Source: an uncultured Desulfarculaceae bacterium (lineage in GTDB: Bacteria; Desulfobacterota; Desulfocorpusculales; Desulfocorpusculum). Taken from it: a stretch of DNA of 64,000 nucleotides. Each line of letters begins with the position of its first letter. The first letter of the stretch is position 1. Below are positions 1-64,000 of this stretch, piece by piece. The notes under the pieces are model-generated. The model saw nothing but the letters and a program-made list of their open reading frames with translations, did no database searches and was not told where the DNA came from. The position numbers were made by a program, and so were the translations under genes. The stretch spans positions 34,448 to 98,447 of the forward strand of contig CAZEPJ010000001.1 of assembly GCA_964514105.1 (NCBI GenBank), in the 5' to 3' direction.

Positions 1-5
1 GTCCC

Positions 6-2192
6 ATGGATTCGCCCCCGACACCCAATGCCCAACGGCCCGCGCCCTGGGAAGGCCCTCGAGCTGCAGCCGAGGCCCTGCTCGCTGCCCTCAACGCGTC
101 CCAAAGGGAGGCGGTGACCCATCGGGGCGGGCCCCTCATGGTGCTGGCGGGGGCGGGGAGCGGCAAGACGCGGGTCATCACATATCGCATCGCCCACATC
201 CTGGCCCGCGGCGAGGCCCAGCCCTGGAATATCCTGGCCGTAACTTTCACCAACAAGGCTGCCCGGGAGATGCGGGAGCGGATCTGGACGCTCCTGGGCA
301 GGCCCGAGAGGGACCTGTGGGTCAGTACCTTTCACTCGGCCTGCGCCAAGATCCTGCGGGGGCACGCTCATCTCGTGGGGTACAACAGGGATTTCTCCAT
401 CTACGATGATCGCGATCAACTGAGCTTGGTGGAGGAATGCTGTCGCGATCTGGACGTGGATCCGGAGCGGTTCCCGCCCCGCCTGCTTCTCAGCCGGATC
501 AGTGCGGCCAAGCAGCAGTATCGATCCCCCGAGGAGGTCACGGCTGCGGCCGGGTGGGATCCCCTGGAGAGCCGGGTGGGCGCTGTCTACGGCCTGTACC
601 AAGAGCGGCTGCGACACGCCCAGGCCATGGATTTCGACGACCTTCTGTTCCAGACCCTGTCCCTCTGGGACACCCACCCCGAGGTCCTGGGGCACTACCG
701 TCAACGCTGGGTTCACGTGTTGGTGGACGAGTTCCAGGACACCAATCGGATCCAGTACCGCTTGGTGCGGGCCCTGGCCGCGCGGCATCGGAACCTGTGC
801 GTGGTGGGGGACGACGACCAGTCCATCTACAGTTGGCGGGGGGCGGACCTGGGGAACATCCTGGGCTTCGAGGAGGACTTCCCCGATGTGACGCTGGTAC
901 GGCTCGAGCAGAACTACCGCTCCACCCAGCGCATCCTGAGTGCCTCGGGTGCCGTGATCCGGAGAAACAACCTGCGCAAGGGCAAGACCCTCTGGACCCA
1001 GAACGAAGTCGGGGAGCCCCTGTCCCTGTACCAGGCGGCGAACGAGCGGGACGAAGCGGCCTTCGTGGCCGACGAGGTAAAACATCTGGTGCTTGGGGAG
1101 GGTTTGCGCCCCTCCGACATCGCGGTCTTCTACCGGACCCATGCGCAATCCCGCGTCCTGGAGGAGGAGTTCCTGTCGCGGCGAACCGCATTTTCCATTT
1201 ACGGGGGATTGGGGTTCTACGAGCGCAGAGAGGTCAAGGACGTGGTGGCCTATCTCCGGGCCCTCATCCATCCGTCCGACGACCTGAGCTGGAAACGCAT
1301 CGTGAACAGGCCCCGCCGGGGCATCGGCAAGACGACGGTGGAGGCCGCTGAGAAGACGGCGGCCGCCCGGGGGATCCCGTTCAGCCAGGCCCTGCGGGTC
1401 TTGGGCGAGGAGGGGAAGCGTCGTGGGCCCGGGGCCAGGGTGCGGGCCTTCGTGGAGATGATGGACGGCCTCGCCCGGGCTGCGGCGGATCTCCGGGTTC
1501 GGGAGCTGCTGGAGGCCGTCCTGGAGGAGAGCGGGTACCTGGCGGACCTCCGAAGGCAGGAAACCCTAGAGGCGCAGGAACGGCTGGGCAACCTGCAGGA
1601 ATTGCTCAACCTCGTGGCGGAGTACGGGGAAGAGGAGGAAGAGGGGCTCACGGGTTTCCTGGAGCGCGTGGCCCTGGTGAGCGATATCGACCGCCTGGAC
1701 CCCGAGCAGGACCGGGTTTCCCTCATGACCCTTCACTCGGCCAAGGGGCTGGAGTTCCCGGTGGTCTTCATGGTGGGGATGGAAGAGCGGCTCCTGCCCC
1801 ACGGCTCGGCCCTGGACGATCCCTCCGAGCTGGAGGAGGAGCGGCGGCTGTGCTACGTGGGGATGACCCGGGCCTGCAAGCGGCTCTACCTCACGTACGC
1901 CGCCTCCCGGCGCATCTGGGGGACGCCTCAGGATCTCGCCCCTTCCCGCTTTCTGCTGGAGATCCCCTCCCAATGCCTCCAGGCCCTCTCCCCCGGGGGG
2001 CTCCCCGCCCTGGACGACGAGGACCCCCAGGGTTCATGCGGGGTCTTCCCGGGACGCTGGGTTCGCCATCCCCAGTTCGGGGTGGGCCGCATCCAGCGGG
2101 TCCTGGAGGGGGGCACCCGCGTGGTGGTGCATTTCCCGGGGGTGGGAGACAAGCGCTTTGTCACCCAAGAGGCGCCGCTGCAATGGGTCTGA
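6..2192 (+). CDS. uvrD: ATP-dependent DNA helicase, UvrD/PcrA/Rep family
   Basis: 728-aa ORF. Helicase motif I/Walker A LAGAGSGKTRVITYRIAHIL and motif II VDEFQDTN are present. A UvrD-type C-terminal domain follows, and GC3-rich codon usage is consistent with the genome. Confidence 0.9.
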   Translation: MDSPPTPNAQRPAPWEGPRAAAEALLAALNASQREAVTHRGGPLMVLAGAGSGKTRVITYRIAHILARGEAQPWNILAVTFTNKAAREMRERIWTLLGRPERDLWVSTFHSACAKILRGHAHLVGYNRDFSIYDDRDQLSLVEECCRDLDVDPERFPPRLLLSRISAAKQQYRSPEEVTAAAGWDPLESRVGAVYGLYQERLRHAQAMDFDDLLFQTLSLWDTHPEVLGHYRQRWVHVLVDEFQDTNRIQYRLVRALAARHRNLCVVGDDDQSIYSWRGADLGNILGFEEDFPDVTLVRLEQNYRSTQRILSASGAVIRRNNLRKGKTLWTQNEVGEPLSLYQAANERDEAAFVADEVKHLVLGEGLRPSDIAVFYRTHAQSRVLEEEFLSRRTAFSIYGGLGFYERREVKDVVAYLRALIHPSDDLSWKRIVNRPRRGIGKTTVEAAEKTAAARGIPFSQALRVLGEEGKRRGPGARVRAFVEMMDGLARAAADLRVRELLEAVLEESGYLADLRRQETLEAQERLGNLQELLNLVAEYGEEEEEGLTGFLERVALVSDIDRLDPEQDRVSLMTLHSAKGLEFPVVFMVGMEERLLPHGSALDDPSELEEERRLCYVGMTRACKRLYLTYAASRRIWGTPQDLAPSRFLLEIPSQCLQALSPGGLPALDDEDPQGSCGVFPGRWVRHPQFGVGRIQRVLEGGTRVVVHFPGVGDKRFVTQEAPLQWV

Positions 2193-2265
2193 TGGCCCCG
2201 GCCAAGCCGCGCTGGGGTGCGGGCCGAAGGTCCTCCCCGCCCAAAGCCGGGGCAGAGCCTGGCCG

Positions 2266-2298
2266 AAAAACAAGGGCCTCACCCGCCTGGTGAGGGCC
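2266..2298 (-). terminator. Candidate rho-independent terminator downstream of the secreted-protein gene (minus strand)
   Basis: GGCCTCACC / GGTGAGG(G)CC 9-bp inverted repeat with a 5-nt loop at 2275-2298. On the minus strand it is followed by TTGTTTTT (plus-strand aaaaacaa at 2266-2273). Confidence 0.5.
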
Positions 2299-2370
2299 GA
2301 GAAGCCCTCCAAAGCATCCGCCATGCATAAGGGCCCGTCCGGCCCGGTGGTGGCACAGAGGAGTGAGGGG

Positions 2371-3075
2371 CTACGGGCTCGGGGACGGCGGCTCCTGGAT
2401 GGCCTCAACGATATCCGTGGCCATGTCGTCCAGGACGACCTCCGCCTCCTGGGATGTCAGGCCTCCATAGACAACCCCTTTCTTCGTCGCCACCGCCACG
2501 GCCTTGTCCCACTTCCTGATGAACTTCCTGTCCGCCTTGTCCAGCCTCCTGGTCAGCTTGTCGGGTTTGGGCTTGTGAACGTCCTGGCTGTACGCCTTGA
2601 GCAGGTCCAAGGCCTTCTGCCCTGCGACCTTGAGCAGGTGGTCCGCCAGGTTTCGTGCCACGGGATCCGCGAGGTCGAGCAGGTCGTCTCCGCCGCCCGC
2701 CGCCCCATCCGGCCCCAAGACCGCCCCGTCGAGGATTTCGTCGGCAGCCCCTTCGTCAGTCCCGTTCCCCCCGATCAACGCCACCATATCGGCCAGTTCG
2801 GCGGCGGAGTTGCAGCCGGTCCCCGGGTCGGCGTTGTTCCACCGAACCGCCAGCTGGTCGTATGCCGTCTGAATGCATGCCGAGGGATCGCCCGCGGGGT
2901 CGCCCTTGAGGGCGTGAGCCCAGCAGAAAACGACCTTCTTGGCGTAGATGCTCAGGGCGTTGAGCCTTCGGCTCTGGCATGTGGCGTCGGGGTCGGGCGC
3001 GGCCATGGACGGACCGGCAGCCAGGGCCAGGACGCCAAGGACGGACGCCCATCCAAAAGCGAAAGCGCGCTTCAT
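2371..3075 (-). CDS. Secreted hypothetical protein (Sec signal peptide, Cys-containing, Asp/Gly/Ala-rich)
   Basis: The start was reset to the internal ATG at 3075, which is preceded by a perfect AAGGAGG RBS. The N-terminus MKRAFAFGWASVLGVLALAAGPSMAAP is a classic signal peptide. The upstream extension of the table ORF 2371..3303 has no RBS and overlaps the leader structure. Confidence 0.6.
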   Translation of the reverse strand: MKRAFAFGWASVLGVLALAAGPSMAAPDPDATCQSRRLNALSIYAKKVVFCWAHALKGDPAGDPSACIQTAYDQLAVRWNNADPGTGCNSAAELADMVALIGGNGTDEGAADEILDGAVLGPDGAAGGGDDLLDLADPVARNLADHLLKVAGQKALDLLKAYSQDVHKPKPDKLTRRLDKADRKFIRKWDKAVAVATKKGVVYGGLTSQEAEVVLDDMATDIVEAIQEPPSPSP

Positions 3076-3239
3076 GTCTATTCCCTCCTTGGTCTTGCGG
3101 CCGAGAAACGTCACCTCGATCCGTTGGGTGTCCGCCTCCCCGACGGCCGGGGCCTTCACGTTGCGGTTCGCCGTCCGGGTGATGCCCTCTTCGGGATCGA
3201 TCCCAAGAGGCCTTGCCGAGGGAAGATGCGTGCCTTCAT

Positions 3240-3340
3240 CCGCCGGGCAGCCACGCTGCCTGGCCCCACGGCGTGGAACCAGGCTGACAGCCTTGCGCCC
3301 CACCCTCCCGAGATGTTTGCCCTTCAGCGAAACGCCCTGC
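3240..3340 (-). promoter_or_regulatory. Candidate c-di-GMP-I (GEMM-like) riboswitch aptamer in the 5' leader of the secreted-protein gene
   Basis: The minus-strand leader reads GCUGAAGGGCAAACAUCUCGGGAGGGUGGGGCGCAAGGCUGUCAGCCUGGUUCCACGCCGUGGGGCCAGGCAGC. It shares AGGGCAAAC, a GNRA-capped hairpin and GGG(A/G)CGCAA(A/G)GC with the Vibrio Vc2 aptamer (CAGGGCAAACCAUUCGAAAGAGUGGGACGCAAAGCC). A P1-like GCUG...CAGC closure and a second hairpin (GCCUGG...CCAGGC) follow, about 170-260 nt upstream of the ATG. A candidate -10 TATTAT lies at 3347-3352. Confidence 0.4.
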
Positions 3341-3465
3341 CATTGGATAATACCAGAAGACCGGAAGATAGGAAACGGATCAACGCATGACTTTGAAATC
3401 CTTCACACTTCAAGCCCGGGAAGAGGCATGGATGGGCAGCCGGGGGCCCCCCCGGACCCCGAAGG

Positions 3466-4110
3466 TCAAAGGGGCTGGCCGCCGGCCTCGCGGACGATGC
3501 CCTTGAGATATGCCACAGCCTCTTCAGCCAGACAGGTCGAATCGACGGATACGGACAGCTCGTGGTTGTGCCCTAGGGCGCTGTTGGTGAAGTTATGACT
3601 TCCCACGATGAGGTGACGGCGGTCTACAACCGTGGCCTTCATGTGGGACCTTCGATCGGGTCGATCCCAATGGACCGTGACCCCGGCCTTCTTCAGCCGC
3701 TCGGCGCTCTTCTTGTTGTCTCTGGCCAGTTCCGAGCGCGGGTCCTCCGGCAATTCCAGGAGGAGCTGAACCCGAACGCCCCGCTTGTGGGCCCGGATCA
3801 GTTCCCGGATCAGGCCATCTGTGGTGCTTTGGCGATGGCCTGCGGCCTTGAACGTGAACATGCCGATCCAGATCTCCTTCTTGGCCCTCTTGACGAGGTT
3901 GGTCAGGGCCGGGGAGAGCCGTTCGTCGGGGAGAAACTGCACCGTGGCCGGGGGGCAGGGGGTGGAAGCGTACACCAAATCCCGGCACGTGCATGACAGG
4001 AGGAGCACGACCGCAAACAGGGCCGCCTCGGTACAGCGGATCCATTGTCTCGATGCCGGAAGAGGGGCCATCCCCGACACATCTTCCGGCATCTCTGTCC
4101 GCTGCATCAC
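3466..4110 (-). CDS. Phospholipase D/Nuc-like single-HKD-domain protein, probable lipoprotein or secreted endonuclease
   Basis: HKD motif [20 protein letters not shown] (HxKx4Dx6GSxN). The N-terminal hydrophobic segment ends in an LLSC lipobox-like motif. The GTG/ATG start overlaps the dnaK stop (GTGATG), indicating translational coupling. Confidence 0.7.
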
Positions 4111-6038
4111 TTCACTTCCTCGAAATCCGCGTCCACCACATCATCCCCGCCCTGGCCCCTGGAGGATCCAGCGCCGCCCGACGGCCCTCCGTGCGCCCCG
4201 CCCGCCTGGCTCTGCTGCTGGGAAGCCTTGGCGTACATGGCCTCGGCAAGCTTGTGGGAGGCGCTCTGGAGCTCTTCGGTGGCCCGTTTGATGGCGTCCG
4301 GGTCAGAGCCTTCCATGGCCCGGCGAAGGGCTTGGACGGCCGAGTCGATGCCCTGGCGATCCGCCGCGTCGATCTTGTCGGCGTGTTCCTTCAGGTTCTT
4401 CTCCGTGTGATAGATCATGTTGTCCGCGTTGTTTCGGGCTTCGGCCAACTGTCGCTTTCGCTTGTCCTCGTCCGCATGGGCCTGGCCCTCCCGGACCATC
4501 TTCTGGATCTCTTCCTCGCTCAGGCCCGAGGAAGCGGTGATCTTGATGGACTGCTCCTTGCCCGTGGCCTTGTCCTTGGCCGACACGTGGACGATGCCGT
4601 TGGCATCGATGTCGAAGGTCACCTCGATCTGGGGGATGCCCCGGGGAGCGGGCGGGATCCCCGTCAGATTGAATCGACCCAGTGTCTTGTTGTCCCCCGC
4701 CATCTCTCGCTCGCCCTGCAGGACGTGAATGGTGACCTCGGTCTGGCTGTCGGCCGCCGTGGAGAAGATCTCGCTCTTGCGGGTGGGAATGGTCGTGTTG
4801 CGCTCGATGAGCCGCGTGAACACCCCGCCCAGGGTCTCGATCCCCAGGGAAAGCGGCGTCACGTCCAGAAGCAGCACGTCCTTCACTTCCCCCTTGAGCA
4901 CCCCGGCTTGGATCGCGGCTCCCACCGCCACGACCTCATCCGGATTGACACCCTTGTTGGGCTCCTTGCCGAAGATCTCCTTGACCTTTTGCTGGACTCG
5001 GGGCATCCGGGTCATGCCTCCCACCAGGATCACCTCGTTGATGTCCGCTGGCCGAAGCCCTGCGTCCTTGAGGGCCTGGCGGCACGGTCCTTCGAGCTTG
5101 GCGATGAGGTCCTCCACCAGGGACTCCACCTTGGCCCGGGTGAGCTTGAGGTTGAGGTGTTTGGGCCCGCTGGCGTCCGCGGTGATGAAGGGGAGGTTGA
5201 CCTCGGTCTCCATGGAAGAGGAGAGCTCCATCTTGGCCTTTTCCGCGGCCTCCTTGAGCCTCTGGAGGGCCATTCGATCCTTGCGCAGATCGATCCCCTG
5301 GTCCTTCTTGAACTCGTCGGCCAGGTAATCGATGATTCGCAGGTCGAAGTCCTCACCGCCCAGATGGGTGTCGCCGTTGGTGGCCTTGACCTCGATGGAT
5401 TTCTCCCCTTCCACGTCCATGATGTCCAGGATGGAGATGTCGTACGTCCCCCCGCCCAGGTCGAAAACGGCGATCTTTTCATCCTTGTGGCGATCCATGC
5501 CATAGGCCAGGGATGCCGCCGTTGGCTCGTTGATGATGCGAAGCACATTGAGACCGGCGATTCTGCCGGCGTCCTTTGTGGCCTGGCGCTGGCTATCGTT
5601 GAAGTAGGCCGGCACAGTGATGACCGCCTCGGAGATGTTCTCCCCCAGGAAGTCATCGGCGGTCTGCTTCATCTTCTGGAGCACCATGGCGGAGATCTCC
5701 GGCGGAGAATAGCTCTTGCCCCGCACCTGAATGTGGGCATCGCCGTTGGCCGCCTTCACGATCTTGTACGGCAGGATCTTCAGATCCTTCTGGACCTCCG
5801 GGTCGTCGAACTTCCGCCCGATGAGCCGCTTCACCGCGTACAGCGTGTTTTCGGGGTTGGTGATGGCCTGGCGCCTGGCGATCTGGCCGACCAACCGCTC
5901 CCCACTTTCCGTAAAGGCCACTACCGACGGGGTGGTGCGCCCGCCCTCGGAGTTCGCTATGACCTTGGACTCGCCGCCCTCCATGATCGCCACGCAAGAG
6001 TTCGTCGTCCCCAAATCGATCCCGATGGCTCTCTTCAT
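4107..6038 (-). CDS. dnaK: Molecular chaperone DnaK (Hsp70)
   Basis: 643 aa. N-terminus [22 protein letters not shown] plus full-length Hsp70 signatures and an acidic C-terminal tail ending EEVK. Confidence 0.97.
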
Positions 6039-6093
6039 CCCTGGCTCCTCCGTTTTCCCAAGGCGCCGCTGGCTGCCTGGGAGGGGATTGCAA

Positions 6094-6696
6094 TCAGCTT
6101 CTCCTGGAGACCGCCACCTTGGAAGGTCTCAAAAGTCGGTCGTGCAACCGGTAGCCTCGCTCCATCTCCTGGACCACCATGTTTGGCTCATGCCCGGCGG
6201 AATCGACCTGCATGACGGCTTCGTGGAGCGCAGGATCAAACGGCTGATTCAATGCATCGATGGGCGTCACCCCAGCCCGCTCCAGAGCTGCGGCGAACTG
6301 CCTCTGGACCATGCGAACGCCCTCCAGCATCCCATCCTGAGCCTGGGGATTGTCCCCGTGATCCAGCGCGCGCCCCAGGTTGTCGAGAATGGGCAAGAGC
6401 TCCTTCAAGAGGCCCTCATGAGCGAACCTGGCGAGTTCCTCCCGCTCCCTCGCCGAGCGCTTCCTGTAGTTCTCCAGGTCCGCGGCCGCCCGCATCCAAC
6501 GATCCCGAAGCTGATCCGCCTCCTGCCGGGACTGCTCGATCTCTTTGCGAAGGGCCTCCAGCTCCTCCCGGAGCTTGGCGGCGCCCCGCCGCCCCCTCCT
6601 TCCCTCGTCCAAGGCGGCTTCGGATTCGCGCTTGTCTTCGTGGCCCTCCATGGACAGTCCCCTCGATCGTTCATGCGTTATTGCTGGAATTCCCAT
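6094..6696 (-). CDS. grpE: Nucleotide exchange factor GrpE
   Basis: Coiled-coil N-terminus and the GrpE signature [13 protein letters not shown]. It lies immediately upstream of dnaK in the same orientation. The exact start is uncertain (an alternative is the internal Met MEGHEDK). Confidence 0.85.
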
Positions 6697-6731
6697 AACT
6701 TAAATCGCATCGGGCGCCAAACGGCTTAATG

Positions 6732-6760
6732 GAACATAAGCACCTCCCACAACGTTGTCA
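6732..6760 (-). promoter_or_regulatory. Candidate sigma70-type promoter of grpE-dnaK
   Basis: Minus-strand TTGACA, 17 nt, then TATGTT, about 60 nt upstream of a GAGGGGA RBS and the grpE ATG. Confidence 0.4.
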
Positions 6761-6783
6761 AGCCGTGAACCGAAAGGCCGTTC

Positions 6784-6812
6784 CTTGACTTTGGCCCCCC
6801 CCACTTCTATTA
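6784..6812 (+). promoter_or_regulatory. Candidate sigma70-type promoter of lon (divergent from grpE)
   Basis: TTGACT, 17 nt (containing a C8 run), then TATTAT at 6807-6812. A roughly 170-nt leader ends in a GGAGGG RBS before the lon ATG at 6984. Confidence 0.4.
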
Positions 6813-6983
6813 TTCTAAGGGGACTGGGCCCCGGGGATTTCGCGTGGCCGAGGGGCTTCACAGGGCGCAGAGGGCGTTTGACACATTGGCCAAGGCTCCA
6901 GAATGCGAGGGCTTCTCCCAGCGTCACACCCCCGGCATCGGTCCTTCTGAATCCAAGCTACGACACGACCAACGGAGGGTTTC

Positions 6984-9401
6984 ATGGCCCAGGACACGCT
7001 CCAGAAGGAGCAGATCCAAATCCCGGACATGCTCCCCATGCTGCCGGTTCGCGATATCGTCGTCTTCTCGTATATGATTCTGCCCCTCTTCGTGGGCAGG
7101 GAAGGTTCCCTGCAGGCCGTCAACGAGGCTATGGCAGGCCAGAAGATGATCTTTCTGGCCACCCAGAAACGGGCCGGTGTGGAGGACCCGGAGACCGATG
7201 ACATCTACCGGGTCGGCACCATCGCCATGATCATGAAGATGCTCAAACTGCCCGACGGGCGCGTGAAGATCCTGGTTCAGGGACTGGTCAAGGGCGTCAT
7301 CAAGGAGTTCTTCCGCACGGGAAACGCGTACCACGTCCGGGTGGAAAAGGTCGAGGAGCGGGGTGCCGCAGAGGTGTCCGTAGAGGTAGAGGCCTTGATG
7401 CGCAGCGTCAAGGAAAGCAGCGAGAAGATCTTGACCCTCAAGGGGATGGTGTCGCCCGACGTGATGGCCATTCTGGACGCCATCGAGGAGCCGGGGAGGC
7501 TGGCCGATCTGGTTGCCTCCAACCTCAAGCTCAGGATCGAGGAGGCCCAGGCGATCCTGGAGACCTTCGATCCTGTTGAGCGGCTGCGCATGGTCAATGA
7601 TCTCCTCAACAAGGAGCTCGAGGTCTCCACCATGCAGGCCAAGATCCAGTCCCAGGCCAAAGAGGAGATGTCCAAGACCCAGCGTGACTACTACCTGCGT
7701 GAACAGATGCGGGCCATCAAGCAGGAACTGGGGGAGACGGACGAACGGTCGGAGGAGATCAACGAGCTCAGGGACAAGATCGCCAAGTCCAAGATGCCGA
7801 CGGAGGTGGAGAAAGAGGCGCTCAAGCAGCTGACCCGGTTGGAGATGATGCATCCGGATGCGGCGGAGGCCTCCATCGTCCGGACGTATCTGGACTGGAT
7901 GGTGGAACTCCCGTGGAGCCGCAGCACCCGCGATCGCTTGAGCATTCCCAAGGTCCAGAAGGTCTTGGACGAGGATCACTACAATCTGGAAAAGGTCAAG
8001 GAGCGCATCCTGGAATATCTGGGCGTGCGCAAGATCAAGCGCCACATGAAGGGCCCCATTCTCTGCTTCGTGGGCCCCCCGGGCGTGGGGAAGACCTCCC
8101 TGGGACGTTCCATCGCCCGGGCCCTGGGAAGGAAGTTCACCCGCATCTCCCTGGGCGGGATCCGCGATGAGGCGGAGATCAGGGGGCATCGGCGCACCTA
8201 CATCGGGGCCCTGCCCGGGCGCATCGTCCAGGGCATCAAGCAGGCGGGTTCCAACAACCCGGTCTTCATGCTCGATGAGATCGACAAGGTGGGCGCCGAT
8301 TTCCGGGGCGATCCGTCGGCCGCCCTATTGGAGGTGCTGGACCCGGAACAGAACGCGACGTTCAGCGACCACTATCTCAACGTGCCCTTCGACCTGTCCA
8401 AGGTGATGTTCATCACCACCGCCAATCTCATCGATCCTATCATCCCGGCACTCAAGGACCGCATGGAGATCATCGAGATCCCGGGTTACTCCAACGAGGA
8501 GAAACTCCGGATCGCCCAGCAGTTCCTCATCCCCAGGCAGCTCAAGGAAAACGGGGTGACGACCCGGGACGTCTTGATCTCCGAGGAGGCCATCCTCCAG
8601 GTCATCTCCAACTACACCCGGGAGTCCGGGGTGCGTAACCTGGAGCGGGAGATCGCTTCCATCTGCCGGAAGGTGGCCCGCCGGAAGGCGGAGGGGAACC
8701 GGGAGCTGACCCATGTGACCCGGGGCAATGTCCACAAGTTTCTCGGTGTACCGAAGTTTCTCCCTGAGGAGGAACAGGAGGAAAACGAAGTGGGGGTGGC
8801 GACAGGGTTGGCCTGGACCCCGTACGGAGGGGAGACGCTCTACGTGGAAGCGAGCACCATGAAGGGAAAGGGTAACTTGACACTCACGGGGCATCTGGGC
8901 GACGTCATGAAGGAGTCCGCCCATGCGGCACTCAGCTATGCCAGATCCCGGGCGTCCCGATGGGGCATCGACGAGAACTTCTACGCCGAGCGCGACGTCC
9001 ACGTCCACGTGCCCGCGGGGGCCATCCCCAAGGACGGTCCTTCGGCTGGCGTGACCATGACAACGGCCCTGGTATCGGCCCTCACCGGGTTTCCCGTCCG
9101 CAAGGACATCGCCATGACGGGGGAGATCACCTTGAGAGGGCGCGTCCTGCCCATAGGCGGTCTCAAGGAGAAGGCCCTGGCGGCCATGCGGGCCAAGATC
9201 AACACCGTGGTCATCCCGGAGCGAAACAAGAAGGATCTCGAGGAGATTCCCAAGCACATCCTGAAGAAGATCCGATTTATCTTCGCCAGGGACATGGATC
9301 AGATTCTCGACGTCGCTCTCGTCAATGGGCGCAAGCGGAGGCGGGCCTCGACCAAAGGGCGGGGGGCGCGGGCGGGGTCGAGCCCATCCCCGGCGGCGTG
9401 A
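6984..9401 (+). CDS. lon: ATP-dependent Lon protease (La)
   Basis: 805 aa. Lon N-terminal domain, AAA+ Walker [10 protein letters not shown], and a C-terminal protease domain with the catalytic-Ser region [11 protein letters not shown]. Confidence 0.95.
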
Positions 9402-9416
9402 TCCCGGGGCCATCTC

Positions 9417-10724
9417 GTGTCGGCCCGTGGGGGAGTGTTGGAGCCAGAGCAACTCTGTGCCGTAGTGCTGCTTCTGTCCTGCCTCCTGATTCACGGGTGG
9501 CTCTCCGTAGCCCAGGGGACGTTGTTTGCCGTCAAAGAGGAGGAGTTGGAGCAACCGCCCAAGGGCGGGGGGCGGAGGTCTCACATGCTTCGCCAGTTGC
9601 TCCTCTCGCCCAGGCAGACGTCCCTGACATTGATTCTGGGGCAGCGGCTGGCCCTGCTGGGGGCGGTGGTGGCGGGGTGGTGGGCGTGGTGCACCCTCGG
9701 CAGCGGCGGATCGCCCATCGTCCCCATGGTCCTGCTGCCATTGGCGGTCATCGTGATGGATGCACTGGTGGCCGCCGGGACGTACGGTCGGGCACCCTTC
9801 CTCCACGCCCATCGATTGGCGCCGGTCCTCTGGGGCCTGCACAAGGCCTTTCATCCCCTTCGGTGGATGCTGCAAGAGACCACGGATCTCCTCCTGGGCG
9901 CCGCTGCGGGTGGTGCATCGCGCAGTGAAGGCGAGGCGCTGCAGCGGGAGTATCTGGGCCTGGTGGATGTGGGGCGCCGAGAGGGCGTTGTGGAGGGCGG
10001 TGAACAGCGGCTCATTCGCCGGGTCTTTGAGTTCGGCGATCAGCCTGTCTTGCGGGTGATGACCCCCCGCACCGACATGTTCACCCTGCCCCTGGACATG
10101 GACCTCCCGGAGGTGATCCGCCAGGTCCGGGGATCCGGCTATTCCCGGGTGCCCGTGTACCGGCATCGAAAGGATGAAGTCGTGGGGTTCTTGTATGCCA
10201 AAGACCTCCTGCGGCTTGGCCTGGGAGGGGACGCGGCGGAGGCGCGGTCCCTTCAGGGTCACCTTCACGATCCCTTCTTCGTGCCCACCCACATGCGCAT
10301 CGACGAACTGTTCCGGGAATTCCAGAAACGGAAGCTTCACATGGCCCTCTGCGTGGACGAGTACGGGGGGGTGGCCGGATTGGTGACCATGGAGGACCTT
10401 CTGGAGGAACTCTTCGGGGAGATCTACGACGAGTACGATCTGGAGACGCGCCAGTGGGAGGCCATGGGCGATGGCGTCTATCTGGTCTCCGGGCGAATGG
10501 GGGTGGAGGATCTGGAAGCCCTGCTGCAGGTCCGGTTGAAAGAGCCGCAATGTCATACGGTGGCGGGCCTCGTGCTCAAGCACCTGGGCCACATCCCAAA
10601 GGAAGGAGAGGAGTTGGAGTTGAAGGGGTTTCGCCTCGTGGTGGAGAAGGCCGGCGGCACCCGGGTTCACGCCATCCGGGTGGAGCGGGCGGCGCCGGAG
10701 GTCCCATGCACGCCATCGCCATAG
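9417..10724 (+). CDS. CNNM/CorC/HlyC-family transporter-associated protein (DUF21 TM domain, CBS pair, CorC_HlyC)
   Basis: N-terminal TM segments, tandem CBS motifs and a C-terminal CorC_HlyC-like domain. It is paralogous to the next gene. Confidence 0.75.
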   Translation: MSARGGVLEPEQLCAVVLLLSCLLIHGWLSVAQGTLFAVKEEELEQPPKGGGRRSHMLRQLLLSPRQTSLTLILGQRLALLGAVVAGWWAWCTLGSGGSPIVPMVLLPLAVIVMDALVAAGTYGRAPFLHAHRLAPVLWGLHKAFHPLRWMLQETTDLLLGAAAGGASRSEGEALQREYLGLVDVGRREGVVEGGEQRLIRRVFEFGDQPVLRVMTPRTDMFTLPLDMDLPEVIRQVRGSGYSRVPVYRHRKDEVVGFLYAKDLLRLGLGGDAAEARSLQGHLHDPFFVPTHMRIDELFREFQKRKLHMALCVDEYGGVAGLVTMEDLLEELFGEIYDEYDLETRQWEAMGDGVYLVSGRMGVEDLEALLQVRLKEPQCHTVAGLVLKHLGHIPKEGEELELKGFRLVVEKAGGTRVHAIRVERAAPEVPCTPSP

Positions 10725-11965
10725 CGGCGGGCCTGGCTGGGATCGTGGGGTGCGGCCTGTTCGCAGGCGCGCGAGCCGCCATCCTGGGCTCCGATCACGA
10801 GGAGATCCGGACTCGGGCCAGGGAGGGGTTTGCCTGGGCAATGCGGGTGGCGCGCCTGTTGGAGCAGCCGGAGCGGGTGTTCGCCGCCTCCCGCCTGGGG
10901 GTGGAACTGAGCCTTGTGGGAAGCGGGTCCTTAATCGCGGCCTCCACCTGGGACGCCGGGGGTTGGATGGGCCTGTACCTCGCCCTTCTCGCCGGGGGGG
11001 CCCTCCTGCTGGGCGAGAACCTGCCCCAGGCCCTGGTCGCCAGGCGCCCCCTGGGGTGGGCCCAGGCTCTGACCTGGGTGTTGGTGGTGGGACGATGGGC
11101 CCTGCTGCCTTGGCTGTGGTTTCAACGGGCCGTTACCCCGGGGGGACAGGAGGGCGAGCGTGGAGACGGGCATGCCGAAGGGGTCCTGGTGAGTCGACAG
11201 GCGCTCTCCTGGCTGATTCGTGGCGAGAAGGAGTTGCAGGCGGTGCGCGCCGAGGAACGGCGGATGATCGACCGCATCTTCCAGTTTTCGCAGACCCAGG
11301 TGCGCGAGGTGATGATCCCCCTCATAGAGGTGTGCGCCGTGGAGGAGCGGGCCACGGTGGGTGAGGTGGTGGATCGCGTGGTCCGGGAGGGGTATTCCCG
11401 GCTCCCTGTCTATCGCGAGCGCATCGATCATATCCTGGGGATCATCCGGAGTTTCGACCTGCTGGGAGCGGATTCGTCCCAGCAGCCCGTGGCGCCGTAC
11501 ATCCGAAAGGCTCCGTTCGTCCCGGAGAGCATGCCGGTAGATGAGCTGATGCTGCAGCTCCAGCGGGGTGGACAACACATGGCCATCGTGGTGGATGAAT
11601 ACGGGGGGGGCGTTGGGATCGTGACCATGGAGGATCTCCTGGAGGAGATCGTGGGCGAGATCATGGACGAGTACGACGTGCAGGAGGCCCAGCTCCGCAA
11701 GGTGGCATCCAACCAGTTCGTGGTCAATGCCCGCATGGAGATCGATGGACTCAAAGAGGCGCTGGGCATCGAGATCGCGGGAGAGGACTTCGAGACCCTG
11801 GGCGGATTCCTGCTCAAGGAGTTCCGACGGATCCCGGCCCAGGGGGAGTCCCTGATCTTCCGCGGGGTGCAGTTCACCGTCCAGCGGGCGGACGATCGTT
11901 CGATCCAGGAGGTGCTGGTGACTTTGCCCAAGGGCCACCGCCTGCCGGGCAGTGGCGGGGCTTGA
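10706..11965 (+). CDS. CNNM/CorC/HlyC-family protein (tandem paralog)
   Basis: The start was reset to the internal Met (MHAIAIAAGLAGIVG) that overlaps the upstream gene's stop. It has the same DUF21-CBS-CorC architecture. Confidence 0.75.
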   Translation: MHAIAIAAGLAGIVGCGLFAGARAAILGSDHEEIRTRAREGFAWAMRVARLLEQPERVFAASRLGVELSLVGSGSLIAASTWDAGGWMGLYLALLAGGALLLGENLPQALVARRPLGWAQALTWVLVVGRWALLPWLWFQRAVTPGGQEGERGDGHAEGVLVSRQALSWLIRGEKELQAVRAEERRMIDRIFQFSQTQVREVMIPLIEVCAVEERATVGEVVDRVVREGYSRLPVYRERIDHILGIIRSFDLLGADSSQQPVAPYIRKAPFVPESMPVDELMLQLQRGGQHMAIVVDEYGGGVGIVTMEDLLEEIVGEIMDEYDVQEAQLRKVASNQFVVNARMEIDGLKEALGIEIAGEDFETLGGFLLKEFRRIPAQGESLIFRGVQFTVQRADDRSIQEVLVTLPKGHRLPGSGGA

Positions 11966-12066
11966 CACCCCATCCGGCGGCGCCATAAGATGCGCGTCAG
12001 TTGCGGGCGGAGACGACGGGCTGAGCGGGCCCTCCTGATGGGAGGGGCTTCCGTGGGGGCGGGGCG

Positions 12067-12657
12067 TTGGAGGATCGCGTCCGATCCATCGTGGGGGAGA
12101 GCATCCGGCTCAAGACCACGTTCCTCAAAGGCCCCCTCACAGGCGTCGTGGGGGCGATTGAGGCCATCTGTGTGGCCCTCGCTGGCCGGAAGAAACTCCT
12201 CATCTTCGGCAACGGGGGAAGCGCGGCTGACGCCCAACACGTGGCCGCCGAGTTCGTGAACCGCTACGGGCGTTGGCGCCAGGCCCTGCCCGCCATTGCG
12301 CTCACCACGGACAGCTCTGTCCTGACCAGCATTGCCAATGATGCGGCCTTCGAGGAGATCTTCTCCCGCCAGATCGAGGCGCTGGGCTCTCCGGGCGACG
12401 TGGCGTGGGGGATCACAACCAGCGGTCAGTCACCCAACGTGGTCCGGGGCCTGAAGGCGGCCCGGGCCGTGGGGTTGGTCACCGTGGCCATGACGGGCAA
12501 GACGGGCGGGGAAATCGGGACCCTGGTGGACCACTGGATCCACGTGGACCATGGTTTTTCCCCGCGCATACAGGAGCTGCAGATCACGCTTGCCCACGTC
12601 ATCTGCGAGCTGGTCGAGGAGCGGCTCTTTCCCCCGTGCGACGAGACGACGCGGTGA
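12067..12657 (+). CDS. gmhA: D-sedoheptulose-7-phosphate isomerase (SIS domain, GmhA/DiaA family)
   Basis: 196 aa with an SIS domain: LLIFGNGGSAADAQHVAAEF, TTSGQSPNVV, and 'hvich' at the C-terminus, typical of GmhA. Confidence 0.8.
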   Translation: MEDRVRSIVGESIRLKTTFLKGPLTGVVGAIEAICVALAGRKKLLIFGNGGSAADAQHVAAEFVNRYGRWRQALPAIALTTDSSVLTSIANDAAFEEIFSRQIEALGSPGDVAWGITTSGQSPNVVRGLKAARAVGLVTVAMTGKTGGEIGTLVDHWIHVDHGFSPRIQELQITLAHVICELVEERLFPPCDETTR

Positions 12658-13631
12658 TGGATCCTTGGGACCGCCGCCGGATGCGTACCTATCCCCTGGC
12701 CCAGAGGAAGAGCAAGGTCCGGGTGGAGGGGTTTGCCCGCCCCCACGTCGTTGGCGACAGCCTGGGACGCTTCCTGAAGAAGCTGCCGCGCTTTCTGGCA
12801 GCCCGGGACCTGCTGGAGGTGGCCGCGGCCGTGGTGACGGCACGGGGCAAGGGCAGGACCGTGCTGCTGGGAATGGGGGCCCATGTCATCAAGGTGGGGC
12901 TGTCGCCGGTGGTCATCGACCTACTGCGGGAGGGTTGGCTGTCGGCCGTGGCCACCAATGGGGCCGGCATGGTCCACGACTTCGAGGTGGCCCTGGCGGG
13001 TCACACCTCCGAGGACGTGGACGCCACATTGGGGCTGGGTGAGTTCGGGATGGCCGAGGAGACGGGAGGCCTTCTCAACGAGATGATCGTGGCCGGGGTG
13101 GCCCGGGGGCAAGGCCTGGGCGACGCCGTGGGGAGGGCTCTGGGGGATCGAGCCGCTCCCTTCGCCGACAGAAGCCTCCTGGTGACCTCCGCCCGACTGG
13201 ATCGTCCCGCCACCATCCACGTGGCCATGGGCACGGATATCCATCACCTCCATCCCGCCGCCGACGGGGCCTCCATCGGGGAGGGGAGCCATCGGGACTT
13301 CCTGGCCTTCTGCCGACGGGTGGCCGGCCTGGAGGACGGGGTGTACATCAATCTGGGCTCCGCGGTCGTGCTGCCCGAGGTGTTCCTCAAGGCCGTGAGC
13401 CTGTCCAGGAATCTGGGGTACTCCCTGCGACGAATCACGACCGTGAACATGGACTTCGTCCAGCACTATCGTCCCACGACCAATGTGGTCCGAAGGCCCG
13501 CGGCCCTCGGGGGGAAAGGGTATGCGCTGACGGGTCATCACGAGATCCTTCTGCCCCTGCTGGCCGGTGCCATTAAGGAAGAGGGGGCGGCCAGAGGCGT
13601 GACGCCCGCCCCATCCTCCTGCTTTGCTTGA
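12657..13631 (+). CDS. Deoxyhypusine synthase-like (DHS-like NAD-binding fold) protein
   Basis: The start is the ATG overlapping the gmhA stop (TGATG). TVLLGMGAHVIKVGLSPVVIDLLREGWLSAVATNGAGMVHDFEVAL parallels the DHS motif ([44 protein letters not shown]). A later GxYINLGSAVV segment resembles the DHS GGGVVKHH region. Confidence 0.45.
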   Translation: MDPWDRRRMRTYPLAQRKSKVRVEGFARPHVVGDSLGRFLKKLPRFLAARDLLEVAAAVVTARGKGRTVLLGMGAHVIKVGLSPVVIDLLREGWLSAVATNGAGMVHDFEVALAGHTSEDVDATLGLGEFGMAEETGGLLNEMIVAGVARGQGLGDAVGRALGDRAAPFADRSLLVTSARLDRPATIHVAMGTDIHHLHPAADGASIGEGSHRDFLAFCRRVAGLEDGVYINLGSAVVLPEVFLKAVSLSRNLGYSLRRITTVNMDFVQHYRPTTNVVRRPAALGGKGYALTGHHEILLPLLAGAIKEEGAARGVTPAPSSCFA

Positions 13632-13686
13632 CACCGGGTTGAGGGATACCCTAACCTAGGCTCGGTCATCCGGGGGAATTGGACAT

Positions 13687-14148
13687 ATGGCCAGGAAAGA
13701 CAAAGAGAAGGACCAGGACGTGAGGGATGGAGGGATCAGGGCACCTGCCATGCGCCCATCCATGAACCTTCCCATGAAGTATCTGGTCATCAGCGGCCGC
13801 GATGAGATGAAGATCTCGCGCAGCATCGACGGCAGGGTCGAGGATCTCTCGCTCACCGGCCTGGTCTTTCAGACGGCCTCCATGCGGGTGGACAATCTCC
13901 ACCTCTCGTACGACGAGTCCCCGGTGGTCCGCAACAAGCTCACCATGGAGATCGATCTGCCCGGCAAGCGGAAGATCACCGCCATGGGGGAAGTCTCCTG
14001 GTACGAGCGCTCCTTCGTGGCCAAGGAGCAAATCTATCACATCGGGGTGGTGTTCCGGGAGATCAGTCCTGAAGACCGAGAGGCCCTCAAGGAATACCTG
14101 GTGGCCGTCAAGAGGGCCGTGGCCGCCGTCAGCCTCGATGATCTATAA
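13687..14148 (+). CDS. PilZ domain protein (c-di-GMP receptor-like)
   Basis: RSIDGR (RxxxR) followed by DLSLTGL (DxSxxG) motifs, with a PilZ-like C-terminal region. Confidence 0.55.
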   Translation: MARKDKEKDQDVRDGGIRAPAMRPSMNLPMKYLVISGRDEMKISRSIDGRVEDLSLTGLVFQTASMRVDNLHLSYDESPVVRNKLTMEIDLPGKRKITAMGEVSWYERSFVAKEQIYHIGVVFREISPEDREALKEYLVAVKRAVAAVSLDDL

Positions 14149-14201
14149 TATAGTAGAGGGCTGATGCCCTTGCAGGGCCCATGAGGGGGGAGGAGATCGG
14201 G

Positions 14202-14420
14202 ATGCCCATCTACGAGTATCAATGCAAGAAGTGCCGTCGGGAGTTTGAGGAGTTGGTCTTCGGGAGCGAGGAGAATGTGGCCTGCCCCGGGTGCCGAAGC
14301 AAGGGTGTCAAACGGCTCATGTCTGCCGCGGCGTTCAAGTGCAACGGCAGCTTCGTAAGCACAGCGTCCTCGGGCGGCTGCTCCGGCTGTTCGTCCCATT
14401 CGTGCGCCGGCTGCAAGTAA
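14202..14420 (+). CDS. FmdB-family zinc-ribbon protein (putative regulatory protein)
   Basis: MPIYEYQCKKCRREFEELVFGSEENVACPGCRS matches the FmdB/TIGR02605 CxxC...CxxC signature. The GGGGGAGGAG RBS supports the start at 14202 rather than 14181. Confidence 0.6.
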   Translation: MPIYEYQCKKCRREFEELVFGSEENVACPGCRSKGVKRLMSAAAFKCNGSFVSTASSGGCSGCSSHSCAGCK

Positions 14421-14444
14421 CGCGTCCGTTTGACGCACGGATGC

Positions 14445-14474
14445 GGGCCCCGCTCGGCGGGGCCCGCGCGTTTT
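14445..14474. terminator. GC-rich hairpin plus T-run, an intrinsic terminator between convergent genes
   Basis: GGGCCCCGC-tcg-GCGGGGCCC is a perfect 9-bp stem followed by gcgcgTTTT on the plus strand. It sits between the FmdB gene (+) and the small secreted-protein gene (-). Confidence 0.55.
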
Positions 14475-14492
14475 CACGACGAGTGGATCACG

Positions 14493-14909
14493 TCATTTCC
14501 AGAGGAAATTCAGGGTCTGGAGCGACTTGCCCGCGGCCACGCGTTTGGTGATGGTCTCCCTGCCCATGGTGGCCTGGATCAAATGGTCGCCCTGCGGCAG
14601 ATGGACCAGCATCCAGGGCCCTTCCACCACGGTGCTCAGGAGCGTCTTGCCGCCGCTTCCCTGAATCACCACCCGGACATCGGACAGATACTCGCGCGAG
14701 ACCATGGCAAAGATCAGCTTCAGGTTGAATTCCCTGGCCCGCTCGTCCATGGCGGCCCGCTCCTCCAAGCCCACACCCCCCGCCATGAATCGGACATCCC
14801 CCTGGCGTTCCTCCCGCAGTGCGGGGGCGTCGCCCTGGGCTACGACCCCTCCCGTAAGCAGGAGTGCAAGAAGGAGACCCGCCCCCATGCCCATGAATAT
14901 GCTCTTCAT
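14493..14909 (-). CDS. Small secreted hypothetical protein (138 aa, signal peptide)
   Basis: Internal ATG at 14909 preceded by GGAGG. MKSIFMGMGAGLLLALLLTGGVVAQG is a signal peptide. The 415-aa table ORF upstream extension is antisense and overlaps the activase promoter region. Confidence 0.55.
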   Translation of the reverse strand: MKSIFMGMGAGLLLALLLTGGVVAQGDAPALREERQGDVRFMAGGVGLEERAAMDERAREFNLKLIFAMVSREYLSDVRVVIQGSGGKTLLSTVVEGPWMLVHLPQGDHLIQATMGRETITKRVAAGKSLQTLNFLWK

Positions 14910-15176
14910 CTCTTCGCCTCCGGTCGGATTCGGAATGTGGATACTCCAGGGAATCTCGAACAAGGATACTATATGGCGGGGGGGGCTCCATGTCAAAATC
15001 CGGGGCGATTCCTTCCGGCGCGGCGCATGGCAGGGGATGCGAGGGATGAGGCACCGGATTGGGCGAGTGGGGGGCGGGGAAGGGGCATCCCTTGGCGCCG
15101 GGATGCGACCTGGGATGGCGATGCGTGGGCGCGGGGGTGGGTGGTGAGTGGATCGGATCCCCCCGAAAGTGGCGTC

Positions 15177-15947
15177 GTGGCCGGTGTGGACGTGGGGCAC
15201 CAGACCGTGAAGGTGGTGGTCCTGGGGCGCGATGGGCTCCTGGGGCGGGGGATTTGGGCCTTGGCGGGATCCGTGGCCCACGCCGCGGAGGCCGGCCTGC
15301 GCAGGGCTGCGGCACAGGCCGGGGTGGAACGCGGGGCGGTGGAACGGATCTACGTCACGGGGGCTGGCAGAGACGGCGTGGTCATGGGCGACGGCCGTCC
15401 GACGGAGATGCTCTGCCACGTGCGGGGCGCCCACGCGGATCATCCCCGGGCCCGCACCGTCATGGACATGGGGGCCGAGGGGTTTCGGGTGCTCAGTTGC
15501 GATGCGGACGGCCACCTGACGGCCTTTGTCCTCAACGACAAGTGCGCGTCCGGAACCGGGGTCTTCCTGGAGACCGTGGCATCCATGCTTCGCGTCACGC
15601 TGGACGAGATGGGGCCCTTGTCCCTCCAGGCCGCGGGAAACTTGAGCCTGACGACGACCTGTGCCGTGTTCGCCGAATCGGAGATCGTGGCGGAGACCCA
15701 TCGGGGCACACCGCGGGAGGAGATCCTCTGGGCGGTTCACGATGCCATTGCCGCCAGGATCGTGGCCTTGAGCCAGCGGGTGGGGGTGACGCCGGATGTG
15801 GTCCTCACGGGGGGGGTGGCCAGGAACGTGGGGCTGGTGGCCGCTTTGGGACGCCGTTTGGGCCTCGATCCCTTCGTCCCCGAGGCCCCTGAGATGATGG
15901 GGGCACTGGGCGCGGCCTTGCTGGCCTGGGAGGACCGGACCCCATGA
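15177..15947 (+). CDS. HgdC/BcrAD/BadFG-type ATPase (CoA-substrate-specific enzyme activase), subunit 1
   Basis: The acetate/sugar-kinase-fold N-terminus VAGVDVGHQTVKVVVL, LNDKCASGTG and TTTCAVFAESE provide the two cluster-bridging Cys residues of HgdC-type activators. The start was inferred as an in-frame GTG, so the N-terminus is uncertain. Confidence 0.7.
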   Translation: MAGVDVGHQTVKVVVLGRDGLLGRGIWALAGSVAHAAEAGLRRAAAQAGVERGAVERIYVTGAGRDGVVMGDGRPTEMLCHVRGAHADHPRARTVMDMGAEGFRVLSCDADGHLTAFVLNDKCASGTGVFLETVASMLRVTLDEMGPLSLQAAGNLSLTTTCAVFAESEIVAETHRGTPREEILWAVHDAIAARIVALSQRVGVTPDVVLTGGVARNVGLVAALGRRLGLDPFVPEAPEMMGALGAALLAWEDRTP

Positions 15948-16735
15948 TCACCTGCGGCGTGGATGTGGGCTCCCTCTCGGCCGAGGCCGTGCTCCTCTCC
16001 GGGGAGGAGATCCTCTCGTACAGCGTGGTGCGGACCGGTCCGGACAGCGCCCGAACCGCCCATGAGGCCCTGGGCGAGGCGTTGCAAAGGGCCGGGGTCG
16101 TTCCGGGAGCGATTGACTACACCGTGGCGACGGGGTACGGACGGGTGGTGGTCCCCTTTGCCCAGCGGCACCTCTCGGAGATCACCTGCCACGCCAAGGG
16201 GGCCCATCATCTGTTCCCCCAGGTGCGGACGATCCTGGACATGGGCGGGCAGGACTGCAAGGCCGTCCGGTGCGATCCCCGGGGCAAGGTGACGGCCTTT
16301 CTCATGAACGACAAATGCGCGGCGGGGACGGGGAGGGCCCTGGAGGTGATCGCCGGCCTCATCCAAGTGCCTTTGGAGGAGATCGGGGCCCGGTCACTGG
16401 CCTTCGAAGGGAAGCCCGCCAGAATCAGCAACACCTGCGTGGTCTTCGCCAAGTCCGAAGTGCTGGCCCGGATGCGCGAGGGGGTCTCCACCGAGGAGAT
16501 CCTGGCAGCCCTGTGCGAGGGAGTGGCGGAGCGGGTGGCCGGACTCATCCGGCGGGTGGGGCTGGAGGAGGCCTTCGCCATCACCGGGGGCATCGCCAAG
16601 AACACCGGCGTGGTCCGCCGCATCGAGGGAATGCTCGGCGTTCAGGCCCTCATCGGCGCCGAGCCCCAGATCGTCGGGGCGCTGGGAGCCGCCCTGTTCG
16701 CACGGGAACTGCTTGGGAAGCGCGATTCGGCGTGA
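15944..16735 (+). CDS. HgdC/BcrAD/BadFG-type ATPase (activase), subunit 2
   Basis: Strong full-length similarity to the Acidaminococcus HgdC pattern (MITCGVDVGS..., MNDKCAAGTGRALE, SNTCVVFAKSEV, TGGIAKN). The ATGA overlap with the upstream gene suggests a heterodimeric activator. Confidence 0.85.
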   Translation: MITCGVDVGSLSAEAVLLSGEEILSYSVVRTGPDSARTAHEALGEALQRAGVVPGAIDYTVATGYGRVVVPFAQRHLSEITCHAKGAHHLFPQVRTILDMGGQDCKAVRCDPRGKVTAFLMNDKCAAGTGRALEVIAGLIQVPLEEIGARSLAFEGKPARISNTCVVFAKSEVLARMREGVSTEEILAALCEGVAERVAGLIRRVGLEEAFAITGGIAKNTGVVRRIEGMLGVQALIGAEPQIVGALGAALFARELLGKRDSA

Positions 16736-16878
16736 GCCCTTGCAGCCGAGGTCCCGCTGGCCCCATCACCGCGGTCACGTCCGTTGCGTTTGCTGGGTCT
16801 GTCTCGAGATCCGGTCCCCGGGGTCACGCCCCGGCGGATGGGCGTCCCAGTCCGACCACAGGGATTGGTTGGCCACCG

Positions 16879-19026
16879 ATGAGGGTGAAACTGGTATTCC
16901 CGCCGGGATTCCCGTTGGAGCAGCCTTATCCCAGCCTGCCGGCGCTGACGTCGTTCTTGTTGCAGAGAGGCGTGGAGGTCTCTCAGGCGGATCTGAACGT
17001 CGCGTCTTTCGACTTTCTCATGCGCCCTTCGTACCTCACCCGCTGCGCCCGGGAATTGGAGGGTGTGCTTGGGCGATGCAGGGGGCGGCGCTCTCTCGCC
17101 CAAGCGGACTACGGGCACTACTGGGCCATCTGCCGCGCCCTGCTCGCCGCGCCCGTGGTCATCCCGAACATACGAAAGGCCGTCCGGTTTTTCCGGACCT
17201 TGGACGGCTTCTCGGATCTCGACAGCTACATCCTCAACCGCCGCATAGTGGACGAGGCGCTGAACCTCGTTTCCGCACCCCATTATCCGGTCTCAGTCCC
17301 CCAAATCGGCTTCTCCAAGTACAGTTCCGCCCAGGCCTCAGGCGATATCCTTTCCGCCATCGCCGATCCCGTCCGGAATCCGTACCTTTCCTTTCTCGAA
17401 CGCTACGTGGGGGGACAACTGAAGGGTGAAGCCCCCGCGCTTGTCGGGATCTCCCTGGCGGGCCTGGGCCAAATCATTCCGGGCCTTGCTTTGGCCCGGC
17501 TGGTTCGGGAACAGATGCCCGCCACGAAGATCGTCGTGGGAGGATTCATCACCACCTTGCTGGCCGAGAAGATGAGGGCGATACCACCGCTGTTTCGGTT
17601 GTTCGACTACCTCATCCGATTCGAGGGCGAAACGCCGCTGCTGCGGTTGTGCCAGCATCTGGAAGGGGAGTGCCCCATCCAGGTGGTCCCCAACCTGCTC
17701 TACATGGATAGAGGGGGCGTAGAGGAGACGCGGCTGGGCCCGGTGGAGGACGTGAATGACCTCCCCACTCCGGTCTATGTGGGATTGCCGCTGGATCGGT
17801 ATCTCTCCCCCGTCCCGCTGCTGTCATTGGAGCCTGCGCGGGGGTGCTACTGGCGCAAGTGCACGTTCTGCAACCAGCATGCCGTACACCGGGGCACCTT
17901 CCGCGTTCGCGCGCCGGAGAAGACGGTTCTCGATATGAGACGCCTGCAGGAAAGATACGGGGCGAAATTCTTTTGCATCGTGAGTGAGGGTCTGCCGGCC
18001 AAGCAGTTGTCCCTGCTGGGAGAGGCCATCCTCGCGCACGGTTTGAACGTGCAGTGGTATGCGGGGGCTCGGCTGGAGAAGGGGTTCACGCGCAGGAGAC
18101 TGGAGGTGATTCGAAAGGCCGGATGCCGCAGGATCCTTTTCGGGCTGGAGTCCGGCAGTCAGAGGGTTCTGGATTTGATGCGGAAGGGGATCCGCCTGAG
18201 GGACGTGCCCAGCATCCTGGGTGCGTGCCGGCGTGCAGGCGTGGATGTCCACCTGTACCTGATGAGCGGCTTCCCCACGGAGTGCGCAGGGGAGGCCAAG
18301 CAAACGGCCGATTTCGTCGTCGAACAGCTGGGGCTGCTGGACCGGGACTGGTTTACCTTTTCCGTGAGCGTCTTCAGGGCCGCCATCGGTGCACCGATCT
18401 TGGAGGATCTGCCGCGGCTGGGCTACCGTCTTGTCTCCAAGGGACCCAAGTACGACCTGGAGTTCCTGTTCGAGCACGAGGTGGTCGATGGTCGGCTCCC
18501 CCATGGAGGGCGGCAAGAGCGTGAGCAGGCAGCGGAGGAGCTCGCTGCCAACATCCGCCGACACCTGCCCAAACCACGCTTTCCGCACGAGATGAGCCAC
18601 TGCTTGTGCTATCGTGTGCTTCCAGACGCGAGGCCCAGCGCTCTCGCTGCGGGGCAGGACGGGGCCCCCATGGACATGGACGCGCTGTCGCGCGATGGCT
18701 ATCGTTTCCGCCTCAGCCCTTGGGTCACGTTACGATCTGTCCAGGTCCCGCATGATGCGTCGGGACTGACCGACGCAGGCTCCGCCCGGCTCGTCCGTCA
18801 ACATGTGGCCTATGAGCTTCGGAGCGACAAATGCTACGGGCTGAGCAGGTCCGCGGTCGCTTTCTTGGAGCGTTTTCGCCGGCCGAGGAGCCTTGATGCC
18901 GTTCTGGGAGAGTGGCGCCGTCGATCCGCCGATGAGAAGAGCCTCAGGGAGGGCCTTCTGGGATTGGTGAGCAGGGGCCTCGTGGAGATCTCCGCTCCCA
19001 AGGACCGGGACGCGGAGCCCAAGTGA
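16879..19026 (+). CDS. B12-binding-domain radical SAM protein with a ~200-aa C-terminal extension
   Basis: The start is the internal Met (MRVKLVFPPGFPLEQPYPSLPALTSFLLQRGVEV), giving a cobalamin-binding N-domain. The radical SAM core has GCYWRKCTFCN, a Cx4Cx2C variant of the usual CxxxCxxC. The table ORF N-terminal 203 aa are low-complexity and overlap the activase gene. Confidence 0.65.
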   Translation: MRVKLVFPPGFPLEQPYPSLPALTSFLLQRGVEVSQADLNVASFDFLMRPSYLTRCARELEGVLGRCRGRRSLAQADYGHYWAICRALLAAPVVIPNIRKAVRFFRTLDGFSDLDSYILNRRIVDEALNLVSAPHYPVSVPQIGFSKYSSAQASGDILSAIADPVRNPYLSFLERYVGGQLKGEAPALVGISLAGLGQIIPGLALARLVREQMPATKIVVGGFITTLLAEKMRAIPPLFRLFDYLIRFEGETPLLRLCQHLEGECPIQVVPNLLYMDRGGVEETRLGPVEDVNDLPTPVYVGLPLDRYLSPVPLLSLEPARGCYWRKCTFCNQHAVHRGTFRVRAPEKTVLDMRRLQERYGAKFFCIVSEGLPAKQLSLLGEAILAHGLNVQWYAGARLEKGFTRRRLEVIRKAGCRRILFGLESGSQRVLDLMRKGIRLRDVPSILGACRRAGVDVHLYLMSGFPTECAGEAKQTADFVVEQLGLLDRDWFTFSVSVFRAAIGAPILEDLPRLGYRLVSKGPKYDLEFLFEHEVVDGRLPHGGRQEREQAAEELAANIRRHLPKPRFPHEMSHCLCYRVLPDARPSALAAGQDGAPMDMDALSRDGYRFRLSPWVTLRSVQVPHDASGLTDAGSARLVRQHVAYELRSDKCYGLSRSAVAFLERFRRPRSLDAVLGEWRRRSADEKSLREGLLGLVSRGLVEISAPKDRDAEPK

Positions 19027-19239
19027 TTGACGTTTGCCACAGGCGTCCAGGCAACCCGGACAATGCCCTCCATTGAAAGCTATGGATTTCCCTCCACGCT
19101 CTGTGAAGGAATGGATTCCTGTGTGGGCGATATTCCCGACTCCCCCCCTGGAGATGCCAGCGGCGTGTTTCCTGTCCCATGATCTCGCCCATCTCTCCAA
19201 AGCCGTCCGGGGGAGGCGGCAGTCTGTGCCGGGGGGGGG

Positions 19240-19359
19240 TCAACCCGACCGCATGGCCCACCGGACAGCGATCGCCAGGGCGCCCGCAGCGGTGAGCCCC
19301 CCCAGCCACAGCCCGGCAAACCAGACCCACTGCCTCCGGCGATCAGTAGGCCGTCTCAT
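19240..19359 (-). CDS. cydX: Candidate CydX-like small membrane peptide (39 aa)
   Basis: Absent from the ORF table because it is under 60 aa. MRRPTDRRRQWVWFAGLWLGGLTAAGALAIAVRWAMRSG is a single-TM peptide. Its ATG overlaps the last codons of cydB out of frame, the typical cydABX arrangement. Confidence 0.35.
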   Translation of the reverse strand: MRRPTDRRRQWVWFAGLWLGGLTAAGALAIAVRWAMRSG

Positions 19360-20362
19360 GGGAAGCCTTTCCTCGGAACAGGTAGTAGCAGTAGCCCGTG
19401 TAGCCCAGGACCACGGGCAGCAGGATGACCGTTCCCACCAGAAGCAGCGACTGGGATGGGGCTGCGGCGGCGGCCTGGCGGAAGGTCACCGCAAAGGGGA
19501 CGGAATAGGGCCACAGGCTGATGCCAAGTCCCAGATACGCCGTCAGGAAAACGCCGAAGCTCGAGAAAAACGGCCTGATCTCGCGACCTGCCTGCAAATC
19601 CCGCCAGATGAGAATGATCAGCACGAGGCTGGCCGTGGGAATGGGTATCAGGTAGAAGAGATTGGGGAGGGTCCACCACAGGGCGCGGATGGCGGGGTTC
19701 GTCAGGGGCATGCTGATGCTGACGATCGCCAGGAACAGGGCGACATAGCCGAGGGCGTAGGCCGCGCACTTGCGCGCCCATGCCTGGGTGACATCCTCGG
19801 TCTTCATGACCAGCCAGGTGGCTCCCAGCAGGGCGTAGCCGAAGACCAGCGCCGCGCCTGTCATCATGCTGTACGCGTTCAACCAGTCCAAGGAGCCTCC
19901 GGCGAAACGTCGACCCTCGACCGCCACCCCCTGCACCACCGCGCCGACGATGGCCCCCTGCATGAAGGCCGCGGTCAGTGAGCCGAAATGAAATGCGCGG
20001 TCCCACAACACCCTGGTTCGATCGGTGGCCTTGAAGCGGAACTCGAAGGCGACCCCTCTGAAGATCAGCCCGAGCAGCATGACGATGACCGGGATGTAGA
20101 GGGCGGGCATGAGGACGGCATACGCCAGCGGAAACGCGGCGAACAGGCCACCGCCGCCCAAGACCAGCCACGTCTCGTTTCCGTCCCAGAACGGCGCGAT
20201 GGAGTTCATCATCCGGTCCCGGCACTGATCCGAGGGAGCGAAGGGGAACAGGACGCCCACCCCCAGATCGAATCCGTCCAACAGGACGTAGAGGAACAGC
20301 GCCACGATGATGAGGGCGTGCCAGATGAGCGGCAGGTCCACTACGTGTTCCAAGCTAAACAT
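19343..20362 (-). CDS. cydB: Cytochrome bd ubiquinol oxidase subunit II
   Basis: The start was reset to MFSLEHVVDLPLIWHALIIVALFLYVLLDGFDLGVGVL, which aligns with the E. coli CydB N-terminus (MIDYEVLRFIWWLL...DGFDMGVGML). GGGGG lies 7 nt upstream. Confidence 0.85.
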   Translation of the reverse strand: MFSLEHVVDLPLIWHALIIVALFLYVLLDGFDLGVGVLFPFAPSDQCRDRMMNSIAPFWDGNETWLVLGGGGLFAAFPLAYAVLMPALYIPVIVMLLGLIFRGVAFEFRFKATDRTRVLWDRAFHFGSLTAAFMQGAIVGAVVQGVAVEGRRFAGGSLDWLNAYSMMTGAALVFGYALLGATWLVMKTEDVTQAWARKCAAYALGYVALFLAIVSISMPLTNPAIRALWWTLPNLFYLIPIPTASLVLIILIWRDLQAGREIRPFFSSFGVFLTAYLGLGISLWPYSVPFAVTFRQAAAAAPSQSLLLVGTVILLPVVLGYTGYCYYLFRGKASHETAY

Positions 20363-20457
20363 CTCATGCCCCCCATTGGCTTGGCAATCAGTGGCCCCGG
20401 GACGCTGGCGCCGGGCCTCGCCTCCGCTCCACCCCCAAAGACGCCAGCCCCCCGGGA

Positions 20458-21843
20458 TCACTCATGATGGACTTGAGCCGCGATCGCCGGTGCGGCGATT
20501 CCATGGTCTCCATAGGTCGGCTGATCCAGGACCGGCCCCTTGCCGATCAACCTCAGGATGTAGTAACTGCCCGCGCCGAACACGAACACATAGACGAAGA
20601 CGAATGCCAGAAGGGAGATGGCGATGGGACCCTCCGAGACCGGAGACGTGGCCTCGGCGGTCCTGAGAACGCCCTGGACGATGTACGGCTGGCGGCCCAT
20701 CTCCGTCACGATCCAGCCGGCCAGGACGGCCACGAACCCCGCGGGCGTCAGCGCCATACACCACAAATGAAACCACCGGGCATGGAAGAGCCGCTTTCGC
20801 AGGAACAGGATCACTGCCATGGCTCCGGAGGCGATCATCAACAGGCCCGTTCCCACCATGATGCGGAAGGACCAGAACACCCAGGCGACCGGGGGGCGCT
20901 CGTCTCTCGGCCATTGCTTCAGACCCTTGACCTCGCCATCCGGGTCGTGGGTGAGGATCAGGCTGGAGAGCTTGGGGATCTCGATGGCGTAACGGGTGAT
21001 CTCCTGGTCTTCATCGGGCCAGCCGAAAAGCACCAGCGGCGCGCCGTTTCGCGTCTGCCAGAGTCCCTCCATGGCCGACACCTTGGCGGGCTGGTGTTCC
21101 AGCGTGTTCAGGCCGTGCAGGTCGCCCAGAATCAGCTGGAGGGGCGCCACGAATACGGCCATGATCATGGCCATTCCGAACATCACCCGGGCGTGCGGGA
21201 CATGCCGCTTCCGCCACAGATAGAACGCACCGATTCCCCCCACGACAAAGGCCGTGGTGAGGTAGGCCGCCGTCACCATGTGGCTGAATCTGTACGGGAA
21301 GGACGGGTTGAAGATCACCTGCAACCAGTCGGTCGGGTAAAGCAGGCCGTCGGGGCCGGGGCGAAATCCCTGAGGGGTCTGCATCCAGCTGTTGGCCGAA
21401 AGGATCCAAAACGCCGATACCAGCGTGCCGGCGGCCACGATGACGGTGGCGGCGAAGTGCATCCCGGGGCTCACGCGATTCCAGCCGAACAACATGACGC
21501 CTAGAAAGGATGCCTCCAGAAAGAAGGCCGTGAGGACCTCGTACCCCAGCAGGGGACCGAGTACGTTTCCGGCCATGTCAGCGAAGAGCGACCAGTTGGT
21601 TCCGAACTGGAAGGAGAGCACGACCCCCGAGACCACCCCCATCCCGAAGGTCACCGCGAAGATCTTGACCCACATCCGGTAGATATCCGCATAGAGGGTG
21701 TTGCTGGTTCTCAACCAGCGCCATTCCAGCACGGCAAGCCAGCTTGCCAACCCGATGGTGAATGCGGGGAATACGATGTGGAATGAAACGGTGAACGCGA
21801 ACTGGATGCGCGCCAGGGTGAGGGCACTGAATGATTCCCACAT
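20458..21843 (-). CDS. cydA: Cytochrome bd ubiquinol oxidase subunit I
   Basis: The start was reset to MWESFSALTLARIQFAFTVSFHIVFPAFTIGLASWLAVLEW (CydA N-terminus) with an AGGTGA RBS. The Q-loop and heme-ligand regions are present. The 107-aa table extension is spurious. Confidence 0.9.
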   Translation of the reverse strand: MWESFSALTLARIQFAFTVSFHIVFPAFTIGLASWLAVLEWRWLRTSNTLYADIYRMWVKIFAVTFGMGVVSGVVLSFQFGTNWSLFADMAGNVLGPLLGYEVLTAFFLEASFLGVMLFGWNRVSPGMHFAATVIVAAGTLVSAFWILSANSWMQTPQGFRPGPDGLLYPTDWLQVIFNPSFPYRFSHMVTAAYLTTAFVVGGIGAFYLWRKRHVPHARVMFGMAMIMAVFVAPLQLILGDLHGLNTLEHQPAKVSAMEGLWQTRNGAPLVLFGWPDEDQEITRYAIEIPKLSSLILTHDPDGEVKGLKQWPRDERPPVAWVFWSFRIMVGTGLLMIASGAMAVILFLRKRLFHARWFHLWCMALTPAGFVAVLAGWIVTEMGRQPYIVQGVLRTAEATSPVSEGPIAISLLAFVFVYVFVFGAGSYYILRLIGKGPVLDQPTYGDHGIAAPAIAAQVHHE

Positions 21844-22018
21844 GGATTCACCTCGGGGGAGGAGCCTGTGCCGGCCCGGCCCTGTTGCCACCCCGCTGGT
21901 TCCGCATCGCCTCGAGCGAGGCCAGGTTCGCACAGGTGTCAGGCCGGCCCGCGCTGCCCCAGCCGGCCACCGCGCTTGCTCGTCGTCGGTGCGCCGCCGC
22001 CTTGGGTCCCGCCAATCC

Positions 22019-23116
22019 CTAGGCCAGGGACTCCAAGAAGGACTGAATCCGCACGTTGAGCTGCTCCATGGAGCTAGGGTTGTCCTCGGCCTCCAGCTTG
22101 AGATGGCGCACGCCCCAGGCATCGAAGCGCTCCTTGAGGATGGCGTACTCCATGGCGAAGGCATCGCAGTATAGCTGGATCAGATAGATCAACCCAGCGG
22201 CGCCACTTCGCGCCATGGCCTCCCGGATCCCCACGGCGCGCTCCTCGAACGCGTACATTCCGGGCGCCGGTACCCGCCGCAGATAGCCCCGGGCCAGGGC
22301 CCGGAAGGGGTCCCCGTCCGTATCGATGGGCGTCGAGCCATACCTCGCGTTGTGGGCGAAGTCGTCTGCCACCACCGAGGCCCCGTACTTCTCGGCCGTG
22401 CGGATCACGTCCAGGGCCATGTGGAGGTGGATGGCGCTCAGCATGAGCCGTGGGGATTCGTTCCTGGAGGGGAGGGGCTGCGCGGCATCCAGCAAGCGCC
22501 GCATGGCCGCGTTGTGCGCCTCCACGGGCATGACCAGGGCGGCCCCGAATGCGTAGAGTGCCTCCTGAGCCGAGATCCGACCGGCGGCCCGAGCTTCGGC
22601 CAGTTGGCGGAAACAGGCCCGATTGTCGTTGTACAAGGCGATGGACGCCCGCAGGCCCTCTTCCGTGACGGAGTTTCCCGAGAGCCGCGACAGGGCTCCG
22701 GCCAGGCGCCGCATCTCCTCGGTGAAATAGCCCAGGGCCGCATCGCCAGCCGTGGTGGGTGTCCTCACCAGCCAGAGATGGGGGAAGAGCTTGCGGTGGG
22801 CCCAGATGTCGAAGACGTGGCGGTTGGTGTCGCACACCGTGGCCACCATTACCCCATCCACGTAGTCGTACACCCCGCTGTACAACTGCCCGGCCAGGTT
22901 CTTGCTCATGCCGCACAGGTAAGGCAGGAGCTGGGAGCGCTCGTCGTATGCGGGGTTGCGTTCCTCCACCAACTGGACGGGAAGCATCCCGGCCGCATGA
23001 ATCAACTCCTTGGGGACCAGCCCGTAGAAGCAGGCGACGACCTTGCGCCCCCCTTCATGGATCTCCCGGCACCGCTGGTGCCTGTCCAGGAACCATTCCT
23101 TGAACTGGGATGTCAC
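22019..23116 (-). CDS. 2-hydroxyacyl-CoA dehydratase / benzoyl-CoA reductase BcrBC-type (HGD-D family) subunit
   Basis: GTG start preceded by GGAGG. HgdA/HgdB-like fold with conserved Cys clusters (VVACFYG..., VATVCDTNRH). The table ORF N-terminal 147 aa are spurious. Confidence 0.65.
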   Translation of the reverse strand: MTSQFKEWFLDRHQRCREIHEGGRKVVACFYGLVPKELIHAAGMLPVQLVEERNPAYDERSQLLPYLCGMSKNLAGQLYSGVYDYVDGVMVATVCDTNRHVFDIWAHRKLFPHLWLVRTPTTAGDAALGYFTEEMRRLAGALSRLSGNSVTEEGLRASIALYNDNRACFRQLAEARAAGRISAQEALYAFGAALVMPVEAHNAAMRRLLDAAQPLPSRNESPRLMLSAIHLHMALDVIRTAEKYGASVVADDFAHNARYGSTPIDTDGDPFRALARGYLRRVPAPGMYAFEERAVGIREAMARSGAAGLIYLIQLYCDAFAMEYAILKERFDAWGVRHLKLEAEDNPSSMEQLNVRIQSFLESLA

Positions 23117-24372
23117 GGACGGCCTCCTTCCTGCTTCCTGCGCCGCTCCAGGATCTCCACAAAACCGTCGATCTTGTTCTTGGCGTCCTGCATGTTGAAT
23201 CCCTCGGCATCGGCCTGATCTCCCTCGAAGATGAGCACCGGCAGGCCGTGCTTCTCCCGGATCATCTGGACCACCTCGTCCTGCCCGATGGACTGGGGAC
23301 GGCAGCTCCGGTTGGAAAACATGACCAGGCCATCCACCTCGTACTCCCCAATGGCGCGGTCGAAGTACTCGAATCGTCGCGCAATGGGCATGTTGGTCAG
23401 GACGTTGGTGTACTTCTCGGCCAGGGTCTGGAACGGCCTTTCGGGATCGAGCCTGCCCGACCGGGTCTTGTTCCCCCAGCTCAGGGCCGTGTAAGGTTCC
23501 CAGACGAAGTTGGCCCCTTTCTCCTCGAAGTACGTGATCACCTGGAGGTGGTGCCAAATGGGGATCCCGTTCCAGATGAGGCGGAAGCGCTCCCCGCCCT
23601 GGGCCGGAGTCTTGCCCTGCTGCGCCTCCTCCTCGTACCGCCGCCGCAGGGCCTGATAGAAGTCCGCACAGTCCTTCTCCCCCAGTGCGGTCACCAGGGG
23701 GAGGATCTCCCCGGCGAAGTTCCGGAAGCTCACGGGCGAGGGCCTTCGCTTGCGCAGCTCCAGGATCGCCTTCCAGTGAACTCCCGCGAGGTCCGACTGG
23801 CGCACCGCCTCCCGGAGTCTCTCCAGGTCAAAAACACGGTTGGTGTGCCTTTCGATGAAACGGACCATCTCGTGGATCTGTGTCTCGTAGTAGGCCACGT
23901 AGCCGGGATCCCATGGATCATCGGTGGCGGGCATGTCCACGAAGAAGGTGGGTTTCTTGAAGCGGTCTTCCAGATAGGCCCACCAGGTGACGTGGAGGCA
24001 GCAGATGCTCACGTCGGTCATGAAGAGATCGGGCTCGGGTATGGGGCCGAAGGCCGACTTGTTGGTCCAGGCGATGCCCAGCCCGCAGCGGGTGTACGAA
24101 CAGACGGAATTGGAGAAACCGCGGTCCCGGGCGGCGTCGAAGAACTCGTCGGCCTTGCGGATCCCCGCGGCCACCGCGGCCAGGCTCTCGGGAAACACCG
24201 GGTACACGTCCATGGCATAGAGGACCTCGATGGGCACCGCCGCACTGGCCACACAGATGGGCTGCCCAGCCTCGTGGGCGGCGAGCATCCTGCGATAGGA
24301 CGCCCCGGCGCTGAGCTTCTTCAGCATGGTCCTCAGGTCGACCGGTTCCCCAACGCTTTCCGCTTGATTCAT
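23113..24372 (-). CDS. 2-hydroxyacyl-CoA dehydratase / BcrBC-type (HGD-D family) subunit, partner of the downstream gene
   Basis: Internal ATG (MNQAESVGEPVDLRTMLKK) preceded by GGAGGG. It is an HGD-D family protein, and its stop overlaps the start of the next subunit (23113-23116). Confidence 0.65.
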   Translation of the reverse strand: MNQAESVGEPVDLRTMLKKLSAGASYRRMLAAHEAGQPICVASAAVPIEVLYAMDVYPVFPESLAAVAAGIRKADEFFDAARDRGFSNSVCSYTRCGLGIAWTNKSAFGPIPEPDLFMTDVSICCLHVTWWAYLEDRFKKPTFFVDMPATDDPWDPGYVAYYETQIHEMVRFIERHTNRVFDLERLREAVRQSDLAGVHWKAILELRKRRPSPVSFRNFAGEILPLVTALGEKDCADFYQALRRRYEEEAQQGKTPAQGGERFRLIWNGIPIWHHLQVITYFEEKGANFVWEPYTALSWGNKTRSGRLDPERPFQTLAEKYTNVLTNMPIARRFEYFDRAIGEYEVDGLVMFSNRSCRPQSIGQDEVVQMIREKHGLPVLIFEGDQADAEGFNMQDAKNKIDGFVEILERRRKQEGGRP

Positions 24373-24513
24373 GGACTGCCCTCCTCGGCTATCGCCGCCC
24401 GAGACGCGGCCACTCCCCGGATCCTCCAACGGGCCTGGCGGATGACGACGCTCCCTTTCCGATGAAAGAACAGCCTACACGATCCCCGACCCGAAGGCAA
24501 TTCCCCGTTCGCC

Positions 24514-25782
24514 ATGCCGTTGACAGCGACCCCGGAATTGTGGAAAGCTCTCTGTGCCGGTTCCAACGATGGGGTCAGAAGGGTTCGGCCATCCGTGTAC
24601 CTCACCTCCTTCATCCACCGAGAGACCCTGTTCGAGATCACCCAGCGGTGGCTTTGCGGCCGCTTGGAACCGGACGACGCCCGACGGATCACGGAGATCC
24701 TCATCTGCGATGGTTTCGTCCTGGGCGAGGTCCTGGGGGACGTGGCCAAATCCCTGCTGGGCATGGTCCATCAAGGGAGCCTCCACGCCCGGAACATCCG
24801 GCTCAAGGGGGAGATGCGGGATGCCATCTGCCAAACCGGCTGCGGGGGCGTCCCCCGGGTCTCTCAACTGATCCGGCGCTATCGGGAGAAGCCCGACTTC
24901 TTTTACCGGGAGGCCCCCATCAACGGGGTCATGTACCTCAACCATGGCCAGCGGCTTGTGGGTCTGCACCGTGTGAAGAGGCCCCGCAGAATCGCCGAGA
25001 AGGCCAACCGGTATCTTGCCAACTGGATCTTCGGGATGGTCCAGGACAGGGCCCGAGGGCTGGCCACGGCCCGGGCCCGGGCATTTGGGATCCCCGTGGA
25101 GGACCTGCTGACCTCCGCGGAGGACATGGCACGGGAATTCATTCAGGCCGAGGAGGCCATCACGGAGGGCTTCCGCCAGGGGGCCATCGGGCTCGATCGC
25201 ACGGCCCTGACCATTCATGACGTGGGAGGGGTGAAGGTGGTGGCCGAACCGGAGGGGCTCCATGCCTTGGAGGAACGACTGTCGGCGCATCCCATCTATG
25301 GGGTGCGGGGGCGGGAGAGCCACCGCGGCGACTACCAGGCCACGAGCCTGATCCTGGAGGTCCCGTGGGACCGGCAGTCCGTGTGCCGGAAGTTCACGGC
25401 GTGCCGATGCTGGGAGCGCTATCGAAACCGGGGGATCCCTGATGAGGATCTGGATCGGGGCCTGGAGCCCTTGCTGGGAGACGCAGCGCCCACGGTGAAC
25501 ATCGAGGTGATCCTGTCCACCTTTGCGGATATGGTGGAGTCGGAGCTGGGGAACAGCATCCATGAGGAGCGGATCCTCTCCCAGAGGGACACCCGGGTGT
25601 ACCGCGGTTACATCCCCACCAACGTGGAGTTCCTGGTCGAGTACCTCTTCGCGGTGGGATTCAGCCCGACGGCGCAGGTGGACGAACTTCCCATCAAGCT
25701 GTGGGGCCGATACCTGCCGGACACGGTCATCTCGCAGATCCGACACCTCCATGGGGTGCCCGAATCGGAGATTCTCTGCTGA
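24514..25782 (+). CDS. RelA/SpoT-domain (RSD) nucleotidyltransferase with an N-terminal domain of unknown function
   Basis: Ordered RSD synthetase motifs: RVKRPRRIAEK (G/RxKxxxSIxxK-like), HDVGGVKVV (DxxGxRI-like), GDYQATSLILEV (GYQSLHT-like), and EVILSTFADMVESELGNSIHE (EVQIRT...MH..AE.G-like). 422 aa. Confidence 0.5.
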   Translation: MPLTATPELWKALCAGSNDGVRRVRPSVYLTSFIHRETLFEITQRWLCGRLEPDDARRITEILICDGFVLGEVLGDVAKSLLGMVHQGSLHARNIRLKGEMRDAICQTGCGGVPRVSQLIRRYREKPDFFYREAPINGVMYLNHGQRLVGLHRVKRPRRIAEKANRYLANWIFGMVQDRARGLATARARAFGIPVEDLLTSAEDMAREFIQAEEAITEGFRQGAIGLDRTALTIHDVGGVKVVAEPEGLHALEERLSAHPIYGVRGRESHRGDYQATSLILEVPWDRQSVCRKFTACRCWERYRNRGIPDEDLDRGLEPLLGDAAPTVNIEVILSTFADMVESELGNSIHEERILSQRDTRVYRGYIPTNVEFLVEYLFAVGFSPTAQVDELPIKLWGRYLPDTVISQIRHLHGVPESEILC

Positions 25783-25882
25783 CCGCAGCGGCGGGTGGCA
25801 GCCCGGAGCCCGGGTCGCTCCGATTGAGATGGGCGCGGATCGGGGCTATCCTCTTGAAATGGGTGGGACCGGGAGGAGACCT

Positions 25883-27397
25883 GTGGCGGGGCAAGGGAAG
25901 GCAGAGGGCGGCGATGCCCACGGCAGGGGTGGCCGCCGTCGGCGCCGGAAACGGGTTGGGGCGCGCGGGGGCGGGGCAGACCTGCAGGACGTCGAGCGGC
26001 TCATTGCCGAGGCGGTCCGGAAGAGCTTCGGCGAGGCCTTCGGCTTTGGGCAGGCTCTGTCCAGGCCGGTGCCGCTGCGGCTGGACATGGTGGTCGAGCC
26101 GGGGCCCCACTGGCGGCTCCGTGCCGACCCGCCGTTGAGCCAGCAGATCCTGGCGGCGGTGCGGGAGACGGGAGCCCGGGCCGAGGCCCATCGCAGGGGT
26201 CGGGTGTATTGCTATCGGTGCGAGAGCGCCGAGTGCCTCCACAGCCTGCCCCCCACGCCGACGGCCGTCTTCGGCGGGTATACCCCCACGGGGCTTCCCC
26301 GCTGGCCGGAGCTGACCCAACTGCTCCTGGACTTGAGGCACCCGGGGGTCGATCTGCTGTTCGAGGCACAGGGCTTGGCCTGGGTGGCGGCCTGCATGGG
26401 CCCCGAGCGCCTCAAGTCCGCCCAGCTGGACGTGTTCGGGCGCAGCTCCAAGGCGTATGACATCCTGGGACAGGTGGTGGTGGGGTTTCTCCGGGCGCGG
26501 GATCCGGAGCCAACACGGGACGACACCGGGCGGGTCGCCCTCACCATCCAGGCGGTGGAATCGCGCCGCCTGGATGGCTCACCCAGACTGGATCTCAACA
26601 TCCTGGGGCCGCCGGGGGGCGGCGCTTCCCCCCTGGGGATCCTCCACCACGGCCCGCACCACGGCCGCGTGGCAGATCTCATCGCCCAGGCCAGCCGGCG
26701 GATCCAGCAACTGGCCCCCCAGCCTCCCCGGGGGGGTGGAGTCCGGGAGGGCAAAGGGATGCCGTCCGTGGTGGCAGAGCGGGCTCTGGGCGTCCTGAGG
26801 GAACTTGCCCGAGGGTTGGAGCGCATCGGGAGGCAGAGCGGGAGGCGGACGGCCCACGTGGTGAGGGAACGGCGGGGGGATCAACGACCCACTTCCAAGG
26901 CCCGGGACGACGCGGAGGCCGCCACCGAAGAGCGAGTGCTGTGGGATGAACGCCGGGGCACGTTCATCGTCCTGGGCCCGAGGAACCGCGTGCATGTCTT
27001 CAGCCCCCAGGGGCGGCATGTGACCAGCCTCCTTCTGGAGGGCGATGCGGTGGAGGGCCGGCTGCGCCGCCGGCGCTGGCGCAGGCTCAAGGGCCAGGCC
27101 GTGGAGCAATTCAGGGCGGCCCTGGCTCGCGGGGAGGAGGGGGGCCGGCCCGGTCCGAGGGTGACCCACGGGAGGGGGGGCACGGGAGGCGATGGCACCC
27201 GAGTCACCCATGGGGAGGGAGAGGGGCATGCGGAGTCGAGAGGCGGGCAGGGTGAACCACCGGATCTGGTACCTGGGCCGGGAGGAGTCGGGGGTCTATC
27301 TGGTGGAAGGGCGGGAGGGGTCCATGATCCTCAACGGAGGCATGAGCTACATCGTCCCCGACGTTCTGGGTCAAATGGCGGAGTTCGGCATCGATGA
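25883..27397 (+). CDS. Hypothetical protein co-oriented with the RSD gene; both ends uncertain
   Basis: GC3-rich frame with plausible protein sequence (DLQDVERLIAEAVRKSFGEAFGFGQALSRPVPLRL..., CYRCESAEC). A GGGAGGAG RBS precedes an in-frame GTG at 25883. The frame has no stop until 27397, overlapping the MBL gene by about 170 nt with a low-complexity tail, so the true C-terminus may differ or there is a frameshift. Confidence 0.3.
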   Translation: MAGQGKAEGGDAHGRGGRRRRRKRVGARGGGADLQDVERLIAEAVRKSFGEAFGFGQALSRPVPLRLDMVVEPGPHWRLRADPPLSQQILAAVRETGARAEAHRRGRVYCYRCESAECLHSLPPTPTAVFGGYTPTGLPRWPELTQLLLDLRHPGVDLLFEAQGLAWVAACMGPERLKSAQLDVFGRSSKAYDILGQVVVGFLRARDPEPTRDDTGRVALTIQAVESRRLDGSPRLDLNILGPPGGGASPLGILHHGPHHGRVADLIAQASRRIQQLAPQPPRGGGVREGKGMPSVVAERALGVLRELARGLERIGRQSGRRTAHVVRERRGDQRPTSKARDDAEAATEERVLWDERRGTFIVLGPRNRVHVFSPQGRHVTSLLLEGDAVEGRLRRRRWRRLKGQAVEQFRAALARGEEGGRPGPRVTHGRGGTGGDGTRVTHGEGEGHAESRGGQGEPPDLVPGPGGVGGLSGGRAGGVHDPQRRHELHRPRRSGSNGGVRHR

Positions 27398-28127
27398 GGG
27401 GACCATCCGATGGCTGACCGTGCTGCACGCCCACTTCGACCACGTGGGGGTGGTCCCGTTCTTCAAACGGAGGCTTCCGGAGGTCAAGGTCCTGGCCTCG
27501 GCTCGGGCTTGGGAGCTGTTGGAATCGCCCAAGGTTGTGGACACGGTCAATTCCTTCAGCGCCGTGGTGGCGCAGCGCATGGGCCGAGCCCCAGCGTGCG
27601 CCGGCCTCGATCTGGCGTGGCGGGACGACGTGAGAGGGGCAGCCGTGGGAGAGGGAGATGAAATCAGCCTGGGCGACCTGACGGTGCGCTTTCTGGAGAC
27701 GCCTGGCCATTCCTCGTGCTCCATCTCGGCGTACGTGCCCGAGCTGCGGGCCCTGTTCCCATCGGATGGCGGAGGCATCCCGTACAGAGACACCATCATC
27801 ACTTCCGGCAATTCCGACTACACCCAGTTCCAGCGCAGCCTGGAGCGTCTGGCGGGCCTTCCGGTGGATTATTACTGCGCGGACCACTACGGATTTGTGA
27901 CCGGGGAGGAGGCCGGTGCCTTCGCCCGACGGGCAGCCGACGTGGCGGCCAAGTGGCGAGGGTTCATGGAGGGGGTGTACCGGAGGACCCGGGATGTGGA
28001 TGAGTCCGCCAGGAAGCTCACCGCGGCCTTCTACCATGAGAACCCCGACTATATCCTGTCGCCAGAGATCTTCGAAGGGGTGTTCCGCCAGATGGTGCGG
28101 CACATCGCCAGGGGTCTGGAGGCGTGA
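27228..28127 (+). CDS. Metallo-beta-lactamase-fold hydrolase
   Basis: The HAHFDHVG (HxHxDH) motif follows the beta-strands YLVEG....MILNGG. GGGGAGGGAGAGGGG lies upstream of the ATG at 27228. Confidence 0.7.
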   Translation: MRSREAGRVNHRIWYLGREESGVYLVEGREGSMILNGGMSYIVPDVLGQMAEFGIDEGTIRWLTVLHAHFDHVGVVPFFKRRLPEVKVLASARAWELLESPKVVDTVNSFSAVVAQRMGRAPACAGLDLAWRDDVRGAAVGEGDEISLGDLTVRFLETPGHSSCSISAYVPELRALFPSDGGGIPYRDTIITSGNSDYTQFQRSLERLAGLPVDYYCADHYGFVTGEEAGAFARRAADVAAKWRGFMEGVYRRTRDVDESARKLTAAFYHENPDYILSPEIFEGVFRQMVRHIARGLEA

Positions 28128-28169
28128 AGCGGGCGCCCCCGGGGGGGGTCCTGAACGGAAAGGAGGCCG

Positions 28170-28679
28170 ATGACCATGAACGGACACAGAAGGGCGAGGA
28201 TGGAGATTCCGGAGTACGTGACCGTGGGCGAGGTGAGGCGGATCTGCCGCATGTTGGGGATCCGGGACTGGACCAGGCTGAAGCAGCCCCGGGTGACCGC
28301 GCAGGAGGCCAAGGCGATTCTGGCCGCGGTGGGAACCGGAGGGATGAAGGTCGATCTGGAGGAGTTCCGCATCGGGCTGGAGGTGGAGCTGGAGCACGGC
28401 ACGCGATTTCCCGAAGCCAACGTGACCAACAACCATCCGCTTCTGACGGGCAAGATCGTCCTGGCCCATTTCAAGGAGACCTTGGATTACTACAAGCGGC
28501 TGGAGGTGGCGGAGATCGAAGGAGATCTGCTCAAGGCCTCGGCGAGAGAGGACGCGGCCAAGGTGCAGCGCCTGTACCAAAAGCTCATCTGCGCGCGCCG
28601 GGCCCTGAGCACGGCGGAGGTGTGGCAGTTGTCCCGAAAACCGCGTGCCCCCCTTGACAAGGCCGGATCGGGTTCTTAA
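28170..28679 (+). CDS. Small conserved hypothetical protein (possibly DUF5661-like)
   Basis: 169 aa. The motif GLEVELEHG...[28 protein letters not shown] was recalled only as resembling a DUF family; there are no catalytic signatures. Confidence 0.4.
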
Positions 28680-28791
28680 TTACTTTCTGTTTCCATTGCC
28701 CAGGAAAGAGCCGAGAAGGCCGAGGGACCGGCCCCGGACCTGGGCGGCTTGCGGTTTCACGGAGGGGAGTTCCCCTGAGGAAGGGCGGGGA

Positions 28792-28849
28792 GAGTCTTGT
28801 ACGGCTTTTTTCGGACCCGTCGCGTTGGCGACGAGAAGACTCGAGGAGG
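28792..28849 (+). promoter_or_regulatory. Nested hairpin in the groES 5' leader abutting the Shine-Dalgarno
   Basis: Outer 7-bp inverted repeat GAGTCTT...AAGACTC encloses the perfect CGTCGC-gttg-GCGACG hairpin. The 3' arm abuts GAGGAGG and the groES ATG at 28859. No CIRCE element is present. Confidence 0.35.
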
Positions 28850-28858
28850 TACGGTTCC

Positions 28859-30821
<1,963 letters not shown>

Positions 30822-30831
30822 GGCCCTTTCC

Positions 30832-30862
30832 GAGGGAGAGGGGTTGCCCCTCTCCCTTTTTT
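30832..30862 (+). terminator. Rho-independent terminator of groESL
   Basis: GGAGAGGGG-ttg-CCCCTCTCC is a 9-11-bp stem followed by TTTTTT, 12 nt after the groEL stop. Confidence 0.7.
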
Positions 30863-30938
30863 GTCCAAGGACCCGCCCTTGAGATCGAAGGAGCCGGGAC
30901 AAGCGGCCGGGGCCCCGGAGACGATCCGGGTTTCAGGC

Positions 30939-32588
30939 ATGTCGGAATCCATCCTTCAGTCCTCGTATGCCCGCACCGGCAAAGAGCTGCTGGCGGAGAT
31001 CCTGGAAAATGGCAATGCGGGGGAACTGGTGCGGGGGCTTCCCCACGGGGATTTCTACTGGCTGATTCAGCGCATCGGACCCGACGACGCCCTGCCCGTC
31101 CTGGAGATGGCCTCCGCCGAACAATGGGAGTACCTCCTGGACCTGGAGCTTTGGCGAAAGGATCGCCTGGATCCGGTGCGGATCTCGTCATGGCTCAGGC
31201 GTCTGCTGGAGGCAAACCCCGACCAGTTGGCCGAGTGGATCCTGGCCGACGGAGAAGGATTGGCCCTGCATTATCTGCAGGGGTGTGTGGAGGTGGCGGT
31301 CCACGAGACGGAGGAGATGTACGGCCTTCCCGAGGGCTACTTCACCCTGGACAACGTCTTCTTCGTTCGAGTGACCAAGCCCAGGTACCGCAAACTCGTC
31401 GAGCGCCTGCTTCGCGCCGTCGCCTCCGCCGACTTGGCGCACTACCAGAACCTCCTCCTCGCTCTGGCGAGCGTCGTTCCCGCGCAATCCGAGGAGGAGC
31501 TGTACCGCCGCCGCACCGCTCGCCTGTCCGAGCACGGGTTCCTGCCATTCGAGGACGCGGTGTCCGTCTATGCCCCCCTGGACATCGAGGCGCTGCGGGG
31601 GGAGGGTCCCTCGACGGCCCTGGATCCTGCCCTGGAGCCTGAAGAGATCCAGGCCCTGGTCCCGGCCACGCCGTTGCGCCTGGCCGCGGCGGGCAGTCCC
31701 CTGGCAAGGGCTGGCTCCCAGATCACGGATCCAATGGTCATGGAGCGGCTGCGACTGGAATTCGCGGTCCTGTGCAATCAGCTCGTGGCCGCCGATGGGC
31801 TCCTGTCTCTCGACGTGGAGACGCTGCGGGGGGCCTGGGAGAAGGGCGCGGGGTACGTGGGCATGGCCCTGGAGGAACTGTGCGGCGAGGACGTCGGTGC
31901 CATGGTCCGTGTGCTGGCGCGCCGCCCCCTGAACCATCTGTTCCGGGCGGGGGTCGGCCTGGTGACGGCCGCCGCATGGGAGACCCAGCGGTGGTTCCGG
32001 CAGAGCTGGTTCCGGCGTATGGGGCTGGATGCGGGCTTTTGGGGGGAGGTGTGGGGCGGGACCCTCTCGGGGATGCTCAGGCGGCGGCCGAAGCGCTACA
32101 CGGGATCAGCGGGGGAGGGGGGATACGGGGAGTTCGAGCGGTTGTGCCAGCTTCACGAAGCCCGGGAGGTGTTGGGCAAGATCCGGGCCCTGGATGCCCT
32201 TCTGGAGCGCATGGCGGGGCTCTATCCGCCGGGACCGGATCCGTCCCGTCTCCAGGGGCGGACCTTTCACGTATGGCTCTTCCACCCGTGGGCACGAAGT
32301 GTTGTGGGGCTCGATCCGGGTTTCGCCCCCCTCTCGCCGGGTCAGGCCGGGCGCTTCCTCCGTCTTCTCAGGGTCGGGGAGGGAAGGGCCCCGTACCGAA
32401 TGCCGGGATGGGCGGAACGGTTCGTGGGGGCGTTCCTGGATGCCGCGCCGCACATCACCGGCGGCGAGAGGGAACGTCTCAGGAAGGCCCTGGAGGCGGC
32501 CTGGCGAGAGGTACAGGAGGAATACGAGTGGATCCCGGCGGGCGACCTGGACCCCCGCTACATGCGCTTCCTGCTCCTGGAGGCGTAG
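30939..32588 (+). CDS. Hypothetical protein (about 550 aa)
   Basis: Long GC3-rich ORF with no recognised catalytic motif. The table start at 30861 lies inside the groESL terminator T-run, so the next in-frame ATG at 30939 (MSESILQSSY...) is preferred. Confidence 0.45.
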   Translation: MSESILQSSYARTGKELLAEILENGNAGELVRGLPHGDFYWLIQRIGPDDALPVLEMASAEQWEYLLDLELWRKDRLDPVRISSWLRRLLEANPDQLAEWILADGEGLALHYLQGCVEVAVHETEEMYGLPEGYFTLDNVFFVRVTKPRYRKLVERLLRAVASADLAHYQNLLLALASVVPAQSEEELYRRRTARLSEHGFLPFEDAVSVYAPLDIEALRGEGPSTALDPALEPEEIQALVPATPLRLAAAGSPLARAGSQITDPMVMERLRLEFAVLCNQLVAADGLLSLDVETLRGAWEKGAGYVGMALEELCGEDVGAMVRVLARRPLNHLFRAGVGLVTAAAWETQRWFRQSWFRRMGLDAGFWGEVWGGTLSGMLRRRPKRYTGSAGEGGYGEFERLCQLHEAREVLGKIRALDALLERMAGLYPPGPDPSRLQGRTFHVWLFHPWARSVVGLDPGFAPLSPGQAGRFLRLLRVGEGRAPYRMPGWAERFVGAFLDAAPHITGGERERLRKALEAAWREVQEEYEWIPAGDLDPRYMRFLLLEA

Positions 32589-32951
32589 GACGGCGAAGCC
32601 CTCACACTGGGCCATCCACCGGTCGCCATCGGGTTCGGGCCGTGGGGATGCGAGCCGTCCCAGAGTCCCGTTCTCGAGCTCCCGGAGGATCTCGTTGCCG
32701 GGCTGCTTGCGCACGGCCTCCTTTGCGACCGTCTCCTGCCGGCCTCCCTGTGGAAAGGGACCAGTTGAACGACCCCTTGGGCAGGGACCGTGAAGCGCTC
32801 TTCCCACCGCGCCTTCAGGAAGGCCTCGACCCGAGCATGGCCGCTACCCCAATGTCGTTCTGGTAGGGCCCTGCAACAGCCACCTGCCTTTGGATGACCC
32901 CCCCCAATGCCTGGGCGGGGGCCCATCCCCTCTTACGCTGCCGGCCTGGGC

Positions 32952-33914
32952 TCATGTGCGGCGGGCGGCCTCCACGGCCCTGGGGTCCGAGGCTGGCCCT
33001 GTCCCTTCCTTCTGCAATCGCTCCAGCATGGGGCCCATGATCTTGCGGATGCGGCTCTGCATGGTCCTGTATCGGAAGCGTTCGGCCTCGGACAGAGGCT
33101 GCTTGGGCGGGCCCATGGGGAAGCCGCGCACCTCCAAGGCGATCTTGAAGCCCAGGGGGAAGGGCAGGGCGGTGCAGGCCCGGATGAGCAGCAGAATGGA
33201 TAACTGGAGTTCCCGGGCCCGATGGTGGTCCCCGGCCTTCCAAGCCCGATAGATCCCTGTCATGACCTCGGGAAGGATCCCGGCCATGGCCACCATGCAC
33301 CCGCTGGCCCCCATCATGAGGGCCGGAAAGAAGATGTCCTCGCGGCCCGACATGAACGCCATCTCCTCCCCAGCCAGGCGCACCTTATCCATGAAATGGA
33401 CCAGGTCCACCATGCTCCCGCTGCTCTCCTTGAGGCCCACCACATTGGGCCGTCTGGAGAGTCGTTTGACCACGTCGTAATGGAGGGGTTGTGTGAACAG
33501 CGGGATGTTGTACAGGATGATGGGGATGTCCGTCGCATCGGCGATGGTCTCGTAGTACTTCTCCACCATCTCGTCGGAGATGCGGTAGAAATACGGGGGG
33601 GCCACCACCACGGCCGCGCACCCCAGGGCCCTGGCCTTGCGGGCCAGAAAGATGGAATGGGCCGGGTGGGACGTCCCGATGCCGGGGGTGACCGGGACCC
33701 GCCCCCGGGCCTGATCCGCCACGATCTCCATGACCCGGACCCGTTCCTCCTGGGTCATGTGGACAATCTCGCCCACGGAACTCACCGGAAACAGGCCGTC
33801 CACCCCTCCCTCGATCTGGAATTCCACCATGCGCCGCAGGACATCCTCGTCCGGGGCGCCGTCCTCCCGGAAGGGCGTCAGCATGGCCACGTACACGCCT
33901 TGGGGTCGAAACAT
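32952..33914 (-). CDS. DapA-family class I aldolase (dihydrodipicolinate synthase/N-acetylneuraminate lyase family), likely 2-keto-3-deoxy sugar-acid aldolase or dehydratase
   Basis: The TIM-barrel family pattern GGVDGLFPVSSVGE with the Schiff-base Lys region NVVGLKESSG. 320 aa. Confidence 0.75.
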   Translation of the reverse strand: MFRPQGVYVAMLTPFREDGAPDEDVLRRMVEFQIEGGVDGLFPVSSVGEIVHMTQEERVRVMEIVADQARGRVPVTPGIGTSHPAHSIFLARKARALGCAAVVVAPPYFYRISDEMVEKYYETIADATDIPIILYNIPLFTQPLHYDVVKRLSRRPNVVGLKESSGSMVDLVHFMDKVRLAGEEMAFMSGREDIFFPALMMGASGCMVAMAGILPEVMTGIYRAWKAGDHHRARELQLSILLLIRACTALPFPLGFKIALEVRGFPMGPPKQPLSEAERFRYRTMQSRIRKIMGPMLERLQKEGTGPASDPRAVEAARRT

Positions 33915-33917
33915 GGG

Positions 33918-35747
33918 CTACCTCCGATCAAGATTCAGTTCCCGGAGCTTCCGGTCCGTGGGAACCCCCCGGGCATCCCATCCGCGGACCGTGTAGTACT
34001 CCCTCAGGAGGGGGGCCAGGTCCACCACCCTGCCTCGACAGGGGCCTTCGGCCAGGGGCTGGGTGAGGAATCTCCGGGGCAAGGTGTCCTGGTCCGCGGT
34101 GAGCCCTTCCCGCAGGTTGAAAAGCCGGACCAGGTTGTTCACGCGCTCGCCGGCCACCATGATGGCCTCGGCGGACGAAAGGCCGTCCCTCCCCGTGGCC
34201 GCCCCGAGGAACTGGGTGATCTGTCGCATGCCCAGGGCGGGCATGGCGAACAGGCACATGCCGGCGGCGTTCAAGACCGTGAAGAGATCCTGCTGGGTCT
34301 TGACGAACTCGGCCTTGAACTCCTTGGAAAACGGGTCCATGCGGTTCTCCGAGGAGAGCAACTCCGCGCCGATGGGCCATGCTCGAAGGTGGCAGCCCCC
34401 TCGGTCGCTGGTGGCGTAGGCCAGGGCCATGCCCGTGGAGCCGCGGGGATCGTACGCCGGGAGCTCCAGGCCCTTGACATGCATGGCCAACTCCTCGGAG
34501 CCCCGGATGCGCCGGGAAAGCCGCCTCGTCCCTTCTCCCCACAAGGCCCCCGGGCCTTCCCCGCGCCCCATGAGGTGGATGGCCTGGATCATGGCCTCAT
34601 GGTCGCCGAAACCCATGGAGAAGCCCACCTCCTCCGGGGCCAGGAGGCCCCGCTGGAGGCACTCCATGAGAAAGCCGATGGTGTTCCCCACGGAGATGCC
34701 GTCCAAGCCGTACAGGTCGCAGAGATACTCCGCCTGGATGATGGCACCGATGTCCGTGTTCTCGCACTGGGCCCCGAAGGACCAAACGTCCTCGTATTCG
34801 GGCCCCTCCACTACGGTCCCCTGGTACTTACCCCGGGGAACCCGGGCGATCTTGCTGCAGTGGATCGGGCATCCGAAACAGGCCCGATGGCGCACATAGT
34901 AATCACGGATGGACTCCTCGTTGACCATGGAGGCACCCGCGAAAACGCCCTTCTGGAAGTTCCGGACCGGATGGATGCCGGACTCGTTCATGCAGGAAAG
35001 GATCACGTTGGTCCCGTAGTCCTGGCGTCCCCCCCCGGCCTCGGGGTCGATGGCCAGCTCGTTCATGGCCTCCCGCCAAGCCCGCATGAACCCATGCGGA
35101 TCGGCCAGGGACACGGCTCCCGTGCCCCGCGCGGCCACGGCCTTGAGGTTCTTGGACCCCATGACGGCCCCGGCCCCACCCCTTCCGAAGGCCCTGTACT
35201 CGGAGATGATGTTGGCCAGGAGGACCCGTTTCTCCCCGGCCTCTCCGATGGCCGCCACCCGAAACTCCTCCCCCAGGCGCTCCTTGATGGAGCTGTGGAC
35301 CGTGAACGTGTCCCTGCCCCAGAGGGAATCCGCCGGCTCCAGCCGACCCGCGCCGTCCTCGATGACGAGCAGCGCGGGGGCTGGGGCCCGGCCGTGAACG
35401 ACCAGGGCGTCCCATCCGGCCATCTTCAACTCCGGCCCCAGAAAGCCGCCGCAGTTGGCGTCCAGCCATAACCCGGTGAGTGGGCTCTTGGTGCACACCA
35501 CGCAGCGACCGCTGGCGGGCGCCAGGGTGCCCGTCAGCGGACCCGTGGCCAGGACCAGGACGTTGTCCTCCGAAAGGGGATCGCACCCTGGGGCAAGCCG
35601 CTCCGTGAGGAGCTGGGCCCCCAGACCCTTGCCGCCGATGAACGCATCGGCCCACACCGGGTCCAGGGGGATGGTCGAGAGGGTCCCGGCCGTGAGGTCC
35701 ACGTCGAGAATCCGGCCCGCATAACCGTGCCAGGGGGGAATGGACAT
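33918..35747 (-). CDS. aor: Aldehyde:ferredoxin oxidoreductase (tungsten/molybdopterin AOR family)
   Basis: The start was reset to MSIPPWHGYAGRIL, preceded by AGGAGG. Strong matches to Pyrococcus AOR: GPLTGTLAPASGRCVVCTKSPLTG, GRGGAGAVMGSKNLKAVA, EGPEYEDVWSFGAQC, ELPAYDPRGSTGMALAYATSDRGGCH. Confidence 0.9.
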   Translation of the reverse strand: MSIPPWHGYAGRILDVDLTAGTLSTIPLDPVWADAFIGGKGLGAQLLTERLAPGCDPLSEDNVLVLATGPLTGTLAPASGRCVVCTKSPLTGLWLDANCGGFLGPELKMAGWDALVVHGRAPAPALLVIEDGAGRLEPADSLWGRDTFTVHSSIKERLGEEFRVAAIGEAGEKRVLLANIISEYRAFGRGGAGAVMGSKNLKAVAARGTGAVSLADPHGFMRAWREAMNELAIDPEAGGGRQDYGTNVILSCMNESGIHPVRNFQKGVFAGASMVNEESIRDYYVRHRACFGCPIHCSKIARVPRGKYQGTVVEGPEYEDVWSFGAQCENTDIGAIIQAEYLCDLYGLDGISVGNTIGFLMECLQRGLLAPEEVGFSMGFGDHEAMIQAIHLMGRGEGPGALWGEGTRRLSRRIRGSEELAMHVKGLELPAYDPRGSTGMALAYATSDRGGCHLRAWPIGAELLSSENRMDPFSKEFKAEFVKTQQDLFTVLNAAGMCLFAMPALGMRQITQFLGAATGRDGLSSAEAIMVAGERVNNLVRLFNLREGLTADQDTLPRRFLTQPLAEGPCRGRVVDLAPLLREYYTVRGWDARGVPTDRKLRELNLDRR

Positions 35748-35763
35748 GGGGGGGCGTTCCTCC

Positions 35764-36153
35764 TTACGGTCCCAGTTTCTCAATGGCGCGTGTGGGACAC
35801 CATTTGGCGCACAGAAACGCGCCGCCGCAAGTGTCGCACACAAGGGGGAGGGGGGCTGAGGGATCCAGCGCGATCCCCTGGACCGGGCACGCCTCGGCGC
35901 AGCTCCCGCATCCGTTGCACAGGTCTTCCCGCAGGTGCACCCAGCCGTCCCAGCTCAGGGCACCCGTGGGGCAGGCCCCCATGCACTCGCGCTCGGGGCA
36001 GGCCAGGCACACCCGCAGGGACGGCTCCTCGGGCCAGCGGGCCGCGACTTGAAGGCGGGAGCGCTTGGGGTTGTTCTGGGCGAAATGCGCCCACGCACAG
36101 ACCTGCATGCAGATCTGGCATTCCGTGCAGCGCGAAGGGGTGAGTTGGAACAT
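35764..36153 (-). CDS. Four-[4Fe-4S]-cluster ferredoxin (AorA-like electron-transfer subunit)
   Basis: Start at MFQLTPSRC preceded by GGAGG. Four Cys motifs (CxxCxxCxxxC, CxxCx4CxxxCP, CxxCxxCxxxCP, CxxCx5CxxxCP). It lies 16 nt upstream of aor. Confidence 0.7.
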   Translation of the reverse strand: MFQLTPSRCTECQICMQVCAWAHFAQNNPKRSRLQVAARWPEEPSLRVCLACPERECMGACPTGALSWDGWVHLREDLCNGCGSCAEACPVQGIALDPSAPLPLVCDTCGGAFLCAKWCPTRAIEKLGP

Positions 36154-36222
36154 GGAAGAGCGCCTCCAACGCAAGCCCGGGGTCGAGCCCCTGCACCCCC
36201 GGGGGCCTGAACGTCCGTTTCT

Positions 36223-36235
36223 TCATTTGAAATGA
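36223..36235. promoter_or_regulatory. Candidate operator palindrome upstream of the ferredoxin-aor operon
   Basis: TCATTTGAAATGA has perfect 6-bp arms around 1 nt. It sits in a local AT-rich patch about 80 nt upstream of the ferredoxin ATG. Confidence 0.3.
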
Positions 36236-36301
36236 CACTATCGCATTGTTCGGCCGCGGGCTCAAGGGCAAAGGCGGCCAAGGCGGGCGGGTCCACCCCC
36301 G

Positions 36302-37804
36302 TCATCCGTGCGCAAGGCGGCGGCTTCGCCAGAGGAAGACGATGGGGCTTAGCCAGAGGAACAGGGTCACTACCCCCAGACAGGCGCTCACCGGCCTGGA
36401 GAAGAACGCCGTCAGATCCCCCTGGCTCTTGATCATGGAGATCATGAAGGAGTCCTCGACCATCCTCCCCAGGACCAAGCCCAGGACCGCGGGGGCCACG
36501 GGGATGTCGTTGGCCTCCATGAGGAACGCCAGGACGCCGGTGGCCAGCATGATCCCCACGTCGAATGTGGAGTTGTTGATGGCGTACGATCCCACGATGC
36601 AGAACATGAGGATGATGGGCATGAGCACGTTTCGGGGGAGCCGCAGCATCTGGCAGCAGGCCTTGATGGCCAGGTAGCCCAGGGGGATCAGGAGAAGGTT
36701 GGAGAGGATAAAGGCGATGTACACCGCGTAGAGGATCTCCGGAGTTCGCTCGAAGATCATGGGCCCCGGGCGGACGCCCTTCATGAAGAGCACGCCGATG
36801 ACGATGGCCGTGATGGAATCCCCGGGGATGCCGAACACCAGGGCGGGGACCCATGCGCCACCCAGGGCCGCGTTGTTGGCGGTGCCGGCATCCACGATTC
36901 CCTCGATGTGGCCGGTTCCGAACTTTTCGGGCTCCTTGGAGAAGCGTTTGGCCAGGCCATAGGTGATCCAGGCCGCGATGTCGGCCCCGGCCCCCGGGAG
37001 GATGCCGATGAAGGTGCCGATGGCCCCCGATCGGACCACGTTGACCTTGTATTTCCGGAGGGTGCGCCACATCCCCGAGTAGATGTGGAAGGTCTTGACC
37101 TCGCAGACCATGGCGCCCAGGCCCGCTGCGGAGACGTTGCGCATGACCTCGGAGAGGCCGAACATCCCGATCATGGCCGGAATGAAGTCGATGCCGTTGA
37201 GCAGCTGGACGCTGCCCAGGGTGAACCGGGGGTAGCCGAACGTCTCGGACAGGCCCACCGTGGCCATGAACAGCCCGATCAGGAGAGAGACCAGGCCATT
37301 GAGCAACGAGCGCTGGGTCACCAGGACCGCGCAGCTCAATCCGATGCACCCCAGCCAGAAGTACTCGAAGCTGGTGAACTTCATGGCCACCTCGGCCAGC
37401 ATGGGGGCCAGGACGATGAGGACTGCGGCCCCCATGAGGCCGCCGATGACCGAGAAGAAGACGTCCACGCCCAGGACGTAGCTGGCCTGCCCCTTCTGGG
37501 TCATGGCGTACGAGTCTTCCACGTAGGCGGCAGACGAAGGGGTACCAGGGATGCGGACCAGCGCCGCCGGGATGTCTCCGGCGAAGATGGCCATGGCCTC
37601 CATGGTCACAATGGCTGCCAGGGCCGGCACCGGGTCCATGAAGAAGGTGACGGGCACGAGCAGGGCGGTGGCCATGGTGGCCGTGAGACCCGGGATGGAG
37701 CCCACGAAAAGCCCGTACACCGCGGACAGGAGGATGACCAGGAGCACATACGGCTGGGCCATCAGGGCCACTGCAGTGCAGACGTTCTCCAGCATGGTCA
37801 CCAA
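36302..37804 (-). CDS. tctA: Tripartite tricarboxylate transporter large permease TctA
   Basis: 500 aa with a multi-TM TctA-family sequence pattern. Confidence 0.85.
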   Translation of the reverse strand: MVTMLENVCTAVALMAQPYVLLVILLSAVYGLFVGSIPGLTATMATALLVPVTFFMDPVPALAAIVTMEAMAIFAGDIPAALVRIPGTPSSAAYVEDSYAMTQKGQASYVLGVDVFFSVIGGLMGAAVLIVLAPMLAEVAMKFTSFEYFWLGCIGLSCAVLVTQRSLLNGLVSLLIGLFMATVGLSETFGYPRFTLGSVQLLNGIDFIPAMIGMFGLSEVMRNVSAAGLGAMVCEVKTFHIYSGMWRTLRKYKVNVVRSGAIGTFIGILPGAGADIAAWITYGLAKRFSKEPEKFGTGHIEGIVDAGTANNAALGGAWVPALVFGIPGDSITAIVIGVLFMKGVRPGPMIFERTPEILYAVYIAFILSNLLLIPLGYLAIKACCQMLRLPRNVLMPIILMFCIVGSYAINNSTFDVGIMLATGVLAFLMEANDIPVAPAVLGLVLGRMVEDSFMISMIKSQGDLTAFFSRPVSACLGVVTLFLWLSPIVFLWRSRRLAHG

Positions 37805-38256
37805 CCCCAGAGGCCCCAGGGCAGGGGGACCCGGAGCATCTTGCCGAAGAGCAGGTAGATGCCTGCGGTGACGAAAAACGCCATGAGGAGGCTCCAGAGG
37901 GTGCCCACCCGAAGCCCCTTCATCATGACCGCGAGGAGGAGAGAGGAGGTGATCAGAAAGCCCAGGGGCTCGGCGAGCACGATGTACGCGACCGGGGCCA
38001 GGAGGACCAGGGGGATGTTGGCGCGCCCCAGCCCTCCCACGGCCCCGCCGTCCACCTTGAAGAAACGCTCACCCCGCCGCACCCCCCGGATTACCAGGCC
38101 GACGCCGGCCAGGATCATGAGCACGGCCAGCACGCTGGGATACGCCGCAGGGCCCGGATGTCCCGGCTCCAGGGCCGGGAACTTGCGCATGTGAAGGAGC
38201 GCCCCCGCGCTGACCAGGATGAGGAAGGTTCCGATGGCCGAGTCACTGAACCGCAT
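37798..38256 (-). CDS. tctB: Tripartite tricarboxylate transporter small membrane protein TctB
   Basis: 152-aa 4-TM protein between tctC and tctA that overlaps the tctA start. Confidence 0.7.
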   Translation of the reverse strand: MRFSDSAIGTFLILVSAGALLHMRKFPALEPGHPGPAAYPSVLAVLMILAGVGLVIRGVRRGERFFKVDGGAVGGLGRANIPLVLLAPVAYIVLAEPLGFLITSSLLLAVMMKGLRVGTLWSLLMAFFVTAGIYLLFGKMLRVPLPWGLWGW

Positions 38257-38273
38257 CTGACCTCAAGGCCTGC

Positions 38274-38320
38274 GGCGTCCCTTCCCCCCCGCCCGCCGGC
38301 GGAGTCGGCGAAGGGACGCC
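38274..38320 (-). other. Intercistronic GC-rich stem-loop between tctC and tctB
   Basis: GGCGTCCCTTC ... GAAGGGACGCC is a perfect 11-bp inverted repeat with a 25-nt loop. It sits between the tctC stop (38332) and the tctB start (38256). Confidence 0.4.
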
Positions 38321-38331
38321 GCCATGGAGGC

Positions 38332-39303
38332 TCACTTGGCGATGCCGGCCGCCTTCATGACCTCCCCGTTCTCCTTGTCGGCGGCGGCCAGGGCCTGGGC
38401 AAAGGCCTTGGCGTCCAGGTAGTAGATGCCGAAGCCACGGCTTTCCATGAACTCCACGAATTCCTTGCTCTTGACGACCTTGTCCATGGCCTTTTCGAGA
38501 ACGGCCACCACGGCCGGCGGCGTCCCCTTGGGGGCCGCCACCCCGCGCCATGCCCCGCAGGTCCAGTTGATGCCCAGCTCCTTGAGGGTGGGCACGTCGG
38601 GGAACTTGGGGTCCCGCTTGTCCGCCATGATGGCCAGGGGCCTCACCTTCTTGGCCTCGATGAGGGTGGCCGCCTCGGGGAGGGAACAGGTGCTCATGTC
38701 AATGCCGCCGGCGACCATGTCCTGCAGGGCCGGGGCCGCACCCTTGCTGGGGATCCACTGAATGGCCGTGGCAGGGAGGCCCACCGCCTTGAGCCAGCCG
38801 CCCATGGCCAGATGCCAGATCCCGCCCAGCCCCGTGCCCGAGTTCTTGAGCTTGCCCGGGTTCTCCCGGACGTATTTCTCCAGATCCTTATAGGTCTTCC
38901 ACGGGGAATCCGCCAGCACGTTGATGCCCGCGGGGTCGAAGTTCACCATGCAGATGGGGGTGATGTCCTTGTACGTCAGTTCGGTGAGGCCCATCCAGTG
39001 CATCATGGTCAACTCCACCGTGGGCATGCCGATGGTGTACCCGTCTGGCTTCTCCGTGGCGATGGCCGTGTGCCCCACGGCGCCGCTGCCGCCGGTCTTG
39101 TTCACCACGTTGACCGGCTGCTTGAGCTCCTTCTCCAGCAAGGTGGCGATAATGCGAGAGACCGCATCGGTGCCCCCTCCGGCCCCCCAGGGACAGACAA
39201 AGGAGATGGGACGAGTGGGATAGTCCGCGGCCATGGCGGGGGCCGCCCCCGCACAGACGGACAGGACGACTGCCAGCATCCGTGCAACCTTCATTCTTCT
39301 CAT
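38332..39303 (-). CDS. tctC: Tripartite tricarboxylate transporter substrate-binding protein TctC (Bug family)
   Basis: GGGAGG RBS and a signal peptide ending AAPAMAADYP. The Bug-family motif PWGAGGGTDAVSR is present. Confidence 0.85.
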   Translation of the reverse strand: MRRMKVARMLAVVLSVCAGAAPAMAADYPTRPISFVCPWGAGGGTDAVSRIIATLLEKELKQPVNVVNKTGGSGAVGHTAIATEKPDGYTIGMPTVELTMMHWMGLTELTYKDITPICMVNFDPAGINVLADSPWKTYKDLEKYVRENPGKLKNSGTGLGGIWHLAMGGWLKAVGLPATAIQWIPSKGAAPALQDMVAGGIDMSTCSLPEAATLIEAKKVRPLAIMADKRDPKFPDVPTLKELGINWTCGAWRGVAAPKGTPPAVVAVLEKAMDKVVKSKEFVEFMESRGFGIYYLDAKAFAQALAAADKENGEVMKAAGIAK

Positions 39304-39519
39304 GGCTCATCCTCCCTTTTCCATATTGTGGTGTGGACCTGCCATCATCCAGCCCGCGTGGTGCCCTTGCCCGAAGGCCCAAGGGCCCCGCGCCACGCTT
39401 TCGTCGGGCCGCGAATCCATTGACGAAAGGGTTGTAGCAGAAAAAACGCCCCGTGTCGACCCCCAAGGTCCCGGTGTGGAGAAGGAGGCCGTCCCCTCCG
39501 GCTGGTCCGGCCGGGGGAG

Positions 39520-39548
39520 TTGACGCGCCCCGGCCCGAACGGTATATG
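39520..39548 (+). promoter_or_regulatory. Candidate sigma70-type promoter of kdgK-eda
   Basis: TTGACG, 17 nt, then TATATG. The near-palindrome CGCGC-ATG-GCGCG lies in the leader before the ATG at 39623. Confidence 0.4.
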
Positions 39549-39622
39549 ACAATGGGTTCCACCCCGACACAGGTGGATGCTCGCGCATGGCGCGGTCGTG
39601 AGGGCGCGGAAGGGGGGACGAG

Positions 39623-40615
39623 ATGACGCCGTACGACGTGGTGACCTTCGGGGAGGCCATGGTCCGGCTGTCGCCGCCGGGGTTCCAGCGGGTCGAGCAG
39701 GCCCGCAGCCTGGATGTGGAGGTAGGGGGGGCGGAGCTCAACGTGGCCGTGGGGATGGTGAGGCTGGGGCTGCGGGGCGCATGGATCTCCAAGCTCCCGG
39801 AGAATCCCCTGGGGCGATTGATCGGCGGGCGGGCCCGGGCCACGGGCGTGGACTGCTCCCACATCATCTGGACCCCCCGGGGGCGTGCCGGGCTCTACTT
39901 CTTCGAGTTCGGGGCATCGCCCCGGCCGTCCAGCGTGCTTTACGACCGCGCCGGTTCGGCCATGAGCACCATCGGGCCCGGGGAGATCCCCTGGGTCGAG
40001 ATCCTCCGAGGGGCGCGCCATTTCCACGTCACCGGGATCACCCCGGCCCTGAGCCCATCGGCGGCCCAAGCCACCCTGGAGGCCCTCAATGCCGCCAGGG
40101 CCGCCGGCTGCACGGTTTCGTACGACATCAACTACCGGCAGAAGCTCTGGGAGCCCGGGGAGGCCCGGCGGGTCCAGGAGCCGCTGCTGGCCCACGTGGA
40201 CATCCTGTTCACCAACGAGCACGACCCGCGCGTGGTCCTGGAGGCGGCGGCGGGCGATCCCGGGGAACTGGCCGGGGAGCTGGCTCGGCGGTACGGCTTG
40301 CGCATCGTGGCCGTAACCGTCAAGACCGGGCGCACCCTGTGGAGGGACCAATGGACGGCCGTGGCGTACGGGGACGGGGCCGTCTTTCGCGATGGAACGT
40401 ACGACGTGGAGATCGTGGATCGCCTCGGCGCCGGGGATGCTTTCGCAGCCGGGTTTCTGGCCGTTTGGCTGAGAACAAGGGATGTGGCCCGGGCTCTTCG
40501 CTGGGGCAACGCCCTGGCCGCCCTCAAACACACCTTCCCGGGGGACTTCGCCTGGGCGAGCCCCACGGACGTGGAGGACGTCCTTTCGGGGGCAGGACCC
40601 CGGCTCTCCAGATAG
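39623..40615 (+). CDS. kdgK: 2-dehydro-3-deoxygluconokinase (PfkB family)
   Basis: 330 aa with the PfkB sugar-kinase pattern: N-terminal VVTFGEAMVRL and the C-terminal ATP-binding region GAGDAFAAGF. Confidence 0.75.
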   Translation: MTPYDVVTFGEAMVRLSPPGFQRVEQARSLDVEVGGAELNVAVGMVRLGLRGAWISKLPENPLGRLIGGRARATGVDCSHIIWTPRGRAGLYFFEFGASPRPSSVLYDRAGSAMSTIGPGEIPWVEILRGARHFHVTGITPALSPSAAQATLEALNAARAAGCTVSYDINYRQKLWEPGEARRVQEPLLAHVDILFTNEHDPRVVLEAAAGDPGELAGELARRYGLRIVAVTVKTGRTLWRDQWTAVAYGDGAVFRDGTYDVEIVDRLGAGDAFAAGFLAVWLRTRDVARALRWGNALAALKHTFPGDFAWASPTDVEDVLSGAGPRLSR

Positions 40616-40626
40616 GGGTGGCGACC

Positions 40627-41277
40627 ATGACCGCACGGGATGCAGTGCAGTGGCTCACGGCGGAAGGTTTGATTCCGGTCATCCGCGTGGACAGACTCGA
40701 GGCTGCGCTGAAAGCGGCGCAGGCCCTGCGGGGGGGCGGGGCCTCGGTGCTCGAGGTCACCATGAGCGTGCCCGGGGCCCTGGAGGTCATCGGGGAGCTG
40801 GCCCGCGGGCTGGGTCAAGATGTGCTTCTGGGAGCCGGGTCGATCGTGGATCCTCAGACCGCCGGCGCAGCGTTGTCCGCGGGGGCCCGGTTCATCGTGA
40901 GCCCGATTCTGAATCGCAATGTGATCCGCTTGTGTGTCCAGCGATCTGTGGCGGTCATCCCCGGCGCCATGACCCCCACCGAGATCGTCACGGCCTGGCG
41001 ATGGGGGGCCAGCCTTGTCAAGGTCTTCCCGGCGGCCCAGCTGGGGGGGGCCGCGTACATCCGAGCCCTCCGGGGCCCGCTGCCCCAGATCCCCCTGGTG
41101 CCCACGGGGGGCGTCACCCTGGAATCGGTCCCGGCTTACATCCAAGCCGGCGCCGCAGCACTGGGGGTCGGGGGCGAACTGGTGGACAAGGCCGCCCTGG
41201 CCCGAGGGGCGTTGGCCGTCGTATCCGAGAAGACCGCGGCGTATCTCCAGGCCATCCGCGCAGCCCGGGGGGGCTGA
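40627..41277 (+). CDS. eda: 2-dehydro-3-deoxyphosphogluconate (KDPG)/KHG aldolase
   Basis: Internal ATG of table ORF 39577..41277. It has the Eda-family pattern LIPVIRV...VLEVTMSVPGA...GAGSIVD...VKVFPA. Confidence 0.8.
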   Translation: MTARDAVQWLTAEGLIPVIRVDRLEAALKAAQALRGGGASVLEVTMSVPGALEVIGELARGLGQDVLLGAGSIVDPQTAGAALSAGARFIVSPILNRNVIRLCVQRSVAVIPGAMTPTEIVTAWRWGASLVKVFPAAQLGGAAYIRALRGPLPQIPLVPTGGVTLESVPAYIQAGAAALGVGGELVDKAALARGALAVVSEKTAAYLQAIRAARGG

Positions 41278-41293
41278 GAACCAGCCCCGGTTT
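41270..41293. terminator. Bidirectional hairpin terminator between convergent eda and dehydratase genes
   Basis: GGGGCTG-agaac-CAGCCCC is a perfect 7-bp stem followed by GGTTT. It lies in the 23-nt gap between the two stops. Confidence 0.45.
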
Positions 41294-41300
41294 CCCCCCG

Positions 41301-42974
41301 TCACTCGAACCGATGGCGGATGATGGCCCCTTTGTCGGCGGATTCGGCCAGCCGGGCATACAGCGCCAGATACCCGCTTCTGAACTTGGGCACTGGCCGC
41401 CTCCATCGGGTCAGGCGATCCCGGATCTCTGCCTCCTCCACATGGAGTCGGAGACTCCGGTTGGGGATGTCCACGGTCACCTCGTCGCCGTCCTGAACGA
41501 TGGCGATGGGCCCCCCCTCGGCCGCCTCCGGGGAGACGTGGCCCACGAAGCAGCCGTTGTTGGTCCCTGAGAAGCGTCCGTCGGTGACCAGGGCCGTCTT
41601 CAGGGCCAATCCCCTCCCGTAAAGGAGCTTCATGGCCGTGTACATCTCCCGCATGCCCGGGCCTCCCTTGGGGCCTTCGTATCGGATGACCACCACCTCC
41701 CCCGCCCGGACCCTGCCCTCGAGGATGGCCTCGTTGGCGGCCTCCTCGGAATCGAAGCAGCGGGCCCGGCCCGTGAAGACGTGCATCTGGGGGGCGATGG
41801 CCGCGGGCTTGGTGATGGCGGTGTTTGGGGCGAGGTTGCCCCGAAGTACAGCGAGCCCCCCCTCGCGGCTCCACGGGTCGGAGGCGGGGCGTATGATGCG
41901 CCCGTCCAGGATCCGGGCGTGGGCCACGTTCTCCGCCGCGCTCTTCCCCGTGACGGTCATGGCGTCACCGTGGAGGAGGGGGAGGATCTCCTTCATCACC
42001 GCGGGCACGCCCCCGGCAGCGTGGAAGTCCGGGACGTTGAGGGGGGCGGCGGGGTTCATCTTGGCGATGTGGGGGGTGCTTCGGCACAGCGACTCGAATT
42101 GATCCATATCCAGGTCGCACGCCGCCTCGTACCCGATGGCCGGCAGGTGCAACGCCACGTTGGTGGAGCCACCCACGGCCGTGCTGACCCGGATGGCGTT
42201 TTCCAACCCCTTGCGGTTGATGATCTGCCGGGCGGTGATACCGCGGCGAAAGAGCTCCACCACCTGTCGGCCCGATTCCTGGGCGGATCGGAGCCGGTGG
42301 GCCTGGGTGGCGGGAATGGTGGCGCTCCACGGGAGGGACATGCCCATGGCCTCGGCCACGCAGCACATGGTGTTGGCCGTCCCGAAGAAGGAGCATGAGC
42401 CGCAAGTGGGTGCGGCGCAGTCCTCCAGGCGCTGATACTCCTCCAGGGTGATCCTTCCAGCCTTGAGCATGCCCATGGCCTCGGTGATGGAGGTGGTGTC
42501 CGAGGCCCGGCCGTCGAACTCACAGCCCCCCTCCATGGGTCCTCCCGCCACCAAGATGGCCGGCAGATCCAGGCGGGCTGCGGCCATGAGCATACCGGGG
42601 ACGATCTTGTCGCACGAGCCCAGGAGCACCACGGCATCCAGCCGGTGGGCCTCGATCATCATCTCGATGTCGTGGGCGATGAGGTCCCGCGTGGGAAGGA
42701 TGCAGTGCATCCCCTCATGGCCCTGGGCGATGCCGTCGCATGCGGCGATGACCCCGAACTCCACGGGGGTGCCTCCGGCCTGCCGGATCCCCTGTTGGAC
42801 ATACTCCGAGACAAGATCCAGGTTGTAGTGGCCCGGAACCACTCGGTTCCAGGAATTGGCGATGCCGATGAGCGGGCGCTCCAGGTCATAATCGCTGAAC
42901 CCCATGGACTTGTACAGGGCCCGATGCATGGACCAGTCGGGCTGCCTCAATATCTCCTTGCTTCGCCACTTCAT
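41301..42974 (-). CDS. IlvD/EDD-family dehydratase (dihydroxy-acid or sugar-acid dehydratase)
   Basis: The start was reset to MKWRSKEILRQPDWSMHRALYKSMGF, preceded by AAGGAGG. The IlvD/EDD signature is present, including the CDKIVPGM cluster-ligand Cys. Its position among sugar-acid genes suggests a sugar-acid dehydratase rather than IlvD. Confidence 0.8.
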   Translation of the reverse strand: MKWRSKEILRQPDWSMHRALYKSMGFSDYDLERPLIGIANSWNRVVPGHYNLDLVSEYVQQGIRQAGGTPVEFGVIAACDGIAQGHEGMHCILPTRDLIAHDIEMMIEAHRLDAVVLLGSCDKIVPGMLMAAARLDLPAILVAGGPMEGGCEFDGRASDTTSITEAMGMLKAGRITLEEYQRLEDCAAPTCGSCSFFGTANTMCCVAEAMGMSLPWSATIPATQAHRLRSAQESGRQVVELFRRGITARQIINRKGLENAIRVSTAVGGSTNVALHLPAIGYEAACDLDMDQFESLCRSTPHIAKMNPAAPLNVPDFHAAGGVPAVMKEILPLLHGDAMTVTGKSAAENVAHARILDGRIIRPASDPWSREGGLAVLRGNLAPNTAITKPAAIAPQMHVFTGRARCFDSEEAANEAILEGRVRAGEVVVIRYEGPKGGPGMREMYTAMKLLYGRGLALKTALVTDGRFSGTNNGCFVGHVSPEAAEGGPIAIVQDGDEVTVDIPNRSLRLHVEEAEIRDRLTRWRRPVPKFRSGYLALYARLAESADKGAIIRHRFE

Positions 42975-43172
42975 TGGGGATCCTCCTTGGATTGAAGTAC
43001 CATTCTGGTTGCATCCTGCGGAGTCATGCATGGCAATGATGCGACGGCAGCCCCATATCCGTACCCTTTGCCCACGGCCGCTCCCGGGCAACGGGATCCG
43101 GGACAGAGGGCTGCCGCCTCAGGCGTGGCTCTCCATGACGGTATTGGCAGGCCGGCCACACATCGTCAGCCC

Positions 43173-44429
43173 TCAGAAGGGGAGCAGGTCGCCCACGTCG
43201 TCGAACGCCATGTCGCATGCGGGTTCCTCGACCGTGAGGTCCTCCCGGCCTTGCATCTCCTCGAGATAGGCCTCCGAAACCATCACCTCGGCCAGGTCGA
43301 TGGTGCTGCGGATGCGGATCACCCGGGCGTCCTCGGGCCGGATGTATCCGATGGTCTGCAGGGCTTCCTCCAAAGCCACGCGGTCCGTCTGGAATCCGAT
43401 GGGGACCGCGGCCAGATACGGGCGGTTTCCCGTCATGGTGTTGATCCGGGTGATCTCTGGATCGATCTTCCCGATCAACCTGGCGTGGGCGTATTCCGCG
43501 AATCCGACCCCGGTGGCGTTCCCCTTGGTCTCGGGAGTCAGATCGCGGACATAGATGCGGGTGACCTTGGGGTATTCGTCCGGGGCGGCATAATGGACGT
43601 AGTACTTCCGGCCGATGACGTTGCTGTCCATGCCGGTCCCGCTGATGTTCTTGCCCATCTGGTCCACGATGAGGAGATCCACGCGCTGGAAAGGAAGCCG
43701 GGGGAGCCACTTGCGGGCCATCACCAACAGCTCCTTTTCCCGCTCCAGAAACCGGGGCGGCTCCAACGCCTCGATGAACGCCGGCTCGTGGGCGGCGTTC
43801 TCCAGGATGGCGAGTCCGAGGAGTATCCTGCACTTCTCAATGACCGTCTGGGCGACCGATCGGATGATGTGGTCGAAACTGTAATGAACGAAGGCCTGAT
43901 GGTAGACCTTGGCCCCCTCGTGCTTTCCCAGGCCGATGAGCATCATCTTGTGGAGGCCGCTCTCGATCTCCCCCGTGAAGTCGGTGTGCGGACGCACCCG
44001 CCCCACCACCAGGACGTGGTCCGCCTCGTGGGCGCACTTGTCGAAGAAGACGGGGATGCCGTCCTCGGTGGTCCCGACCTGCACGACCTCCATGGAGGCC
44101 CGGATGGGGGCGCCGGTATAGGACTCGGTGACCCCGTATCCCTCGACGATGGCCCTTTGGCCCTGGGCGGTCCCTCCGCCATGGCTGCCCATGGCCGGGA
44201 CGATGAACGGGTGTGCCCCCCGGGCCTTCACTTCCTCCACCAGGCTGCGGATGATGAGCGCGATTTGGGCGATGCCCCGGCTTCCCACGGGGATGGCCAC
44301 GGACTGTCCCGGTCGGATCCGGTGGAAGGCGGACTGCGTCGCGAGGGTCTGGCGGACCGCTGCCGCCACGTCGGCCACACGCGGGGCCTCAAAGCGCTGG
44401 GCAATGCGCAACATCCTGGGGTACGGCAT
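43173..44429 (-). CDS. LarA-like (nickel-pincer-dependent 2-hydroxyacid racemase/epimerase family, DUF2088) protein
   Basis: Start at MPYPRMLRI preceded by GGAGGAA. Length (about 420 aa) and overall pattern resemble the lactate racemase N-terminal-domain family. No larBCE genes are in this window. Confidence 0.5.
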   Translation of the reverse strand: MPYPRMLRIAQRFEAPRVADVAAAVRQTLATQSAFHRIRPGQSVAIPVGSRGIAQIALIIRSLVEEVKARGAHPFIVPAMGSHGGGTAQGQRAIVEGYGVTESYTGAPIRASMEVVQVGTTEDGIPVFFDKCAHEADHVLVVGRVRPHTDFTGEIESGLHKMMLIGLGKHEGAKVYHQAFVHYSFDHIIRSVAQTVIEKCRILLGLAILENAAHEPAFIEALEPPRFLEREKELLVMARKWLPRLPFQRVDLLIVDQMGKNISGTGMDSNVIGRKYYVHYAAPDEYPKVTRIYVRDLTPETKGNATGVGFAEYAHARLIGKIDPEITRINTMTGNRPYLAAVPIGFQTDRVALEEALQTIGYIRPEDARVIRIRSTIDLAEVMVSEAYLEEMQGREDLTVEEPACDMAFDDVGDLLPF

Positions 44430-44866
44430 GGGTTCCTCCGGCAATGAATGGTAAGGAAGGGAATTCAATCCCGCTGTCCCGGGCGCGGTGCCGGCAGCCC
44501 GGCGTCAGGCCGACGGACCGTCCAGCAGGTCCCCTCGATAGTATGACAATCCTCCGGCCTTGGCAACGGCGAGGGCGGTCCCATATCCTTTCCGTGGCGG
44601 ATGGCTGGTGAGCGTGACGGGGCCATCTCCGTGCGCTCGACGCCTTCACGATCACCCCCTGACAGCTCGCAGCCCGGCCAACGGCGGGGTTGCCCCCTTC
44701 CGTCACAGGCAGGATCTCCCTCGTTCAAGGGCGAAGTCCCGCCTTTGGCGAGGCTGCCTGCTCGCTTGTCATGGGCGCCCCGTCGCGCTGCTGCCGACGC
44801 AGGGCTCCGGGACTGGGGACTGCCCTCGTACCTGACGGGCTTCCTGGGGGCGGCAGGTGACGTCCC

Positions 44867-44895
44867 TTGACAAATCCAAGTCGTTGTAAGTATGT
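44867..44895 (+). promoter_or_regulatory. Candidate sigma70 promoter with a ~200-nt leader upstream of the sugar ABC operon
   Basis: TTGACA, 17 nt, then GTATGT (or a TAAGTA -10). It lies within a 640-nt ORF-free region between the larA-like and SBP genes. Confidence 0.3.
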
Positions 44896-45105
44896 TCGTG
44901 GCACGCGCGCGGTTGAAGCGACCCGTTCCTCGTCCATCAGCCCCTTTGCTTCCGAGCGAGCTGTCAAGGCGCGTGCATTCATCCTCCGTCAGTTCAACGG
45001 ACGCGCGAGGCGTCGTTGGCCCCCCGGCCGCTTGGGAAGGGAGGTGGACCAGGGCCTCGGGGGGCCATGGAAACAACCTCAAACAACTCCAGGAGGTGAA
45101 GATCC

Positions 45106-46473
45106 ATGGACGAGAGAGAGCTGAAGCTGTCGAGAAGGGATTTCATCAAGACCGCGGGGGCGGGGGTGGCGGGGGCCACGCTCCTGTCCGGGTCGCTGGG
45201 ATCGATGACGGGAACGGCCCTGGCGGCGGCAGGTCCCCCCAACCTGGCCGTGGAGAAGGGGGCCGCGCTCAAGGTCCTGCGCTGGAGTCCCTTCGTGGCG
45301 GCGGACAAGGACATTTGGGAGCAGAACACCCGGAAATGGGAGCAAGCCACGGGCGGCAAGGTGGTCACCGAGTATCTCTCGTGGGAGGACGTCCGGCCCA
45401 AGGCCGCCATGGAGGCCTCGGTGGGGGCGGGCCACGACATCGTCCTGGGTTGGCATGACGACCCCTTCCTGTATCCGGACAAACTCCTGGATGTGACGGA
45501 CGTCTGCGCGTATCTCGGCGGCAAGTACGGCGGTTGGGAGGACGTGGCCGTCAAGTACGGGGTCAACCCCAAGACGGGCAGATGGATCGACATCCCCATC
45601 GGCGGGCCGGGCCAGGCCATCTGCTACCGCAAGAGCTGGGTCAACGAGGCGGGCTACCCCGAGATGCCGCTCCAGATGGACAAGTTCATCGACTGCTGCA
45701 AGAAACTCAAGGCCAAGGGGCATCCCGTGGGCTTTGCCCTGGGCCACGCGGTGGGGGACGGCAACAACTGGGCCCACGGGTTTCTCTGGGCCTTCGGGGG
45801 CAAGACCGTGAACAAGGACGGCTCGCCGGCCATCAACAGCAAGGAGACCCGAGCGGCCCTGGCGGCCATGAAGGACCTGTACGACAACGCCATGATCCCG
45901 GGGTGCGCTTCCTGGCTCGATCCGCACAACAACAAGGCGTACCTGGCCGGGGAGATCTCGGCCACCAACAACGGGATCAGCATCTACTACGCCGCCAAGA
46001 AGGATTTTCCCCAGGTCGCCGAGGATACATTCCACCAGTATCCGCCCCGGGGGCCCTCGGGCAAACCCACGGAGCTCCACCTGTTTGACCCGGCCTTCAT
46101 CTTCAAGCACACGCCCTATCCCCAGGCCGCCAAGCACTATCTGATGTTCATGATGGAGAAGGAGCAGGCGGGCCCGTGGATCAACGGGATGCTGGGCTAC
46201 GTGAGCCCGGCCCTCAAGGCGTACAAGGAACTTCCCGTGTGGACCTCGGACCCCAAGCACACGGTGTACCGCGACTGCATCGCCAACATGCTCTGGACCG
46301 GATATGAAGGCCCCATCGGTCCGGCCTCGGCTGCGGTCATGGCCGAGTACGTGGTGGTGGATCTGTTCGCCAACGTCTGCGCCAAGGGCATGAGTGCGGA
46401 CAAGGCCATCGAGGTGGCTGAGAGGGCCATCGTCAAGGCGTACAAAGTCAAGAAGGCGGCCACCAAGGGATAG
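45106..46473 (+). CDS. ABC transporter substrate-binding protein, carbohydrate CUT1 family, Tat-exported
   Basis: Twin-arginine signal SRRDFIKTAGAGVAGATLL. Family 1 extracellular solute-binding protein pattern with an AGGAGG RBS. Confidence 0.85.
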   Translation: MDERELKLSRRDFIKTAGAGVAGATLLSGSLGSMTGTALAAAGPPNLAVEKGAALKVLRWSPFVAADKDIWEQNTRKWEQATGGKVVTEYLSWEDVRPKAAMEASVGAGHDIVLGWHDDPFLYPDKLLDVTDVCAYLGGKYGGWEDVAVKYGVNPKTGRWIDIPIGGPGQAICYRKSWVNEAGYPEMPLQMDKFIDCCKKLKAKGHPVGFALGHAVGDGNNWAHGFLWAFGGKTVNKDGSPAINSKETRAALAAMKDLYDNAMIPGCASWLDPHNNKAYLAGEISATNNGISIYYAAKKDFPQVAEDTFHQYPPRGPSGKPTELHLFDPAFIFKHTPYPQAAKHYLMFMMEKEQAGPWINGMLGYVSPALKAYKELPVWTSDPKHTVYRDCIANMLWTGYEGPIGPASAAVMAEYVVVDLFANVCAKGMSADKAIEVAERAIVKAYKVKKAATKG

Positions 46474-46547
46474 CCGGTTCGGCCTGGGCTTCCCCTTGCC
46501 CCTCGGACCATCCGAAGGCGGGGGAGGGGTGATTCGGAGGAGGGGCT

Positions 46548-47477
46548 TTGTCGGTCAGGGTGCACGAGCAGGTCGCGGGGGCCACGGGGATGCGGGGGCG
46601 CCTTGCCCGGGCGCTGGACAACCCGACGATCCTGGGCATCCTGTTCGTGGCGCCGGCGGAGCTCCTCCTCCTGGTATTTCTGGCATATCCCTTTTTCCTG
46701 GGCCTGTGGCTCGGGTTCACCGACACGGTGGTGGGGCGGGAGGGGAACTTCATCGGGGTCGAGAACTACGCGGACCTGCTGGACGACCCGTCCTTCTGGC
46801 TCACGGTGTTCAATACATTTCTCTATACCGTGGTGGCCGTGTTCTTCAAGGCCGTCTTGGGCATCGGGCTGGCCGTCGTGCTCAACCGGGACTTCCGGTC
46901 CAAGGGGCTCATGCGGGCCGTCGTGCTGCTGCCCTGGATCATCCCCACGGCCCTGAGCGCCATTTGCTTCTGGTGGCTCTACGACGCCACCTTCAGCGGC
47001 ATCTCCTGGGTCCTCATCCGGCTGGGCCTCATCGATACCACGATCAACTTCTTGGGCGATCCGTGGAACGCCCGCTTCTCCCTCATCGCGGCCAATGTGT
47101 GGCGGGGCATCCCGTTCTTCACCATCGGGCTCCTGGCGGGGCTGCAGACCATCAACCCGGATCTGTACGAGGCCGCGGACCTGGACGGGGCCACCTCCTG
47201 GTCCAAGTTCCGGCGGATCACCCTGCCGTTGATCACGCCGCTCTTGGCCGTGGTGACGGCCTTCTCCACCATCTGGACCTTCGCCGATTTCCAGCTCATC
47301 TGGGTCATCACCAAGGGCGGACCCGCTGGGGCCACCCACATCTTCGGGACCCTGTCCTTCCAGCGGGCCATGGCAGGAGGACACTTCGGCGAGGGAGCGG
47401 CCATCTCCAACTTCATGCTTCCCATTCTCGTTGTATGCGTGCTCGTCAGCTTCAAATATCTGCGGAGGGAGGACTGA
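46548..47477 (+). CDS. Sugar ABC transporter permease (MalF/UgpA-like)
   Basis: The EAA-loop motif region is present, with 6-TM topology. Confidence 0.85.
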   Translation: MSVRVHEQVAGATGMRGRLARALDNPTILGILFVAPAELLLLVFLAYPFFLGLWLGFTDTVVGREGNFIGVENYADLLDDPSFWLTVFNTFLYTVVAVFFKAVLGIGLAVVLNRDFRSKGLMRAVVLLPWIIPTALSAICFWWLYDATFSGISWVLIRLGLIDTTINFLGDPWNARFSLIAANVWRGIPFFTIGLLAGLQTINPDLYEAADLDGATSWSKFRRITLPLITPLLAVVTAFSTIWTFADFQLIWVITKGGPAGATHIFGTLSFQRAMAGGHFGEGAAISNFMLPILVVCVLVSFKYLRRED

Positions 47478-47481
47478 CGGT

Positions 47482-48321
47482 ATGGTGGGCGAGAGGCTCG
47501 GCTCCAGGCTCCTCAAGTTCTACCTCCCCCTCGTCCTGTACCTGTTCTTCCTGCTCTTCCCCTTCTACTGGATGATCAACACGGTTTTCAAGTCGGACAA
47601 GGAACTCTACGACCTGGGGCTCAATCCCTTTCTCATCCACAGCCCCACCCTGGGAAACATCGTCCACCTCTTTACCCAGACCATCTTCCTCCAATGGATG
47701 GGCAACACCTTCTTCGTGGCCCTCACGGCCACGGCCCTTTCCCTGACGGCCAGCCTCCTGGCCGCCTACGCCATCCAGCGGCTCCGGTTCAAGACCTCCC
47801 AGTCGACGGGCGTGGCCATCTTCCTGAGCTATCTCGTCCCCCAGACCATCCTGTTCATCCCGCTGGCGCACATCATCTTCAAGCTCAGGCTGTGGGACTC
47901 CCTGTGGTCCCTGGTCCTGACCTACCCCACTTTTCTGGTCCCGTTCTGCACCTGGCTCCTCATGGGATACTTCAAGTCCATCCCCAGGGAGATGGAGGAG
48001 TGCGCCATGATCGACGGGGCCAGCCGGGCCAAGATCTTCCGGAAGATCATCCTGCCCCTGTGCCTGCCGGGGATCCTCTCGGCGGGGATATTCTGCTTCA
48101 CCTTGTCCTGGAACGAGTACATCTACTCCCTGGCCTTCATCTCCACCACCTCGAGCAAGACCGTCCCCATCGGACTCGTGACCGAACTGGTCCGGGGCGA
48201 TGTATATCACTGGGGCCCCCTGATGGCGGGGGCGCTGTGCGCATCGGTCCCCGTGGCCCTGGTCTACTCCTTCTTCGTGGAGCACTACGTGGCCGGCATG
48301 ACAGGGGCCCTCAAGGAGTGA
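47482..48321 (+). CDS. Sugar ABC transporter permease (MalG/UgpE-like)
   Basis: Internal ATG after a GGAGGGAGG RBS. The EAA motif is present, as in MIDGASRAKIFRKIILPL. Confidence 0.85.
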   Translation: MVGERLGSRLLKFYLPLVLYLFFLLFPFYWMINTVFKSDKELYDLGLNPFLIHSPTLGNIVHLFTQTIFLQWMGNTFFVALTATALSLTASLLAAYAIQRLRFKTSQSTGVAIFLSYLVPQTILFIPLAHIIFKLRLWDSLWSLVLTYPTFLVPFCTWLLMGYFKSIPREMEECAMIDGASRAKIFRKIILPLCLPGILSAGIFCFTLSWNEYIYSLAFISTTSSKTVPIGLVTELVRGDVYHWGPLMAGALCASVPVALVYSFFVEHYVAGMTGALKE

Positions 48322-48328
48322 CGCCGAC

Positions 48329-49429
48329 ATGGCAGAAGTGCGGCTGGAGAGTGTGTCCAAGCGTTTCGACGACGTGGTGGCCGTCAACGAGTTCAGCCTG
48401 ACCATAGCGGACAAGGAGTTCGTGGTGCTGGTGGGTCCCAGCGGCTGCGGGAAGACCACGACGCTGCGGATGGTGGCGGGGCTGGAGTCCATCACCAGCG
48501 GGAAGGTCTTCATCCAGGATCGCCTCATCAACGACGTCCCGGCCCGGGATCGCAATATCGCCATGGTCTTCCAGAACTACGCCCTGTACCCCCACATGAC
48601 CGTGTACGAGAACATGGCCTTCGGCCTGGAAATGCGAAAAGTCCCCGGGGAGGAGATCCGGCGGCGCGTGGAGGATGCGGCCGACATCCTGGACATCGGC
48701 CATCTCCTGGCCCGAAAGCCCAAGCAACTCTCGGGCGGCCAGCGACAGCGCGTGGCAGTGGGACGCGCCATCGTGCGCAAGCCCCAGGTCTTCCTGTTTG
48801 ACGAACCCTTGTCCAATCTGGACGCCAAGCTCCGGGTGCAGACCCGGGTCGAGCTGAAGAAGCTTCACGAGCGTCTGGCCACCACGGCCATCTACGTGAC
48901 CCACGATCAGGTGGAGGCCATGACCATGGGCGACCGCATCGTGGTCATGAAGGACGGGCTCATTCAGCAGGTGGGCGCGCCCCTGGAGCTGTACAACGGC
49001 CCGACGAACAGGTTCGTGGCCGGGTTTCTGGGAAGCCCTTCCATGAACTTCTTCGAGGCGGAGCTGGTGGGCTCTGCGGGCGGCCTGTCGGTTGTGCGGA
49101 GGCAGGTGCGCATCGACCTGCCGCCGAAGGCAGCCGGAAGGCTCCGCGGCAGTCCGGGCAGGAGGGTCATCGTCGGCATCCGGCCCGAAGACCTCCCCAT
49201 GGCCCCGGCCCATGTGCCGGGCAGGACAATCCAGGCCACGGTGGAGGTGGTGGAGCCCGTCGGCAGCGAGACGTACGTGGATGCCAATGCAGACGGGCTT
49301 TCCCTCATCGCCGGCGTGGGGAGAAACACGGCAGTGCAGCCCCACCAGGACGTGATCCTGGAGCCCATTGCGGAGCGCATCCATCTGTTCGACCTCCAGT
49401 CCGAGACGGCACTCCTGGGACGTCCCTGA
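48329..49429 (+). CDS. Sugar ABC transporter ATP-binding protein (MalK/UgpC-like)
   Basis: Walker A GPSGCGKTT, signature LSGGQRQR, Walker B LFDEPLSNLD, and a C-terminal TOBE-like domain. Confidence 0.9.
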   Translation: MAEVRLESVSKRFDDVVAVNEFSLTIADKEFVVLVGPSGCGKTTTLRMVAGLESITSGKVFIQDRLINDVPARDRNIAMVFQNYALYPHMTVYENMAFGLEMRKVPGEEIRRRVEDAADILDIGHLLARKPKQLSGGQRQRVAVGRAIVRKPQVFLFDEPLSNLDAKLRVQTRVELKKLHERLATTAIYVTHDQVEAMTMGDRIVVMKDGLIQQVGAPLELYNGPTNRFVAGFLGSPSMNFFEAELVGSAGGLSVVRRQVRIDLPPKAAGRLRGSPGRRVIVGIRPEDLPMAPAHVPGRTIQATVEVVEPVGSETYVDANADGLSLIAGVGRNTAVQPHQDVILEPIAERIHLFDLQSETALLGRP

Positions 49430-49569
49430 GACGCAAGCCGCCGAGGCAAGCCGGGCCGCAATCCACGGGAAGACACGGGGGTTCGTGCGCCGGGGAGGGG
49501 CGATGTGTGCAACGAGCCCCCGGCCGTGAAGGGCCATGACTGCCAGCCATTGCCATATGAGGAGGACCC

Positions 49570-51102
49570 ATGAGATCCGCCAGCCAAATGCCGACCATCC
49601 GCCTGCACGCCCGGGACAATGTAGTCGTGGCCAGGGTGGCCTTGGAGCCGGGCTCTGCCGTCCCGGAGGAGGCCTTGACCTGCCGGGATCCCGTTCCCCC
49701 GGGCCATAAGGTGGCCACGGCGGGCATTGCCCGGGGCGCTGCCGTGCGCAAATACGACCAGATCATCGGCTTTGCCACCCGAGACATCGAGCCCGGCCAG
49801 CACGTTCACACCCACAATCTGGCCGTGGGGGCCTTTGAGAGGGAGCACGACTTCGGAGCCGAGGCCCGCCCCACGCCCCTGGTGCCCGAGGCCCGGCGGG
49901 CCCGGTTCCAGGGGATCGTGAGACCGGATGGGCGGGTGGCCACGCGCAACTACGTCGGCGTCCTGCCCACAGTCAACTGCTCGGCCACGGTGGCTCGGGC
50001 CATCGCCGCCGCCTTCGAGGGGGACGCCCTGGCCCCCTTTCCCAACGTGGACGGGGTCGTGGCCCTTCCCCATGGGGAGGGGTGCGCCACGGCGGGCAGA
50101 GGGGAGAACTTCGAGCGGCTGCAGCGGACCTTCGCCGGATGGATCCGACACCCCAATTTCGCTGCGGTCATCCTGGTGGGCCTGGGATGCGAGGCCAACG
50201 AGGCCGGCCTCCTCATGTCCTGCATGGGGTTTCAGGCAGGCCCGTTCACTCATGTGATGAACATCCAGGAGCACGGGGGGACCGGGGCCACGGTGGCCGA
50301 GGCCGTGGGTCGCATCGGCCGCATGCTTCCCGACGTCAACCGCATCGAGCGCCGGCCCGTGTCGGCCGAACACCTCATCCTGGCTCTGGAGTGCGGAGGC
50401 TCCGACGCCCACTCGGGGATCACGGCCAACCCGGTCCTGGGGGCGGCGGCCGATCTCCTGGTGCGCCACGGCGGCACGGCCGTGCTGAGCGAGACGCCGG
50501 AGATCTACGGGGCCGAACATCTGCTGACCCGCCGGGCCGCAAGCCGGGAAGTGGGGGAGGCCCTGGTCCGCCGGATCCGGTGGTGGGAGGAACACACGGC
50601 CCGGCTCGACGGGGAGATGGACAACAACCCGACCCAGGGAAACAAGGCCGGGGGGCTCACCACCATCCTGGAGAAATCCCTGGGGGCCGTGGCCAAGGGC
50701 GGTACGACCCGCCTCATGGCGGTCTATGAGTACGCCGAGACCATACGAGGCCGTGGGCTGGTGTTCATGGACACGCCGGGGTACGATCCGGTCTCCGTAA
50801 CGGGCATGGTGGCGGGGGGGGCCAACGTCATCGGATTCACCACGGGGCGGGGCTCGGCCTTTGGCTGCAAGCCGGTGCCGTCCATCAAGCTGGCCAGCAA
50901 CACAGCCCTGTACGAGCGCATGACAGGAGACATGGACGTGAACTGCGGGGTCATCCTGGATGGAACGTCCAGCGTGGAGGAGCTGGGGGAGGCCGTCTTT
51001 CGCCTCATTCTGGATGTGGCCTCGGGCCGGCGCACCAAGAGCGAGATCCAAGGTTACGGGGACCTGGAGTTCATCCCCTGGCGCACCGGGGCCCAGATGT
51101 GA
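49570..51102 (+). CDS. UxaA/GarD-family sugar-acid dehydratase (altronate or galactarate dehydratase-like)
   Basis: 510 aa. N-terminal SAF domain (IRLHARDNVVVA...GHKVAT) plus the C-terminal D-galactarate dehydratase/altronate hydrolase domain. Confidence 0.75.
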   Translation: MRSASQMPTIRLHARDNVVVARVALEPGSAVPEEALTCRDPVPPGHKVATAGIARGAAVRKYDQIIGFATRDIEPGQHVHTHNLAVGAFEREHDFGAEARPTPLVPEARRARFQGIVRPDGRVATRNYVGVLPTVNCSATVARAIAAAFEGDALAPFPNVDGVVALPHGEGCATAGRGENFERLQRTFAGWIRHPNFAAVILVGLGCEANEAGLLMSCMGFQAGPFTHVMNIQEHGGTGATVAEAVGRIGRMLPDVNRIERRPVSAEHLILALECGGSDAHSGITANPVLGAAADLLVRHGGTAVLSETPEIYGAEHLLTRRAASREVGEALVRRIRWWEEHTARLDGEMDNNPTQGNKAGGLTTILEKSLGAVAKGGTTRLMAVYEYAETIRGRGLVFMDTPGYDPVSVTGMVAGGANVIGFTTGRGSAFGCKPVPSIKLASNTALYERMTGDMDVNCGVILDGTSSVEELGEAVFRLILDVASGRRTKSEIQGYGDLEFIPWRTGAQM

Positions 51103-51162
51103 CCTTGCCAGGGCCCCTGGGACTGTCTTTGGGTATGCCGCCAGTTCAAGAACGGAGATGCC

Positions 51163-51790
51163 ATGGAGCGCACGGTCCGCTTCGATCTCAACGGAAACCC
51201 CGTGACCGTCGCCCACCGCATCGCCTTGCGGGACTGCGAGGTCTTCTGTGTGGGGGGCCGGGAGGCCAGGCAGTTCCAAGGGGTGCCGCACCAACGGACC
51301 GCCTCCCACGGGGGCTGGTACGGGGGGACAACCGGCGGGGCTCCGCCCCATCGACGCGGACCCGGGCGGGGGGCTTGGGTCAACACCCGCACCTTCGCCA
51401 GTATGATGCGCGTATCGCCGGCCGCGGTCGAGACGTTCCAACGACCAAGGCGGCCGGGATCCGGCGGGCCGGGGTGTGGAAATGGCTTGGGCGGCATATC
51501 GGGGGACCTACGTGGCCGCCATGGGGAAGGTGGACGTGGACCGGCGGACCGGCCGGGTGGAGGTCAGACGGGCGGTCCGCGCCCGGGACATGAGGCTCGT
51601 GGTGAACCTTGAAGGGGCCCGCCGGAAAACGGACGGGTCCGCCACCATGGGGTTGGGGTACAGCGTCTCGGAGGACGTGCGCTTCAGGGGAGGCGAACGG
51701 ATAAATGGGAATTCGGGCACGTCCGGCCTTCCCTGGTCTTCATGGCTTCCCAGGATCGATACTGTCTTGGTGGAAGCCCTTTCCCATCAG
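51163..51790 (+). pseudogene. Decayed remnants of a molybdenum hydroxylase (xanthine dehydrogenase/CoxSML-family) operon
   Basis: The 5' part encodes MERTVRFDLNGNPVTVAH, which resembles a [2Fe-2S] small-subunit N-terminus but lacks the downstream Cys motifs. The 3' part (frame of 51476..51817) encodes VAAMGKVDVDRRTGRVEVRRAVRARDMRLVVNLEGARRKTDGSATMGLGYSVSEDVRF, matching the C-terminal region of molybdopterin-binding large subunits. No intact frame connects the two. Confidence 0.35.
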
Positions 51791-52230
51791 CCCAACAGGC
51801 CCGAGTCCTCGTTATAGGATTGGGCGAAGAGGGATGCCGGGCCCTTGAAGACGTTGGCGTGGGTGAAGACGTGGTCCGCCACCTGCCGCCGCCTCTCCTC
51901 GTCCAACTCATGGAAGATCCGCTGCATCCCTGGCAGATCGCCGGTTTTCTCCATTTTGGCCCAGATCGCCTCGGGCGTCTCGGCCGGAGGGGGCGCGCCC
52001 TGGTCCCATCGTTTGGCGAAGAGGGCCCTGGCCTCCAGGGCCACGGCGTCCAGTCGACCCTTCAAGGCCTCCAGGGCCCGCTCCAGTTCCTCGGCTGTGC
52101 GGCATCCCGGGGTCAGAGACAGGCCCCCCTCCGCACCAGGAGGATCCGATTCGGCCACGATCCGAACCGAAACCTCCCCGATGACCGACTCCCTTTCTCC
52201 AAGTTTCTCCAACTTCAATCGAACGGTCAT
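51787..52230 (-). CDS. Hypothetical protein (147 aa)
   Basis: AAAGGAG RBS, GC3-rich codons, and no recognised domain. Confidence 0.45.
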   Translation of the reverse strand: MTVRLKLEKLGERESVIGEVSVRIVAESDPPGAEGGLSLTPGCRTAEELERALEALKGRLDAVALEARALFAKRWDQGAPPPAETPEAIWAKMEKTGDLPGMQRIFHELDEERRRQVADHVFTHANVFKGPASLFAQSYNEDSGLLG

Positions 52231-52401
52231 GGGCTGACGCTCCTTTCTCCATCCCTCAGCGGAGCCTAGGGAGATTCCCGGGGGTTGTCAAGAAAACGCC
52301 GTCCCGGGGTTGCATGGTCGGCTTGGGTTGTGGTAGAAGATCTGTGTCCCGACCGAAGACTTCCGACGACATCAGGCAAACCAATCCGTGAGGAGGGCGC
52401 C

Positions 52402-53937
52402 ATGATCGGAAAAGGGTTTTTTCGAGCATTACTCTGCGCGGCTGGGCTTGTGGCGGCATTGGGCGTGTGGATCTCCCCGGCTGCTGCCGGCAAGAAGGAC
52501 AACAGCCTGAACATCGCCTGGGAAAAGGAGCTGGAGACGCTGGACCTGTACTACAACAGCGCCCGGGAGGGGATCATCGTCAGCTACCTGCTATACGACA
52601 CCCTGTTTTACAGAGATCCGGAGACCTCCGAGTACAGGCCGCTCCTGGCCCTCTCCCACAAGTGGGTCGATGACACCACCCTGGAGCTCGACCTGCGCCA
52701 GGGGGTGAAGTTCCACAACGGCGAGCCGTTCGACGCCGACGACGTGGCCTTCACCGTGAACTACGTGACCAATCCGGAGAACAAGGTCCTGGTCCAGCAG
52801 AACGTCAACTGGATGCAGAAGGCCGAGAAGGTCGGTCCGCACAAGGTCAGGATCTTCCTCAAGAAGCCCTTTCCCGCGGCCCTGGAGTACCTCTCCAACT
52901 ACCTCCCCATCTACCCCAACGAGTATTACGCCAAGGTTGGGAGCAAGGAGTTCGGTGTGGCCCCCATCGGCACGGGGCCGTACAGGGCGGGGAAGGTGGA
53001 GGCGGGCAAGGCCATCACGTTCCTTCGCAACGATGCCTACTTCGATGGGAGTCCCAAGGGAAAGCCGGCCATCGCCAAGATCGTGCAGCGGACCATCCCC
53101 GAGGTGAACACCAAGCTGGCCGAGCTCATCACCGGGGGCCTGGACTGGATCTGGCAGGTGCCCCCGGATCAGATGGAGAAGCTGGGACAGGTGCCCAACC
53201 TGACGGTGATCCCGGCCGAGACCATGCGGGTGGGGTTCCTGTACATGGATGCGGCAGGACGCTCCGGAGACGGTCCCATGAAGAAGCTCGAGGTCCGCCG
53301 GGCCATGAACCACGCCATCGATCGGGCGGCCATGGCCAAGAACCTCGTGGGAGGACAATCTCGGGTGATCCACTCGGCCTGCTTCCCCAGCCAGTTCGGC
53401 TGCACCGACGAAGGGGTCATGAAGTACGACTACAACCCCGAGAAGGCCAGGAAGCTTCTGGCCGAGGCGGGTTACCCCAACGGCTTCGAGATCGACCTGT
53501 ACGCCTACCGGGAACGGCCGTACGCGGAGGCCGTGGTCGGGTACCTCAAGGCGGTGGGCATCAAGGCCAACCTCCAGTACGGCCAGTACGCGGCCATGCG
53601 GGACAAGTGGCAAGCCAGCAAGTTCGCCCTGGCATACTGGACCTGGGGCTCTTATTCCATCAACGACATGTCCGCCAACACGGGATACTGGTTCAAGTTC
53701 ACCACAGACGACTCCGCCCGGGACGAGCAGGTCAAGCAGTGGCTGGAGGTGGGCGACACGTCCGTCGATTCCAACGTCCGAAAGGAGAACTACAAGAAGG
53801 CCCTCCAGCGCATCGCCGAGCAGGCCTACTGGGTGCCGCTGTTCTCGTACGTGTCCAACTACGCGTACAGCAAGGACCTGGAGTTCAAGCCGTACCCGGA
53901 CGAAGTCCCCAGGTTCTTCGCGGCCAGGTGGAAGTGA
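52402..53937 (+). CDS. ABC transporter substrate-binding protein, family 5 (peptide/nickel/opine, DppA/OppA-like)
   Basis: Internal ATG after GAGGAGGG. The signal peptide is followed by the SBP_bac_5 pattern. Confidence 0.85.
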   Translation: MIGKGFFRALLCAAGLVAALGVWISPAAAGKKDNSLNIAWEKELETLDLYYNSAREGIIVSYLLYDTLFYRDPETSEYRPLLALSHKWVDDTTLELDLRQGVKFHNGEPFDADDVAFTVNYVTNPENKVLVQQNVNWMQKAEKVGPHKVRIFLKKPFPAALEYLSNYLPIYPNEYYAKVGSKEFGVAPIGTGPYRAGKVEAGKAITFLRNDAYFDGSPKGKPAIAKIVQRTIPEVNTKLAELITGGLDWIWQVPPDQMEKLGQVPNLTVIPAETMRVGFLYMDAAGRSGDGPMKKLEVRRAMNHAIDRAAMAKNLVGGQSRVIHSACFPSQFGCTDEGVMKYDYNPEKARKLLAEAGYPNGFEIDLYAYRERPYAEAVVGYLKAVGIKANLQYGQYAAMRDKWQASKFALAYWTWGSYSINDMSANTGYWFKFTTDDSARDEQVKQWLEVGDTSVDSNVRKENYKKALQRIAEQAYWVPLFSYVSNYAYSKDLEFKPYPDEVPRFFAARWK

Positions 53938-54076
53938 AGGGGAGGCAACAGGCAGCGGGCAAGGGACAGCGGCGGCAGAGGGGGAGCGCTTCGTCGGCAA
54001 GGGGGTCGGCGGTTCCCCAAGGCCGCCCCTTGCCTGATTTGATCTCCGCCCGTCCCATCGGACCCCACAGGAAGCG

Positions 54077-54994
54077 ATGGCGTATTATACCCTGAAACGT
54101 CTGGGCCTGGCCCTCCTGGTGGCCCTCACCGTCTCCCTGGTGAGCTTCATGCTCCTGCGACTGTCCGGGGATCCCGCCGCCGCCCTGGCCGGCGAGAGCG
54201 CATCGGCGGCGGACATCGAGTTCGTCCGGCAGAAGTATGGGCTGGACAAGCCGCTGGTGGTCCAATACCTGGATTGGGCCGGGAGGGCCATTGGAGGCGA
54301 TTTCGGGGAGTCGGCCTTCTTCAAGCAGCAGGTGAGTCACATCATCGCAGGCAGGCTGGGTGTCACGCTGACCCTGGGGTTCTGGGCCCTGCTCTTCGCC
54401 GTGTTCCTCGCCATCCCCCTGGGGGTCCTGGCGGCCATTCGCCCCAATACCTGGATCGATCGGGCGGCCCTGGGCATGGCCGTCCTGGGGCAGGCCATGC
54501 CCACCTTCTGGTTCGGCTTGGTGATGATCATCTTCTTCGGGGTGACGCTCCGGATGCTGCCCATCTCGGGCAGCGACACCTGGGCCCACTACATCATGCC
54601 CTCGGTGGCCCTGGGCTACTACGCGGCGCCGGCCTTCATGCGGCTGACCCGGGCGGGGATGCTGGAGGTCCTGGCCTCGGACTACATTCGAACGGCCCGG
54701 GCCAAGGGGCTCAGGGCTCCAACGGTCCTGTTCAAGCACGCCCTGCGCAACGCCGTCATACCCGTGGTCTCCCTGGCCTCGGTGCAGTTCGGCTTCATGC
54801 TGGGGGGCTCCATCGTCATCGAGACCGTCTTCGCCCTGCACGGCATCGGATTCCTGGCGTGGGAGTCCATCCGCCGATCGGACCTTCCCGTCGTGCAGGC
54901 CATCGTGCTGATGCTCTCGCTCATCTACGTCCTGCTCAATCTCCTCTCCGATATCCTCAACGCCTTTCTGGACCCCAGGATCCGGGTGGCATGA
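54077..54994 (+). CDS. Peptide ABC transporter permease (DppB-like)
   Basis: 305 aa, BPD_transp_1 family with a DppB-like N-terminus. Confidence 0.85.
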   Translation: MAYYTLKRLGLALLVALTVSLVSFMLLRLSGDPAAALAGESASAADIEFVRQKYGLDKPLVVQYLDWAGRAIGGDFGESAFFKQQVSHIIAGRLGVTLTLGFWALLFAVFLAIPLGVLAAIRPNTWIDRAALGMAVLGQAMPTFWFGLVMIIFFGVTLRMLPISGSDTWAHYIMPSVALGYYAAPAFMRLTRAGMLEVLASDYIRTARAKGLRAPTVLFKHALRNAVIPVVSLASVQFGFMLGGSIVIETVFALHGIGFLAWESIRRSDLPVVQAIVLMLSLIYVLLNLLSDILNAFLDPRIRVA

Positions 54995-55920
54995 GCACGC
55001 GCGTGACGGCCATGGAAAAGGCGCTCCCCGTGACCTCCGAGGATCTGGGCGCCACCCTGGCGCCTTCTCCCGGGGCGCTGCTCAGGCGGCGCATTCTCGG
55101 CCATCGGAGCTTCCTGGTCGGCGCCCTGGTCCTGCTGGCCATCATCGTCATGGCCCTGGCGGCGCCGTGGGTCGCCCCCCACGATCCGTACGGCCAGGAC
55201 CTGAGCCGCCGCCTGATCCCGCCAATCTGGCACGCCAAGGGCACCTGGGACCACCCCCTGGGGACCGACAGCCTGGGCCGCGATTACCTCTCCCGCCTCA
55301 TCCACGGGGGCCGCATTTCCCTGCTCATCGGCGTGGCCACCGTGGGCATCTCCGGCGTCATCGGCTCGGCCCTGGGCGTCGCCGCTGGATACTTCGGCGG
55401 ACGGGTGGACCTGGCCATCAGCTTCCTCATCAGCGTCCGCCTGGCCATGCCCGTGGTACTGGTGGCCCTGGCCGTGGTGGCCCTCATCGGCGGATCCCTG
55501 CGCGTGGTGATCCTGGTGCTGGGTTTCCTCATCTGGGACCGATTCGCCGTGGTCATGCGCGCCTCGGTCCAGCAGATCCGTTCCGTGGACTACGTGCAGG
55601 CCGCCAGGGCCGCCGGCTGCTCGACCCCGAGGATCCTCCTGGCCGAGATCCTTCCCAATGTCCTCAACAACCTCATCGTGGTGGTCACGCTGGAGATGGC
55701 CAGGGCCATCCTCCTGGAGGCGGCCCTCTCCTTCCTGGGGCTGGGCGTTCAGCCGCCGCTTCCCTCCTGGGGGCTCATGGTTTCCGAGGGAAAGGAGTTC
55801 ATGCTGTTCAGTCCGTGGGTCATCACCATCCCCGGGGTGGCCCTCTTCCTCCTGGTCCTGTCCATCAACCTGCTGGGGGATGGGATCCGGGACATCAGCG
55901 CACCGGAGAACCGGGCTTGA
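54991..55920 (+). CDS. Peptide ABC transporter permease (DppC-like)
   Basis: The ATGA overlap with the upstream stop and the DppC/OppC N-terminal domain are present. The table ORF 54274..55920 N-terminus is an out-of-frame extension. Confidence 0.85.
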   Translation: MSTRVTAMEKALPVTSEDLGATLAPSPGALLRRRILGHRSFLVGALVLLAIIVMALAAPWVAPHDPYGQDLSRRLIPPIWHAKGTWDHPLGTDSLGRDYLSRLIHGGRISLLIGVATVGISGVIGSALGVAAGYFGGRVDLAISFLISVRLAMPVVLVALAVVALIGGSLRVVILVLGFLIWDRFAVVMRASVQQIRSVDYVQAARAAGCSTPRILLAEILPNVLNNLIVVVTLEMARAILLEAALSFLGLGVQPPLPSWGLMVSEGKEFMLFSPWVITIPGVALFLLVLSINLLGDGIRDISAPENRA

Positions 55921-55925
55921 CCCCC

Positions 55926-56906
55926 GTGCTTGAAGTGGAAGGGCTTCACGTGGAAATCGCCATGGCCGCCGGGACATTGCATCCTGTGCAGGACGTCGGC
56001 TTCCACGTGGGCTGCGGGGAGACCCTCAGCCTGGTGGGAGAATCGGGGTGCGGCAAGTCCCTCACGGCCCTGGCGGTCATGGGGCTGCTGCCCACGCGGT
56101 CGCGGCGAGTGGTCCAGAAGCTCAGTCTGCTGGGGGAGGAGATCCGGGACGCCGGCGAGCGCCGCATGGCCGACATCCGAGGAGATCGGGTCTCCATGAT
56201 CTTTCAGGAACCCATGACCTCCCTGAACCCCTGCTACAGCATCGGGAACCAGTTGACGGAGGCGCTGCGGCGGCATCGGTCTGTCTCCCGCGGCGCCGCC
56301 CGGGATCGGGCCGTGGCCCTGCTGGAGAAGGTCGGGATCATCGGGGCCGCAGGCCGTTTGGGGCAGTACCCCCATCAGCTCTCGGGCGGCCTGCGCCAGC
56401 GGGTCATGATCGCCATGGCCCTCATGTGCGACCCTGCCCTCATCATCGCCGATGAGCCGACCACGGCCCTGGACGTCACCATTCAGGCCCAGATCCTCTC
56501 TTTGCTGGCCGATCTGCAGAGCGAGTTTCAGATGGGGCTCATCCTGATCACCCACGATCTGGGCATCGTGGCCCGGGTGGCCCAGCGCGTGATCGTCATG
56601 TACGCCGGGCAGGTGGTTGAAACGGGAACGGTGGGGGAGGTCTTCGCCCGCCCCCTCCATCCGTACACCCGGGGGCTTCTGCGATGCATCCCGGTGCCCG
56701 GCCGAACCCGGCCGGGCGAACGTCTGGGGTCCATCCCCGGGCTGGTGCCCACCCTCATGGGGGAGATTCCGGGCTGCCATTTCGCCAACCGCTGTGCGTG
56801 GGTGGATGTGGCGTGCCGCTCCGGCAGGGTCCCGCTTCGGACGCTGACAGGGGGGCGGGCGGTCCGCTGCCTGCTGGCCGCACAGGGCCCAGGAGGCGCG
56901 GCATGA
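55926..56906 (+). CDS. Peptide ABC transporter ATP-binding protein (DppD-like)
   Basis: Start at in-frame GTG (or TTG at 55917). Walker [17 protein letters not shown], and an oligopeptide C-terminal domain. Confidence 0.85.
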
Positions 56907-57877
56907 GGGGGTACGGGTTCCATGGTCCGGTCCTGGAGACCCGGGACGTCCACCGCCATTTCCGGGTGAGCGCAGGGGCGTTTCGCAGGAAGCTCATTCT
57001 CAGGGCGGTCAACGGTGTGTCCCTGGCCGCGCCTCGGGGCGGCGTCCTGGGGCTGGTGGGGGAGTCGGGGTGCGGGAAAACCACCCTGGCCCAGATGCTC
57101 CTGGGGCTCCTGGCGCCGACCCGAGGGGAGATCCTCCTTGACGGGAAGGAAATCTCGAGCCTTCGTCGCCAGGATATCAGCCGCACCGTGCAGCCCGTGT
57201 TTCAGGATCCCTATTCCTCTCTCAACCCCCGGCACAGCCTGCGCGCCATCATCTCCCTGCCCCTGCGGGTACACCGCGTGGGGGATCGCAGCACCTGGGG
57301 GGAGAAGGTTCAGGAGATGATGGACCTGGTGGGCCTGCCCGCCCGCCTTGCCCGGTGCTTCCCGGGCCAGCTCTCCGGGGGACAACGCCAGCGGGTGGCC
57401 ATCGCCCGGGCCTTGATCATGCGCCCCGAGGTGGTGATCTGCGACGAACCCACCTCCGCCCTGGATGTGTCGGTGCAGGCACAGATCTTGAACCTTCTCC
57501 TGGACCTGCGGGACGCCCTGGGGCTGACGTACATCCTGATCAGCCACAACTTGAGCGTGGTGGAGCACCTGGCCACGCGGGTGGCCGTCATGTACCTGGG
57601 GCGCATCGTGGAGGAGCGCCCGGCGGCCGAGATGTTCCAACGTCCGGCCCATCCCTACACCCAAGCCCTGCTGGCATCGGCCCTGACCCCGGAGCCCGGC
57701 CTGGGCCTCCCCAAGACGCACCTGGGCATCGCCTATCCCAATCCCATGGATCCACCCGGCGGATGCACCTTCCATCCCCGCTGCCCCAAAGCCGAGGAGC
57801 GATGTGCCCGCCTCGCTCCGGAACCGATTCGCGATGGAGACCAGTTGGTGGAATGCCACTTTCCCCAGAACAGGTGA
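56903..57877 (+). CDS. Peptide ABC transporter ATP-binding protein (DppF-like)
   Basis: AGGAGG RBS with an ATGA overlap. Walker A GESGCGKTT and LSGGQRQR. Confidence 0.85.
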   Translation: MRGYGFHGPVLETRDVHRHFRVSAGAFRRKLILRAVNGVSLAAPRGGVLGLVGESGCGKTTLAQMLLGLLAPTRGEILLDGKEISSLRRQDISRTVQPVFQDPYSSLNPRHSLRAIISLPLRVHRVGDRSTWGEKVQEMMDLVGLPARLARCFPGQLSGGQRQRVAIARALIMRPEVVICDEPTSALDVSVQAQILNLLLDLRDALGLTYILISHNLSVVEHLATRVAVMYLGRIVEERPAAEMFQRPAHPYTQALLASALTPEPGLGLPKTHLGIAYPNPMDPPGGCTFHPRCPKAEERCARLAPEPIRDGDQLVECHFPQNR

Positions 57878-57884
57878 GGTCGAG

Positions 57885-59297
57885 ATGCCCACACGAGAGG
57901 ACGCCATCGCCGCCGCCACCGCTCATTTCGATGAAGGAGGGTTTCTGTCCGATCTCCGCAGGCGGGTCCGCATCCCTTCGGAGAGCCAGAACCCGTCCTG
58001 CGTGGGACCGCTGCGGGACTACCTGACCGAGGAGATGACCCCCTATCTCCGATCCCTGGGGTTCCAGTGTCAGGTCCTGGAGAACCCCGTGGCGCCCCGC
58101 CTGCCCTTGCTGGCCGCCCAGCGGGTGGAGGACCCGAGCCTGGCCACGGTGCTCACGTACGGTCACGGGGACACGGTCCGAGGCATGGAGGGGCGCTGGC
58201 GGGAGGGGCTCCAGCCGTGGACAGTCACGGTGGACGGCGAGCGGTGGTACGGCCGGGGCGTGGCGGACAACAAGGGGCAGCATGCCATCAACTTGGCGGC
58301 CCTCGCAGCCGTGCTCAGAACCGAGGGCCGCCTCGGTTTCAACGTGCGCGTGCTGCTGGAAATGGGGGAGGAGTCCGGATCGCCGGGCCTCCATGCCATT
58401 TGCGAGCAGGAAAAGGCAAGGTTCCAGGCCGACGTGCTCATTGCCAGCGACGGGCCGAGACTGGCGCCCGACCGACCCACGGTGTTCGGCGGGAGCCGGG
58501 GGGTGCTCAACTTCGACCTGGTGGTGGACCTGCGGGAAGGCGGGCATCACTCGGGCAACTGGGGCGGGCTCCTGGCCAACCCCGGGATCATCCTGGGCCA
58601 CGCCATCGCCTGCCTCGTGAGCCATCGGGGAGAGATCCGGGTGCCGGCCCTCAAACCTCCGGGCATCCCGGAGTCGGTGCGGCGGGTCCTGGCGCAACTG
58701 GAGGTGACCGGAGAGGGAGGACCCCAGATCGATCCCGAATGGGGCGAGCCGGGCCTGACCCTGGCCGAGAAGGTCTATGGGTGGAACACCCTGGAGGTCC
58801 TGGCCTTGGAGAGCGGAGATCCGGCCGCCCCGGCCCATGCCATACCTCCCAAGGCCTGGGCCCGCTGCCACATGCGCTTCGTGGCGGGGCAGGACCCCTC
58901 GCGGTTTGTGCCTGCGGTTCGGGCGCACCTGGATGCCGCCGGCCTCCACATGGTCCGGGTGTCGCCCGTGAGGGAGAGCTGGACCAACGCGACGCGCCTG
59001 GACCCCGACGACCCCTGGCTGACAACGGCGCTGGAGTCTCTGGAGCGAACCACCGGCAGCAAGCCGGCGTATCTGCCCAACCTGGGCGGCACTCTGCCCA
59101 ATGATGCCTTCACGGACATCTTGGGCTTGCCCACCGTGTGGATCCCCCACTCGTACGGCGGATGCTCCCAGCACGCGCCCGATGAGCACATCTTGGCGCC
59201 GTTGACCCGCCAGGCCCTGCAGATCATGACCGGGCTGTTCTGGGACATCGGGCATGGCGCGGCCCCCGGCAACCCGCCCCGCGGGAAAGGCGCGTGA
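57885..59297 (+). CDS. M20-family metallopeptidase (dipeptidase/ArgE/DapE/CPG2-like)
   Basis: Internal ATG (MPTREDAIAAATAHF). Metal-ligand regions HGDTV and GVADNKG, with an EMGEESGS catalytic Glu region. Confidence 0.75.
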   Translation: MPTREDAIAAATAHFDEGGFLSDLRRRVRIPSESQNPSCVGPLRDYLTEEMTPYLRSLGFQCQVLENPVAPRLPLLAAQRVEDPSLATVLTYGHGDTVRGMEGRWREGLQPWTVTVDGERWYGRGVADNKGQHAINLAALAAVLRTEGRLGFNVRVLLEMGEESGSPGLHAICEQEKARFQADVLIASDGPRLAPDRPTVFGGSRGVLNFDLVVDLREGGHHSGNWGGLLANPGIILGHAIACLVSHRGEIRVPALKPPGIPESVRRVLAQLEVTGEGGPQIDPEWGEPGLTLAEKVYGWNTLEVLALESGDPAAPAHAIPPKAWARCHMRFVAGQDPSRFVPAVRAHLDAAGLHMVRVSPVRESWTNATRLDPDDPWLTTALESLERTTGSKPAYLPNLGGTLPNDAFTDILGLPTVWIPHSYGGCSQHAPDEHILAPLTRQALQIMTGLFWDIGHGAAPGNPPRGKGA

Positions 59298-59332
59298 TGC
59301 CCGAGAAAGTTGACTTGGGGGTCAGTTTTTCC

Positions 59333-59361
59333 TTGCCCGTGGCGCTCCTGTTCGGTATAAT
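59333..59361 (+). promoter_or_regulatory. Candidate sigma70 promoter with a consensus -10 box
   Basis: TTGCCC, 17 nt, then TATAAT in a locally AT-rich patch, 40 nt upstream of the small ORF. Confidence 0.4.
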
Positions 59362-59400
59362 AAATTGAAATCGCTGAAAAACAGATCGTGGGCATGAAAA

Positions 59401-59667
59401 ATGAAGTCGCAACTGAGTCGCGCAAGCTTTCTGAACTATGAGGGCGCAACCGGCCCGGAGTTGATCAACATCCCGCTGCCGGACGGTTTCGAGCAGATGA
59501 CGCCGGGGGAGAAGATCCAGTTCATATCCGATGCGCTCAAGAACCTGGAGAACAAGTACCCCCCGGACAAGGAAAACCTCAGGCGTCACACCTCCCTGGT
59601 CCGCATCGGGCAGGGGAAGCTGACGTATTCGGTGGAATACCTCCCGGTGCCCGACGACGATTATTGA
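59401..59667 (+). CDS. Small hypothetical protein (88 aa)
   Basis: GC3-rich frame flanked by the consensus promoter and a strong terminator. No recognised motif. Confidence 0.45.
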   Translation: MKSQLSRASFLNYEGATGPELINIPLPDGFEQMTPGEKIQFISDALKNLENKYPPDKENLRRHTSLVRIGQGKLTYSVEYLPVPDDDY

Positions 59668-59694
59668 GAGAGGGGCCCTGCCCTTCTCTTTTTC
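59666..59694. terminator. Rho-independent terminator (bidirectional position)
   Basis: GAGAGAGGGGC-cct-GCCCTTCTCT is a roughly 10-bp stem followed by TTTT. It lies between the small ORF (+) and the acyl-CoA synthetase gene (-). Confidence 0.55.
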
Positions 59695-59724
59695 CCAGGC
59701 GCATCCCAGCGAACATCGACACGC

Positions 59725-61137
59725 TCAGCGGCCGCAACCTGCCGCTGACCACAGAAACGCCAGCGCCCGGGCGGCCCGCTCGGGCGTGGGGTAATTCACC
59801 AGCGCGCCGTCCCGCACCAGATCCTTCAACTCCCGTTCCCACACGCCCGGCGGGGCCGAGAGGCACGCGACGATCGGCTTGCTTGGCGTCCGGGGCGTCA
59901 ACAGGTCGGACAGCGCCCGGAGCACGCCCTCGTTGGCCGATGCGAACATGATCAGGAGCAGGATGGCGTCGGTGTCCGGTGCCTCCATGGCGACCTGCAC
60001 GATGGCGCGCATGGCCACCGAGTCGTGCCACGCGGGCCCCATGTCGACGGGGTTGGTGCGCATGGCCAGGGGCGGAAGGAGTTGATCTATGGCCTCCTGG
60101 GTGGTGGACTGGAACGGGATCACGGCCAACCCCTCGGCCTCACAGACGTCGCAGGCAGCCACGGCGGGGCCCGCCTGCCCCGACAGGATGGCCACCCGCC
60201 GGCCCGCCGGAAGGGGACACCGAGCCAGGGCCACTGAGGCGTCCAGGAGGGCCTCCGCGCTGTCCGCGGTCAGGAGGCCTGCCTGCCGGAAGGCCCCTTG
60301 GTAGAGTTCGTGGCGGCCGGCCAGAGAACCCGTGTGGGAGCGGCTGGCCAGATCGGCTACATCCCCCTTGCCCACCTTGTAGATCACCATGGGCTTGCGC
60401 CCGCGCAAGCGCCGGGTCTCCTCCAGCAGAGCCCGGGGGGCATCCAGCCCTTCCACGTACATGGCGATGACGCGCGTGGTCGGGTCCTCTACCAGGTACT
60501 CGAGCAGGTGGGCAAATTCCACATTGCAGCGGTTCCCCAGTCCCACGACCTTGCTGAAGCCGACCCCCGCACCCATGCCCAGGAAGGCCAGAAGGTGGGA
60601 CATGCCGCCGCTCTGGCTGAGAAGGGTCACGTGACCCGGTTCCAGCTGCGAAAACTGGGGCGTGAAGGATGCGTTCAGCTTGGCGTGCAGGTTGACGAGA
60701 CCGAAGGTGTTGGGGCCCACCACCGGGATCCGGGCCTCCGTGGCCAGTCGGGCCACGTCGTCTTGGAGATCCGCCCCGCTGGCGTCGTCGAGCTCCTTGA
60801 ACCCTGCACTGATGATCACGATGCTGCGGACACCTCTCTGGGCGCACATTCGCACCTGGTCCACCACGCGGGCTGCGGGAACCACCAGGATGGCGAGATC
60901 CGGGGGATGGGGGGTCTGAGCGACGGAAGAGCACGCCGGGCGCCCCATGACCTCACGCCTGCCCGGGTTCACGGGCCAGGTCAAACCCCTGTAGCCCCCT
61001 TCAACCAGGCTCTTCATCACGTGGAAACCCAGCTTGGCAGGGTCGTCGGAGGCCCCCACCACGGCCACGGATCTGGGATTGAACAGGGAATCCAGATGAA
61101 ATCGCACGGAGGCTCCCAAGCTCGGTGCGGCCCGCAC
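59725..61137 (-). CDS. Acyl-CoA synthetase (NDP-forming) alpha-type subunit / CoA-binding-domain protein
   Basis: CoA-binding Rossmann N-terminus (VAVVGASDDPAKLG) plus a succinyl-CoA-synthetase-like flavodoxin domain and the phosphohistidine region SRSHTGSLAG. Confidence 0.7.
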   Translation of the reverse strand: MRAAPSLGASVRFHLDSLFNPRSVAVVGASDDPAKLGFHVMKSLVEGGYRGLTWPVNPGRREVMGRPACSSVAQTPHPPDLAILVVPAARVVDQVRMCAQRGVRSIVIISAGFKELDDASGADLQDDVARLATEARIPVVGPNTFGLVNLHAKLNASFTPQFSQLEPGHVTLLSQSGGMSHLLAFLGMGAGVGFSKVVGLGNRCNVEFAHLLEYLVEDPTTRVIAMYVEGLDAPRALLEETRRLRGRKPMVIYKVGKGDVADLASRSHTGSLAGRHELYQGAFRQAGLLTADSAEALLDASVALARCPLPAGRRVAILSGQAGPAVAACDVCEAEGLAVIPFQSTTQEAIDQLLPPLAMRTNPVDMGPAWHDSVAMRAIVQVAMEAPDTDAILLLIMFASANEGVLRALSDLLTPRTPSKPIVACLSAPPGVWERELKDLVRDGALVNYPTPERAARALAFLWSAAGCGR

Positions 61138-61173
61138 GCCCCGCCGTGCCGGCGGCCATGCACCGCCCCTGAC

Positions 61174-61965
61174 TCATCTCCCCTGGAAGGATGGATCTCG
61201 CTTCTCCAGCTTGGCCCGAACCCCCTCCAGGAAGTCCTCGGTATTGAGGAGCATGCTCTGGACTTGGGTAGTGTGATCCAGGGCCGAGACCATGTCCGTA
61301 TCCTGCGCCTTGTCCACGGCCCGTTTCCCCAGGCCCACGGCCAGAGGCGGTAGCTGCAGGATCTCGTCCACCCAGCGCCGCACCTCTTCCTCCAGCCTAT
61401 CGGCCCCCACCGCCCGATTCACCAGCCCGATTCGCTCGGCCTCGGCCCCGTCGATGGTCCTCCCCAGCATGACCAGTTCCTTGGCCCTCGGGAGCCCGAC
61501 CACGCGGACCAGCCGCTGGCATCCCCCCAGGTCCGGGATGAGTCCGTACTTGACTTCGGGAAGGCTGAAGCGGGCGTCTCGGGTCGCGATGCGGAAGTCA
61601 CAAGCCAGGATGAGCTCCATGGCGGCCCCCAAGGCATAGCCGTGGATCTGGGCGACGACGGGCTTCTCCAGCAGTTCCAGACGATGGTAAGTCGCCTGCA
61701 ACCGCTGGAGATGATAACGGAAGCCTGGTGCCGCCCGGTCGATACCCCCCCCTGCAAGAGACTGCAGATCCGTGCCCGAGGAAAAGGCCCTTCCCGCCCC
61801 CCGAATGATGAGGGCCCGCGCATGGGACATGGAATTGACGTCGTCGAGGGCCTGTCCGAGCTCCACGAGTAGTTGGTGGCTGATGGCGTTGAGTTTCTCC
61901 GGTCGGTTGAGGGTCACGACGGCCAGGGGTCCATCGCTTTCGAGAATCAGGGTTTCGTAAGGCAT
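61174..61965 (-). CDS. Enoyl-CoA hydratase/isomerase (crotonase family)
   Basis: Internal ATG (MPYETLILESDGPLAVVTLNRPEKLNA) with a GGAGAGGAG RBS. The crotonase oxyanion-hole region is ALIIRGAGRAFSSGTDL. Confidence 0.85.
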   Translation of the reverse strand: MPYETLILESDGPLAVVTLNRPEKLNAISHQLLVELGQALDDVNSMSHARALIIRGAGRAFSSGTDLQSLAGGGIDRAAPGFRYHLQRLQATYHRLELLEKPVVAQIHGYALGAAMELILACDFRIATRDARFSLPEVKYGLIPDLGGCQRLVRVVGLPRAKELVMLGRTIDGAEAERIGLVNRAVGADRLEEEVRRWVDEILQLPPLAVGLGKRAVDKAQDTDMVSALDHTTQVQSMLLNTEDFLEGVRAKLEKRDPSFQGR

Positions 61966-62023
61966 GGATCCATCTCCTCTCCTGCCGGATCCAGCGCACC
62001 CCGCGCCGGTGGTCGGGCGTGGG

Positions 62024-62959
62024 CTATTGTACGCGCCTGGGCCGCTGCCCACAAGCGTCCTCTTTCCGGATTGCGGGGGTGGCGGGTCCCTCGGGAGAGG
62101 GCCCCAACTGGGCCGCCAGGATGCCCGACAGCATGAGCAGACAGCCCCAGCGGGAGCGTCCGGTCATGGATTCGCCCAGCAGTGCCCAGCCCGCAAGTGC
62201 CGCGAAGACCGCCTCCATGCTCAGGATGATGGCGGCGTGGGCGGGCGGGGCATGTCTCTGCCCCACCACCTGGAGGGTATACGCCACGCCCACAGAGAGC
62301 GCTCCGCCGTACAGGATGGGGATCGCCGCCTCCTGGAGGCCATCCAGGGTCAAGACCTCGGTGAACCCGGCCCCCATGAGGCTGAGGCCGGCGCACACGG
62401 TGAACTGGACGCAGGCCAGGCGCAGGCTGTCCATCCTGGGCGAAAGCCATCCCAGGACGAGCACGTGGCAGGCCCACAGGAATGCCCCGGCCAACACCCA
62501 CAAGTCACCCGGAGCAAAGGAGAGGGCTTGGGTGACGCTGAGGAGGTACAGACCCGCCGTGGCCAGCCCTGCCCCCACCCAGACCCCCGCCCCGCAGCGA
62601 TGTCCGAGGAACAGACCCAGCAGGGGGACCAGGATGACATAGAGGCCGGTGATGAACCCAGCCTTCCCCGCCGTGGTGTACACCAACCCCACCTGCTGGA
62701 GGGTGGCCGCGCCAAAAAGGACCGTCCCGGCCAGCGCCCCGCCCCATGGGACGGACATGCGGTCGGGGTCCGCCGCAGCCCGGGCTTGGACCCACCCCAC
62801 GACGGGAAGGAGGGTCAGGGCTCCCAGGGCGAAACGCACGCCATTGAAGGTCAGGGGCCCCATGTGCTCCATGCCTGCCCGCTGGGCCACGAAGGCTCCA
62901 CCCCAGATGACGGCGGCCGCCATCATGAAAAGATCCGCCCGGAGGGTCCTACCGGCCAT
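62024..62959 (-). CDS. EamA-family (DMT superfamily) transporter
   Basis: Internal ATG (MAGRTLRADLFMMAAAVIWGGAFVAQRAG). It has 10 TM segments in two EamA repeats. The table ORF N-terminal 320 aa are spurious. Confidence 0.7.
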   Translation of the reverse strand: MAGRTLRADLFMMAAAVIWGGAFVAQRAGMEHMGPLTFNGVRFALGALTLLPVVGWVQARAAADPDRMSVPWGGALAGTVLFGAATLQQVGLVYTTAGKAGFITGLYVILVPLLGLFLGHRCGAGVWVGAGLATAGLYLLSVTQALSFAPGDLWVLAGAFLWACHVLVLGWLSPRMDSLRLACVQFTVCAGLSLMGAGFTEVLTLDGLQEAAIPILYGGALSVGVAYTLQVVGQRHAPPAHAAIILSMEAVFAALAGWALLGESMTGRSRWGCLLMLSGILAAQLGPSPEGPATPAIRKEDACGQRPRRVQ

Positions 62960-63040
62960 CGCGCCCTCTTCCTTTCCGAGATGAAAGTGTGGTAGAAGGT
63001 AAAGTAGTGGCATCGGACATGTCAAGGGAAGCCTGGGGGC

Positions 63041-63069
63041 CGCGCCATCTCGTAGGGCGCGATTTTTTT
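63041..63069 (+). terminator. Intrinsic-terminator-like hairpin plus T-run in the korA upstream region
   Basis: CGCGCC-atctcgtag-GGCGCG followed by ATTTTTTT with no upstream plus-strand gene, suggesting a leader attenuator or small RNA. A second GGGGAGG-cc-CCTCCCC hairpin follows at 63074-63089. Confidence 0.35.
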
Positions 63070-63124
63070 GGGCCGGGGAGGCCCTCCCCAGGGTCCCGAG
63101 CACGCAGGGGAGGGGACGGAGGAG

Positions 63125-64000
63125 ATGCCGTTGGAGATCATGCCGAGCCTCCTGAGGCCAGGGGATCACTACCTGTCCGGCAATGAGGCGGCAGCCGAAG
63201 GGGCCCTGGCCTCGGGCTGTGACTTCTACGCCGGATACCCCATCACGCCGTCGACGGAGATCATGGAGCGCATGGCATGGCGTCTGCCCCAGGTGGGTGG
63301 AAGGCTCATCCAGATGGAGGACGAGATCGGCTCCCTGTGCGCGGTGGTGGGGGCGGTGTGGGCCGGGGCCAGGGGCATGACGGCCACATCGGGCCCCGGC
63401 TTCAGCCTCATGATGGAGGCGTTGGGATATGCCGCCTTCACCGAGACGCCTCTGGTGATCATCGATGTCCAGCGGGCCGGGCCGTGCACGGGACAGGCCA
63501 CCCGGGTGGGGGCCGGGGAGATCATGCAGGCCAAATGGGGCTCCCATGGGGACTATCAGATCATCGCCCTGAGTCCGTGGTCGGTCCAGGAGATGTACGA
63601 GATGGCCATCGACGCCTTCAACCTGGCCGAGCGGTTTCGGGTGCCCGTCATCGTCCTGGGGGAAGAGGCCGTGGGCCATCTGCGCGAGCGGGTGACGGTC
63701 CCGGCCACGGTGGAGGTGGTGCGGCGGGACCGGGATATCACCCGCGCCCCTTTTGGGACCGATTCCCCCGATGGCGTCCCGCCCATGCCTGCCTTCGGCG
63801 ACGGGGCCCGGCTCATGGTGACGGGATCCACCCATGATGAATGGGGGATCCGGCGGACCGAGGATGGTGAGGCCCACAGCAGATTGGTCACGCGACTGAA
63901 CCACAAGATCCTGGGACACCGGGGAGAGATTTGCCGCGTGGATGGCCGGTTCATGGAGGACGCCAGGGTGGCCGTGGTGGCCTACGGATTCACGGCCAGA
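63125..64000 (+). CDS. korA: 2-oxoacid:ferredoxin oxidoreductase alpha subunit (KorA/OorA-like), 3' partial
   Basis: Not in the ORF table because no stop falls within the window. A GGACGGAGGAG RBS precedes MPLEIMPSLLRPGDHYLSGNEAAAEGALASGCDFYAGYPITPSTEIMERMA...MEDEIGSLCAVVGAVWAGARGMTATSGPGFSLMMEA, matching the TPP-domain alpha-subunit pattern. Confidence 0.75.
   Translation, partial: MPLEIMPSLLRPGDHYLSGNEAAAEGALASGCDFYAGYPITPSTEIMERMAWRLPQVGGRLIQMEDEIGSLCAVVGAVWAGARGMTATSGPGFSLMMEALGYAAFTETPLVIIDVQRAGPCTGQATRVGAGEIMQAKWGSHGDYQIIALSPWSVQEMYEMAIDAFNLAERFRVPVIVLGEEAVGHLRERVTVPATVEVVRRDRDITRAPFGTDSPDGVPPMPAFGDGARLMVTGSTHDEWGIRRTEDGEAHSRLVTRLNHKILGHRGEICRVDGRFMEDARVAVVAYGFTAR

Follow-up and report, generated by a model that had tools for sequence, protein, structure and literature searches.

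Genes for secreted proteins are typical targets of riboswitches of the GEMM-I (c-di-GMP-I) class, and transcription usually starts about 10 nt before P1 of a riboswitch aptamer. Variants that respond to c-AMP-GMP are distinguished by a G20A change, and a further variant class, GGC, was reportedly defined by Weinberg et al. (PNAS, 2017) from altered pocket nucleotides, its ligand being unidentified. In the aptamers of Rfam family RF01051 (clan CL00126), such as Vc2 and Vc1 of Vibrio cholerae, three helices meet at a junction, namely P1, a P2 that ends in a GNRA loop and a P3 that carries an AG bulge, and the cores are GGCAAAC and G-CGCAA-GC. Ligand-contacting or highly conserved positions have been described for Vc2, with roles assigned to G20 and C92 (PMC4744006, PMC3764141) and to C44, A47 and A48 (PMC3764141), and an interhelical C44-G83 pair connects the C of the P2 internal loop with the G of the P3 AG bulge (PMC4744006, PMC3764141). 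Rare c-di-GMP-I variants sense c-AMP-GMP (PMC7266159), and Vc1, which regulates gbpA, still does so despite being a poor binder in vitro (PMC4744006).

An initial annotation of the 64-kb stretch of DNA analysed here (the window) placed a candidate GEMM-I-like riboswitch at positions 3240-3385, upstream of a gene for a secreted protein. An aptamer-like element was indeed found at 3331-3240 on the minus strand (reading UUCGCUGAAGGGCAAACAUCUCGGGAGGGUGGGGCGCAAGGCUGUCAGCC...GGCAGCGUGGCUGCCCGGCGG; recognized by a match to Rfam family RF03167 and by a custom model), but positions 3332-3385 proved to be promoter-like DNA. We read this element as a true, diverged homologue of the GEMM-I/c-di-GMP-I aptamer, with a probability of about 0.7; this estimate and the gradings given in words below are our judgement, in which we weighed the Rfam E-value, the control loci, where in the leader the element lies and how rarely genuine members score so low.

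The near-identical GEMM-I core strings described in that annotation lie on the minus strand at 3323-3315 (AGGGCAAAC) and 3301-3290 (GGGGCGCAAGGC), and the P1/P2/P3 three-way junction of the c-di-GMP-I clan can be laid out around them. The P1-like closure is also there: UCGCUG (3325-3330) pairs with CGGCGG (3245-3240; assigned from a reading of the sequence and from the MFE structure of the isolated domain), giving 6 bp, two of them G-U, which become 7 bp in the isolated-domain MFE. The cmscan alignment then assigns J1/2 together with the first part of P2 (A A G G20 G21 C22, 3319-3324, with the G20 equivalent at 3321), the P2 hairpin (CAUCUC-GGGA-GGGUGG, 3300-3315, also from fold predictions), the core G42 G43 C44 G45 C46 A47 A48 (3293-3299, with C44 at 3297, A47 at 3294 and A48 at 3293) and P3 (3249-3292, likewise also from fold predictions). 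The GNRA cap attributed to P2 exists as a loop, the GGGA tetraloop at 3309-3306, but it caps a helix only if the adjacent AxG and UxU mismatches are tolerated. P3, a long hairpin at 3292-3249, corresponds to the second hairpin of the original description; its proximal part consists of GGCU/GGCU followed by UCA/CGU with UxU and AxC mismatches, beside the AG bulge (3257-3256, with the G83 equivalent at 3256 in the cmscan alignment), and its distal part is a perfect 12-bp hairpin (3284-3273 with 3269-3258). J3/1 (GCC, 3246-3248, with the C92 equivalent at 3247, from the cmscan alignment and a reading of the sequence) exceeds the consensus length by 1 nt.

When aligned with RF01051, the window element follows the junction layout of that family, GNRA loop and AG bulge included, although its P2 and P3 helices are doubtful; it has the GGCAAAC and G-CGCAA-GC cores and the same key nucleotides (G20, A47, A48 and C92, together with C44/G83). 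In the cmscan alignment, G20 (3321), C22, A23, A25, the G and A of the GNRA loop, G42, C44 (3297), G45, A47 (3294), A48 (3293), the AG bulge and C92 (3247) are kept, all of them ligand-contacting or highly conserved positions in Vc2 (PMC4744006, PMC3764141). The predicted ligand-contact positions are thereby present as G3321, A3294, A3293 and C3247, and the positions of the interhelical C44-G83 pair are occupied by C3297 and G3256. The element differs from RF01051 in its two P2 and two P3 mismatches, in its J3/1, one nucleotide longer, in having no recognisable tetraloop receptor and in two substitutions, A43 to G and the conserved A49 (the A-minor adenine of J2/3) to G3292.

The pocket, as aligned, is of the canonical G20/A47/C92 type, so that c-di-GMP would be the expected ligand. 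The element resembles RF03167 in its GC-rich stems, its GcUGCc 3' core and its short P3, which lacks the CUAA/UAUG receptor extension, but it differs from that family at position 47, which separates the two consensuses (CGCGAAgCc in RF03167 versus CGCAAAgCc in RF01051). The G47 of the RF03167 consensus is absent from the window, where A3294 occupies the position (CGCAAGGC), and for this reason we advise against classing it among the GGC variants, despite its scoring best against that family. Assignment to the c-AMP-GMP (GEMM-Ib) variants was likewise rejected, G3321 being retained rather than replaced by A at position 20.

No Rfam family reached its gathering score anywhere in the 64-kb window. 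In a permissive scan, RF03167 (c-di-GMP-I-GGC) matched 3330-3242 on the minus strand over its full length (model positions 1-80; E = 8.5 × 10^-5 locally and 0.01 for the whole window), with a score of 28.8 bits, half of the gathering score of 59. A lower-scoring match at the same site, suppressed in the output, was to a second family of the c-di-GMP-I clan, and any match to RF01051 must lie below 28.8 bits (gathering score 35); the element therefore falls short in both families, and the lack of a hit above the gathering threshold is an outcome that had been named in advance as refuting the annotation. The c-di-GMP-II family (RF01786), proposed for the same purpose, gave no match at E ≤ 10 on either strand of 3000-3520. 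Across the whole window and 4227 families, the RF03167 match was the top sub-threshold one (E = 0.01), and the remaining matches of the permissive scan, all with E ≥ 1, were to eukaryotic miRNA, snoRNA and lncRNA families.

Because the site had originally been picked by its two core strings, we compared it with control loci that carry the same strings. Searching genome and metagenome collections with the pattern GGGCAAAC-N10-20-GGGGCGCAAGGC yielded about 90 loci, mostly a purA coding segment or scattered chance matches; in purA coding sequence the core strings arise by chance in dozens of genomes. None of 14 of these loci, which carry both core strings and served as negative controls (including the eight loci most GEMM-like to a custom model), gave a match to the c-di-GMP clan at E ≤ 10. 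The custom covariance model (R1) was trained on four relatives with the window element left out; it gave the window element 36.5 bits, rank 1 of about 86 non-training core-string loci (the best controls reached 30.6 and 30.3 bits, with a median near 19), a result that serves for ranking only, because the model is crude (the invariant core strings dominate and the distal P3 pairs are lost) and places the 3' strand of the window P3 in a non-GEMM register. Outside the core, 12 of the 16 stem pairs are canonical in the window element (binomial p = 0.006 for a fixed register). Taken together, these sequence comparisons indicate that the resemblance to GEMM-I is beyond chance and is not due to the two core strings alone.

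Only four of the pattern-scan loci (L009, L080, L086 and L089) looked GEMM-like; the window's own species was not among the loci recovered by the genome-collection scans. Solid relatives number only two, the five GEMM-like elements come from unrelated taxa, and a MAFFT alignment of the five misplaced P3. The solid relatives are both metagenomic: L086 (JAABUN010002125.1, 14775-14864) scores 60.7 bits and so passes the RF03167 gathering score of 59, and L089 (Ga0126314_10008099, 2299-2374) is nearly at that threshold (54.1 bits, E = 1.9 × 10^-10). Both have core strings identical to AGGGCAAAC and GGGGCGCAAGGC and, like the window, G43, A47 and G49; the AG bulge and the GCUGCC 3' core recur in L086 but are replaced by GG and GCCGCU in L089, and model-aligned identity to the window over 68 positions is 42 for L086 and 40 for L089. 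As L086 passes the threshold and L089 nearly does, the G43 and G49 substitutions are compatible with accepted members of the family. The Rfam structure pairs position 49 with position 90, where the window and L086 have U (a G-U pair) and L089 has C (a G-C pair), as would be compatible with neutral replacement of the A.

The two relatives also differ from the window element. Their P2 and P3 are free of mismatches, with most helices near probability 1, and L089 has a compact platform, its Shine-Dalgarno (SD) sequence lying 8 nt from the start codon and overlapping the 3' strand of P1, whereas 165 nt separate aptamer and ATG in the window; the gene downstream of L089 encodes a secreted hydrolase-like protein. 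Of 41 highly conserved model positions, 35 are kept in L086, 32 in L089 and 30 in the window element. The window-specific deviations sit in P2 and P3 (positions 17, 23, 43, 45, 46 and 56), those at 17, 45, 46 and 56 belonging to non-canonical pairs and position 23 being the free N of the GNRA loop. A fold supported by covariation, whose absence had been named as refuting the original annotation, was not obtained, and this count against the annotation stands by default: the only other copy of the element (L003) comes from the same strain, which occurs in Logan run SRR12686701, in identical DNA, and two other homologous genes (52-53% identity) have no clan match in the about 430-750 nt upstream.

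Folding predictions for the window element point to the same two helices. In the GEMM register, 4 of the 18 pairs are non-canonical (the adjacent AxG and UxU in P2, and UxU and AxC in proximal P3); P2 retains four canonical pairs out of six, with an ensemble probability of at most 0.14, and P3 eight out of ten, with an ensemble probability of 0 for P3a and P3b. Forcing this register costs 10.9 kcal/mol relative to the MFE. The MFE of the isolated domain retains a three-way junction with a 7-bp P1, in which P2 has moved one nucleotide out of register, to 5 bp around a CGGGA pentaloop, and P3 has moved two to three nucleotides, to GGC.GUCA paired with UGGC.GCC, a shift that pairs the C92 equivalent; once the flanks are extended slightly, the MFE no longer resembles GEMM-I and P1 is lost. 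In L086, all P2 and P3 pairs have probabilities of 0.67-1.0 (all but one at least 0.93) and the GEMM register costs 3.4 kcal/mol, and in L089 the pairs of P2, P3a and P3c have probabilities of 0.78-1.0, those of P3b are at 0 and the cost is 9.3 kcal/mol. Taken at face value, a penalty of 10 kcal/mol would weaken the apparent Kd more than 10^6-fold, on nearest-neighbour energies that leave out tertiary and ligand contributions. Given the poor pairing of P2 and proximal P3, c-di-GMP would be expected to bind, if at all, far more weakly than to model GEMM-I aptamers. As the element misses the Rfam thresholds and the integrity of P2 and P3 is doubtful, its membership of RF01051 or RF03167 cannot be called confirmed.

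The genomic setting resembles that of RF01051 riboswitches, with the element in the 5' UTR of a secreted-protein gene in an organism that has a PilZ gene. The element is intergenic and in sense orientation, between a PLD-like gene (PF13091) that ends at 3466 and the candidate regulated gene (2371-3075, minus strand), which encodes a 234-aa secreted, all-helical, four-cysteine orphan protein. The previously reported ribosome-binding site upstream of this gene is perfect (AAGGAGG, 8 nt before the ATG at 3075-3073), and the leader distance, given before as about 170 nt, is 165 nt from aptamer to ATG. The start codon at 3075 is supported by the homologues: all three members of the family begin with MKR or MKK followed by a signal peptide, and conservation begins after the signal peptide. 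A longer, 310-aa gene call from a GTG at 3303 (P0001), which would run through the element, disagrees with the N-termini of the homologues and was rejected as an over-extension. With the start at 3075 confirmed by homologues, the element is non-coding. The 234-aa protein belongs to no Pfam family and has only 3 homologues among 5.8 × 10^9 proteins, with four invariant cysteines across the family; its structure model is all-helical (pLDDT 86.8, pTM 0.82), and a fold search against the PDB found no significant match (best E = 0.18). A gene for a secreted protein fits the usual GEMM-I repertoire but is not diagnostic of it. The PilZ gene pointed out earlier was confirmed at 13687-14148 on the plus strand (PF07238, 31.2 bits against a cut-off of 22.5) and shows that the organism uses c-di-GMP, which is weak context for a riboswitch; no GGDEF, EAL or HD-GYP domain and, apart from PilZ, no c-di-GMP gene was found in ten large open reading frames.

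Directly upstream of the element lies an extended -10 promoter-like motif (TGGTATTAT, 3347-3355, minus strand), the only match to TGNTATWAT on either strand of the 64-kb window (0.10 expected). It is 17 nt upstream of the element, where the region is richest in AT (GC 0.42, compared with 0.66 for the window), and from its position transcription probably starts near 3340, about 10 nt before P1. Downstream, the leader holds an anti-SD segment (CAUCUUCCCUC, 3218-3228), of which UUCCCUC (3224-3218) can pair with the SD, and the Shine-Dalgarno region itself (AAGGAGGGAA, 3081-3090, from the sequence and fold prediction). The predicted pairing of the SD (GGAGGGAA, 3087-3081) with UUCCCUC has a probability of at least 0.97 whether the aptamer is enforced or left free; the SD would thus be sequestered irrespective of the aptamer, and no coupling between aptamer and SD is visible at equilibrium. 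The fold stability of the leader does not differ significantly from that of shuffled sequences (z = -1.06, and z = -1.57 for the post-aptamer leader). In further contrast to RF01051, the aptamer lies 165 nt from the start codon and has neither a terminator nor an SD overlapping P1. No intrinsic terminator was predicted on the minus strand. The CCCCG-N5-CGGGG hairpin suggested as an expression platform is present at 3151-3137, but it was rejected in that role, as it has no U-tract, drew no terminator call and is missing from the predicted leader fold.

Another candidate for the link between aptamer and SD is P2 itself. Its 3' strand (GGGAGGGUG, 3309-3301) is an SD mimic that could pair over 9 bp with CAUCUUCCC, a stretch at 3228-3220 in overlap with the anti-SD, and duplex energies with the anti-SD segment are -25.1 kcal/mol for the real SD region and -20.7 kcal/mol for the P2 mimic. 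In a transcript ending at 3215, the mimic helix (GGGAGGGUG/CAUCUUCCC) is the MFE, and the helices open to these segments (P2 3' strand, anti-SD and SD) are predicted to exclude one another. From these features we infer a transcription start, ligand binding and switching as follows. The mRNA of the orphan secreted protein would start near 3340 from the extended -10 promoter, with the aptamer at its 5' end; binding of c-di-GMP at the P1/P2/P3 junction would hold the P2 3' strand, the SD mimic, within the aptamer, and the freed anti-SD (3228-3218) would capture the real SD (3087-3081), resulting in low translation. When ligand is lacking, the weak P2 would open, its 3' strand would pair with the anti-SD and the SD would be accessible. 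Overall, this would be a kinetically controlled translational OFF switch, speculative as it stands, and such a model could explain why P2 is weak. We regard a working, probably low-affinity, c-di-GMP-responsive translational switch as a tentative candidate, its chances somewhat short of even. The GEMM-I riboswitch proposed in the initial annotation is partly supported: similarity, key nucleotides and leader position favour it, the gathering score and the CCCCG platform do not, and the integrity of P2 and P3 is doubtful.

How far the resemblance could be fortuitous depends mainly on the scores and controls. A GC-rich structured leader might hold GEMM-like strings and hairpins with no link to a c-di-GMP riboswitch, a reading that fits the failure of every Rfam family to reach its gathering score, a window E-value of 0.01 that becomes about 1 for a whole genome against all families, and the chance occurrence of the core strings in purA coding sequence in dozens of genomes; moreover, core-string controls reach 30 bits with the R1 model, 6 below the window, whose P3 that model puts in a non-GEMM register, the region's minimum-energy structure differs from a GEMM fold and the leaders of the two homologous genes show no conservation of the element. 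Yet the next best match in the window is 100-fold poorer, and the GEMM-I-like one sits in sense orientation within an intergenic 5' leader, directly after the window's only extended -10 motif; Rfam detected 0 of the 14 controls; the ligand-contact and tertiary-pair nucleotides are all in the right order and spacing; and 12 of 16 stem pairs are canonical (p = 0.006). We therefore consider a chance look-alike unlikely, and less likely than either a weak riboswitch or a decayed relic. A GEMM-I-derived aptamer with changed specificity or action, for example in a G43/G49 subgroup or as a register-slip switch, could account for the higher score of the variant family RF03167 over RF01051, for the A49-to-G change found in the window, L086, L089, L009 and L080, and for the well-paired slipped alternatives of P2 and P3. 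The pocket, however, is the canonical c-di-GMP combination G20/A47/C92, the G47 that defines RF03167 is absent and the pairing of G49 with U or C at position 90 is what a neutral change would allow, and we judge such an aptamer very improbable; the co-occurrence of G43 and G49 is uninformative here, because the search pattern itself defined the subgroup. Very improbable, too, is an unrecognised GEMM-I subclass with G49, comprising the window element and possibly L086, L089, L009 and L080, in which the ligand would pick one of two registers of a single three-way junction (P2 and P3 both having stable slipped registers in the window copy) and the P2 3' strand would act as SD mimic; RNAs of that kind might have altered affinity or specificity.

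Common descent with GEMM-I aptamers, the reading we prefer, leaves function to be weighed separately, since the same homology evidence would be expected of a descendant in which stem-breaking changes in P2 and P3b have ended the response to c-di-GMP. Expression of the downstream gene would then be set by the promoter and a standing SD:anti-SD helix, unless a different factor controlled this helix. Loss of function fits the concentration of window-specific deviations in P2 and P3 (with 17, 45, 46 and 56 in non-canonical pairs), the near absence of GEMM-register helices from the ensemble at a penalty of about 10 kcal/mol, the predicted sequestration of the SD whatever the state of the aptamer and the fact that the downstream gene family otherwise makes no use of such a leader. 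Neutral decay, on the other hand, would not be expected to leave the pocket and tertiary-contact nucleotides all intact, nor does it sit easily with a good P1 of 6-7 bp. P2 could instead be weak because its 3' strand also serves the expression platform, and the computed penalty omits tertiary and ligand terms and is matched by a similar one (9.3 kcal/mol) in the accepted member L089; Vc1, moreover, regulates despite poor binding in vitro (PMC4744006). On these grounds, we think a relic of this kind rather doubtful, though a better prospect than a chance look-alike.

If real, the element appears to be a new and atypically weak member of a well-known class, and nothing points to a new system. 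If it is functional, c-di-GMP levels would be tied to the production of an orphan secreted four-cysteine helical protein, giving a first functional clue for a three-member family and pointing towards surface, biofilm or environmental roles. A functional element would further illustrate that a GEMM-I aptamer can work when its P2 and P3 helices are weak and its leader is long and sequesters the SD, and would indicate that genuine family members may score well below Rfam thresholds; if it is a relic, it would represent a small case of riboswitch decay. Either way, it belongs with one of the most abundant and best-studied riboswitch classes, and its general interest is modest.

The secreted orphan protein downstream of the leader (window 2371-3075, minus strand) belongs to a very rare family, with three members among 5.8 × 10^9 proteins (the other two at 6001-6702 of locus L001 and 427-1392 of locus L002), across which four cysteines are invariant. 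No Pfam family was found for this protein, and its structure model, all-helical and confident (pLDDT 86.8), had no significant fold match in the PDB. The automatic gene call in a public assembly, P0001 (310 aa; window 3303 to 2371, and 418-1350 in L003, the identical copy from the same strain), begins at a GTG that falls inside the aptamer-like region; this start was rejected because it makes the protein 76 residues too long relative to its homologues.

Across both strands of the 64-kb window, the extended -10 consensus TGNTATWAT is matched just once (0.10 expected), by the promoter-like motif TGGTATTAT (window 3347-3355, minus strand), which lies in a patch of 42% GC. The upstream neighbour (window 3466-4110, minus strand) encodes a PLD-like (PLDc_2) protein with a hydrophobic N-terminal segment; dnaK, grpE and lon adjoin this gene, and short GC-rich hairpins lacking a U-tract follow it (about 3467-3440). 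Mid-leader, a near-perfect palindromic hairpin, CCUCUUGGGAUCGAUCCCGAAGAGG, occupies window 3193-3217 (minus strand), and co-transcriptional snapshots show that its 5' half, CCUCUUGGGAU, is also able to pair with the entire P2 region, AUCUCGGGAGG.

Elsewhere, two GEMM-I-like elements were found about 1.7 kb apart on a Phycisphaerae MAG contig (L009), both on the minus strand: one with the canonical core GGGACGCAAAGC (1-48; 33.3 bits over half the model, the element being cut by the locus end), and one with G replacing A at core positions 43 and 49 (1695-1776), which scored 31.5 bits, just below the RF01051 gathering score of 35. At locus L089, a GEMM-I element (2299-2383; 54.1 bits, near threshold) ends 8 nt upstream of a GTG start codon, and the P1 3' strand and the SD overlap. 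The gene encodes a secreted protein of 346 aa that resembles glycoside hydrolases and carries a Tat-like signal.

In Rhodobacteraceae and other taxa, a conserved stretch of the purA coding sequence (…GKRILFEGAQG…) also contains the two GEMM core strings GGGCAAAC and GGGGCGCAAGGC, spaced by about 14 nt. Such loci comprised L005 (for example, 3343-3376), L008, L016-L018 and about 40 more, and those tested against Rfam models gave no match. This coding segment is a trap for riboswitch searches based on strings.

Follow-up and report, generated by a model that had tools for sequence, protein, structure and literature searches.

The BZD-type class I benzoyl-CoA reductase BzdNOPQ of Aromatoleum sp. 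CIB (PDB 8S02; PMC11971306) consists of a heterodimer and a heterodimeric HgdC-type ATPase, and the modules of BZD-type enzymes are predicted to bind each other only transiently (PMC11971306). The 3-methylbenzoyl-CoA reductase MbdONQP (PDB 9G87, 9GAI) is also a four-subunit, ATP-dependent enzyme. The (R)-2-hydroxyisocaproyl-CoA dehydratase HadBC (PDB 3O3M, 4EHT) is served by one homodimeric activator, HadI. DCCP and its ATPase (PDB 6ENO, 7YYL), from the same superfamily, are both homodimers, and DCCP has six cysteines per subunit.

We analysed a stretch of 64 000 nt (the window) from an uncultured Desulfarculaceae bacterium, which carries genes for two HgdC-type ATPases and two HGD-D proteins (table 1). 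All the genes of the initial annotation were recovered at the same positions, and the gene models of alpha, beta, cydA and the radical SAM protein are identical, residue for residue, to the recorded proteins. The locus has two convergent halves: the ATPases and the radical SAM gene on one strand, the HGD-D pair and the cyd genes on the other. The initial annotation did not mention this convergence. It had reported that CoA ligase, CoA transferase and acyl-CoA dehydrogenase genes are missing nearby; indeed, there are none within 35 kb, and the sole CoA-related genes of the window lie at 59.7–62.2 kb. As it also held, no substrate can be assigned from the window.

Table 1. Features of the locus (positions in the window).
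Feature	Position	Strand	Size	Description
hgdC1	15177..15947	+	256 aa, GTG start	divergent HgdC/BcrAD-type ATPase subunit
hgdC2	15944..16735	+	263 aa	BzdQ-like HgdC-type ATPase subunit
radical SAM gene	16879..19026	+	715 aa	B12-binding type, Cx4Cx2C, probable PqqD-like C-terminal domain
cydX-like ORF	19240..19359	-	39 codons	17 nt overlap with cydB end
cydB	19343..20362	-	339 aa	cytochrome bd oxidase subunit II
cydA	20458..21843	-	461 aa	cytochrome bd oxidase subunit I
spacer	21844..22018	-	175 nt	beta stop to cydA start
HGD-D beta	22019..23116	-	365 aa	predicted electron-transfer subunit, HadC-like single-cluster cysteine set
HGD-D alpha	23113..24372	-	419 aa	predicted catalytic subunit

Alpha and beta both match PF06050 (E about 1e-67 each), and the stop of the first gene overlaps the start of the second in the motif GTGA. 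Among the NCBIfam models, alpha scores slightly higher with HadB (182 bits) than with BcrB (150 bits) and BzdO (137 bits); its matches in the PDB are HadB (144 bits), BzdO (131 bits) and MbdO (98 bits). Residues C91, C124 and C357 of alpha are aligned with the BzdO ligands Cys95, Cys128 and Cys380, and E62, Y93 and H127 with Glu65, Tyr97 and His131. All six are invariant in 20 family members, and the position of BzdO Gln274 is occupied by Ile. His127 is not diagnostic, because the same position carries Phe in MbdO, a true reductase, and His in 40 of 155 representatives of the superfamily.

Beta is closest to BzdN (115 bits) and HadC (101 bits) in the PDB, and its GTG start is common to nearly all family members. 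Of its cysteines, C68, C95 and C317 do not vary across the family, and C29 is conserved to at least 90 per cent. This HadC-like set of cysteines argues against a double cubane, and Ala occupies the positions of the BzdN ligands Cys263 and Cys293. The top NCBIfam model is double_cubane, at 141 bits against a cut-off of 350. The DCCP-like enzyme that the initial annotation named as one option can be dismissed, since only four of the six double-cubane cysteines are present in beta and the two subunits are distinct. The conserved ligands suggest a single [4Fe-4S] cluster in each subunit.

The ATPase genes overlap by 4 nt (ATGA, from the gene coordinates). Both products match PF01869 (E 6e-44 for hgdC1 and 8e-54 for hgdC2), and hgdC1 scores 197 bits with TIGR00241. 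MbdQ is the best-scoring solved chain for both (238 bits for hgdC2 and 194 bits for hgdC1); hgdC1 then matches HadI (180 bits) and, at only 105 bits, MbdP. The top NCBIfam model of hgdC2 is BzdQ, at 301 bits with a cut-off of 380; the generic activase model gives 229 bits, and HadI, MbdQ and the outgroup activase (see below) reach only 182–202 bits with the BzdQ model. Each ATPase keeps both cluster-bridging cysteines, as first proposed (C123/C162 in hgdC1 and C125/C165 in hgdC2); they are aligned with the cysteines of HadI and invariant in 14 family members. The two proteins are likely to form a heterodimer, which may share a bridging [4Fe-4S] cluster.

The four enzyme genes constitute one cassette, found in about 80 related loci from metagenome-assembled genomes (MAGs) and metagenomes: alpha and beta, followed by the convergent C2 and C1. 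Uncultured bacteria of several phyla have it, and all family members come from MAGs or metagenomes. The stop codons of beta and C2 are usually 5–300 nt apart. The directly convergent order was observed in 14 of the 16 genome loci with enough flanking sequence, in 22 of 38 metagenome loci and in further contigs. This co-conservation bears out the proposal that the ATPase and HGD-D pairs form a Bcr-like four-subunit system. Linkage to the ATPases is not obligatory, as their genes are absent from the available flank in about a third of the loci.

The clade is tight as well as isolated. Pairwise identity is 50–81 per cent among its members and does not exceed 35 per cent to anything else; for alpha, it is 26 per cent to HadB, about 29 per cent to BzdO and 25 per cent to MbdO. 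When sequences are clustered at 50 per cent identity, the family has a single full-length representative (779 bits), followed by the next sequence at 345 bits; the HadB cluster reaches 208 bits. In a neighbour-joining distance tree, the family is monophyletic and falls outside the HadB, BzdO and MbdO groups. The initial annotation had left room for clustering with a characterised dehydratase, and the pair clusters with no characterised dehydratase or reductase. The nearest outgroup, at 35 per cent identity, has just one ATPase gene, which is co-directional. Source databases label the enzyme BcrC/BadD/HgdB.

In this genome, the two halves of the cassette are 5.3 kb apart, with the radical SAM gene behind the ATPases and cydAB and the cydX-like ORF behind the HGD-D pair. 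Desulfarculaceae MAGs with 80 per cent alpha identity share both flanks of the window (MBL, an unknown protein of ~400 aa, sec141, PilZ and p408) and lack the 5.3-kb insert. Neither cydA, cydB nor the radical SAM gene occurs within 8–10 kb in about 80 related loci. Four of these loci (L011, L054, L055 and L068) carry 4–6 kb of other genes at the same junction; those identifiable in L011 and L068 are unrelated to the cassette. The unrelated inserts of other lineages comprise GroEL and an MFS transporter, or an oxidoreductase and a permease. In the window, cydA matches PF01654 (E 8e-170), and the identical recorded protein is annotated as subunit I; cydB matches PF02322 (E 8e-94) and TIGR00203 (166 bits, above the cut-off of 117). 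The cydX-like ORF codes for one hydrophobic helix and is preceded by an SD-like GAGGA; by inspection, its third codon positions are mostly G or C. A Pfam search with E up to 1 gave no match for it.

The radical SAM protein matches PF04055 (E 2e-15), and its B12-binding match (21.5 bits) is below the cut-off. Like the class B (cobalamin-binding) radical SAM maturases of RiPPs (ApyD, TIGR03975), it has a B12-binding-like N-terminal half and a radical SAM core. Its best NCBIfam models, ApyD and rSAM_ocin_1, belong to RiPP families, but the scores of 115 and 107 bits are far from the respective cut-offs of 750 and 282. The motif Cx4Cx2C (CYWRKCTFC) differs from the canonical Cx3Cx2C. It is present as the initial annotation described, but is not peculiar to this gene, being found in 120 of 120 homologues; the C-terminal extension is also real, and common to homologues of ~700 aa (98–99% coverage). 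A PqqD-like C-terminal domain, another feature in common with RiPP maturases, is present in the homologues P0207 and P0178; the match in P0123 is weak. No precursor peptide gene was identified for the radical SAM protein, and the genomic contexts of its homologues contain neither HGD-D nor cyd genes. The gene is a lineage-specific insert outside the cassette, and its product is probably peptide-modifying, judging from these matches.

Elsewhere, the neighbours of the cassette point to CoA thioesters. Genes for acyl-CoA dehydrogenase, AMP-ligase, family III CoA-transferase, 4HBT thioesterase or enoyl-CoA hydratase flank 23 of 51 loci. Such genes are densest within 1.5 kb of the cassette, at 1.12 per 10 kb, and drop to 0.37–0.47 per 10 kb farther away, in counts that include some redundant contigs. 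Some neighbours are co-oriented with it: a ligase (L063), a CoA-transferase (L088 and L041), and a dehydrogenase with a thioesterase (L033). The substrate would thus be a CoA thioester. Genes for a ferredoxin, a dienoyl-CoA hydratase or a ring hydrolase are not found with the cassette.

We consider it probable that the cassette codes for an uncharacterised ATP-energised ketyl-radical enzyme of the BCR/HAD family, and that its adjacency to cyd is incidental. In the electron path that we infer, the heterodimer of C1 and the BzdQ-like C2 would receive an electron from a low-potential donor, and ATP binding and hydrolysis would push it into the catalytic alpha/beta dimer. It would pass through a single HadC-type [4Fe-4S] cluster in beta, with no double cubane, to the three-cysteine [4Fe-4S] cluster of alpha, whose open iron site would be flanked by Glu62, Tyr93 and His127. 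There, the bound acyl- or aryl-CoA thioester would be turned into a ketyl-type radical. The outcome that we prefer, with about as much doubt as credence, is a BCR-like net reduction with stoichiometric use of ATP; a HAD-like elimination of water with catalytic ATP is a less probable, though serious, candidate.

The initial annotation proposed that the HGD-D pair is linked to cydABX, and a selected operon, in which a high-affinity oxidase scavenges O2 for the oxygen-labile radical enzyme, would be consistent with several features. The genes are co-oriented, another assembly of the same organism repeats the arrangement, and stress- or O2-related genes are nearby (an ODP-like MBL protein, GroES/EL, DnaK and Lon). 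The gap of exactly 175 nt contains no consensus terminator, promoter or FNR-like site in scans that have little power in a high-GC, non-enterobacterial genome such as this, and no unusual hairpin or other structure (fold z-score 0.65). As no terminator was found, read-through is possible, and cyd may be co-transcribed with the HGD-D pair here. However, the synteny check across about 80 loci revealed no co-conservation, even in the Desulfarculaceae relatives with 80 per cent identity, and the junction gathers unrelated genes in other lineages; we therefore regard a selected operon as unlikely. The “fusion” to cydABX amounts to adjacency on the same strand, not to a gene fusion, and is lineage-specific; it looks like an incidental accident of gene order rather than a conserved functional unit. 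Absence of co-conservation was among the findings that the initial annotation itself had named as contrary to its reading. The ATPase pair could instead have been recruited here to the radical SAM enzyme, for example to reactivate its cobalamin or cluster by ATP-dependent reduction. The radical SAM gene is co-oriented with hgdC2 and lies 143 nt downstream, and a known class of metallo-ATPases activates corrinoid proteins by ATP-dependent reduction (PMC7317905). This is hardly credible given that the gene occurs in no other cassette locus, that its homologues lie in unrelated contexts without HgdC-type genes, and that the PqqD-like tail and RiPP-type best matches indicate peptide modification.

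An ordinary class I benzoyl-CoA reductase for anaerobic aromatic degradation would explain the four-subunit architecture with its BzdQ-like ATPase, the conserved BzdO ligands with Glu, Tyr and His, and the database names, but it is very doubtful: all four proteins miss the Bcr and Bzd equivalog cut-offs by a wide margin, alpha has low identity to BzdO and MbdO, BzdO Gln274 and the double-cubane cysteines of BzdN are not conserved, and the window provides the cassette with no dch/had/oah-type genes, ferredoxin or benzoate-CoA ligase. A 2-hydroxyacyl-CoA dehydratase with a heterodimeric activator, handing an enoyl-CoA to a neighbouring acyl-CoA dehydrogenase, can be entertained tentatively. HadB gives the best models for alpha in both NCBIfam and the PDB, the cysteine pattern of beta is exactly that of HadC, and elsewhere the neighbours include AcrC-like dehydrogenases, family III CoA-transferases, PLP decarboxylases and aminotransferases. 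Against it, the characterised HADs compared (PMC11971306) and the nearest outgroup have one activase gene and the clade always retains a pair of paralogues, the affinity of C2 is specifically to BzdQ, the hosts live by anaerobic respiration or syntrophy rather than by amino-acid fermentation, and every score is far below the equivalog cut-offs. The HadB scores, the HadC-like beta, the absence of ferredoxin, dienoyl-CoA hydratase and ring hydrolase genes, and the dehydrogenase and CoA-transferase neighbours, which are also typical of HAD pathways, run counter to our preference for a reductase.

Compared with BzdNOPQ, the cassette retains in alpha the three cysteine ligands of the aqua-[4Fe-4S] cluster and the three flanking residues, and transient association of modules fits its separate, convergent and sometimes unlinked transcription units. 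It differs in its low identity, in missing all equivalog cut-offs, in Gln274, in the absence of aromatic-pathway genes nearby and in the two Ala residues of beta, which would leave this subunit unable to hold an [8Fe-9S] double cubane. HadB is the highest-scoring solved relative of alpha, HadC has the same four-cysteine pattern as beta, and acyl-CoA dehydrogenase and family III CoA-transferase are neighbours in some genomes; however, the cassette encodes two different ATPases where HadBC has one homodimeric activator, its hosts are not clostridial fermenters, and His127 of alpha faces Val of HadB in the alignment (published as Ala). MbdN likewise lacks the extra double-cubane cysteines, whereas MbdO is a more distant relative of alpha and has Phe at the His127 position. 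Unlike DCCP, the cassette has two distinct subunits, neither with six cysteines. It thus represents an uncharacterised clade of the BCR/HAD family, conserved among uncultured bacteria of several phyla and split by radical SAM and cyd genes here alone among the loci examined.

Pfam and NCBIfam confirmed the family assignments of the genes listed in the table, except for the cydX-like ORF, and with them the gene content described near 15177–24372 in the initial annotation. Genes were chosen by start-codon context, third-position G + C (the window has 65% G + C) and family matches; the models of alpha, beta, cydA and the radical SAM gene are identical to proteins on record. The two HGD-D subunits score 229.6 and 229.5 bits against PF06050 (gathering cut-off 28.4). 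The ATPase half, on the forward strand, and the HGD-D half, on the reverse strand, converge, a point absent from the initial annotation. Scans of the whole window with Rfam (gathering threshold) and for tRNA genes gave no matches.

Genes of the HGD-D locus, with window coordinates, strand and basis of assignment
Gene	Position	Strand	Basis and remarks
hgdC1	15177–15947	+	PF01869 match
hgdC2	15944–16735	+	PF01869 match
radical SAM gene	16879–19026	+	radical SAM core, 57.6 bits
HGD-D alpha	24372–23113	-	PF06050
HGD-D beta	23116–22019	-	PF06050; GTGA stop/start overlap with alpha
cydA	21843–20458	-	PF01654, E 8e-170; separated from beta by a 175-nt gap
cydB	20362–19343	-	PF02322, E 8e-94; TIGR00203 above cut-off
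cydX-like ORF (39 codons)	19359–19240	-	single helix; in the expected place

Several other genes of the window were recorded. A 422-aa ORF without Pfam match (24514–25782, +) is divergent from alpha; it is missing from otherwise syntenic Desulfarculaceae loci and is a third lineage-specific insertion at the locus. It is followed by a protein of about 400 aa, also without Pfam match (approx. 25990–27397, +), and by an MBL-fold protein (27192–28127, +) with a near-threshold match to the oxygen-binding di-iron protein (ODP) family. In every Desulfarculaceae locus (L001, L005, L008, L074 and L076; L numbers denote related loci) these last two genes adjoin the cassette, which they do not in other lineages. 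GroES/GroEL genes are found at 28658–30821, 4 kb from alpha. The intervals 33918–35954 (-), 43173–44504 (-), 41301–43118 (-) and 49561–51102 (+) hold an aldehyde:ferredoxin oxidoreductase, a LarA-N-like protein, and sugar-acid dehydratases with TctA/TctC-type (TTT) and ABC transporters, all unrelated to the cassette.

More than 100 proteins are closely related to the alpha subunit, most of them 56–81% identical to it and a few as low as 50%, after which identity falls sharply to 35%. No member of the clade is cultured or characterised: those relatives that carry an organism label are MAGs and the remainder are unlabelled metagenome contigs. Related loci were collected from one-genome-per-species contigs (n = 22), from metagenome contigs (n = 59) and, for several more, by exact-protein look-up. 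The titles of the first set name Desulfarculaceae (80–81% identity), Desulfobacterales, Syntrophaceae, Rokuibacteriota, Methylomirabilota, Betaproteobacteria and Nitrospinota; across lineages, the clade is labelled Thermodesulfobacteriota, Rokubacteria/Methylomirabilota, Betaproteobacteria and Nitrospinota, at 50–81% identity to the window protein.

The usual order in these loci is alpha and beta, followed by C2 and C1, which are encoded on the opposite strand. A distance of 5–300 nt separates the beta and C2 stops in 14 of the 16 genome loci with enough flank, and the same arrangement is seen in 22 of 38 metagenome loci. Together the four enzyme genes form a single conserved cassette. ATPase genes were not seen in the available flank (1.4–8 kb) of 13 of the 38 metagenome loci (e.g. 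L033, L034, L064 and L088), nor in that of L004/L019, so that the activator genes may be unlinked in roughly a third of cases, a split more extreme than that of the window. The beta gene starts with GTG (V-I/T-x-x-F-K/R) in nearly every member (20 of 23 related loci; 23116 in the window), and this conserved non-ATG start often overlaps or abuts the alpha stop.

No match to cydA, cydB or the radical SAM gene was found in the related loci of either set. The initial annotation had proposed a functional link between the HGD-D pair and the oxidase, with co-conservation in related genomes as its own criterion; since no related locus has cydA or cydB, this link did not hold. Desulfarculaceae relatives keep both flanks of the window (the MBL-fold gene and the protein of about 400 aa on one side; a small secreted protein, PilZ and p408 on the other) around a contiguous cassette. 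The cyd genes and the radical SAM gene are inserts specific to one lineage, and homologs of the radical SAM protein occur in unrelated contexts. Insertions of 4–6 kb at the junction of beta and C2 were observed in three metagenome loci and in L011; junction genes are recognisable in two of these four loci, being GroEL and an MFS-type transporter in L068 and an FAD-type oxidoreductase and a permease in L011. The GroEL gene of L068 lies between beta and C2 at 5092–6735; counting the GroES/GroEL genes of the window, GroEL is near the cassette in two of about 60 loci, which may be due to chance.

Repeats in 16600–22200 are short and at chance level, with none bordering the insert; its base composition does not differ from that of the flanks, and no tRNA gene marks it. 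In the 175-nt spacer between beta and cydA, scans for consensus promoters, terminators and FNR boxes gave nothing above chance, and neither did folding the RNA of this spacer and of the one behind hgdC2. Transcription may run on from the HGD-D pair into cydA. The split of the cassette and the cyd adjacency, the latter being the most eye-catching part of the first finding, are probably incidental peculiarities of one Desulfarculaceae-like lineage.

The cydAB genes encode an ordinary bd oxidase. The cydX-like ORF (39 aa, one helix, in the expected place) is a plausible candidate CydX, for which Pfam gave no match at E up to 1. The radical SAM protein is most similar to families of RiPP-maturing class B radical SAM enzymes, with scores far below their cut-offs. 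Its B12-binding domain scores 21.5 bits, below the cut-off of 32.1, and most of its homologs have a PF02310 annotation. The Cx4Cx2C motif, described as unusual in the initial annotation, is indeed present; instead of being peculiar to this gene, it is universal in a broad subfamily, where CYW[RHSE][KR]C[TAS]FC was found in 120 of 120 homologs, against the canonical radical SAM motif Cx3Cx2C. In relatives of about 700 aa, the C-terminal extension ends in a predicted PqqD-like (RiPP recognition) domain, clear in the homologs P0207 and P0178 (residues 649–713) and weak in the 53%-identical P0123. Direct search of the window C-terminus (18376–19026) yielded no Pfam domain, and the pairwise alignment is weak (E 0.024). 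Small ORFs around the window gene, compared with those beside its homologs for a precursor peptide gene, showed no similarity, and none could be singled out as a precursor.

The cassette proteins were compared with the benzoyl-CoA reductases (BCR), the 2-hydroxyacyl-CoA dehydratases (HAD) and the double-cubane cluster proteins (DCCP). None of the four reaches an NCBIfam equivalog cut-off: scores are 120 (cut-off 454), 137 (449) and 301 (380) bits for BzdN, BzdO and BzdQ, and 182 (750) and 118 (700) bits for HadB and HadC. Among solved structures, alpha matches HadB (144 bits), BzdO (131) and MbdO (98), and beta matches BzdN (115), HadC (101) and MbdN (81); C2 matches MbdQ (238) and HadI (205), as does C1 (194 and 180, respectively). 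When 1.84 billion cluster representatives were searched with a profile, the clade appeared as one full-length representative, at 779 bits; the sequence ranked after it has 345 bits and opens a continuum, with the HadB cluster at 208 bits. At E up to 1e-30, 545 representatives of the superfamily were recovered. In a neighbour-joining tree, a crude distance tree with partial reference sequences, the clade is monophyletic and sister to small uncharacterised groups, outside the HadB, BzdO and MbdO groups. Literature searches on the clade returned nothing usable.

Cofactor sites were assigned by reference to the crystal-structure paper on BzdNO (PMC11971306). Alpha residues C91, C124 and C357 align with BzdO Cys95, Cys128 and Cys380, the ligands of the catalytic aqua-[4Fe-4S] cluster, and Glu62, Tyr93 and His127 align with Glu65, Tyr97 and His131. 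All six positions are invariant in the clade (20 members). At least 154 of 155 superfamily representatives have the three cysteines; these, the Glu and the Tyr are near-universal and so do not discriminate between subtypes. Where BzdO has Trp46 in its pocket, alpha has Ser43. The His127 position is His in 40 of the 155 and Phe in the reductase MbdO, for which reason it was rejected as a reductase marker. Two further alpha cysteines are absent from HadB, BzdO and MbdO: Cys96 (24087–24085, -), invariant in the clade and found in 32 of 155 superfamily representatives, and Cys40 (24255–24253, -), at least 90% conserved in the clade and found in 16 of 155. As distal-cubane ligands they were considered and set aside, the alpha–beta profile–profile alignment being ambiguous by 2–5 residues, and we make no cluster claim for them; they may act as an extra ligand or as a redox pair.

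The beta subunit bears on the choice between families. In BzdN, six cysteines (Cys36/73/100/263/293/327) bind the [8Fe-9S] double cubane (PMC11971306). Beta has C29, C68, C95 and C317, while BzdN Cys263 and Cys293 are replaced by Ala; this is the pattern of HadC, so that a single cluster is expected. Counting the ATPase bridge, we infer a complement of three [4Fe-4S]-type clusters. Membership of the DCCP, which are homodimers with six-Cys [8Fe-9S] sites, was rejected, as there are two distinct subunits, the cysteine set is incomplete in both and the double_cubane equivalog scores (81 and 141 bits) are below the cut-off of 350. An ordinary BZD-type class I BCR is very unlikely on the equivalog scores and on the double-cubane cysteines, although the two paralogous ATPase genes that such an enzyme requires are present.

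These ATPases speak against a plain HAD. HADs use a single activator (PMC11971306), whereas the clade has two distinct ATPases throughout: C1 and C2 are about 37% identical, and both paralogues are found in every locus with ATPases. In the nearest outgroup, at 35% identity, there is a single ATPase gene, and it is co-directional. The top NCBIfam model of C2 is BzdQ (301 bits, against 229 for the generic activase), while HadI, MbdQ and the outgroup ATPase score 182–202 bits on the BzdQ model and match the generic model best. The ATPase module leans towards BCR. Only a transient association is predicted for BZD-type modules (PMC11971306), which fits the separate, convergent and sometimes unlinked transcription units. 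As the initial annotation had noted, each ATPase has two bridging cysteines (C123/C162 in C1, C125/C165 in C2); they are invariant and align with those of HadI and MbdQ. In the first phosphate-binding motif of hgdC1, D-x-G-H, an invariant His (residue 8, 15198–15200) occupies the place of Ser in HadI and MbdQ, so that the heterodimer probably has two non-equivalent ATP sites. Overall, the cassette appears to be a well-conserved clade of its own that combines BCR and HAD traits, and the superfamily has several hundred such uncharacterised branches.

The window offers no substrate clues: as initially annotated, genes for CoA ligases, CoA transferases and acyl-CoA dehydrogenases are lacking nearby, none occurring within 35 kb. 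The operon partners of HADs (CoA-transferase and enoyl-CoA-reducing acyl-CoA dehydrogenase), absent here, are present in a minority of other loci. In L063, an AMP-forming ligase lies 64 nt upstream, co-oriented, and a family III CoA-transferase follows C1. L088 and L041 have, all on one strand, ZnADH, PLP-decarboxylase, alpha, beta, amidohydrolase and CoA-transferase genes. An acyl-CoA dehydrogenase lies upstream in L033 and L038, a 4HBT thioesterase downstream in L033, L034 and L038, and dehydrogenases at either cassette end in L006, L018, L020, L027 and L057. Acyl-CoA genes are denser close to the cassette, at 1.12 per 10 kb in the nearest 1.5 kb versus 0.37–0.47 per 10 kb further out, some contigs being redundant. 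All these neighbour proteins are below equivalog cut-offs. They support a CoA-thioester substrate, without separating reduction from dehydration.

Three of these neighbourhoods, in which the HGD-D pair is part of an apparent operon, were recorded in finer detail: L063 1742–8000 has an Acs/MbcS-like CoA ligase, L033 421–6714 an AcrC-like acyl-CoA dehydrogenase with the 4HBT thioesterase, and L088 3986–11460, like L041, a PLP-dependent decarboxylase, Zn-ADH, amidohydrolase and family III CoA-transferases. A glycyl-radical-activase-like radical SAM gene lies 3 kb away in L088.

As read from the sequence, an ATP-energised electron would pass from the cluster bridging C1 and C2 to the beta cluster and on to the alpha cluster, at whose open iron site a CoA thioester would be converted via a ketyl-type radical. 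Judging from the conserved residues and the neighbours, we regard a stoichiometric reductase as an even call. A dehydratase-type elimination is possible at rather lower probability, and the remainder is split among other outcomes. AcrC-like dehydrogenases are compatible with HAD pathways, as are family III transferases, and AliB-like dehydrogenases (L020 and L057) with alicyclic or aromatic routes. It is conceivable, if unlikely, that the clade represents a fourth BCR/HAD functional type, joining a BzdPQ-like heterodimeric ATPase to a HAD-like catalytic dimer with two single [4Fe-4S] clusters. Its substrate would be an acyl-CoA derived from an amino acid or a short-chain compound, its reaction an as yet undescribed reduction or elimination by a radical route, and its hosts anaerobes from several phyla that respire or live syntrophically, cyd having been captured into the transcription unit in one lineage as local oxygen protection.

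To our knowledge, ATP-driven [4Fe-4S] radical enzymes have only a handful of known reactions, namely aryl-CoA dearomatisation and 2-hydroxyacyl-CoA dehydration, besides the orphan DCCPs. Metagenome pipelines routinely label members of the clade 'benzoyl-CoA reductase/2-hydroxyglutaryl-CoA dehydratase', a label that can inflate claims of anaerobic aromatic degradation; such an annotation should not be taken to indicate benzoate metabolism. As a separate clade with mixed BCR/HAD traits, it is a defined target for heterologous expression. The remaining interest lies in the cassette itself, with its BzdQ-like heterodimeric ATPase and HAD-like cluster complement, and is moderate, since this is one branch of several hundred. 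Among known systems, the BZD-type BzdNOPQ also has a heterodimeric ATPase encoded by two paralogous genes, and the predicted three-cluster complement matches that of a HAD with its activator and, by the cysteine pattern of MbdN, that of 3-methylbenzoyl-CoA reductase (MbdONQP).

Follow-up and report, generated by a model that had tools for sequence, protein, structure and literature searches.

A divergent RelA/SpoT-synthetase-fold protein family of anaerobic bacteria encoded by a stand-alone gene

The window that we analyzed, a 64,000-nt stretch of DNA from an uncultured Desulfarculaceae bacterium (GCA_964514105.1 CAZEPJ010000001.1:34448-98447), carries a gene, here called g1 (24514..25782, + strand), for a divergent protein of the RelA/SpoT-synthetase fold (RSD), followed by orf2 (25829..27397, +), a gene for an MBL-fold hydrolase (27228..28127, +; alternative start 27192) and a gene for a DUF5661 protein (28170..28679, +); all of these ORFs had been described in a first-pass annotation and are indeed present on the plus strand. 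Gaps of 47 nt and 43 nt separate g1 from orf2 and the MBL gene from the DUF5661 gene, respectively, and the orf2 and MBL genes overlap. Read from the ATG at 24514, g1 encodes 422 aa, but the homologs are ~395 aa in length and begin with MYLTSF, so the GTG at 24595, yielding a 395-aa protein, is probably the true start. The N-terminal domain previously put at 130 aa does exist as an extension, but with the GTG start it would measure only ~100 aa.

The 522-aa product of orf2, a conserved protein of unknown fold that contains CYRCESAECLHS, is not functionally tied to g1. Third-position GC backs coding in its frame from ~25860 to 27100; the conserved core extends from ~25960 to ~27135, while the last ~85 aa, overlapping the MBL gene, are unconserved, and the 86 homologs are ~420-430 aa long. 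The Cys-rich CYRCESAEC segment that had been noticed in a protein of about 500 aa lies in this ORF, within a C-x2-C-x4-C-x-H knuckle (CYRCESAECLH; 26210..26242, +) that is a putative metal site, with C84, C87, C92 and H94 invariant among 56 sequences. The MBL protein carries the expected HAHFDH in its translation and matches Lactamase_B (PF00753, E 3e-15, 57 bits vs. a cutoff of 22.7); its best PDB relative, aligned over the full length, is the 2-aminobenzoylacetyl-CoA thioesterase PqsE/PA1000 (E 3.5e-16). Because the NCBIfam beta-lactamase models all scored far under their cutoffs, it is not a true beta-lactamase, and its sequence relatives suggest that it is more plausibly a thioester hydrolase. 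The small conserved protein that follows is a real ORF and belongs to DUF5661 (PF18905, E 1.6e-10).

After a 180-nt gap with a TTGACA-17-TAATTA sequence (28654-28682) come groES (28859-29149, +) and groEL (29190-30821, +; named from the source annotation), housekeeping chaperonin genes that form an independent unit outside any g1 module. On the other side, divergently oriented, lies a pair of HGD-D genes (22019..24372, -) of the 2-hydroxyacyl-CoA dehydratase / benzoyl-CoA-reductase-like type, recognized by Pfam HGD-D (E 1e-67 and 3e-67) and by NCBIfam; in relatives, this pair is the syntenic partner of orf2-MBL.

The g1 family, which is compact and strongly conserved and has so far escaped annotation, comprises only 225 clusters at 50% identity (E<=1e-3) among 1.84 billion representatives, all with the same architecture of ~395 aa. 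Its hosts are mainly Desulfobacterota (Syntrophobacterales, Desulfarculales, Syntrophales and others) and Nitrospirota (Thermodesulfovibrionales), with the remainder in a few other MAG lineages. Across orders and phyla, members share 52-68% identity and do not vary in length; few of their parts are as well conserved as the C-terminus.

Database models of RSD enzymes do not recognize this family: g1 has no Pfam or NCBIfam match at E<=1, PF04607 (RelA_SpoT) matches none of 43 diverse family members at E<=10, and our own 11-sequence RSD HMM did not detect g1. The RSD fold, which the first-pass annotation had proposed from motifs, was found nonetheless, as evidenced by: 1) a profile of the g1 family searched against PDB sequences, with YwaC as the top match (E 3.4e-4); 2) a search with a YwaC fragment over the 4442 ORFs of the window and all retrieved loci, in which only g1 homologs matched (best E 1.3e-5); 3) hhalign of the g1 core with the 11-sequence RSD alignment, giving a probability of 57.5% (P 1e-4), which became 89.9% (P 1.7e-6), the four motifs all being in register, after removal of two insertions, the ~90% being a guided test in that these insertions were picked from the structure model; and 4) the predicted structure, of moderate model confidence, which displays the RSD three-dimensional fold, has 5dec_A as its top Foldseek match (E 1.4e-3) and places RSD enzymes ahead of every other NTase by at least 3 Z units. 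Both insertions are family-specific: in the model, the first, which follows the beta1/alpha donor motif and precedes beta2, is a helical hairpin of ~50 aa, and the second, of ~35 aa, separates beta4 from beta5. The core is flanked by an N-terminal region of ~100 aa and a very conserved C-terminal region of ~75 aa. As had been anticipated, g1 belongs with neither the long RelA/SpoT proteins nor the ordinary small alarmone synthetases.

The ordered motif string reported earlier for g1 is real, in register with the RSD motifs and conserved far more than chance would allow, at 93-100% among 123 family members except for G212 (395-aa numbering throughout, unless stated). The donor motif for the ATP triphosphate, R-V-K-R-P-R-R-I-A-E-K-A-N-R (24970..25011, +; residues 153-166 of the 422-aa form), lies at the end of beta1 and the start of the next helix and follows the pattern R126-x-K128-x3-R132-I-x2-K136-x2-R139, aligned by hhalign with gRxKxxxSIxxK of RSD enzymes; R126 (99%), K128 (100%), R132 (100%), K136 (99%) and R139 (98%) hardly vary, and the basic motif R-x-K-x3-S-x3-K(-x2-R) is present with its Ser changed to Arg. 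The beta2 motif D-V-G-G-V-K (25219..25236, +), aligned to IHDIAGVRII of YwaC by hmmsearch and to the RSD profile by hhalign, provides the D-x2-G-x-R signature as D209-x2-G212-x-K214 (D209 100%; G212 85% Gly, 15% Ala; K214 98%), with D209 corresponding to the putative catalytic Mg2+-binding Asp. What had been called a GYQ-like motif is present, its exact form being G-x-Y-Q, within G-D-Y-Q-A-T-S-L (G245-x-Y247; 25327..25350, +); in both hhalign and hmmsearch alignments, Y247 (Tyr 93%, Phe 5%) falls on the RSD G-loop Tyr that stacks on the acceptor base, and position 251, a His in the canonical GYxSxH, is Ser (48%) or Asn (44%). In beta5, N-I-E-V-I-L-S-T (25498..25521, +), aligned by hhalign after the insertions were removed, E304 (Glu 98%, Asp 2%) matches the Glu of ExQxRT; the Gln of that motif is Ile in 89% of the family and the Arg is Ser, Thr or Ala, g1 itself having Ile and Ser. 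Beyond beta5 follows a family-specific invariant helix, E-S-E-L-G-N-S-I-H-E-E-R (25537..25572, +), in which E315, S316, E317, G319, H323, E324 and R326 are 97-100% conserved, and then the conserved C-terminal extension, poorly modelled, with a Y-x-G-Y (Y336 93%, Y339 67%). The spacing of the residues in the four RSD motifs equals that of R64/K66/S70/K74/R77, D90/G93/R95, Y128 and E145 in FaRel2, where the first set holds the ATP triphosphate and the roles of the others have likewise been described (PMC11782079).

Since the pyrophosphate-donor site (R-x-K-x3-R-x3-K-x2-R, the Asp of D-x2-G-x-K and the beta5 Glu) appears intact and the acceptor-stacking Tyr is likewise kept, we surmise that the most likely chemistry of g1 would be Mg2+-dependent and would move the beta,gamma-pyrophosphate from ATP to a 3'-OH on an acceptor. 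Given a Ser or Asn for the His of GYxSxH, and Ile and Ser for the Gln and Arg of ExQxRT, g1 may use a different acceptor from that of the (p)ppGpp, (p)ppApp and tRNA enzymes described so far, and it perhaps also reads the donor base differently. With these three canonical RSD residues changed, activity is not assured. The same replacements would fit a protein with the RSD/NTase fold that is no pyrophosphokinase, being either a nucleotidyl-transferase of the MenT or GrpB type or a dead nucleotide-binding regulator, which we regard as unlikely given the lead of RSD enzymes over other NTases in structure comparison, the invariance and exact spacing of the RSD-specific donor motif, and an invariant single-Asp beta2 motif in place of the classical NTase hG[GS]...DxD; against a dead enzyme speak, in addition, the near-invariant catalytic Asp and Glu.

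To define linkage, 80 g1 loci from species-representative genomes, nearly all MAG contigs, were surveyed with 8 kb flanks. Homologs of orf2, MBL, DUF5661, groESL or HGD-D were found within these flanks at none of the 80 loci. The largest cluster of neighbors (ORFs of at least 80 aa within 4 kb) reached 12 loci, and the largest cluster of small ORFs (at least 35 aa within 700 nt) 13; five contigs inspected singly had housekeeping neighbors that were different in each, and PADLOC gave no matches. Viewed from orf2, g1 adjoins it at a single one of 80 loci (L123, a short metagenome contig with a g1 homolog directly upstream), an orthologous MBL gene is adjacent in 4, all close relatives, and DUF5661 follows MBL in the window only. 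HGD-D directly adjoins orf2 in relatives L011/L151 and L118, and the closest syntenic relatives, whose HGD-D is 81% identical, have the order HGD-D, orf2, MBL with no room for g1. Within 8 kb flanks at 80 loci, g1 is therefore a stand-alone chromosomal gene without a conserved partner, placed between the HGD-D pair and the orf2-MBL pair by lineage-specific gene order. The co-conserved four-gene module of the first-pass annotation is a local accident of gene order, and as a synthetase/hydrolase module it is largely refuted by the missing co-occurrence.

As the neighbors of g1 are not co-conserved, neither of the two functions that had been suggested for such a module, a toxSAS-like toxin with its neutralizer or an alarmone synthetase with a non-HD/non-Nudix hydrolase, finds support. 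That g1 is a toxSAS-like toxin acting in phage defence, neutralized by an adjacent antitoxin or by its own C-terminus as in CapRel, gains some color from its Y-x-G-Y, loosely similar to the YXXY with which pZFD antitoxin domains plug the donor site (PMC11782079), but we find it distinctly improbable with no adjacent small ORF common to more than the 13 loci above, no PADLOC matches, neighbors that are ordinary metabolic or housekeeping genes and do not form defence islands or prophages, and a family whose uniform sequence, constant length and conserved C-terminus are unlike those of fast-evolving defence sensors. Chance motif matching in an unrelated fold, to which the missing Pfam/NCBIfam match and the moderate model confidence might point, we hold to be very improbable. 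Pairing of g1 with MBL as alarmone hydrolase, with orf2 and DUF5661 as accessory parts of one module, is scarcely credible: co-orientation, close spacing and the L123 contig would favor it, but the locus surveys and the g1-free order in the closest relatives do not, and MBL is closest to an acyl-CoA thioesterase and sits beside HGD-D genes of acyl-CoA type.

On balance, we consider it reasonably probable that the g1 family is a conserved, stand-alone RSD-fold enzyme with an intact donor site that likely transfers pyrophosphate from ATP. A bolder version, namely a housekeeping, non-toxic pyrophosphokinase with a remodelled acceptor site and a product beyond (p)ppGpp, (p)ppApp or pyrophosphorylated tRNA, its N- and C-terminal regions being regulatory or substrate-selecting, is speculative and rather doubtful; if true, the product would be a signalling nucleotide not described before, or else an RNA or a cofactor would carry a new 3'-pyrophosphate mark.

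RelA/SpoT-fold enzymes have repeatedly surprised by their chemistry, with (p)ppApp toxins and enzymes that pyrophosphorylate the CCA end of tRNA as examples. Being conserved, chromosomal and partner-less, with the donor site kept but the acceptor surroundings and one donor-base contact changed, the g1 family is a candidate, and a tractable one, for a new RSD activity among anaerobes that live by syntrophy or sulfate reduction, once the tempting but wrong pictures of an alarmone synthetase-MBL hydrolase pair or a TA module beside groESL are removed. The standard census of the superfamily is HMM-based (Jimmy et al. 2020, PMC7229694), and it probably missed this family, which is invisible to the Pfam RelA_SpoT model.

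Among known systems, PqsE resembles MBL over residues 6-295 vs. 9-297 and shares the HxHxDH-type metal motif; similarity is low, however, and MBL has no pqs genes nearby, its context being HGD-D-type acyl-CoA enzymes. Compared with Rel/RelA/SpoT, g1 lacks an HD hydrolase domain and regulatory C-terminal domains of the TGS/ACT type, all of which Pfam would have matched, and, at 395 aa, is well short of the ~700-750 aa of long RSH proteins. The tRNA-pyrophosphorylating toxSAS enzymes (FaRel2, CapRel SJ46; PDB 7ztb) differ from g1 in that the latter lacks an antitoxin gene, a defence-island context and a PADLOC match, and is highly uniform in sequence across taxa; Gln147 of FaRel2, which contacts the donor adenine, is Ile in g1. 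Against the CapRel pseudo-Zn-finger with its YXXY plug, g1 offers a Y-x-G-Y in 67% of members, in a poorly modelled C-terminus and a context that is not defence-like. Also among the closest known systems are the small alarmone synthetases RelQ/SAS1 and RelP/SAS2 (YjbM, YwaC; PDB 5dec, 6ewz, 6fgk). Unlike these, g1 escapes the Pfam RelA_SpoT HMM, does not keep the His of GYxSxH or the Gln and Arg of ExQxRT, has an occurrence limited to anaerobic Desulfobacterota and Nitrospirota plus a handful of further lineages known from MAGs, and is about twice as long, adding two insertions to the core together with N- and C-terminal regions.

Six co-oriented genes occupy 24.5-30.8 kb on the + strand of the window: g1, encoding the candidate RelA/SpoT-synthetase-fold (RSD) protein (24514-25782; 422 aa counted from the first ATG), orf2, encoding a conserved protein with a Cys/His knuckle (25829-27397), a gene for a metallo-beta-lactamase-fold hydrolase, here MBL (27192 or 27228, its alternative starts, to 28127), a DUF5661 gene (28170-28679), groES (28859-29149) and groEL (29190-30821). 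The - strand carries, upstream of g1, a pair of HGD-D family genes (22019-24372) whose products are of the 2-hydroxyacyl-CoA dehydratase / benzoyl-CoA-reductase type, and immediately 3' of groEL is the gene for a 575-aa DUF6178 protein (30861-32588, +; Pfam E 6e-131). The gene description in the first-pass annotation was correct, with all described ORFs present on the + strand. Since g1 homologs are ~395 aa long and begin with MYLTSF, the equivalent codon in the window being GTG 24595, the true protein probably comprises 395 aa starting there, and residues are numbered accordingly below. The adjoining orf2 is a genuine gene, with 86 homologs of about 420-430 aa and GC by codon position agreeing with its frame over roughly 25860-27100; it was left out by one automatic gene call on an identical contig, and Pfam, NCBIfam and PADLOC scans gave no useful match. 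Its final ~85 residues (27135-27397) are unconserved among homologs, with a 170-200 nt overlap with the MBL gene, and over this stretch the GC3 signal moves to the MBL frame; loss of a stop codon, read-through or a frameshift in the assembly could each account for the tail.

An RSD fold for g1 is supported by the agreement of a profile match to YwaC, a reciprocal search and a profile-profile alignment. Searching PDB sequences with the g1-family profile placed YwaC at the top (E 3.4e-4), pairing the family's I-x-D-V-x-G-I-K-V-I with IHDIAGVRII and its G-x-Y-N-A-T-N-L with NGYRSLHL of YwaC. Reciprocally, g1 homologs were the sole matches of the YwaC fragment among 4442 ORFs from the fetched loci and the window. 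Local alignment (hhalign) of the g1 core with 11 RSD sequences, taken from SAS, Rel, RelA and SpoT genes annotated on plasmid and chromid records, gave 57.5% probability (P 1e-4), rising to 89.9% (P 1.7e-6) with all four motifs in register when residues 141-190 and 260-293 were deleted, a guided choice in that these segments are insertions as seen in the structure model. The earlier RSD call is supported as to fold. Curated HMMs were silent: g1 had no Pfam or NCBIfam match at E<=1, the RelA_SpoT Pfam model matched none of 43 diverse family members even at E<=10, and phmmer of g1 against PDB sequences returned noise only. Likewise, among all 4442 ORFs a home-made RSD HMM picked up neither a canonical Rel or SAS nor g1 itself. 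Exhaustive profile searching of 1.84 billion representative proteins yielded only 225 g1-family clusters, identical in architecture throughout, and no sequence bridging the family to canonical RSHs.

Conservation over 123 g1-family sequences is high at the presumptive catalytic positions: R126 (99%), K128 (100%), R132 (100%), K136 (99%), R139 (98%), D209 (100%), G212 (85%, with Ala in 15%), K214 (98%), G245 (98%), Y247 (93%, plus 5% Phe) and E304 (98%, plus 2% Asp); in a further stretch peculiar to the family, E-S-E-x-G-x3-H-E-x-R, conservation is 97-100%. In FaRel2, the ATP triphosphate is held by R64/K66/S70/K74/R77, D90 is a Mg2+ ligand, the donor adenine is contacted by G93/R95/Q147, specificity for adenosine comes from E145, and Y128 forms a stack with the acceptor base (PMC11782079). 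The presumptive catalytic residues of g1 have the same spacing as those of FaRel2. Three positions are substituted: Ser70 is replaced by Arg, Gln147 by Ile, and the His of the RSD motif GYxSxH by Ser/Asn. These substitutions are located at one donor-base contact and around the acceptor site. We infer that g1 would have a conserved donor site and be active as an ATP-dependent pyrophosphokinase. The C-terminal ~75 aa (window 25519-25782, residues 336-422 of the 422-aa form) are among the best-conserved parts of the family (Y-x-G-Y-I-P-x-N-V-E ... L-P-I-K-L-W-G-R-Y-L-P-D), despite a pLDDT below 50 in the model. The Y-x-G-Y loosely resembles the YXXY motif with which toxSAS antitoxin domains plug the donor site, a putative lead for autoinhibition.

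The proposal that g1, orf2, MBL and DUF5661 form a four-gene module found no backing in gene linkage. A scan of 185,579 species-representative genomes turned up 171 loci that encode g1, the best 80 of which were kept; nearly all are MAGs, mostly of Syntrophobacterales, Desulfarculales, Syntrophales, Syntrophorhabdales, Desulfobacterales and Thermodesulfovibrionales, with one Methylomirabilota locus. Homologs of orf2, MBL, DUF5661, groES, groEL, DUF6178 or HGD-D occurred in 0/80 of these with flanks up to 8 kb, unbiased clustering of flanking ORFs yielded no neighbor family in more than 12/80, and ORFs of 35 aa or more lying within 700 nt of g1 recurred in no more than 13/80; contigs inspected one by one showed unrelated housekeeping genes as neighbors. 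The commonest neighbor, a convergent PilZ-like small ORF just downstream of g1 (12/80 loci, including L030 7939-8487), probably reflects local synteny inside one clade. One MAG contig (CAWEHK010000033.1) carries two g1 paralogs (L041 and L052) about 100 kb apart, the other genomes of the kept set having one locus each. Conversely, among 80 orf2 loci from metagenomes, g1 lay upstream in one, a short contig, an orthologous MBL lay downstream in four, all close relatives, and a distant MBL lay on the opposite strand in five. The nearest syntenic relative (HGD-D 81% identical) has two BcrAD/BadFG genes, two HGD-D genes, orf2 and MBL in that order, without g1, and its genes after MBL differ from those of the window. 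HGD-D adjoins orf2 directly, with no g1 between, in the close syntenic relatives L151 (the same locus as L011; 4587-8128) and L118 (584-3697); the insertion of g1 here, or its loss from here, was therefore recent. With no homologs of the window's neighboring genes at the 80 g1 loci and g1 absent from the close syntenic relatives, we conclude that g1 is independently placed and that the gene order of the window is lineage-specific.

Pairing of MBL with g1 as an alarmone hydrolase had also been suggested. No MBL homolog lies within the flanks of the 80 g1 loci, and the best solved relative of MBL (27228-28127, +), by an alignment that spans the full protein, is the 2-aminobenzoylacetyl-CoA thioesterase PqsE (E 3.5e-16), with scores against beta-lactamase models all far under cutoff; a thioester hydrolase beside the HGD-D genes is more plausible than an alarmone hydrolase. 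In relatives, MBL is linked to orf2, the HGD-D pair and BcrAD/BadFG activase genes. This linkage and the likeness to PqsE suggest that the cluster is related to acyl-CoA and not to nucleotide metabolism. The groESL genes are set off by a 180-nt gap. A sigma-70-like TTGACA-17-TAATTA element (28654-28682), placed 180 nt before groES, spans the DUF5661 stop codon; a CIRCE (HrcA) operator was found neither there nor elsewhere within the window, and a simple promoter and terminator scan gave no signal above background.

A toxSAS module is not supported, for want of a partner gene, and a defense or toxin-antitoxin role is rejected with neither partner gene nor defense context; neighbors recur in at most 13/80 loci, and PADLOC matched none of the four proteins. 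Nor does g1 look like a CapRel-type defense protein, as its sequence is very uniform and its neighbors are housekeeping genes. Of the first-pass annotation, then, the fold is upheld, and the module, the hydrolase pairing and the toxin-antitoxin reading are not. The reference RSH census relies on HMMs (PMC7229694); g1 lies outside curated-HMM membership, and a full-text literature search found the family nowhere described. Among known systems, small alarmone synthetases and toxSAS-type RSD enzymes come closest to the predicted mode of action of g1, which is set apart by three substituted positions, by additional regions at both termini and by two insertions in the core; g1 is a new, divergent form of a known kind of enzyme.

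Follow-up and report, generated by a model that had tools for sequence, protein, structure and literature searches.

The locus considered here raises the question of whether a mesophilic, anaerobic bacterium might cleave sugar acids by a non-phosphorylative route and oxidize the resulting aldehyde with ferredoxin. The window, that is, the whole 64,000-nucleotide stretch of DNA analyzed, derives from an uncultured host, a Desulfarculaceae-like anaerobe of the sulfate-reducer type. Positions 32952-51102 hold 16 genes in five transcription units over 18 kb (Table 1). The reading preferred here, with a probability of roughly 55%, is that this block is a sugar-acid catabolic island built on the gene triad worS-worL-dapAL, in which a branch comprised of an aldolase and an aldehyde:ferredoxin oxidoreductase (AOR) stands beside KdgK and Eda. 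Genes were called from third-position GC and checked by family against Pfam and NCBIfam, which recovered every enzyme and transporter family named in a preliminary description of the block. It is an "island" by gene content and not by composition, since its GC content equals that of the flanks. No protein of the block has a DNA-binding domain in Pfam or NCBIfam, and an Rfam search of the whole window gave no family match, so no regulator is visible in the island, as had been claimed. The divergent 676-bp intergenic region probably holds the promoters and operators of larAH-ilvD and ABC-uxaA. Three of the island's four sigma-70-like matches fall within it, on both strands, at a count no higher than the shuffled expectation, and an ORF inside it has no Pfam match.

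Table 1. Features of the sugar-acid block, with positions counted from the first letter of the window
Feature	Position	Strand	Family match or remark
DapAL, DHDPS/NAL superfamily, class I aldolase type, 320 aa	32952..33914	-	PF00701, 219 bits
WorL, aldehyde:ferredoxin oxidoreductase large subunit, AOR sensu stricto type, 609 aa	33918..35747	-	AFOR_N + AFOR_C
WorS-type electron-transfer subunit, 129 aa, four Cys motifs	35764..36153	-	Fer4 families
tctA	36302..37795	-	PF01970
tctB	37798..38256	-	PF07331
tctC	38332..39303	-	PF03401
PfkB-family 2-keto-3-deoxy-gluconate/galactonate kinase-like (KdgK-like)	39623..40615	+	PF00294
Eda (KDPG/KHG aldolase)	40618..41277	+	PF01081, 152.6 bits; start GTG 40618 or ATG 40627
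IlvD/EDD-family dehydratase, DHAD clade	41301..42974	-	ILVD_EDD_N + ILV_EDD_C
LarA homologue, group 22, predicted nickel-pincer-cofactor 2-hydroxyacid isomerase	43173..44429	-	NF052515, 507 bits (cutoff 400)
Intergenic region, divergent, 676 bp	44430..45105	.	between larAH-ilvD and ABC-uxaA operon
Tat-signal SBP of CUT1-type ABC importer	45106..46473	+	SBP_bac_1/8 + TAT_signal
ABC permease 1	46548..47477	+	BPD_transp_1
ABC permease 2	47482..48321	+	BPD_transp_1
MalK-type ATPase	48329..49429	+	ABC_tran + OB_MalK + TOBE
UxaA/GarD-superfamily sugar-acid dehydratase	49570..51102	+	SAF + GD_AH_second + GD_AH_C

The core of the block is compact, and its operon layout is as first described: worS precedes the AOR gene by 16 bp, and dapAL, the final gene, follows after 3 bp. 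WorL has the domains of aldehyde-oxidizing WOR/AOR enzymes and retains Thr243, Glu313, Tyr427, His448 and the four [4Fe-4S] cysteines (PfAOR numbering), in agreement with the catalytic residues listed for that type (PMC13328260). It matches P. furiosus AOR (1aor) and 9mqx_D at 494-497 bits and WOR5/ASOR at 244 bits, and an assignment to GAPOR was rejected (NF040818, 47.9 bits; cutoff 1300). The neighboring protein, first taken to be a four-cluster ferredoxin, does carry four Cys motifs, hence four predicted [4Fe-4S] clusters, and these are kept in 19 of 20 homologues; the scan gave three motifs in the other one, yet all 16 cysteines are there. It is not a free ferredoxin, however, but a WorS-type subunit of the AOR, aligning over its full length with the Fe-S subunits of WOR5 (6x1o_B) and Aromatoleum AOR (8c0z_C), with 9mqx_E and with BamC. 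Given this resemblance to Fe-S subunits from solved WOR complexes, the WorL-WorS pair is, as judged by sequence, a Class II tungsten oxidoreductase in the sense of PMC13328260 (WorL plus WorS). No WorN-like (FAD/NAD subunit) gene occurs in the operon, and neither tupABC nor cofactor genes occur in the window; tungsten is the presumed metal and ferredoxin the presumed acceptor. Other Class II enzymes (C. bescii GOR and P. furiosus WOR5/ASOR, for example) likewise pair a pterin large subunit with a four-[4Fe-4S] small subunit, lack an FAD/NAD subunit and are expected to reduce ferredoxin (PMC13328260). WorL differs from them in belonging to the AOR sensu stricto group and not to the GOR, GAPOR or WOR5 groups, and in the strict linkage of its gene to a DapA-like gene, a link of which the WOR literature examined makes no mention.

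DapAL is a member of the DHDPS/NAL class I aldolase superfamily, with Schiff-base Lys162 and Tyr135 aligned to Lys161 and Tyr133 of DapA, and its predicted model is a TIM barrel (pLDDT 84.5). A true DapA had been named as one of the findings that would refute the proposal, and DapAL is not a true DapA. It scores 170.8 bits with TIGR00674 (cutoff 206.15), and it has Phe in place of Arg138 (E. coli numbering), the residue that binds aspartate semialdehyde and is Arg in all aligned DapA structures; the motif YNIPLFTQP, against YNxPxR in DapA, is invariant across the DapAL family. Among four E. coli paralogues DapA is the most distant (111 bits, against 145 for YjhH at 32% identity, 135 for NanA and 134 for YagE). 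Like YagE and YjhH, DapAL has three extra residues following the Schiff-base Lys, and YagE is the top Foldseek match of the model in the PDB. DapAL nevertheless falls below every NCBIfam equivalog cutoff, scores about equally with several DHDPS/NAL subfamilies (130-139 bits) and favors YjhH/YagE over NAL and DHDPS by small margins, so its aldolase chemistry stays a prediction. Its score with the model for archaeal bifunctional KD(P)G aldolases (NF040954, 104.7 bits; cutoff 390) excludes orthology with those enzymes, and the "archaeal-style" steps first proposed thus hold as an analogy and not as orthology.

Comparison of metagenome loci, in which DapAL has more than 2,200 homologues, bore out the pairing of AOR and DapAL reciprocally. 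Where the AOR is at least 52% identical, the DapAL gene lies directly downstream in all 45 informative non-redundant loci, and among AORs of at most 48% identity it does so in none of 12; from the DapAL side, the gene of this AOR type is directly upstream in 24 of 38 loci. Functional coupling of the two proteins is strongly backed by these counts. UxaA-like, IlvD-like, KdgK, Eda, LarA-like and ABC genes are repeatedly found beside worS-worL-dapAL, and because the island's gene families recur around DapAL in dozens of independent loci, their clustering is not due to chance. The recurrence of dehydratase, kinase, Eda and transporter families in particular makes a single sugar-acid function credible. 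In one locus the UxaA-like, WorS, AOR, DapAL, IlvD-like and LarA-like genes all share a strand, and a weak KdgK-like match (31% identity) follows at the end of the locus; three others read WorS-AOR-DapAL-Eda-UxaA; and in four an IlvD-like gene adjoins dapAL in the same direction, an arrangement comparable to yagE-yagF and yjhH-yjhG of E. coli. IclR/KdgR-type regulators and ordinary enzymes of sugar or sugar-acid metabolism make up most of the recurrent neighbors. Others that recur could process the acid product: a D-2-hydroxyacid dehydrogenase, and an FAD oxidase resembling GlcD/GlcF together with a CCG protein. With the synteny and the recurring sugar-acid neighbors in its support, the island probably includes a ferredoxin-linked, not NAD(P)-linked, non-phosphorylative branch (aldolase cleavage, then aldehyde oxidation) alongside KdgK-Eda.

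The triad occurs in Desulfobacterota and in Thorarchaeota MAGs, and in the latter it stands without sugar-acid or other catabolic genes, which counts against the preferred reading. This solitary triad would suit a reverse, biosynthetic use, with the AOR reducing an acid at the expense of reduced ferredoxin and DapAL condensing the aldehyde with pyruvate. AORs are reversible enzymes that reduce acids in acetogens, and class I aldolases are reversible as well. The bacterial unit, however, has importers, dehydratases, kinases and catabolic regulators of the IclR type around it, and downstream biosynthetic genes were not seen, which leaves the reverse direction scarcely credible.

An IlvD/EDD-family dehydratase had been named for the island. 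The family assignment stands, but the protein falls in the clade of genuine dihydroxy-acid dehydratases (DHADs), above the ilvD equivalog cutoffs (TIGR00110, 673 bits against 618; PRK00911, 697 against 644), and its best PDB matches are DHADs (466 and 451 bits), with L-arabinonate dehydratase at 342. By this measure it could be a housekeeping enzyme, a point against the catabolic reading. Carried further, the block might be a set of mere neighbors in which IlvD and the DapA-like protein serve biosynthesis, the AOR detoxifies aldehydes in general (the role ascribed to most characterized Class I-III WORs; PMC13328260) and the remaining genes form separate uptake and catabolic operons; the GC content shared with the flanks would agree. 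In 11 loci, nevertheless, relatives of the IlvD-like protein (52-80% identical) are encoded next to DapAL or the ABC-UxaA block, in varied arrangements, and neither the AOR-DapAL adjacency, confined to one AOR clade, nor a DapAL without Arg138 and under the dapA cutoff is to be expected of mere neighbors, an explanation that is very improbable.

Upstream of the IlvD-like gene lies that of the LarA homologue, whose catalytic His pair, NPN-binding Lys/His and motifs AMGSHGG, RPHTDF and GLGKH match the sequences and residue table of LarA group 22 (PMC7583248 supplement). The same source lists that group under "unknown function" and notes its association with COG0129 in 30% of genomes. Eda is assigned above cutoff (TIGR01182, 187.5 bits against 156.05). 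The KdgK-like protein scores 327 bits with the model of haloarchaeal KDG/KDGal kinase (cutoff 440), 64 with that of bacterial KdgK (cutoff 400) and 336 with the kinase part of a KHG/KDPG aldolase-kinase fusion (NCBIfam); its relatives adjoin the triad in eight loci.

TctCBA (36302..39303, minus strand), a tripartite tricarboxylate-type carboxylate importer, is situated upstream of worS, and the nearest relative (loci L005/L052) has the order TctCBA-WorS-AOR-DapAL on one strand. For the ABC importer, the RRDF(I/L)K motif is kept in six of six SBP homologues, and the SBP-Perm-Perm-MalK-UxaA block is retained in four loci. The dehydratase at the end of this block has the SAF and GD_AH domains of the UxaA/GarD superfamily and its four Fe-ligand cysteines, C137, C172, C207 and C275, all invariant, the four-Cys criterion being that of PMC6336799. 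It is not a GarD orthologue (TIGR03248, 351.8 bits; cutoff 730.85), although galactarate dehydratase is its nearest characterized relative (283 bits and 36% identity to E. coli GarD, 261 bits and 33% to UxaA; 299 bits to the GarD structure 6u7l), which counts against the preferred reading and fits an aldarate route.

In such an aldarate or Weimberg-type route, DapAL would be a KdgD-like decarboxylating dehydratase that converts 5-keto-4-deoxy-glucarate or 2-keto-3-deoxypentonate to 2-oxoglutarate semialdehyde, and the AOR would yield 2-oxoglutarate; the island would be the anaerobic counterpart of GarD/GudD, KdgD and then semialdehyde dehydrogenase. The KdgD route of glucarate and galactarate utilization likewise joins a GarD-superfamily dehydratase, a DapA-superfamily enzyme and an aldehyde-oxidizing enzyme at one locus, as in B. 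subtilis ycbCD-gudPD-garD, and this layout speaks for the alternative. Di- and tricarboxylates would also suit a TTT importer, GarR-like and HpcH/GarL-like genes lie near DapAL in three loci, and the catalytic Tyr of DapAL is retained in KdgD (PMC13398020). DapAL itself, however, fails the KdgD models (TIGR03249, 101 bits against a cutoff of 374; PRK03620, 117 against 278) and has an invariant Val47 at the position of AbKdgD Thr54, a residue that holds the C6 carboxylate through its side chain. In KdaD, the L-2-keto-3-deoxyarabinonate dehydratase, a catalytic Glu replaces the superfamily's conserved Tyr (PMC13398020), whereas DapAL has Tyr135, and its top 50 Foldseek matches include neither a KdgD nor a KdaD structure. 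The oxidizing enzyme here is an AOR and not an ALDH, and KdgK-like and Eda genes, frequent immediate neighbors, would be superfluous to an aldarate route, which is accordingly an unlikely account of the island.

A further alternative keeps the aldolase and the AOR but gives them a substrate other than an ordinary sugar acid, for example a sulfonated sugar acid in a sulfo-ED-like pathway, with sulfolactaldehyde oxidized to sulfolactate, or a 4-hydroxy-2-oxo acid of other origin. The sulfo-ED pathway also combines an IlvD/EDD dehydratase, an aldolase and an aldehyde-oxidizing step, and in two loci DapAL is found among CoA-ester genes (IOR-like, HpaB/AbfD-like, acyl-CoA dehydrogenase and MaoC). 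One Class II WOR, PfASOR, handles aliphatic sulfonates (PMC13328260), but the AOR of the island is much nearer to PfAOR than to that enzyme. Moreover, the island lacks a sulfo-lyase or sulfite-handling gene, the UxaA-like protein retains the four cysteines that are missing from SuyAB (PMC6336799), and the neighbors are mostly of the sugar and sugar-acid kinds described above. A non-sugar-acid role is improbable on these grounds.

For the sugar-acid island, we infer a direction of flow, an aldolase chemistry and a range of substrates and aldehydes as follows. Sugar acids would be taken up by TctCBA, the carboxylate importer, and by the ABC importer with its Tat-signal SBP. The LarA-group-22 enzyme may invert C2 of the 2-hydroxy acid and so make it usable by the DHAD-clade dehydratase, and either this or the UxaA/GarD-like dehydratase would form a 2-keto-3-deoxy sugar acid. 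From there a semi-phosphorylative exit would lead through the KdgK-like kinase and Eda to pyruvate and glyceraldehyde 3-phosphate. In the non-phosphorylative exit, Schiff-base cleavage of the keto-deoxy acid by DapAL would give pyruvate and a small hydroxy-aldehyde, which may be glycolaldehyde if the starting acid is a pentonate, glyceraldehyde if it is a hexonate, or lactaldehyde if it is a 6-deoxyhexonate. WorL with its four-cluster WorS would immediately oxidize the aldehyde to the acid and pass low-potential electrons to ferredoxin. The window encodes no sugar dehydrogenase or lactonase, which counts against this scheme. A further point against it is that glycerate kinase, which in a complete non-phosphorylative ED pathway returns glycerate to glycolysis, is absent from the 64-kb window and from the neighbor families found in at least 5 loci; it could be encoded elsewhere.

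The scheme bears comparison with the branched ED pathway of Thermoproteus tenax and Sulfolobus, where a DapA-superfamily aldolase also acts on a 2-keto-3-deoxy sugar acid, a KDG kinase lies in the same gene neighborhood, phosphorylated and non-phosphorylated exits coexist, and an aldehyde oxidoreductase takes the place of a classical NAD(P) dehydrogenase (PMC2063504). It differs in that the host is a mesophilic bacterium (Desulfobacterota), the aldolase is not orthologous, the phosphorylated branch has a separate Eda, the dehydratases are of IlvD/EDD and UxaA/GarD types in place of an enolase-superfamily gluconate dehydratase, the AOR and aldolase genes form one unit, and neither glycerate kinase nor glucose dehydrogenase was seen. 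With the Dahms-type D-xylonate route of E. coli (YagE-YagF, YjhH-YjhG), related loci share the adjacency of DapA-family aldolase and IlvD/EDD genes, and DapAL shares the sequence and structural affinities noted above at an identity of only about 30-32%. The dehydratase here, in contrast, is of the DHAD clade (232 bits to YjhG/YagF, against 466 to DHAD), and glycolaldehyde in E. coli is oxidized by the NAD-dependent AldA, encoded elsewhere, whereas here the AOR is within the unit. The hybrid island of the preliminary description stands in part: its gene content and operons are borne out, as are a DapA-family protein that is not DapA and its coupling to an AOR with intact catalytic residues, while "archaeal-style" is an analogy and the IlvD-like protein belongs with the DHADs.

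At somewhat less than even odds, worS-worL-dapAL may be an unrecognized, self-contained cassette in which one AOR clade is dedicated to oxidizing, with ferredoxin, the aldehyde that DapAL releases; it seems to have passed between Desulfobacterota and Asgard (Thor) archaea by exchange of the whole cassette. If the proposal is true, mesophilic anaerobic bacteria would possess a non-phosphorylative sugar-acid route of their own, of a kind so far assigned to archaea, one AOR clade would gain a defined physiological role, and the pairing of a LarA-group-22 protein with a DHAD-clade enzyme would represent a new epimerase-dehydratase entry step.

Sixteen genes in five units make up the island, as called by third-position GC (chosen for a window GC content of about 66%) and cross-checked with Pfam and NCBIfam; the preliminary description of the genes proves accurate. 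Unit 1 (- strand) comprises tctC-tctB-tctA, a 148-bp gap, a 129-aa Fe-S protein with four Cys motifs, a 609-aa AOR and a 320-aa DHDPS-family protein, here termed DapAL, with spacers of 16 bp (Fe-S gene to AOR) and 3 bp (AOR to DapAL). Unit 2 (+) encodes a PfkB/KdgK-like kinase and Eda, 2-11 bp apart according to the Eda start, and unit 3 (-) a LarA-like and an IlvD/EDD protein. Unit 4 (+) carries a Tat-signal binding protein (SBP), two permeases and a MalK-type ATPase, followed 140 bp beyond by unit 5 (+), a SAF plus GD_AH (UxaA/GarD) dehydratase. The earlier remark that no regulator is visible also holds, as no island protein has a DNA-binding domain in Pfam or NCBIfam, and Rfam gave zero matches across the whole window. 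Promoter and terminator counts were no higher than shuffled expectation, and at that level three of the four promoter-like sites fall within the larAH/SBP divergent region. Housekeeping genes flank the island, with GroES/EL and DUF6178 upstream and, counted with them, an Opp-like ABC system and M20 peptidase downstream. Flank and island GC content are the same, and a horizontal-transfer island defined by composition was rejected for want of a GC anomaly.

Coordinates of features in the window and in homologous loci of other genomes or metagenome contigs (L handles)
Feature	Source	Position	Strand
Activator ATPase, BadF/BcrA-type	window	15944-16735	+
Cytochrome bd oxidase	window	19343-22164	-
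2-Hydroxyglutaryl-CoA-dehydratase D-component-like gene	window	23113-24429	-
Island	window	32952-51102	
DapAL	window	32952-33914	-
AOR (WorL)	window	33918-35747	-
Fe-S protein (WorS)	window	35764-36153	-
LarA-like gene (larAH)	window	43173-44429	-
larAH/SBP divergent region	window	44430-45105	
SBP twin-arginine motif	window	45106-45240	
MoCoBD_2-matching ORF	window	51407-51817	+
147-aa protein	window	51787-52230	-
Opp/Dpp-like ABC system and M20 peptidase	window	52285-59297	
147-aa protein homologue	L005	1970-2353	
147-aa protein homologue	L052	~1333 on	
Opp/Dpp-like and M20 families	L050	7875-11181	
UxaA/GarD-like gene lacking SAF	L114	1404-2884	
UxaA/GarD-like gene lacking SAF	L094	10230-11387	
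DapAL without AOR	L031	4530-12277	
DapAL without AOR	L035	3167-12736	
AOR with upstream DapA-family gene	L121, L125	~4795-7779	
WorS and DapAL, AOR missing	L022	1452-3134	

Scanning the DapAL alignment against species-representative genomes gave 42 loci, nearly all in Desulfobacterota (Desulfarculaceae, Syntrophobacterales, Desulfobacterales, Desulfosarcina and the Olavius Delta-1 symbiont), with three in Thorarchaeota or other archaeal MAGs; the closest relatives of several island proteins (73-86% identity) are in Desulfarculaceae MAGs, which makes an origin of the window in that lineage probable. Of 38 informative loci, 24 have the WorS-AOR pair as the immediate upstream neighbour of DapAL. 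In the reverse test, with the AOR alignment run against metagenome contigs and redundant contigs removed, DapAL is the next gene downstream on the same strand wherever the AOR has 52% identity or more to that of the window (45 of 45 informative loci); at 48% identity or less the count is 0 of 12 loci. The window's AOR clade is therefore always paired with DapAL in the sampled data, a count (45/45) that makes a coincidental gene neighbourhood very improbable.

By sequence the AOR falls in the AOR sensu stricto group, with scores of 494-497 bits against 1aor and 9mqx_D, and keeps Thr243, Glu313, Tyr427, His448 and all four cluster cysteines; GAPOR was rejected on its NCBIfam score. Its partner, previously described as a "4-cluster ferredoxin", does have four Cys motifs but is not a plain ferredoxin, since it can be aligned end to end with Fe-S subunits from WOR5, Aromatoleum AOR, 9mqx and BamBC. 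It is thus a WorS subunit, and the AOR and Fe-S pair (WorLS) is therefore a Class II WOR. A defined physiological role has been assigned in only 5 of 92 tungsten-oxidoreductase clades (2026 classification, PMC13328260), and a term search of that survey found no mention of aldolases.

That DapAL might be phylogenetically a true DapA, which would have undone the preliminary reading, was considered and rejected. It scores 170.8 bits against TIGR00674 (cutoff 206.15), has Phe at the position of DapA Arg138, which binds aspartate semialdehyde, and among E. coli paralogues matches YjhH best (145 bits, then NanA 135 and YagE 134) and DapA least (111). Lys162 and Tyr135 are retained, DapAL, YagE and YjhH share an insert of three residues behind the Schiff-base lysine, and the motif YNIPLFTQP is invariant across the DapAL family. 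A KdaD-type dehydratase is likewise excluded, because DapAL keeps Tyr135 where such enzymes have Glu (PMC13398020). The predicted structure is confident (pLDDT 84.5) and its top Foldseek match in the PDB is YagE, by a small margin over DHDPS and NAL, so that apart from this slight preference prediction and Foldseek do not separate aldolase, synthase and lyase. Val47, where KdgD has a Thr binding the C6 carboxylate, bears on the main rival reading, in which DapAL would act as a KdgD-like dehydratase yielding 2-oxoglutarate semialdehyde for oxidation to 2-oxoglutarate by AOR. GarD is indeed the closest characterised relative of the UxaA-like enzyme, aldarates suit the TTT importer, and some loci carry GarR-like and GarL-like genes; weighing against it, together with Val47, are the low scores of DapAL on KdgD models, its nearness to YjhH/YagE and the frequency of KdgK/Eda neighbours.

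The IlvD-like protein is above the ilvD equivalog cutoff (NCBIfam) and its best solved relatives are dihydroxy-acid dehydratases (DHADs), at 466 bits compared with 342 for L-arabinonate dehydratase; its probable substrates are sugar acids. The LarA-like protein is a group-22 homologue (507 bits, cutoff 400), a group listed as of unknown function, for which the published contexts show COG0129 dehydratases nearby in 30% of genomes (PMC7583248 supplement). The UxaA-like protein, orthologous to neither GarD (36% identity) nor UxaA (33%), retains the four Fe-ligand cysteines (PMC6336799). Its counterparts beside the triad in L114 and L094 lack the N-terminal SAF domain, and in L114 a separate 107-aa ORF precedes a 386-aa large subunit. 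This split resembles the two-subunit layout of SuyAB, but the four cysteines remain in both split versions as in the window, and a SuyAB-type sulfolactate sulfo-lyase was rejected; a sulfonated substrate is disfavoured also by the absence of sulfite-related genes from the island. The SBP has only weak PDB matches to generic sugar-binding proteins and so gives no substrate clue. A twin-arginine motif, (S/T)RRDF(I/L)K, is present in six of six SBP homologues (the window, L012, L031, L033, L034 and L047), and Tat export of the CUT1 binding protein is therefore a predicted family trait; to our knowledge, such export is unusual among bacterial ABC binding proteins.

Around the triad, in varying order, recur UxaA-like (13-19 loci), MalK/ABC (12-16), IlvD-like (11), KdgK-like (10-13), Eda (6-7), LarA-like (4-5) and Tct (3) genes; the island is therefore an example of a modular sugar-acid system that is widespread. 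IlvD-like genes lie directly upstream of DapAL in L033, L034 and L037; WorS-AOR-DapAL-Eda-UxaA occurs in L077, L084 and L103 (the last followed by an FGGY kinase gene), and KdgK(-Eda)-WorS-AOR-DapAL in L012, L013 and L029. On one strand, L114 carries IclR, split UxaA, GlcD-like, GlcF-like, WorS, AOR, DapAL, IlvD-like, a second DapA paralogue and LarA-like genes; a weak KdgK-like match follows at the locus end. IclR regulators, Zn-ADH, SDR, AKR, D-2-hydroxyacid dehydrogenase, TRAP transporters, HpcH/HpaI aldolase and an HpaB/AbfD-like protein also recur as neighbours.

The best-supported reading, built wholly from genomic evidence, is that the TTT and ABC importers would take up sugar acids, that the LarA-group-22 enzyme would epimerise them at C2, and that the IlvD-like or UxaA-like enzyme would dehydrate them to a 2-keto-3-deoxy acid. 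This could then be phosphorylated and cleaved (KdgK-like, then Eda) or be cleaved directly by DapAL to pyruvate and a hydroxy-aldehyde, which WorLS would oxidise to the acid with transfer of electrons to ferredoxin. The acid/aldehyde couple is of low potential, so that ferredoxin reduction by AORs is feasible, and the tight linkage of the triad fits removal of a reactive aldehyde. The adjacency of IlvD-like and DapAL genes has its parallel in E. coli yagE-yagF and yjhH-yjhG, in favour of a Dahms-like use of pentonate with glycolaldehyde as the aldehyde. Onward oxidation of glycolate or lactate would suit the GlcD/GlcF-like and D-2-hydroxyacid dehydrogenase neighbours. The KdgK-like neighbours fit KDG and glyceraldehyde. 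A biosynthetic, reverse direction is unlikely in so catabolic a gene context, even though the Thorarchaeota triad stands alone.

In Thorarchaeota or other archaeal MAGs (L016, L017 and L024, one a 2.58-Mb chromosome assembly) WorS-AOR-DapAL is found at 61-64% identity with no sugar-acid genes nearby; next to it are genes for TetR or HxlR regulators and a PEMT-like methyltransferase, to which L016 adds a GSDH-family dehydrogenase. This Asgard-archaeal occurrence suggests transfer of the cassette between domains. Some Desulfobacteraceae (L031, L035) have DapAL without AOR beside an IlvD-UxaA-ABC block, flanked by IOR-like 2-oxoacid:ferredoxin oxidoreductase, HpaB/4-hydroxybutyryl-CoA-dehydratase-like, acyl-CoA dehydrogenase, HpcH/HpaI aldolase and MaoC hydratase genes, which hints at a CoA-dependent fate of keto-deoxy acids. 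In L121 and L125, which carry AORs of a more distant clade (46-47% identity), the position directly upstream of AOR is taken not by WorS but by a DapA-family gene with 36% identity to DapAL; such pairing may have arisen more than once. In L022, DapAL follows WorS by about 390 bp with AOR missing, through either deletion or assembly artefact.

Several features lie outside the island. MoCoBD_2 is the molybdopterin cofactor-binding domain of xanthine-dehydrogenase/aldehyde-oxidase enzymes, and a short ORF directly downstream of the UxaA-like gene matches its end (E = 1.5e-9; only the last 77 positions, 201-277 of 283), apparently a remnant of the large subunit of a Mo-hydroxylase. The Sulfolobus glyceraldehyde oxidoreductases are of this family (PMC4726530). 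At the right edge is the gene for a 147-aa protein that matches nothing in Pfam. In the nearest relative a homologue (44% identity) is encoded upstream of tctC in divergent orientation, and the protein may for that reason belong to the system, as a possible regulator or accessory protein. Opp/Dpp-like and M20 families follow both the island and the DapAL-Eda-UxaA-FGGY cluster of L050, which could be conserved synteny or coincidence. Upstream, the activator ATPase, D-component-like gene and cytochrome bd oxidase form a profile typical of an anaerobe tolerating some oxygen.

The nearest known counterparts of the island are the branched ED pathway of archaea (PMC2063504), Dahms-type gene pairs in E. 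coli, Class II WORs and the KdgD aldarate route. It differs in its bacterial mesophilic host, in the strict linkage of AOR-clade WorLS genes to a DapA-like subfamily of its own, in pairing a DHAD-clade dehydratase with a LarA-group-22 enzyme, and in a separate Eda branch. A full-text literature search, in which absence is no proof, found neither an AOR-DapA-like cassette nor a bacterial AOR-dependent non-phosphorylative route described.

The strict cross-phylum linkage offers a concrete candidate role for one more WOR clade, and the locus is a functional lead for two orphan groups, LarA group 22 and a DapA-like subfamily of more than 2,000 metagenomic members routinely mis-annotated as DapA. 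The decay of plant and algal polymers in sediments commonly yields sugar acids. If the proposed route is true, sulfate reducers and syntrophs would draw low-potential ferredoxin electrons from them, and the route would explain how these organisms avoid the build-up of toxic hydroxy-aldehydes.
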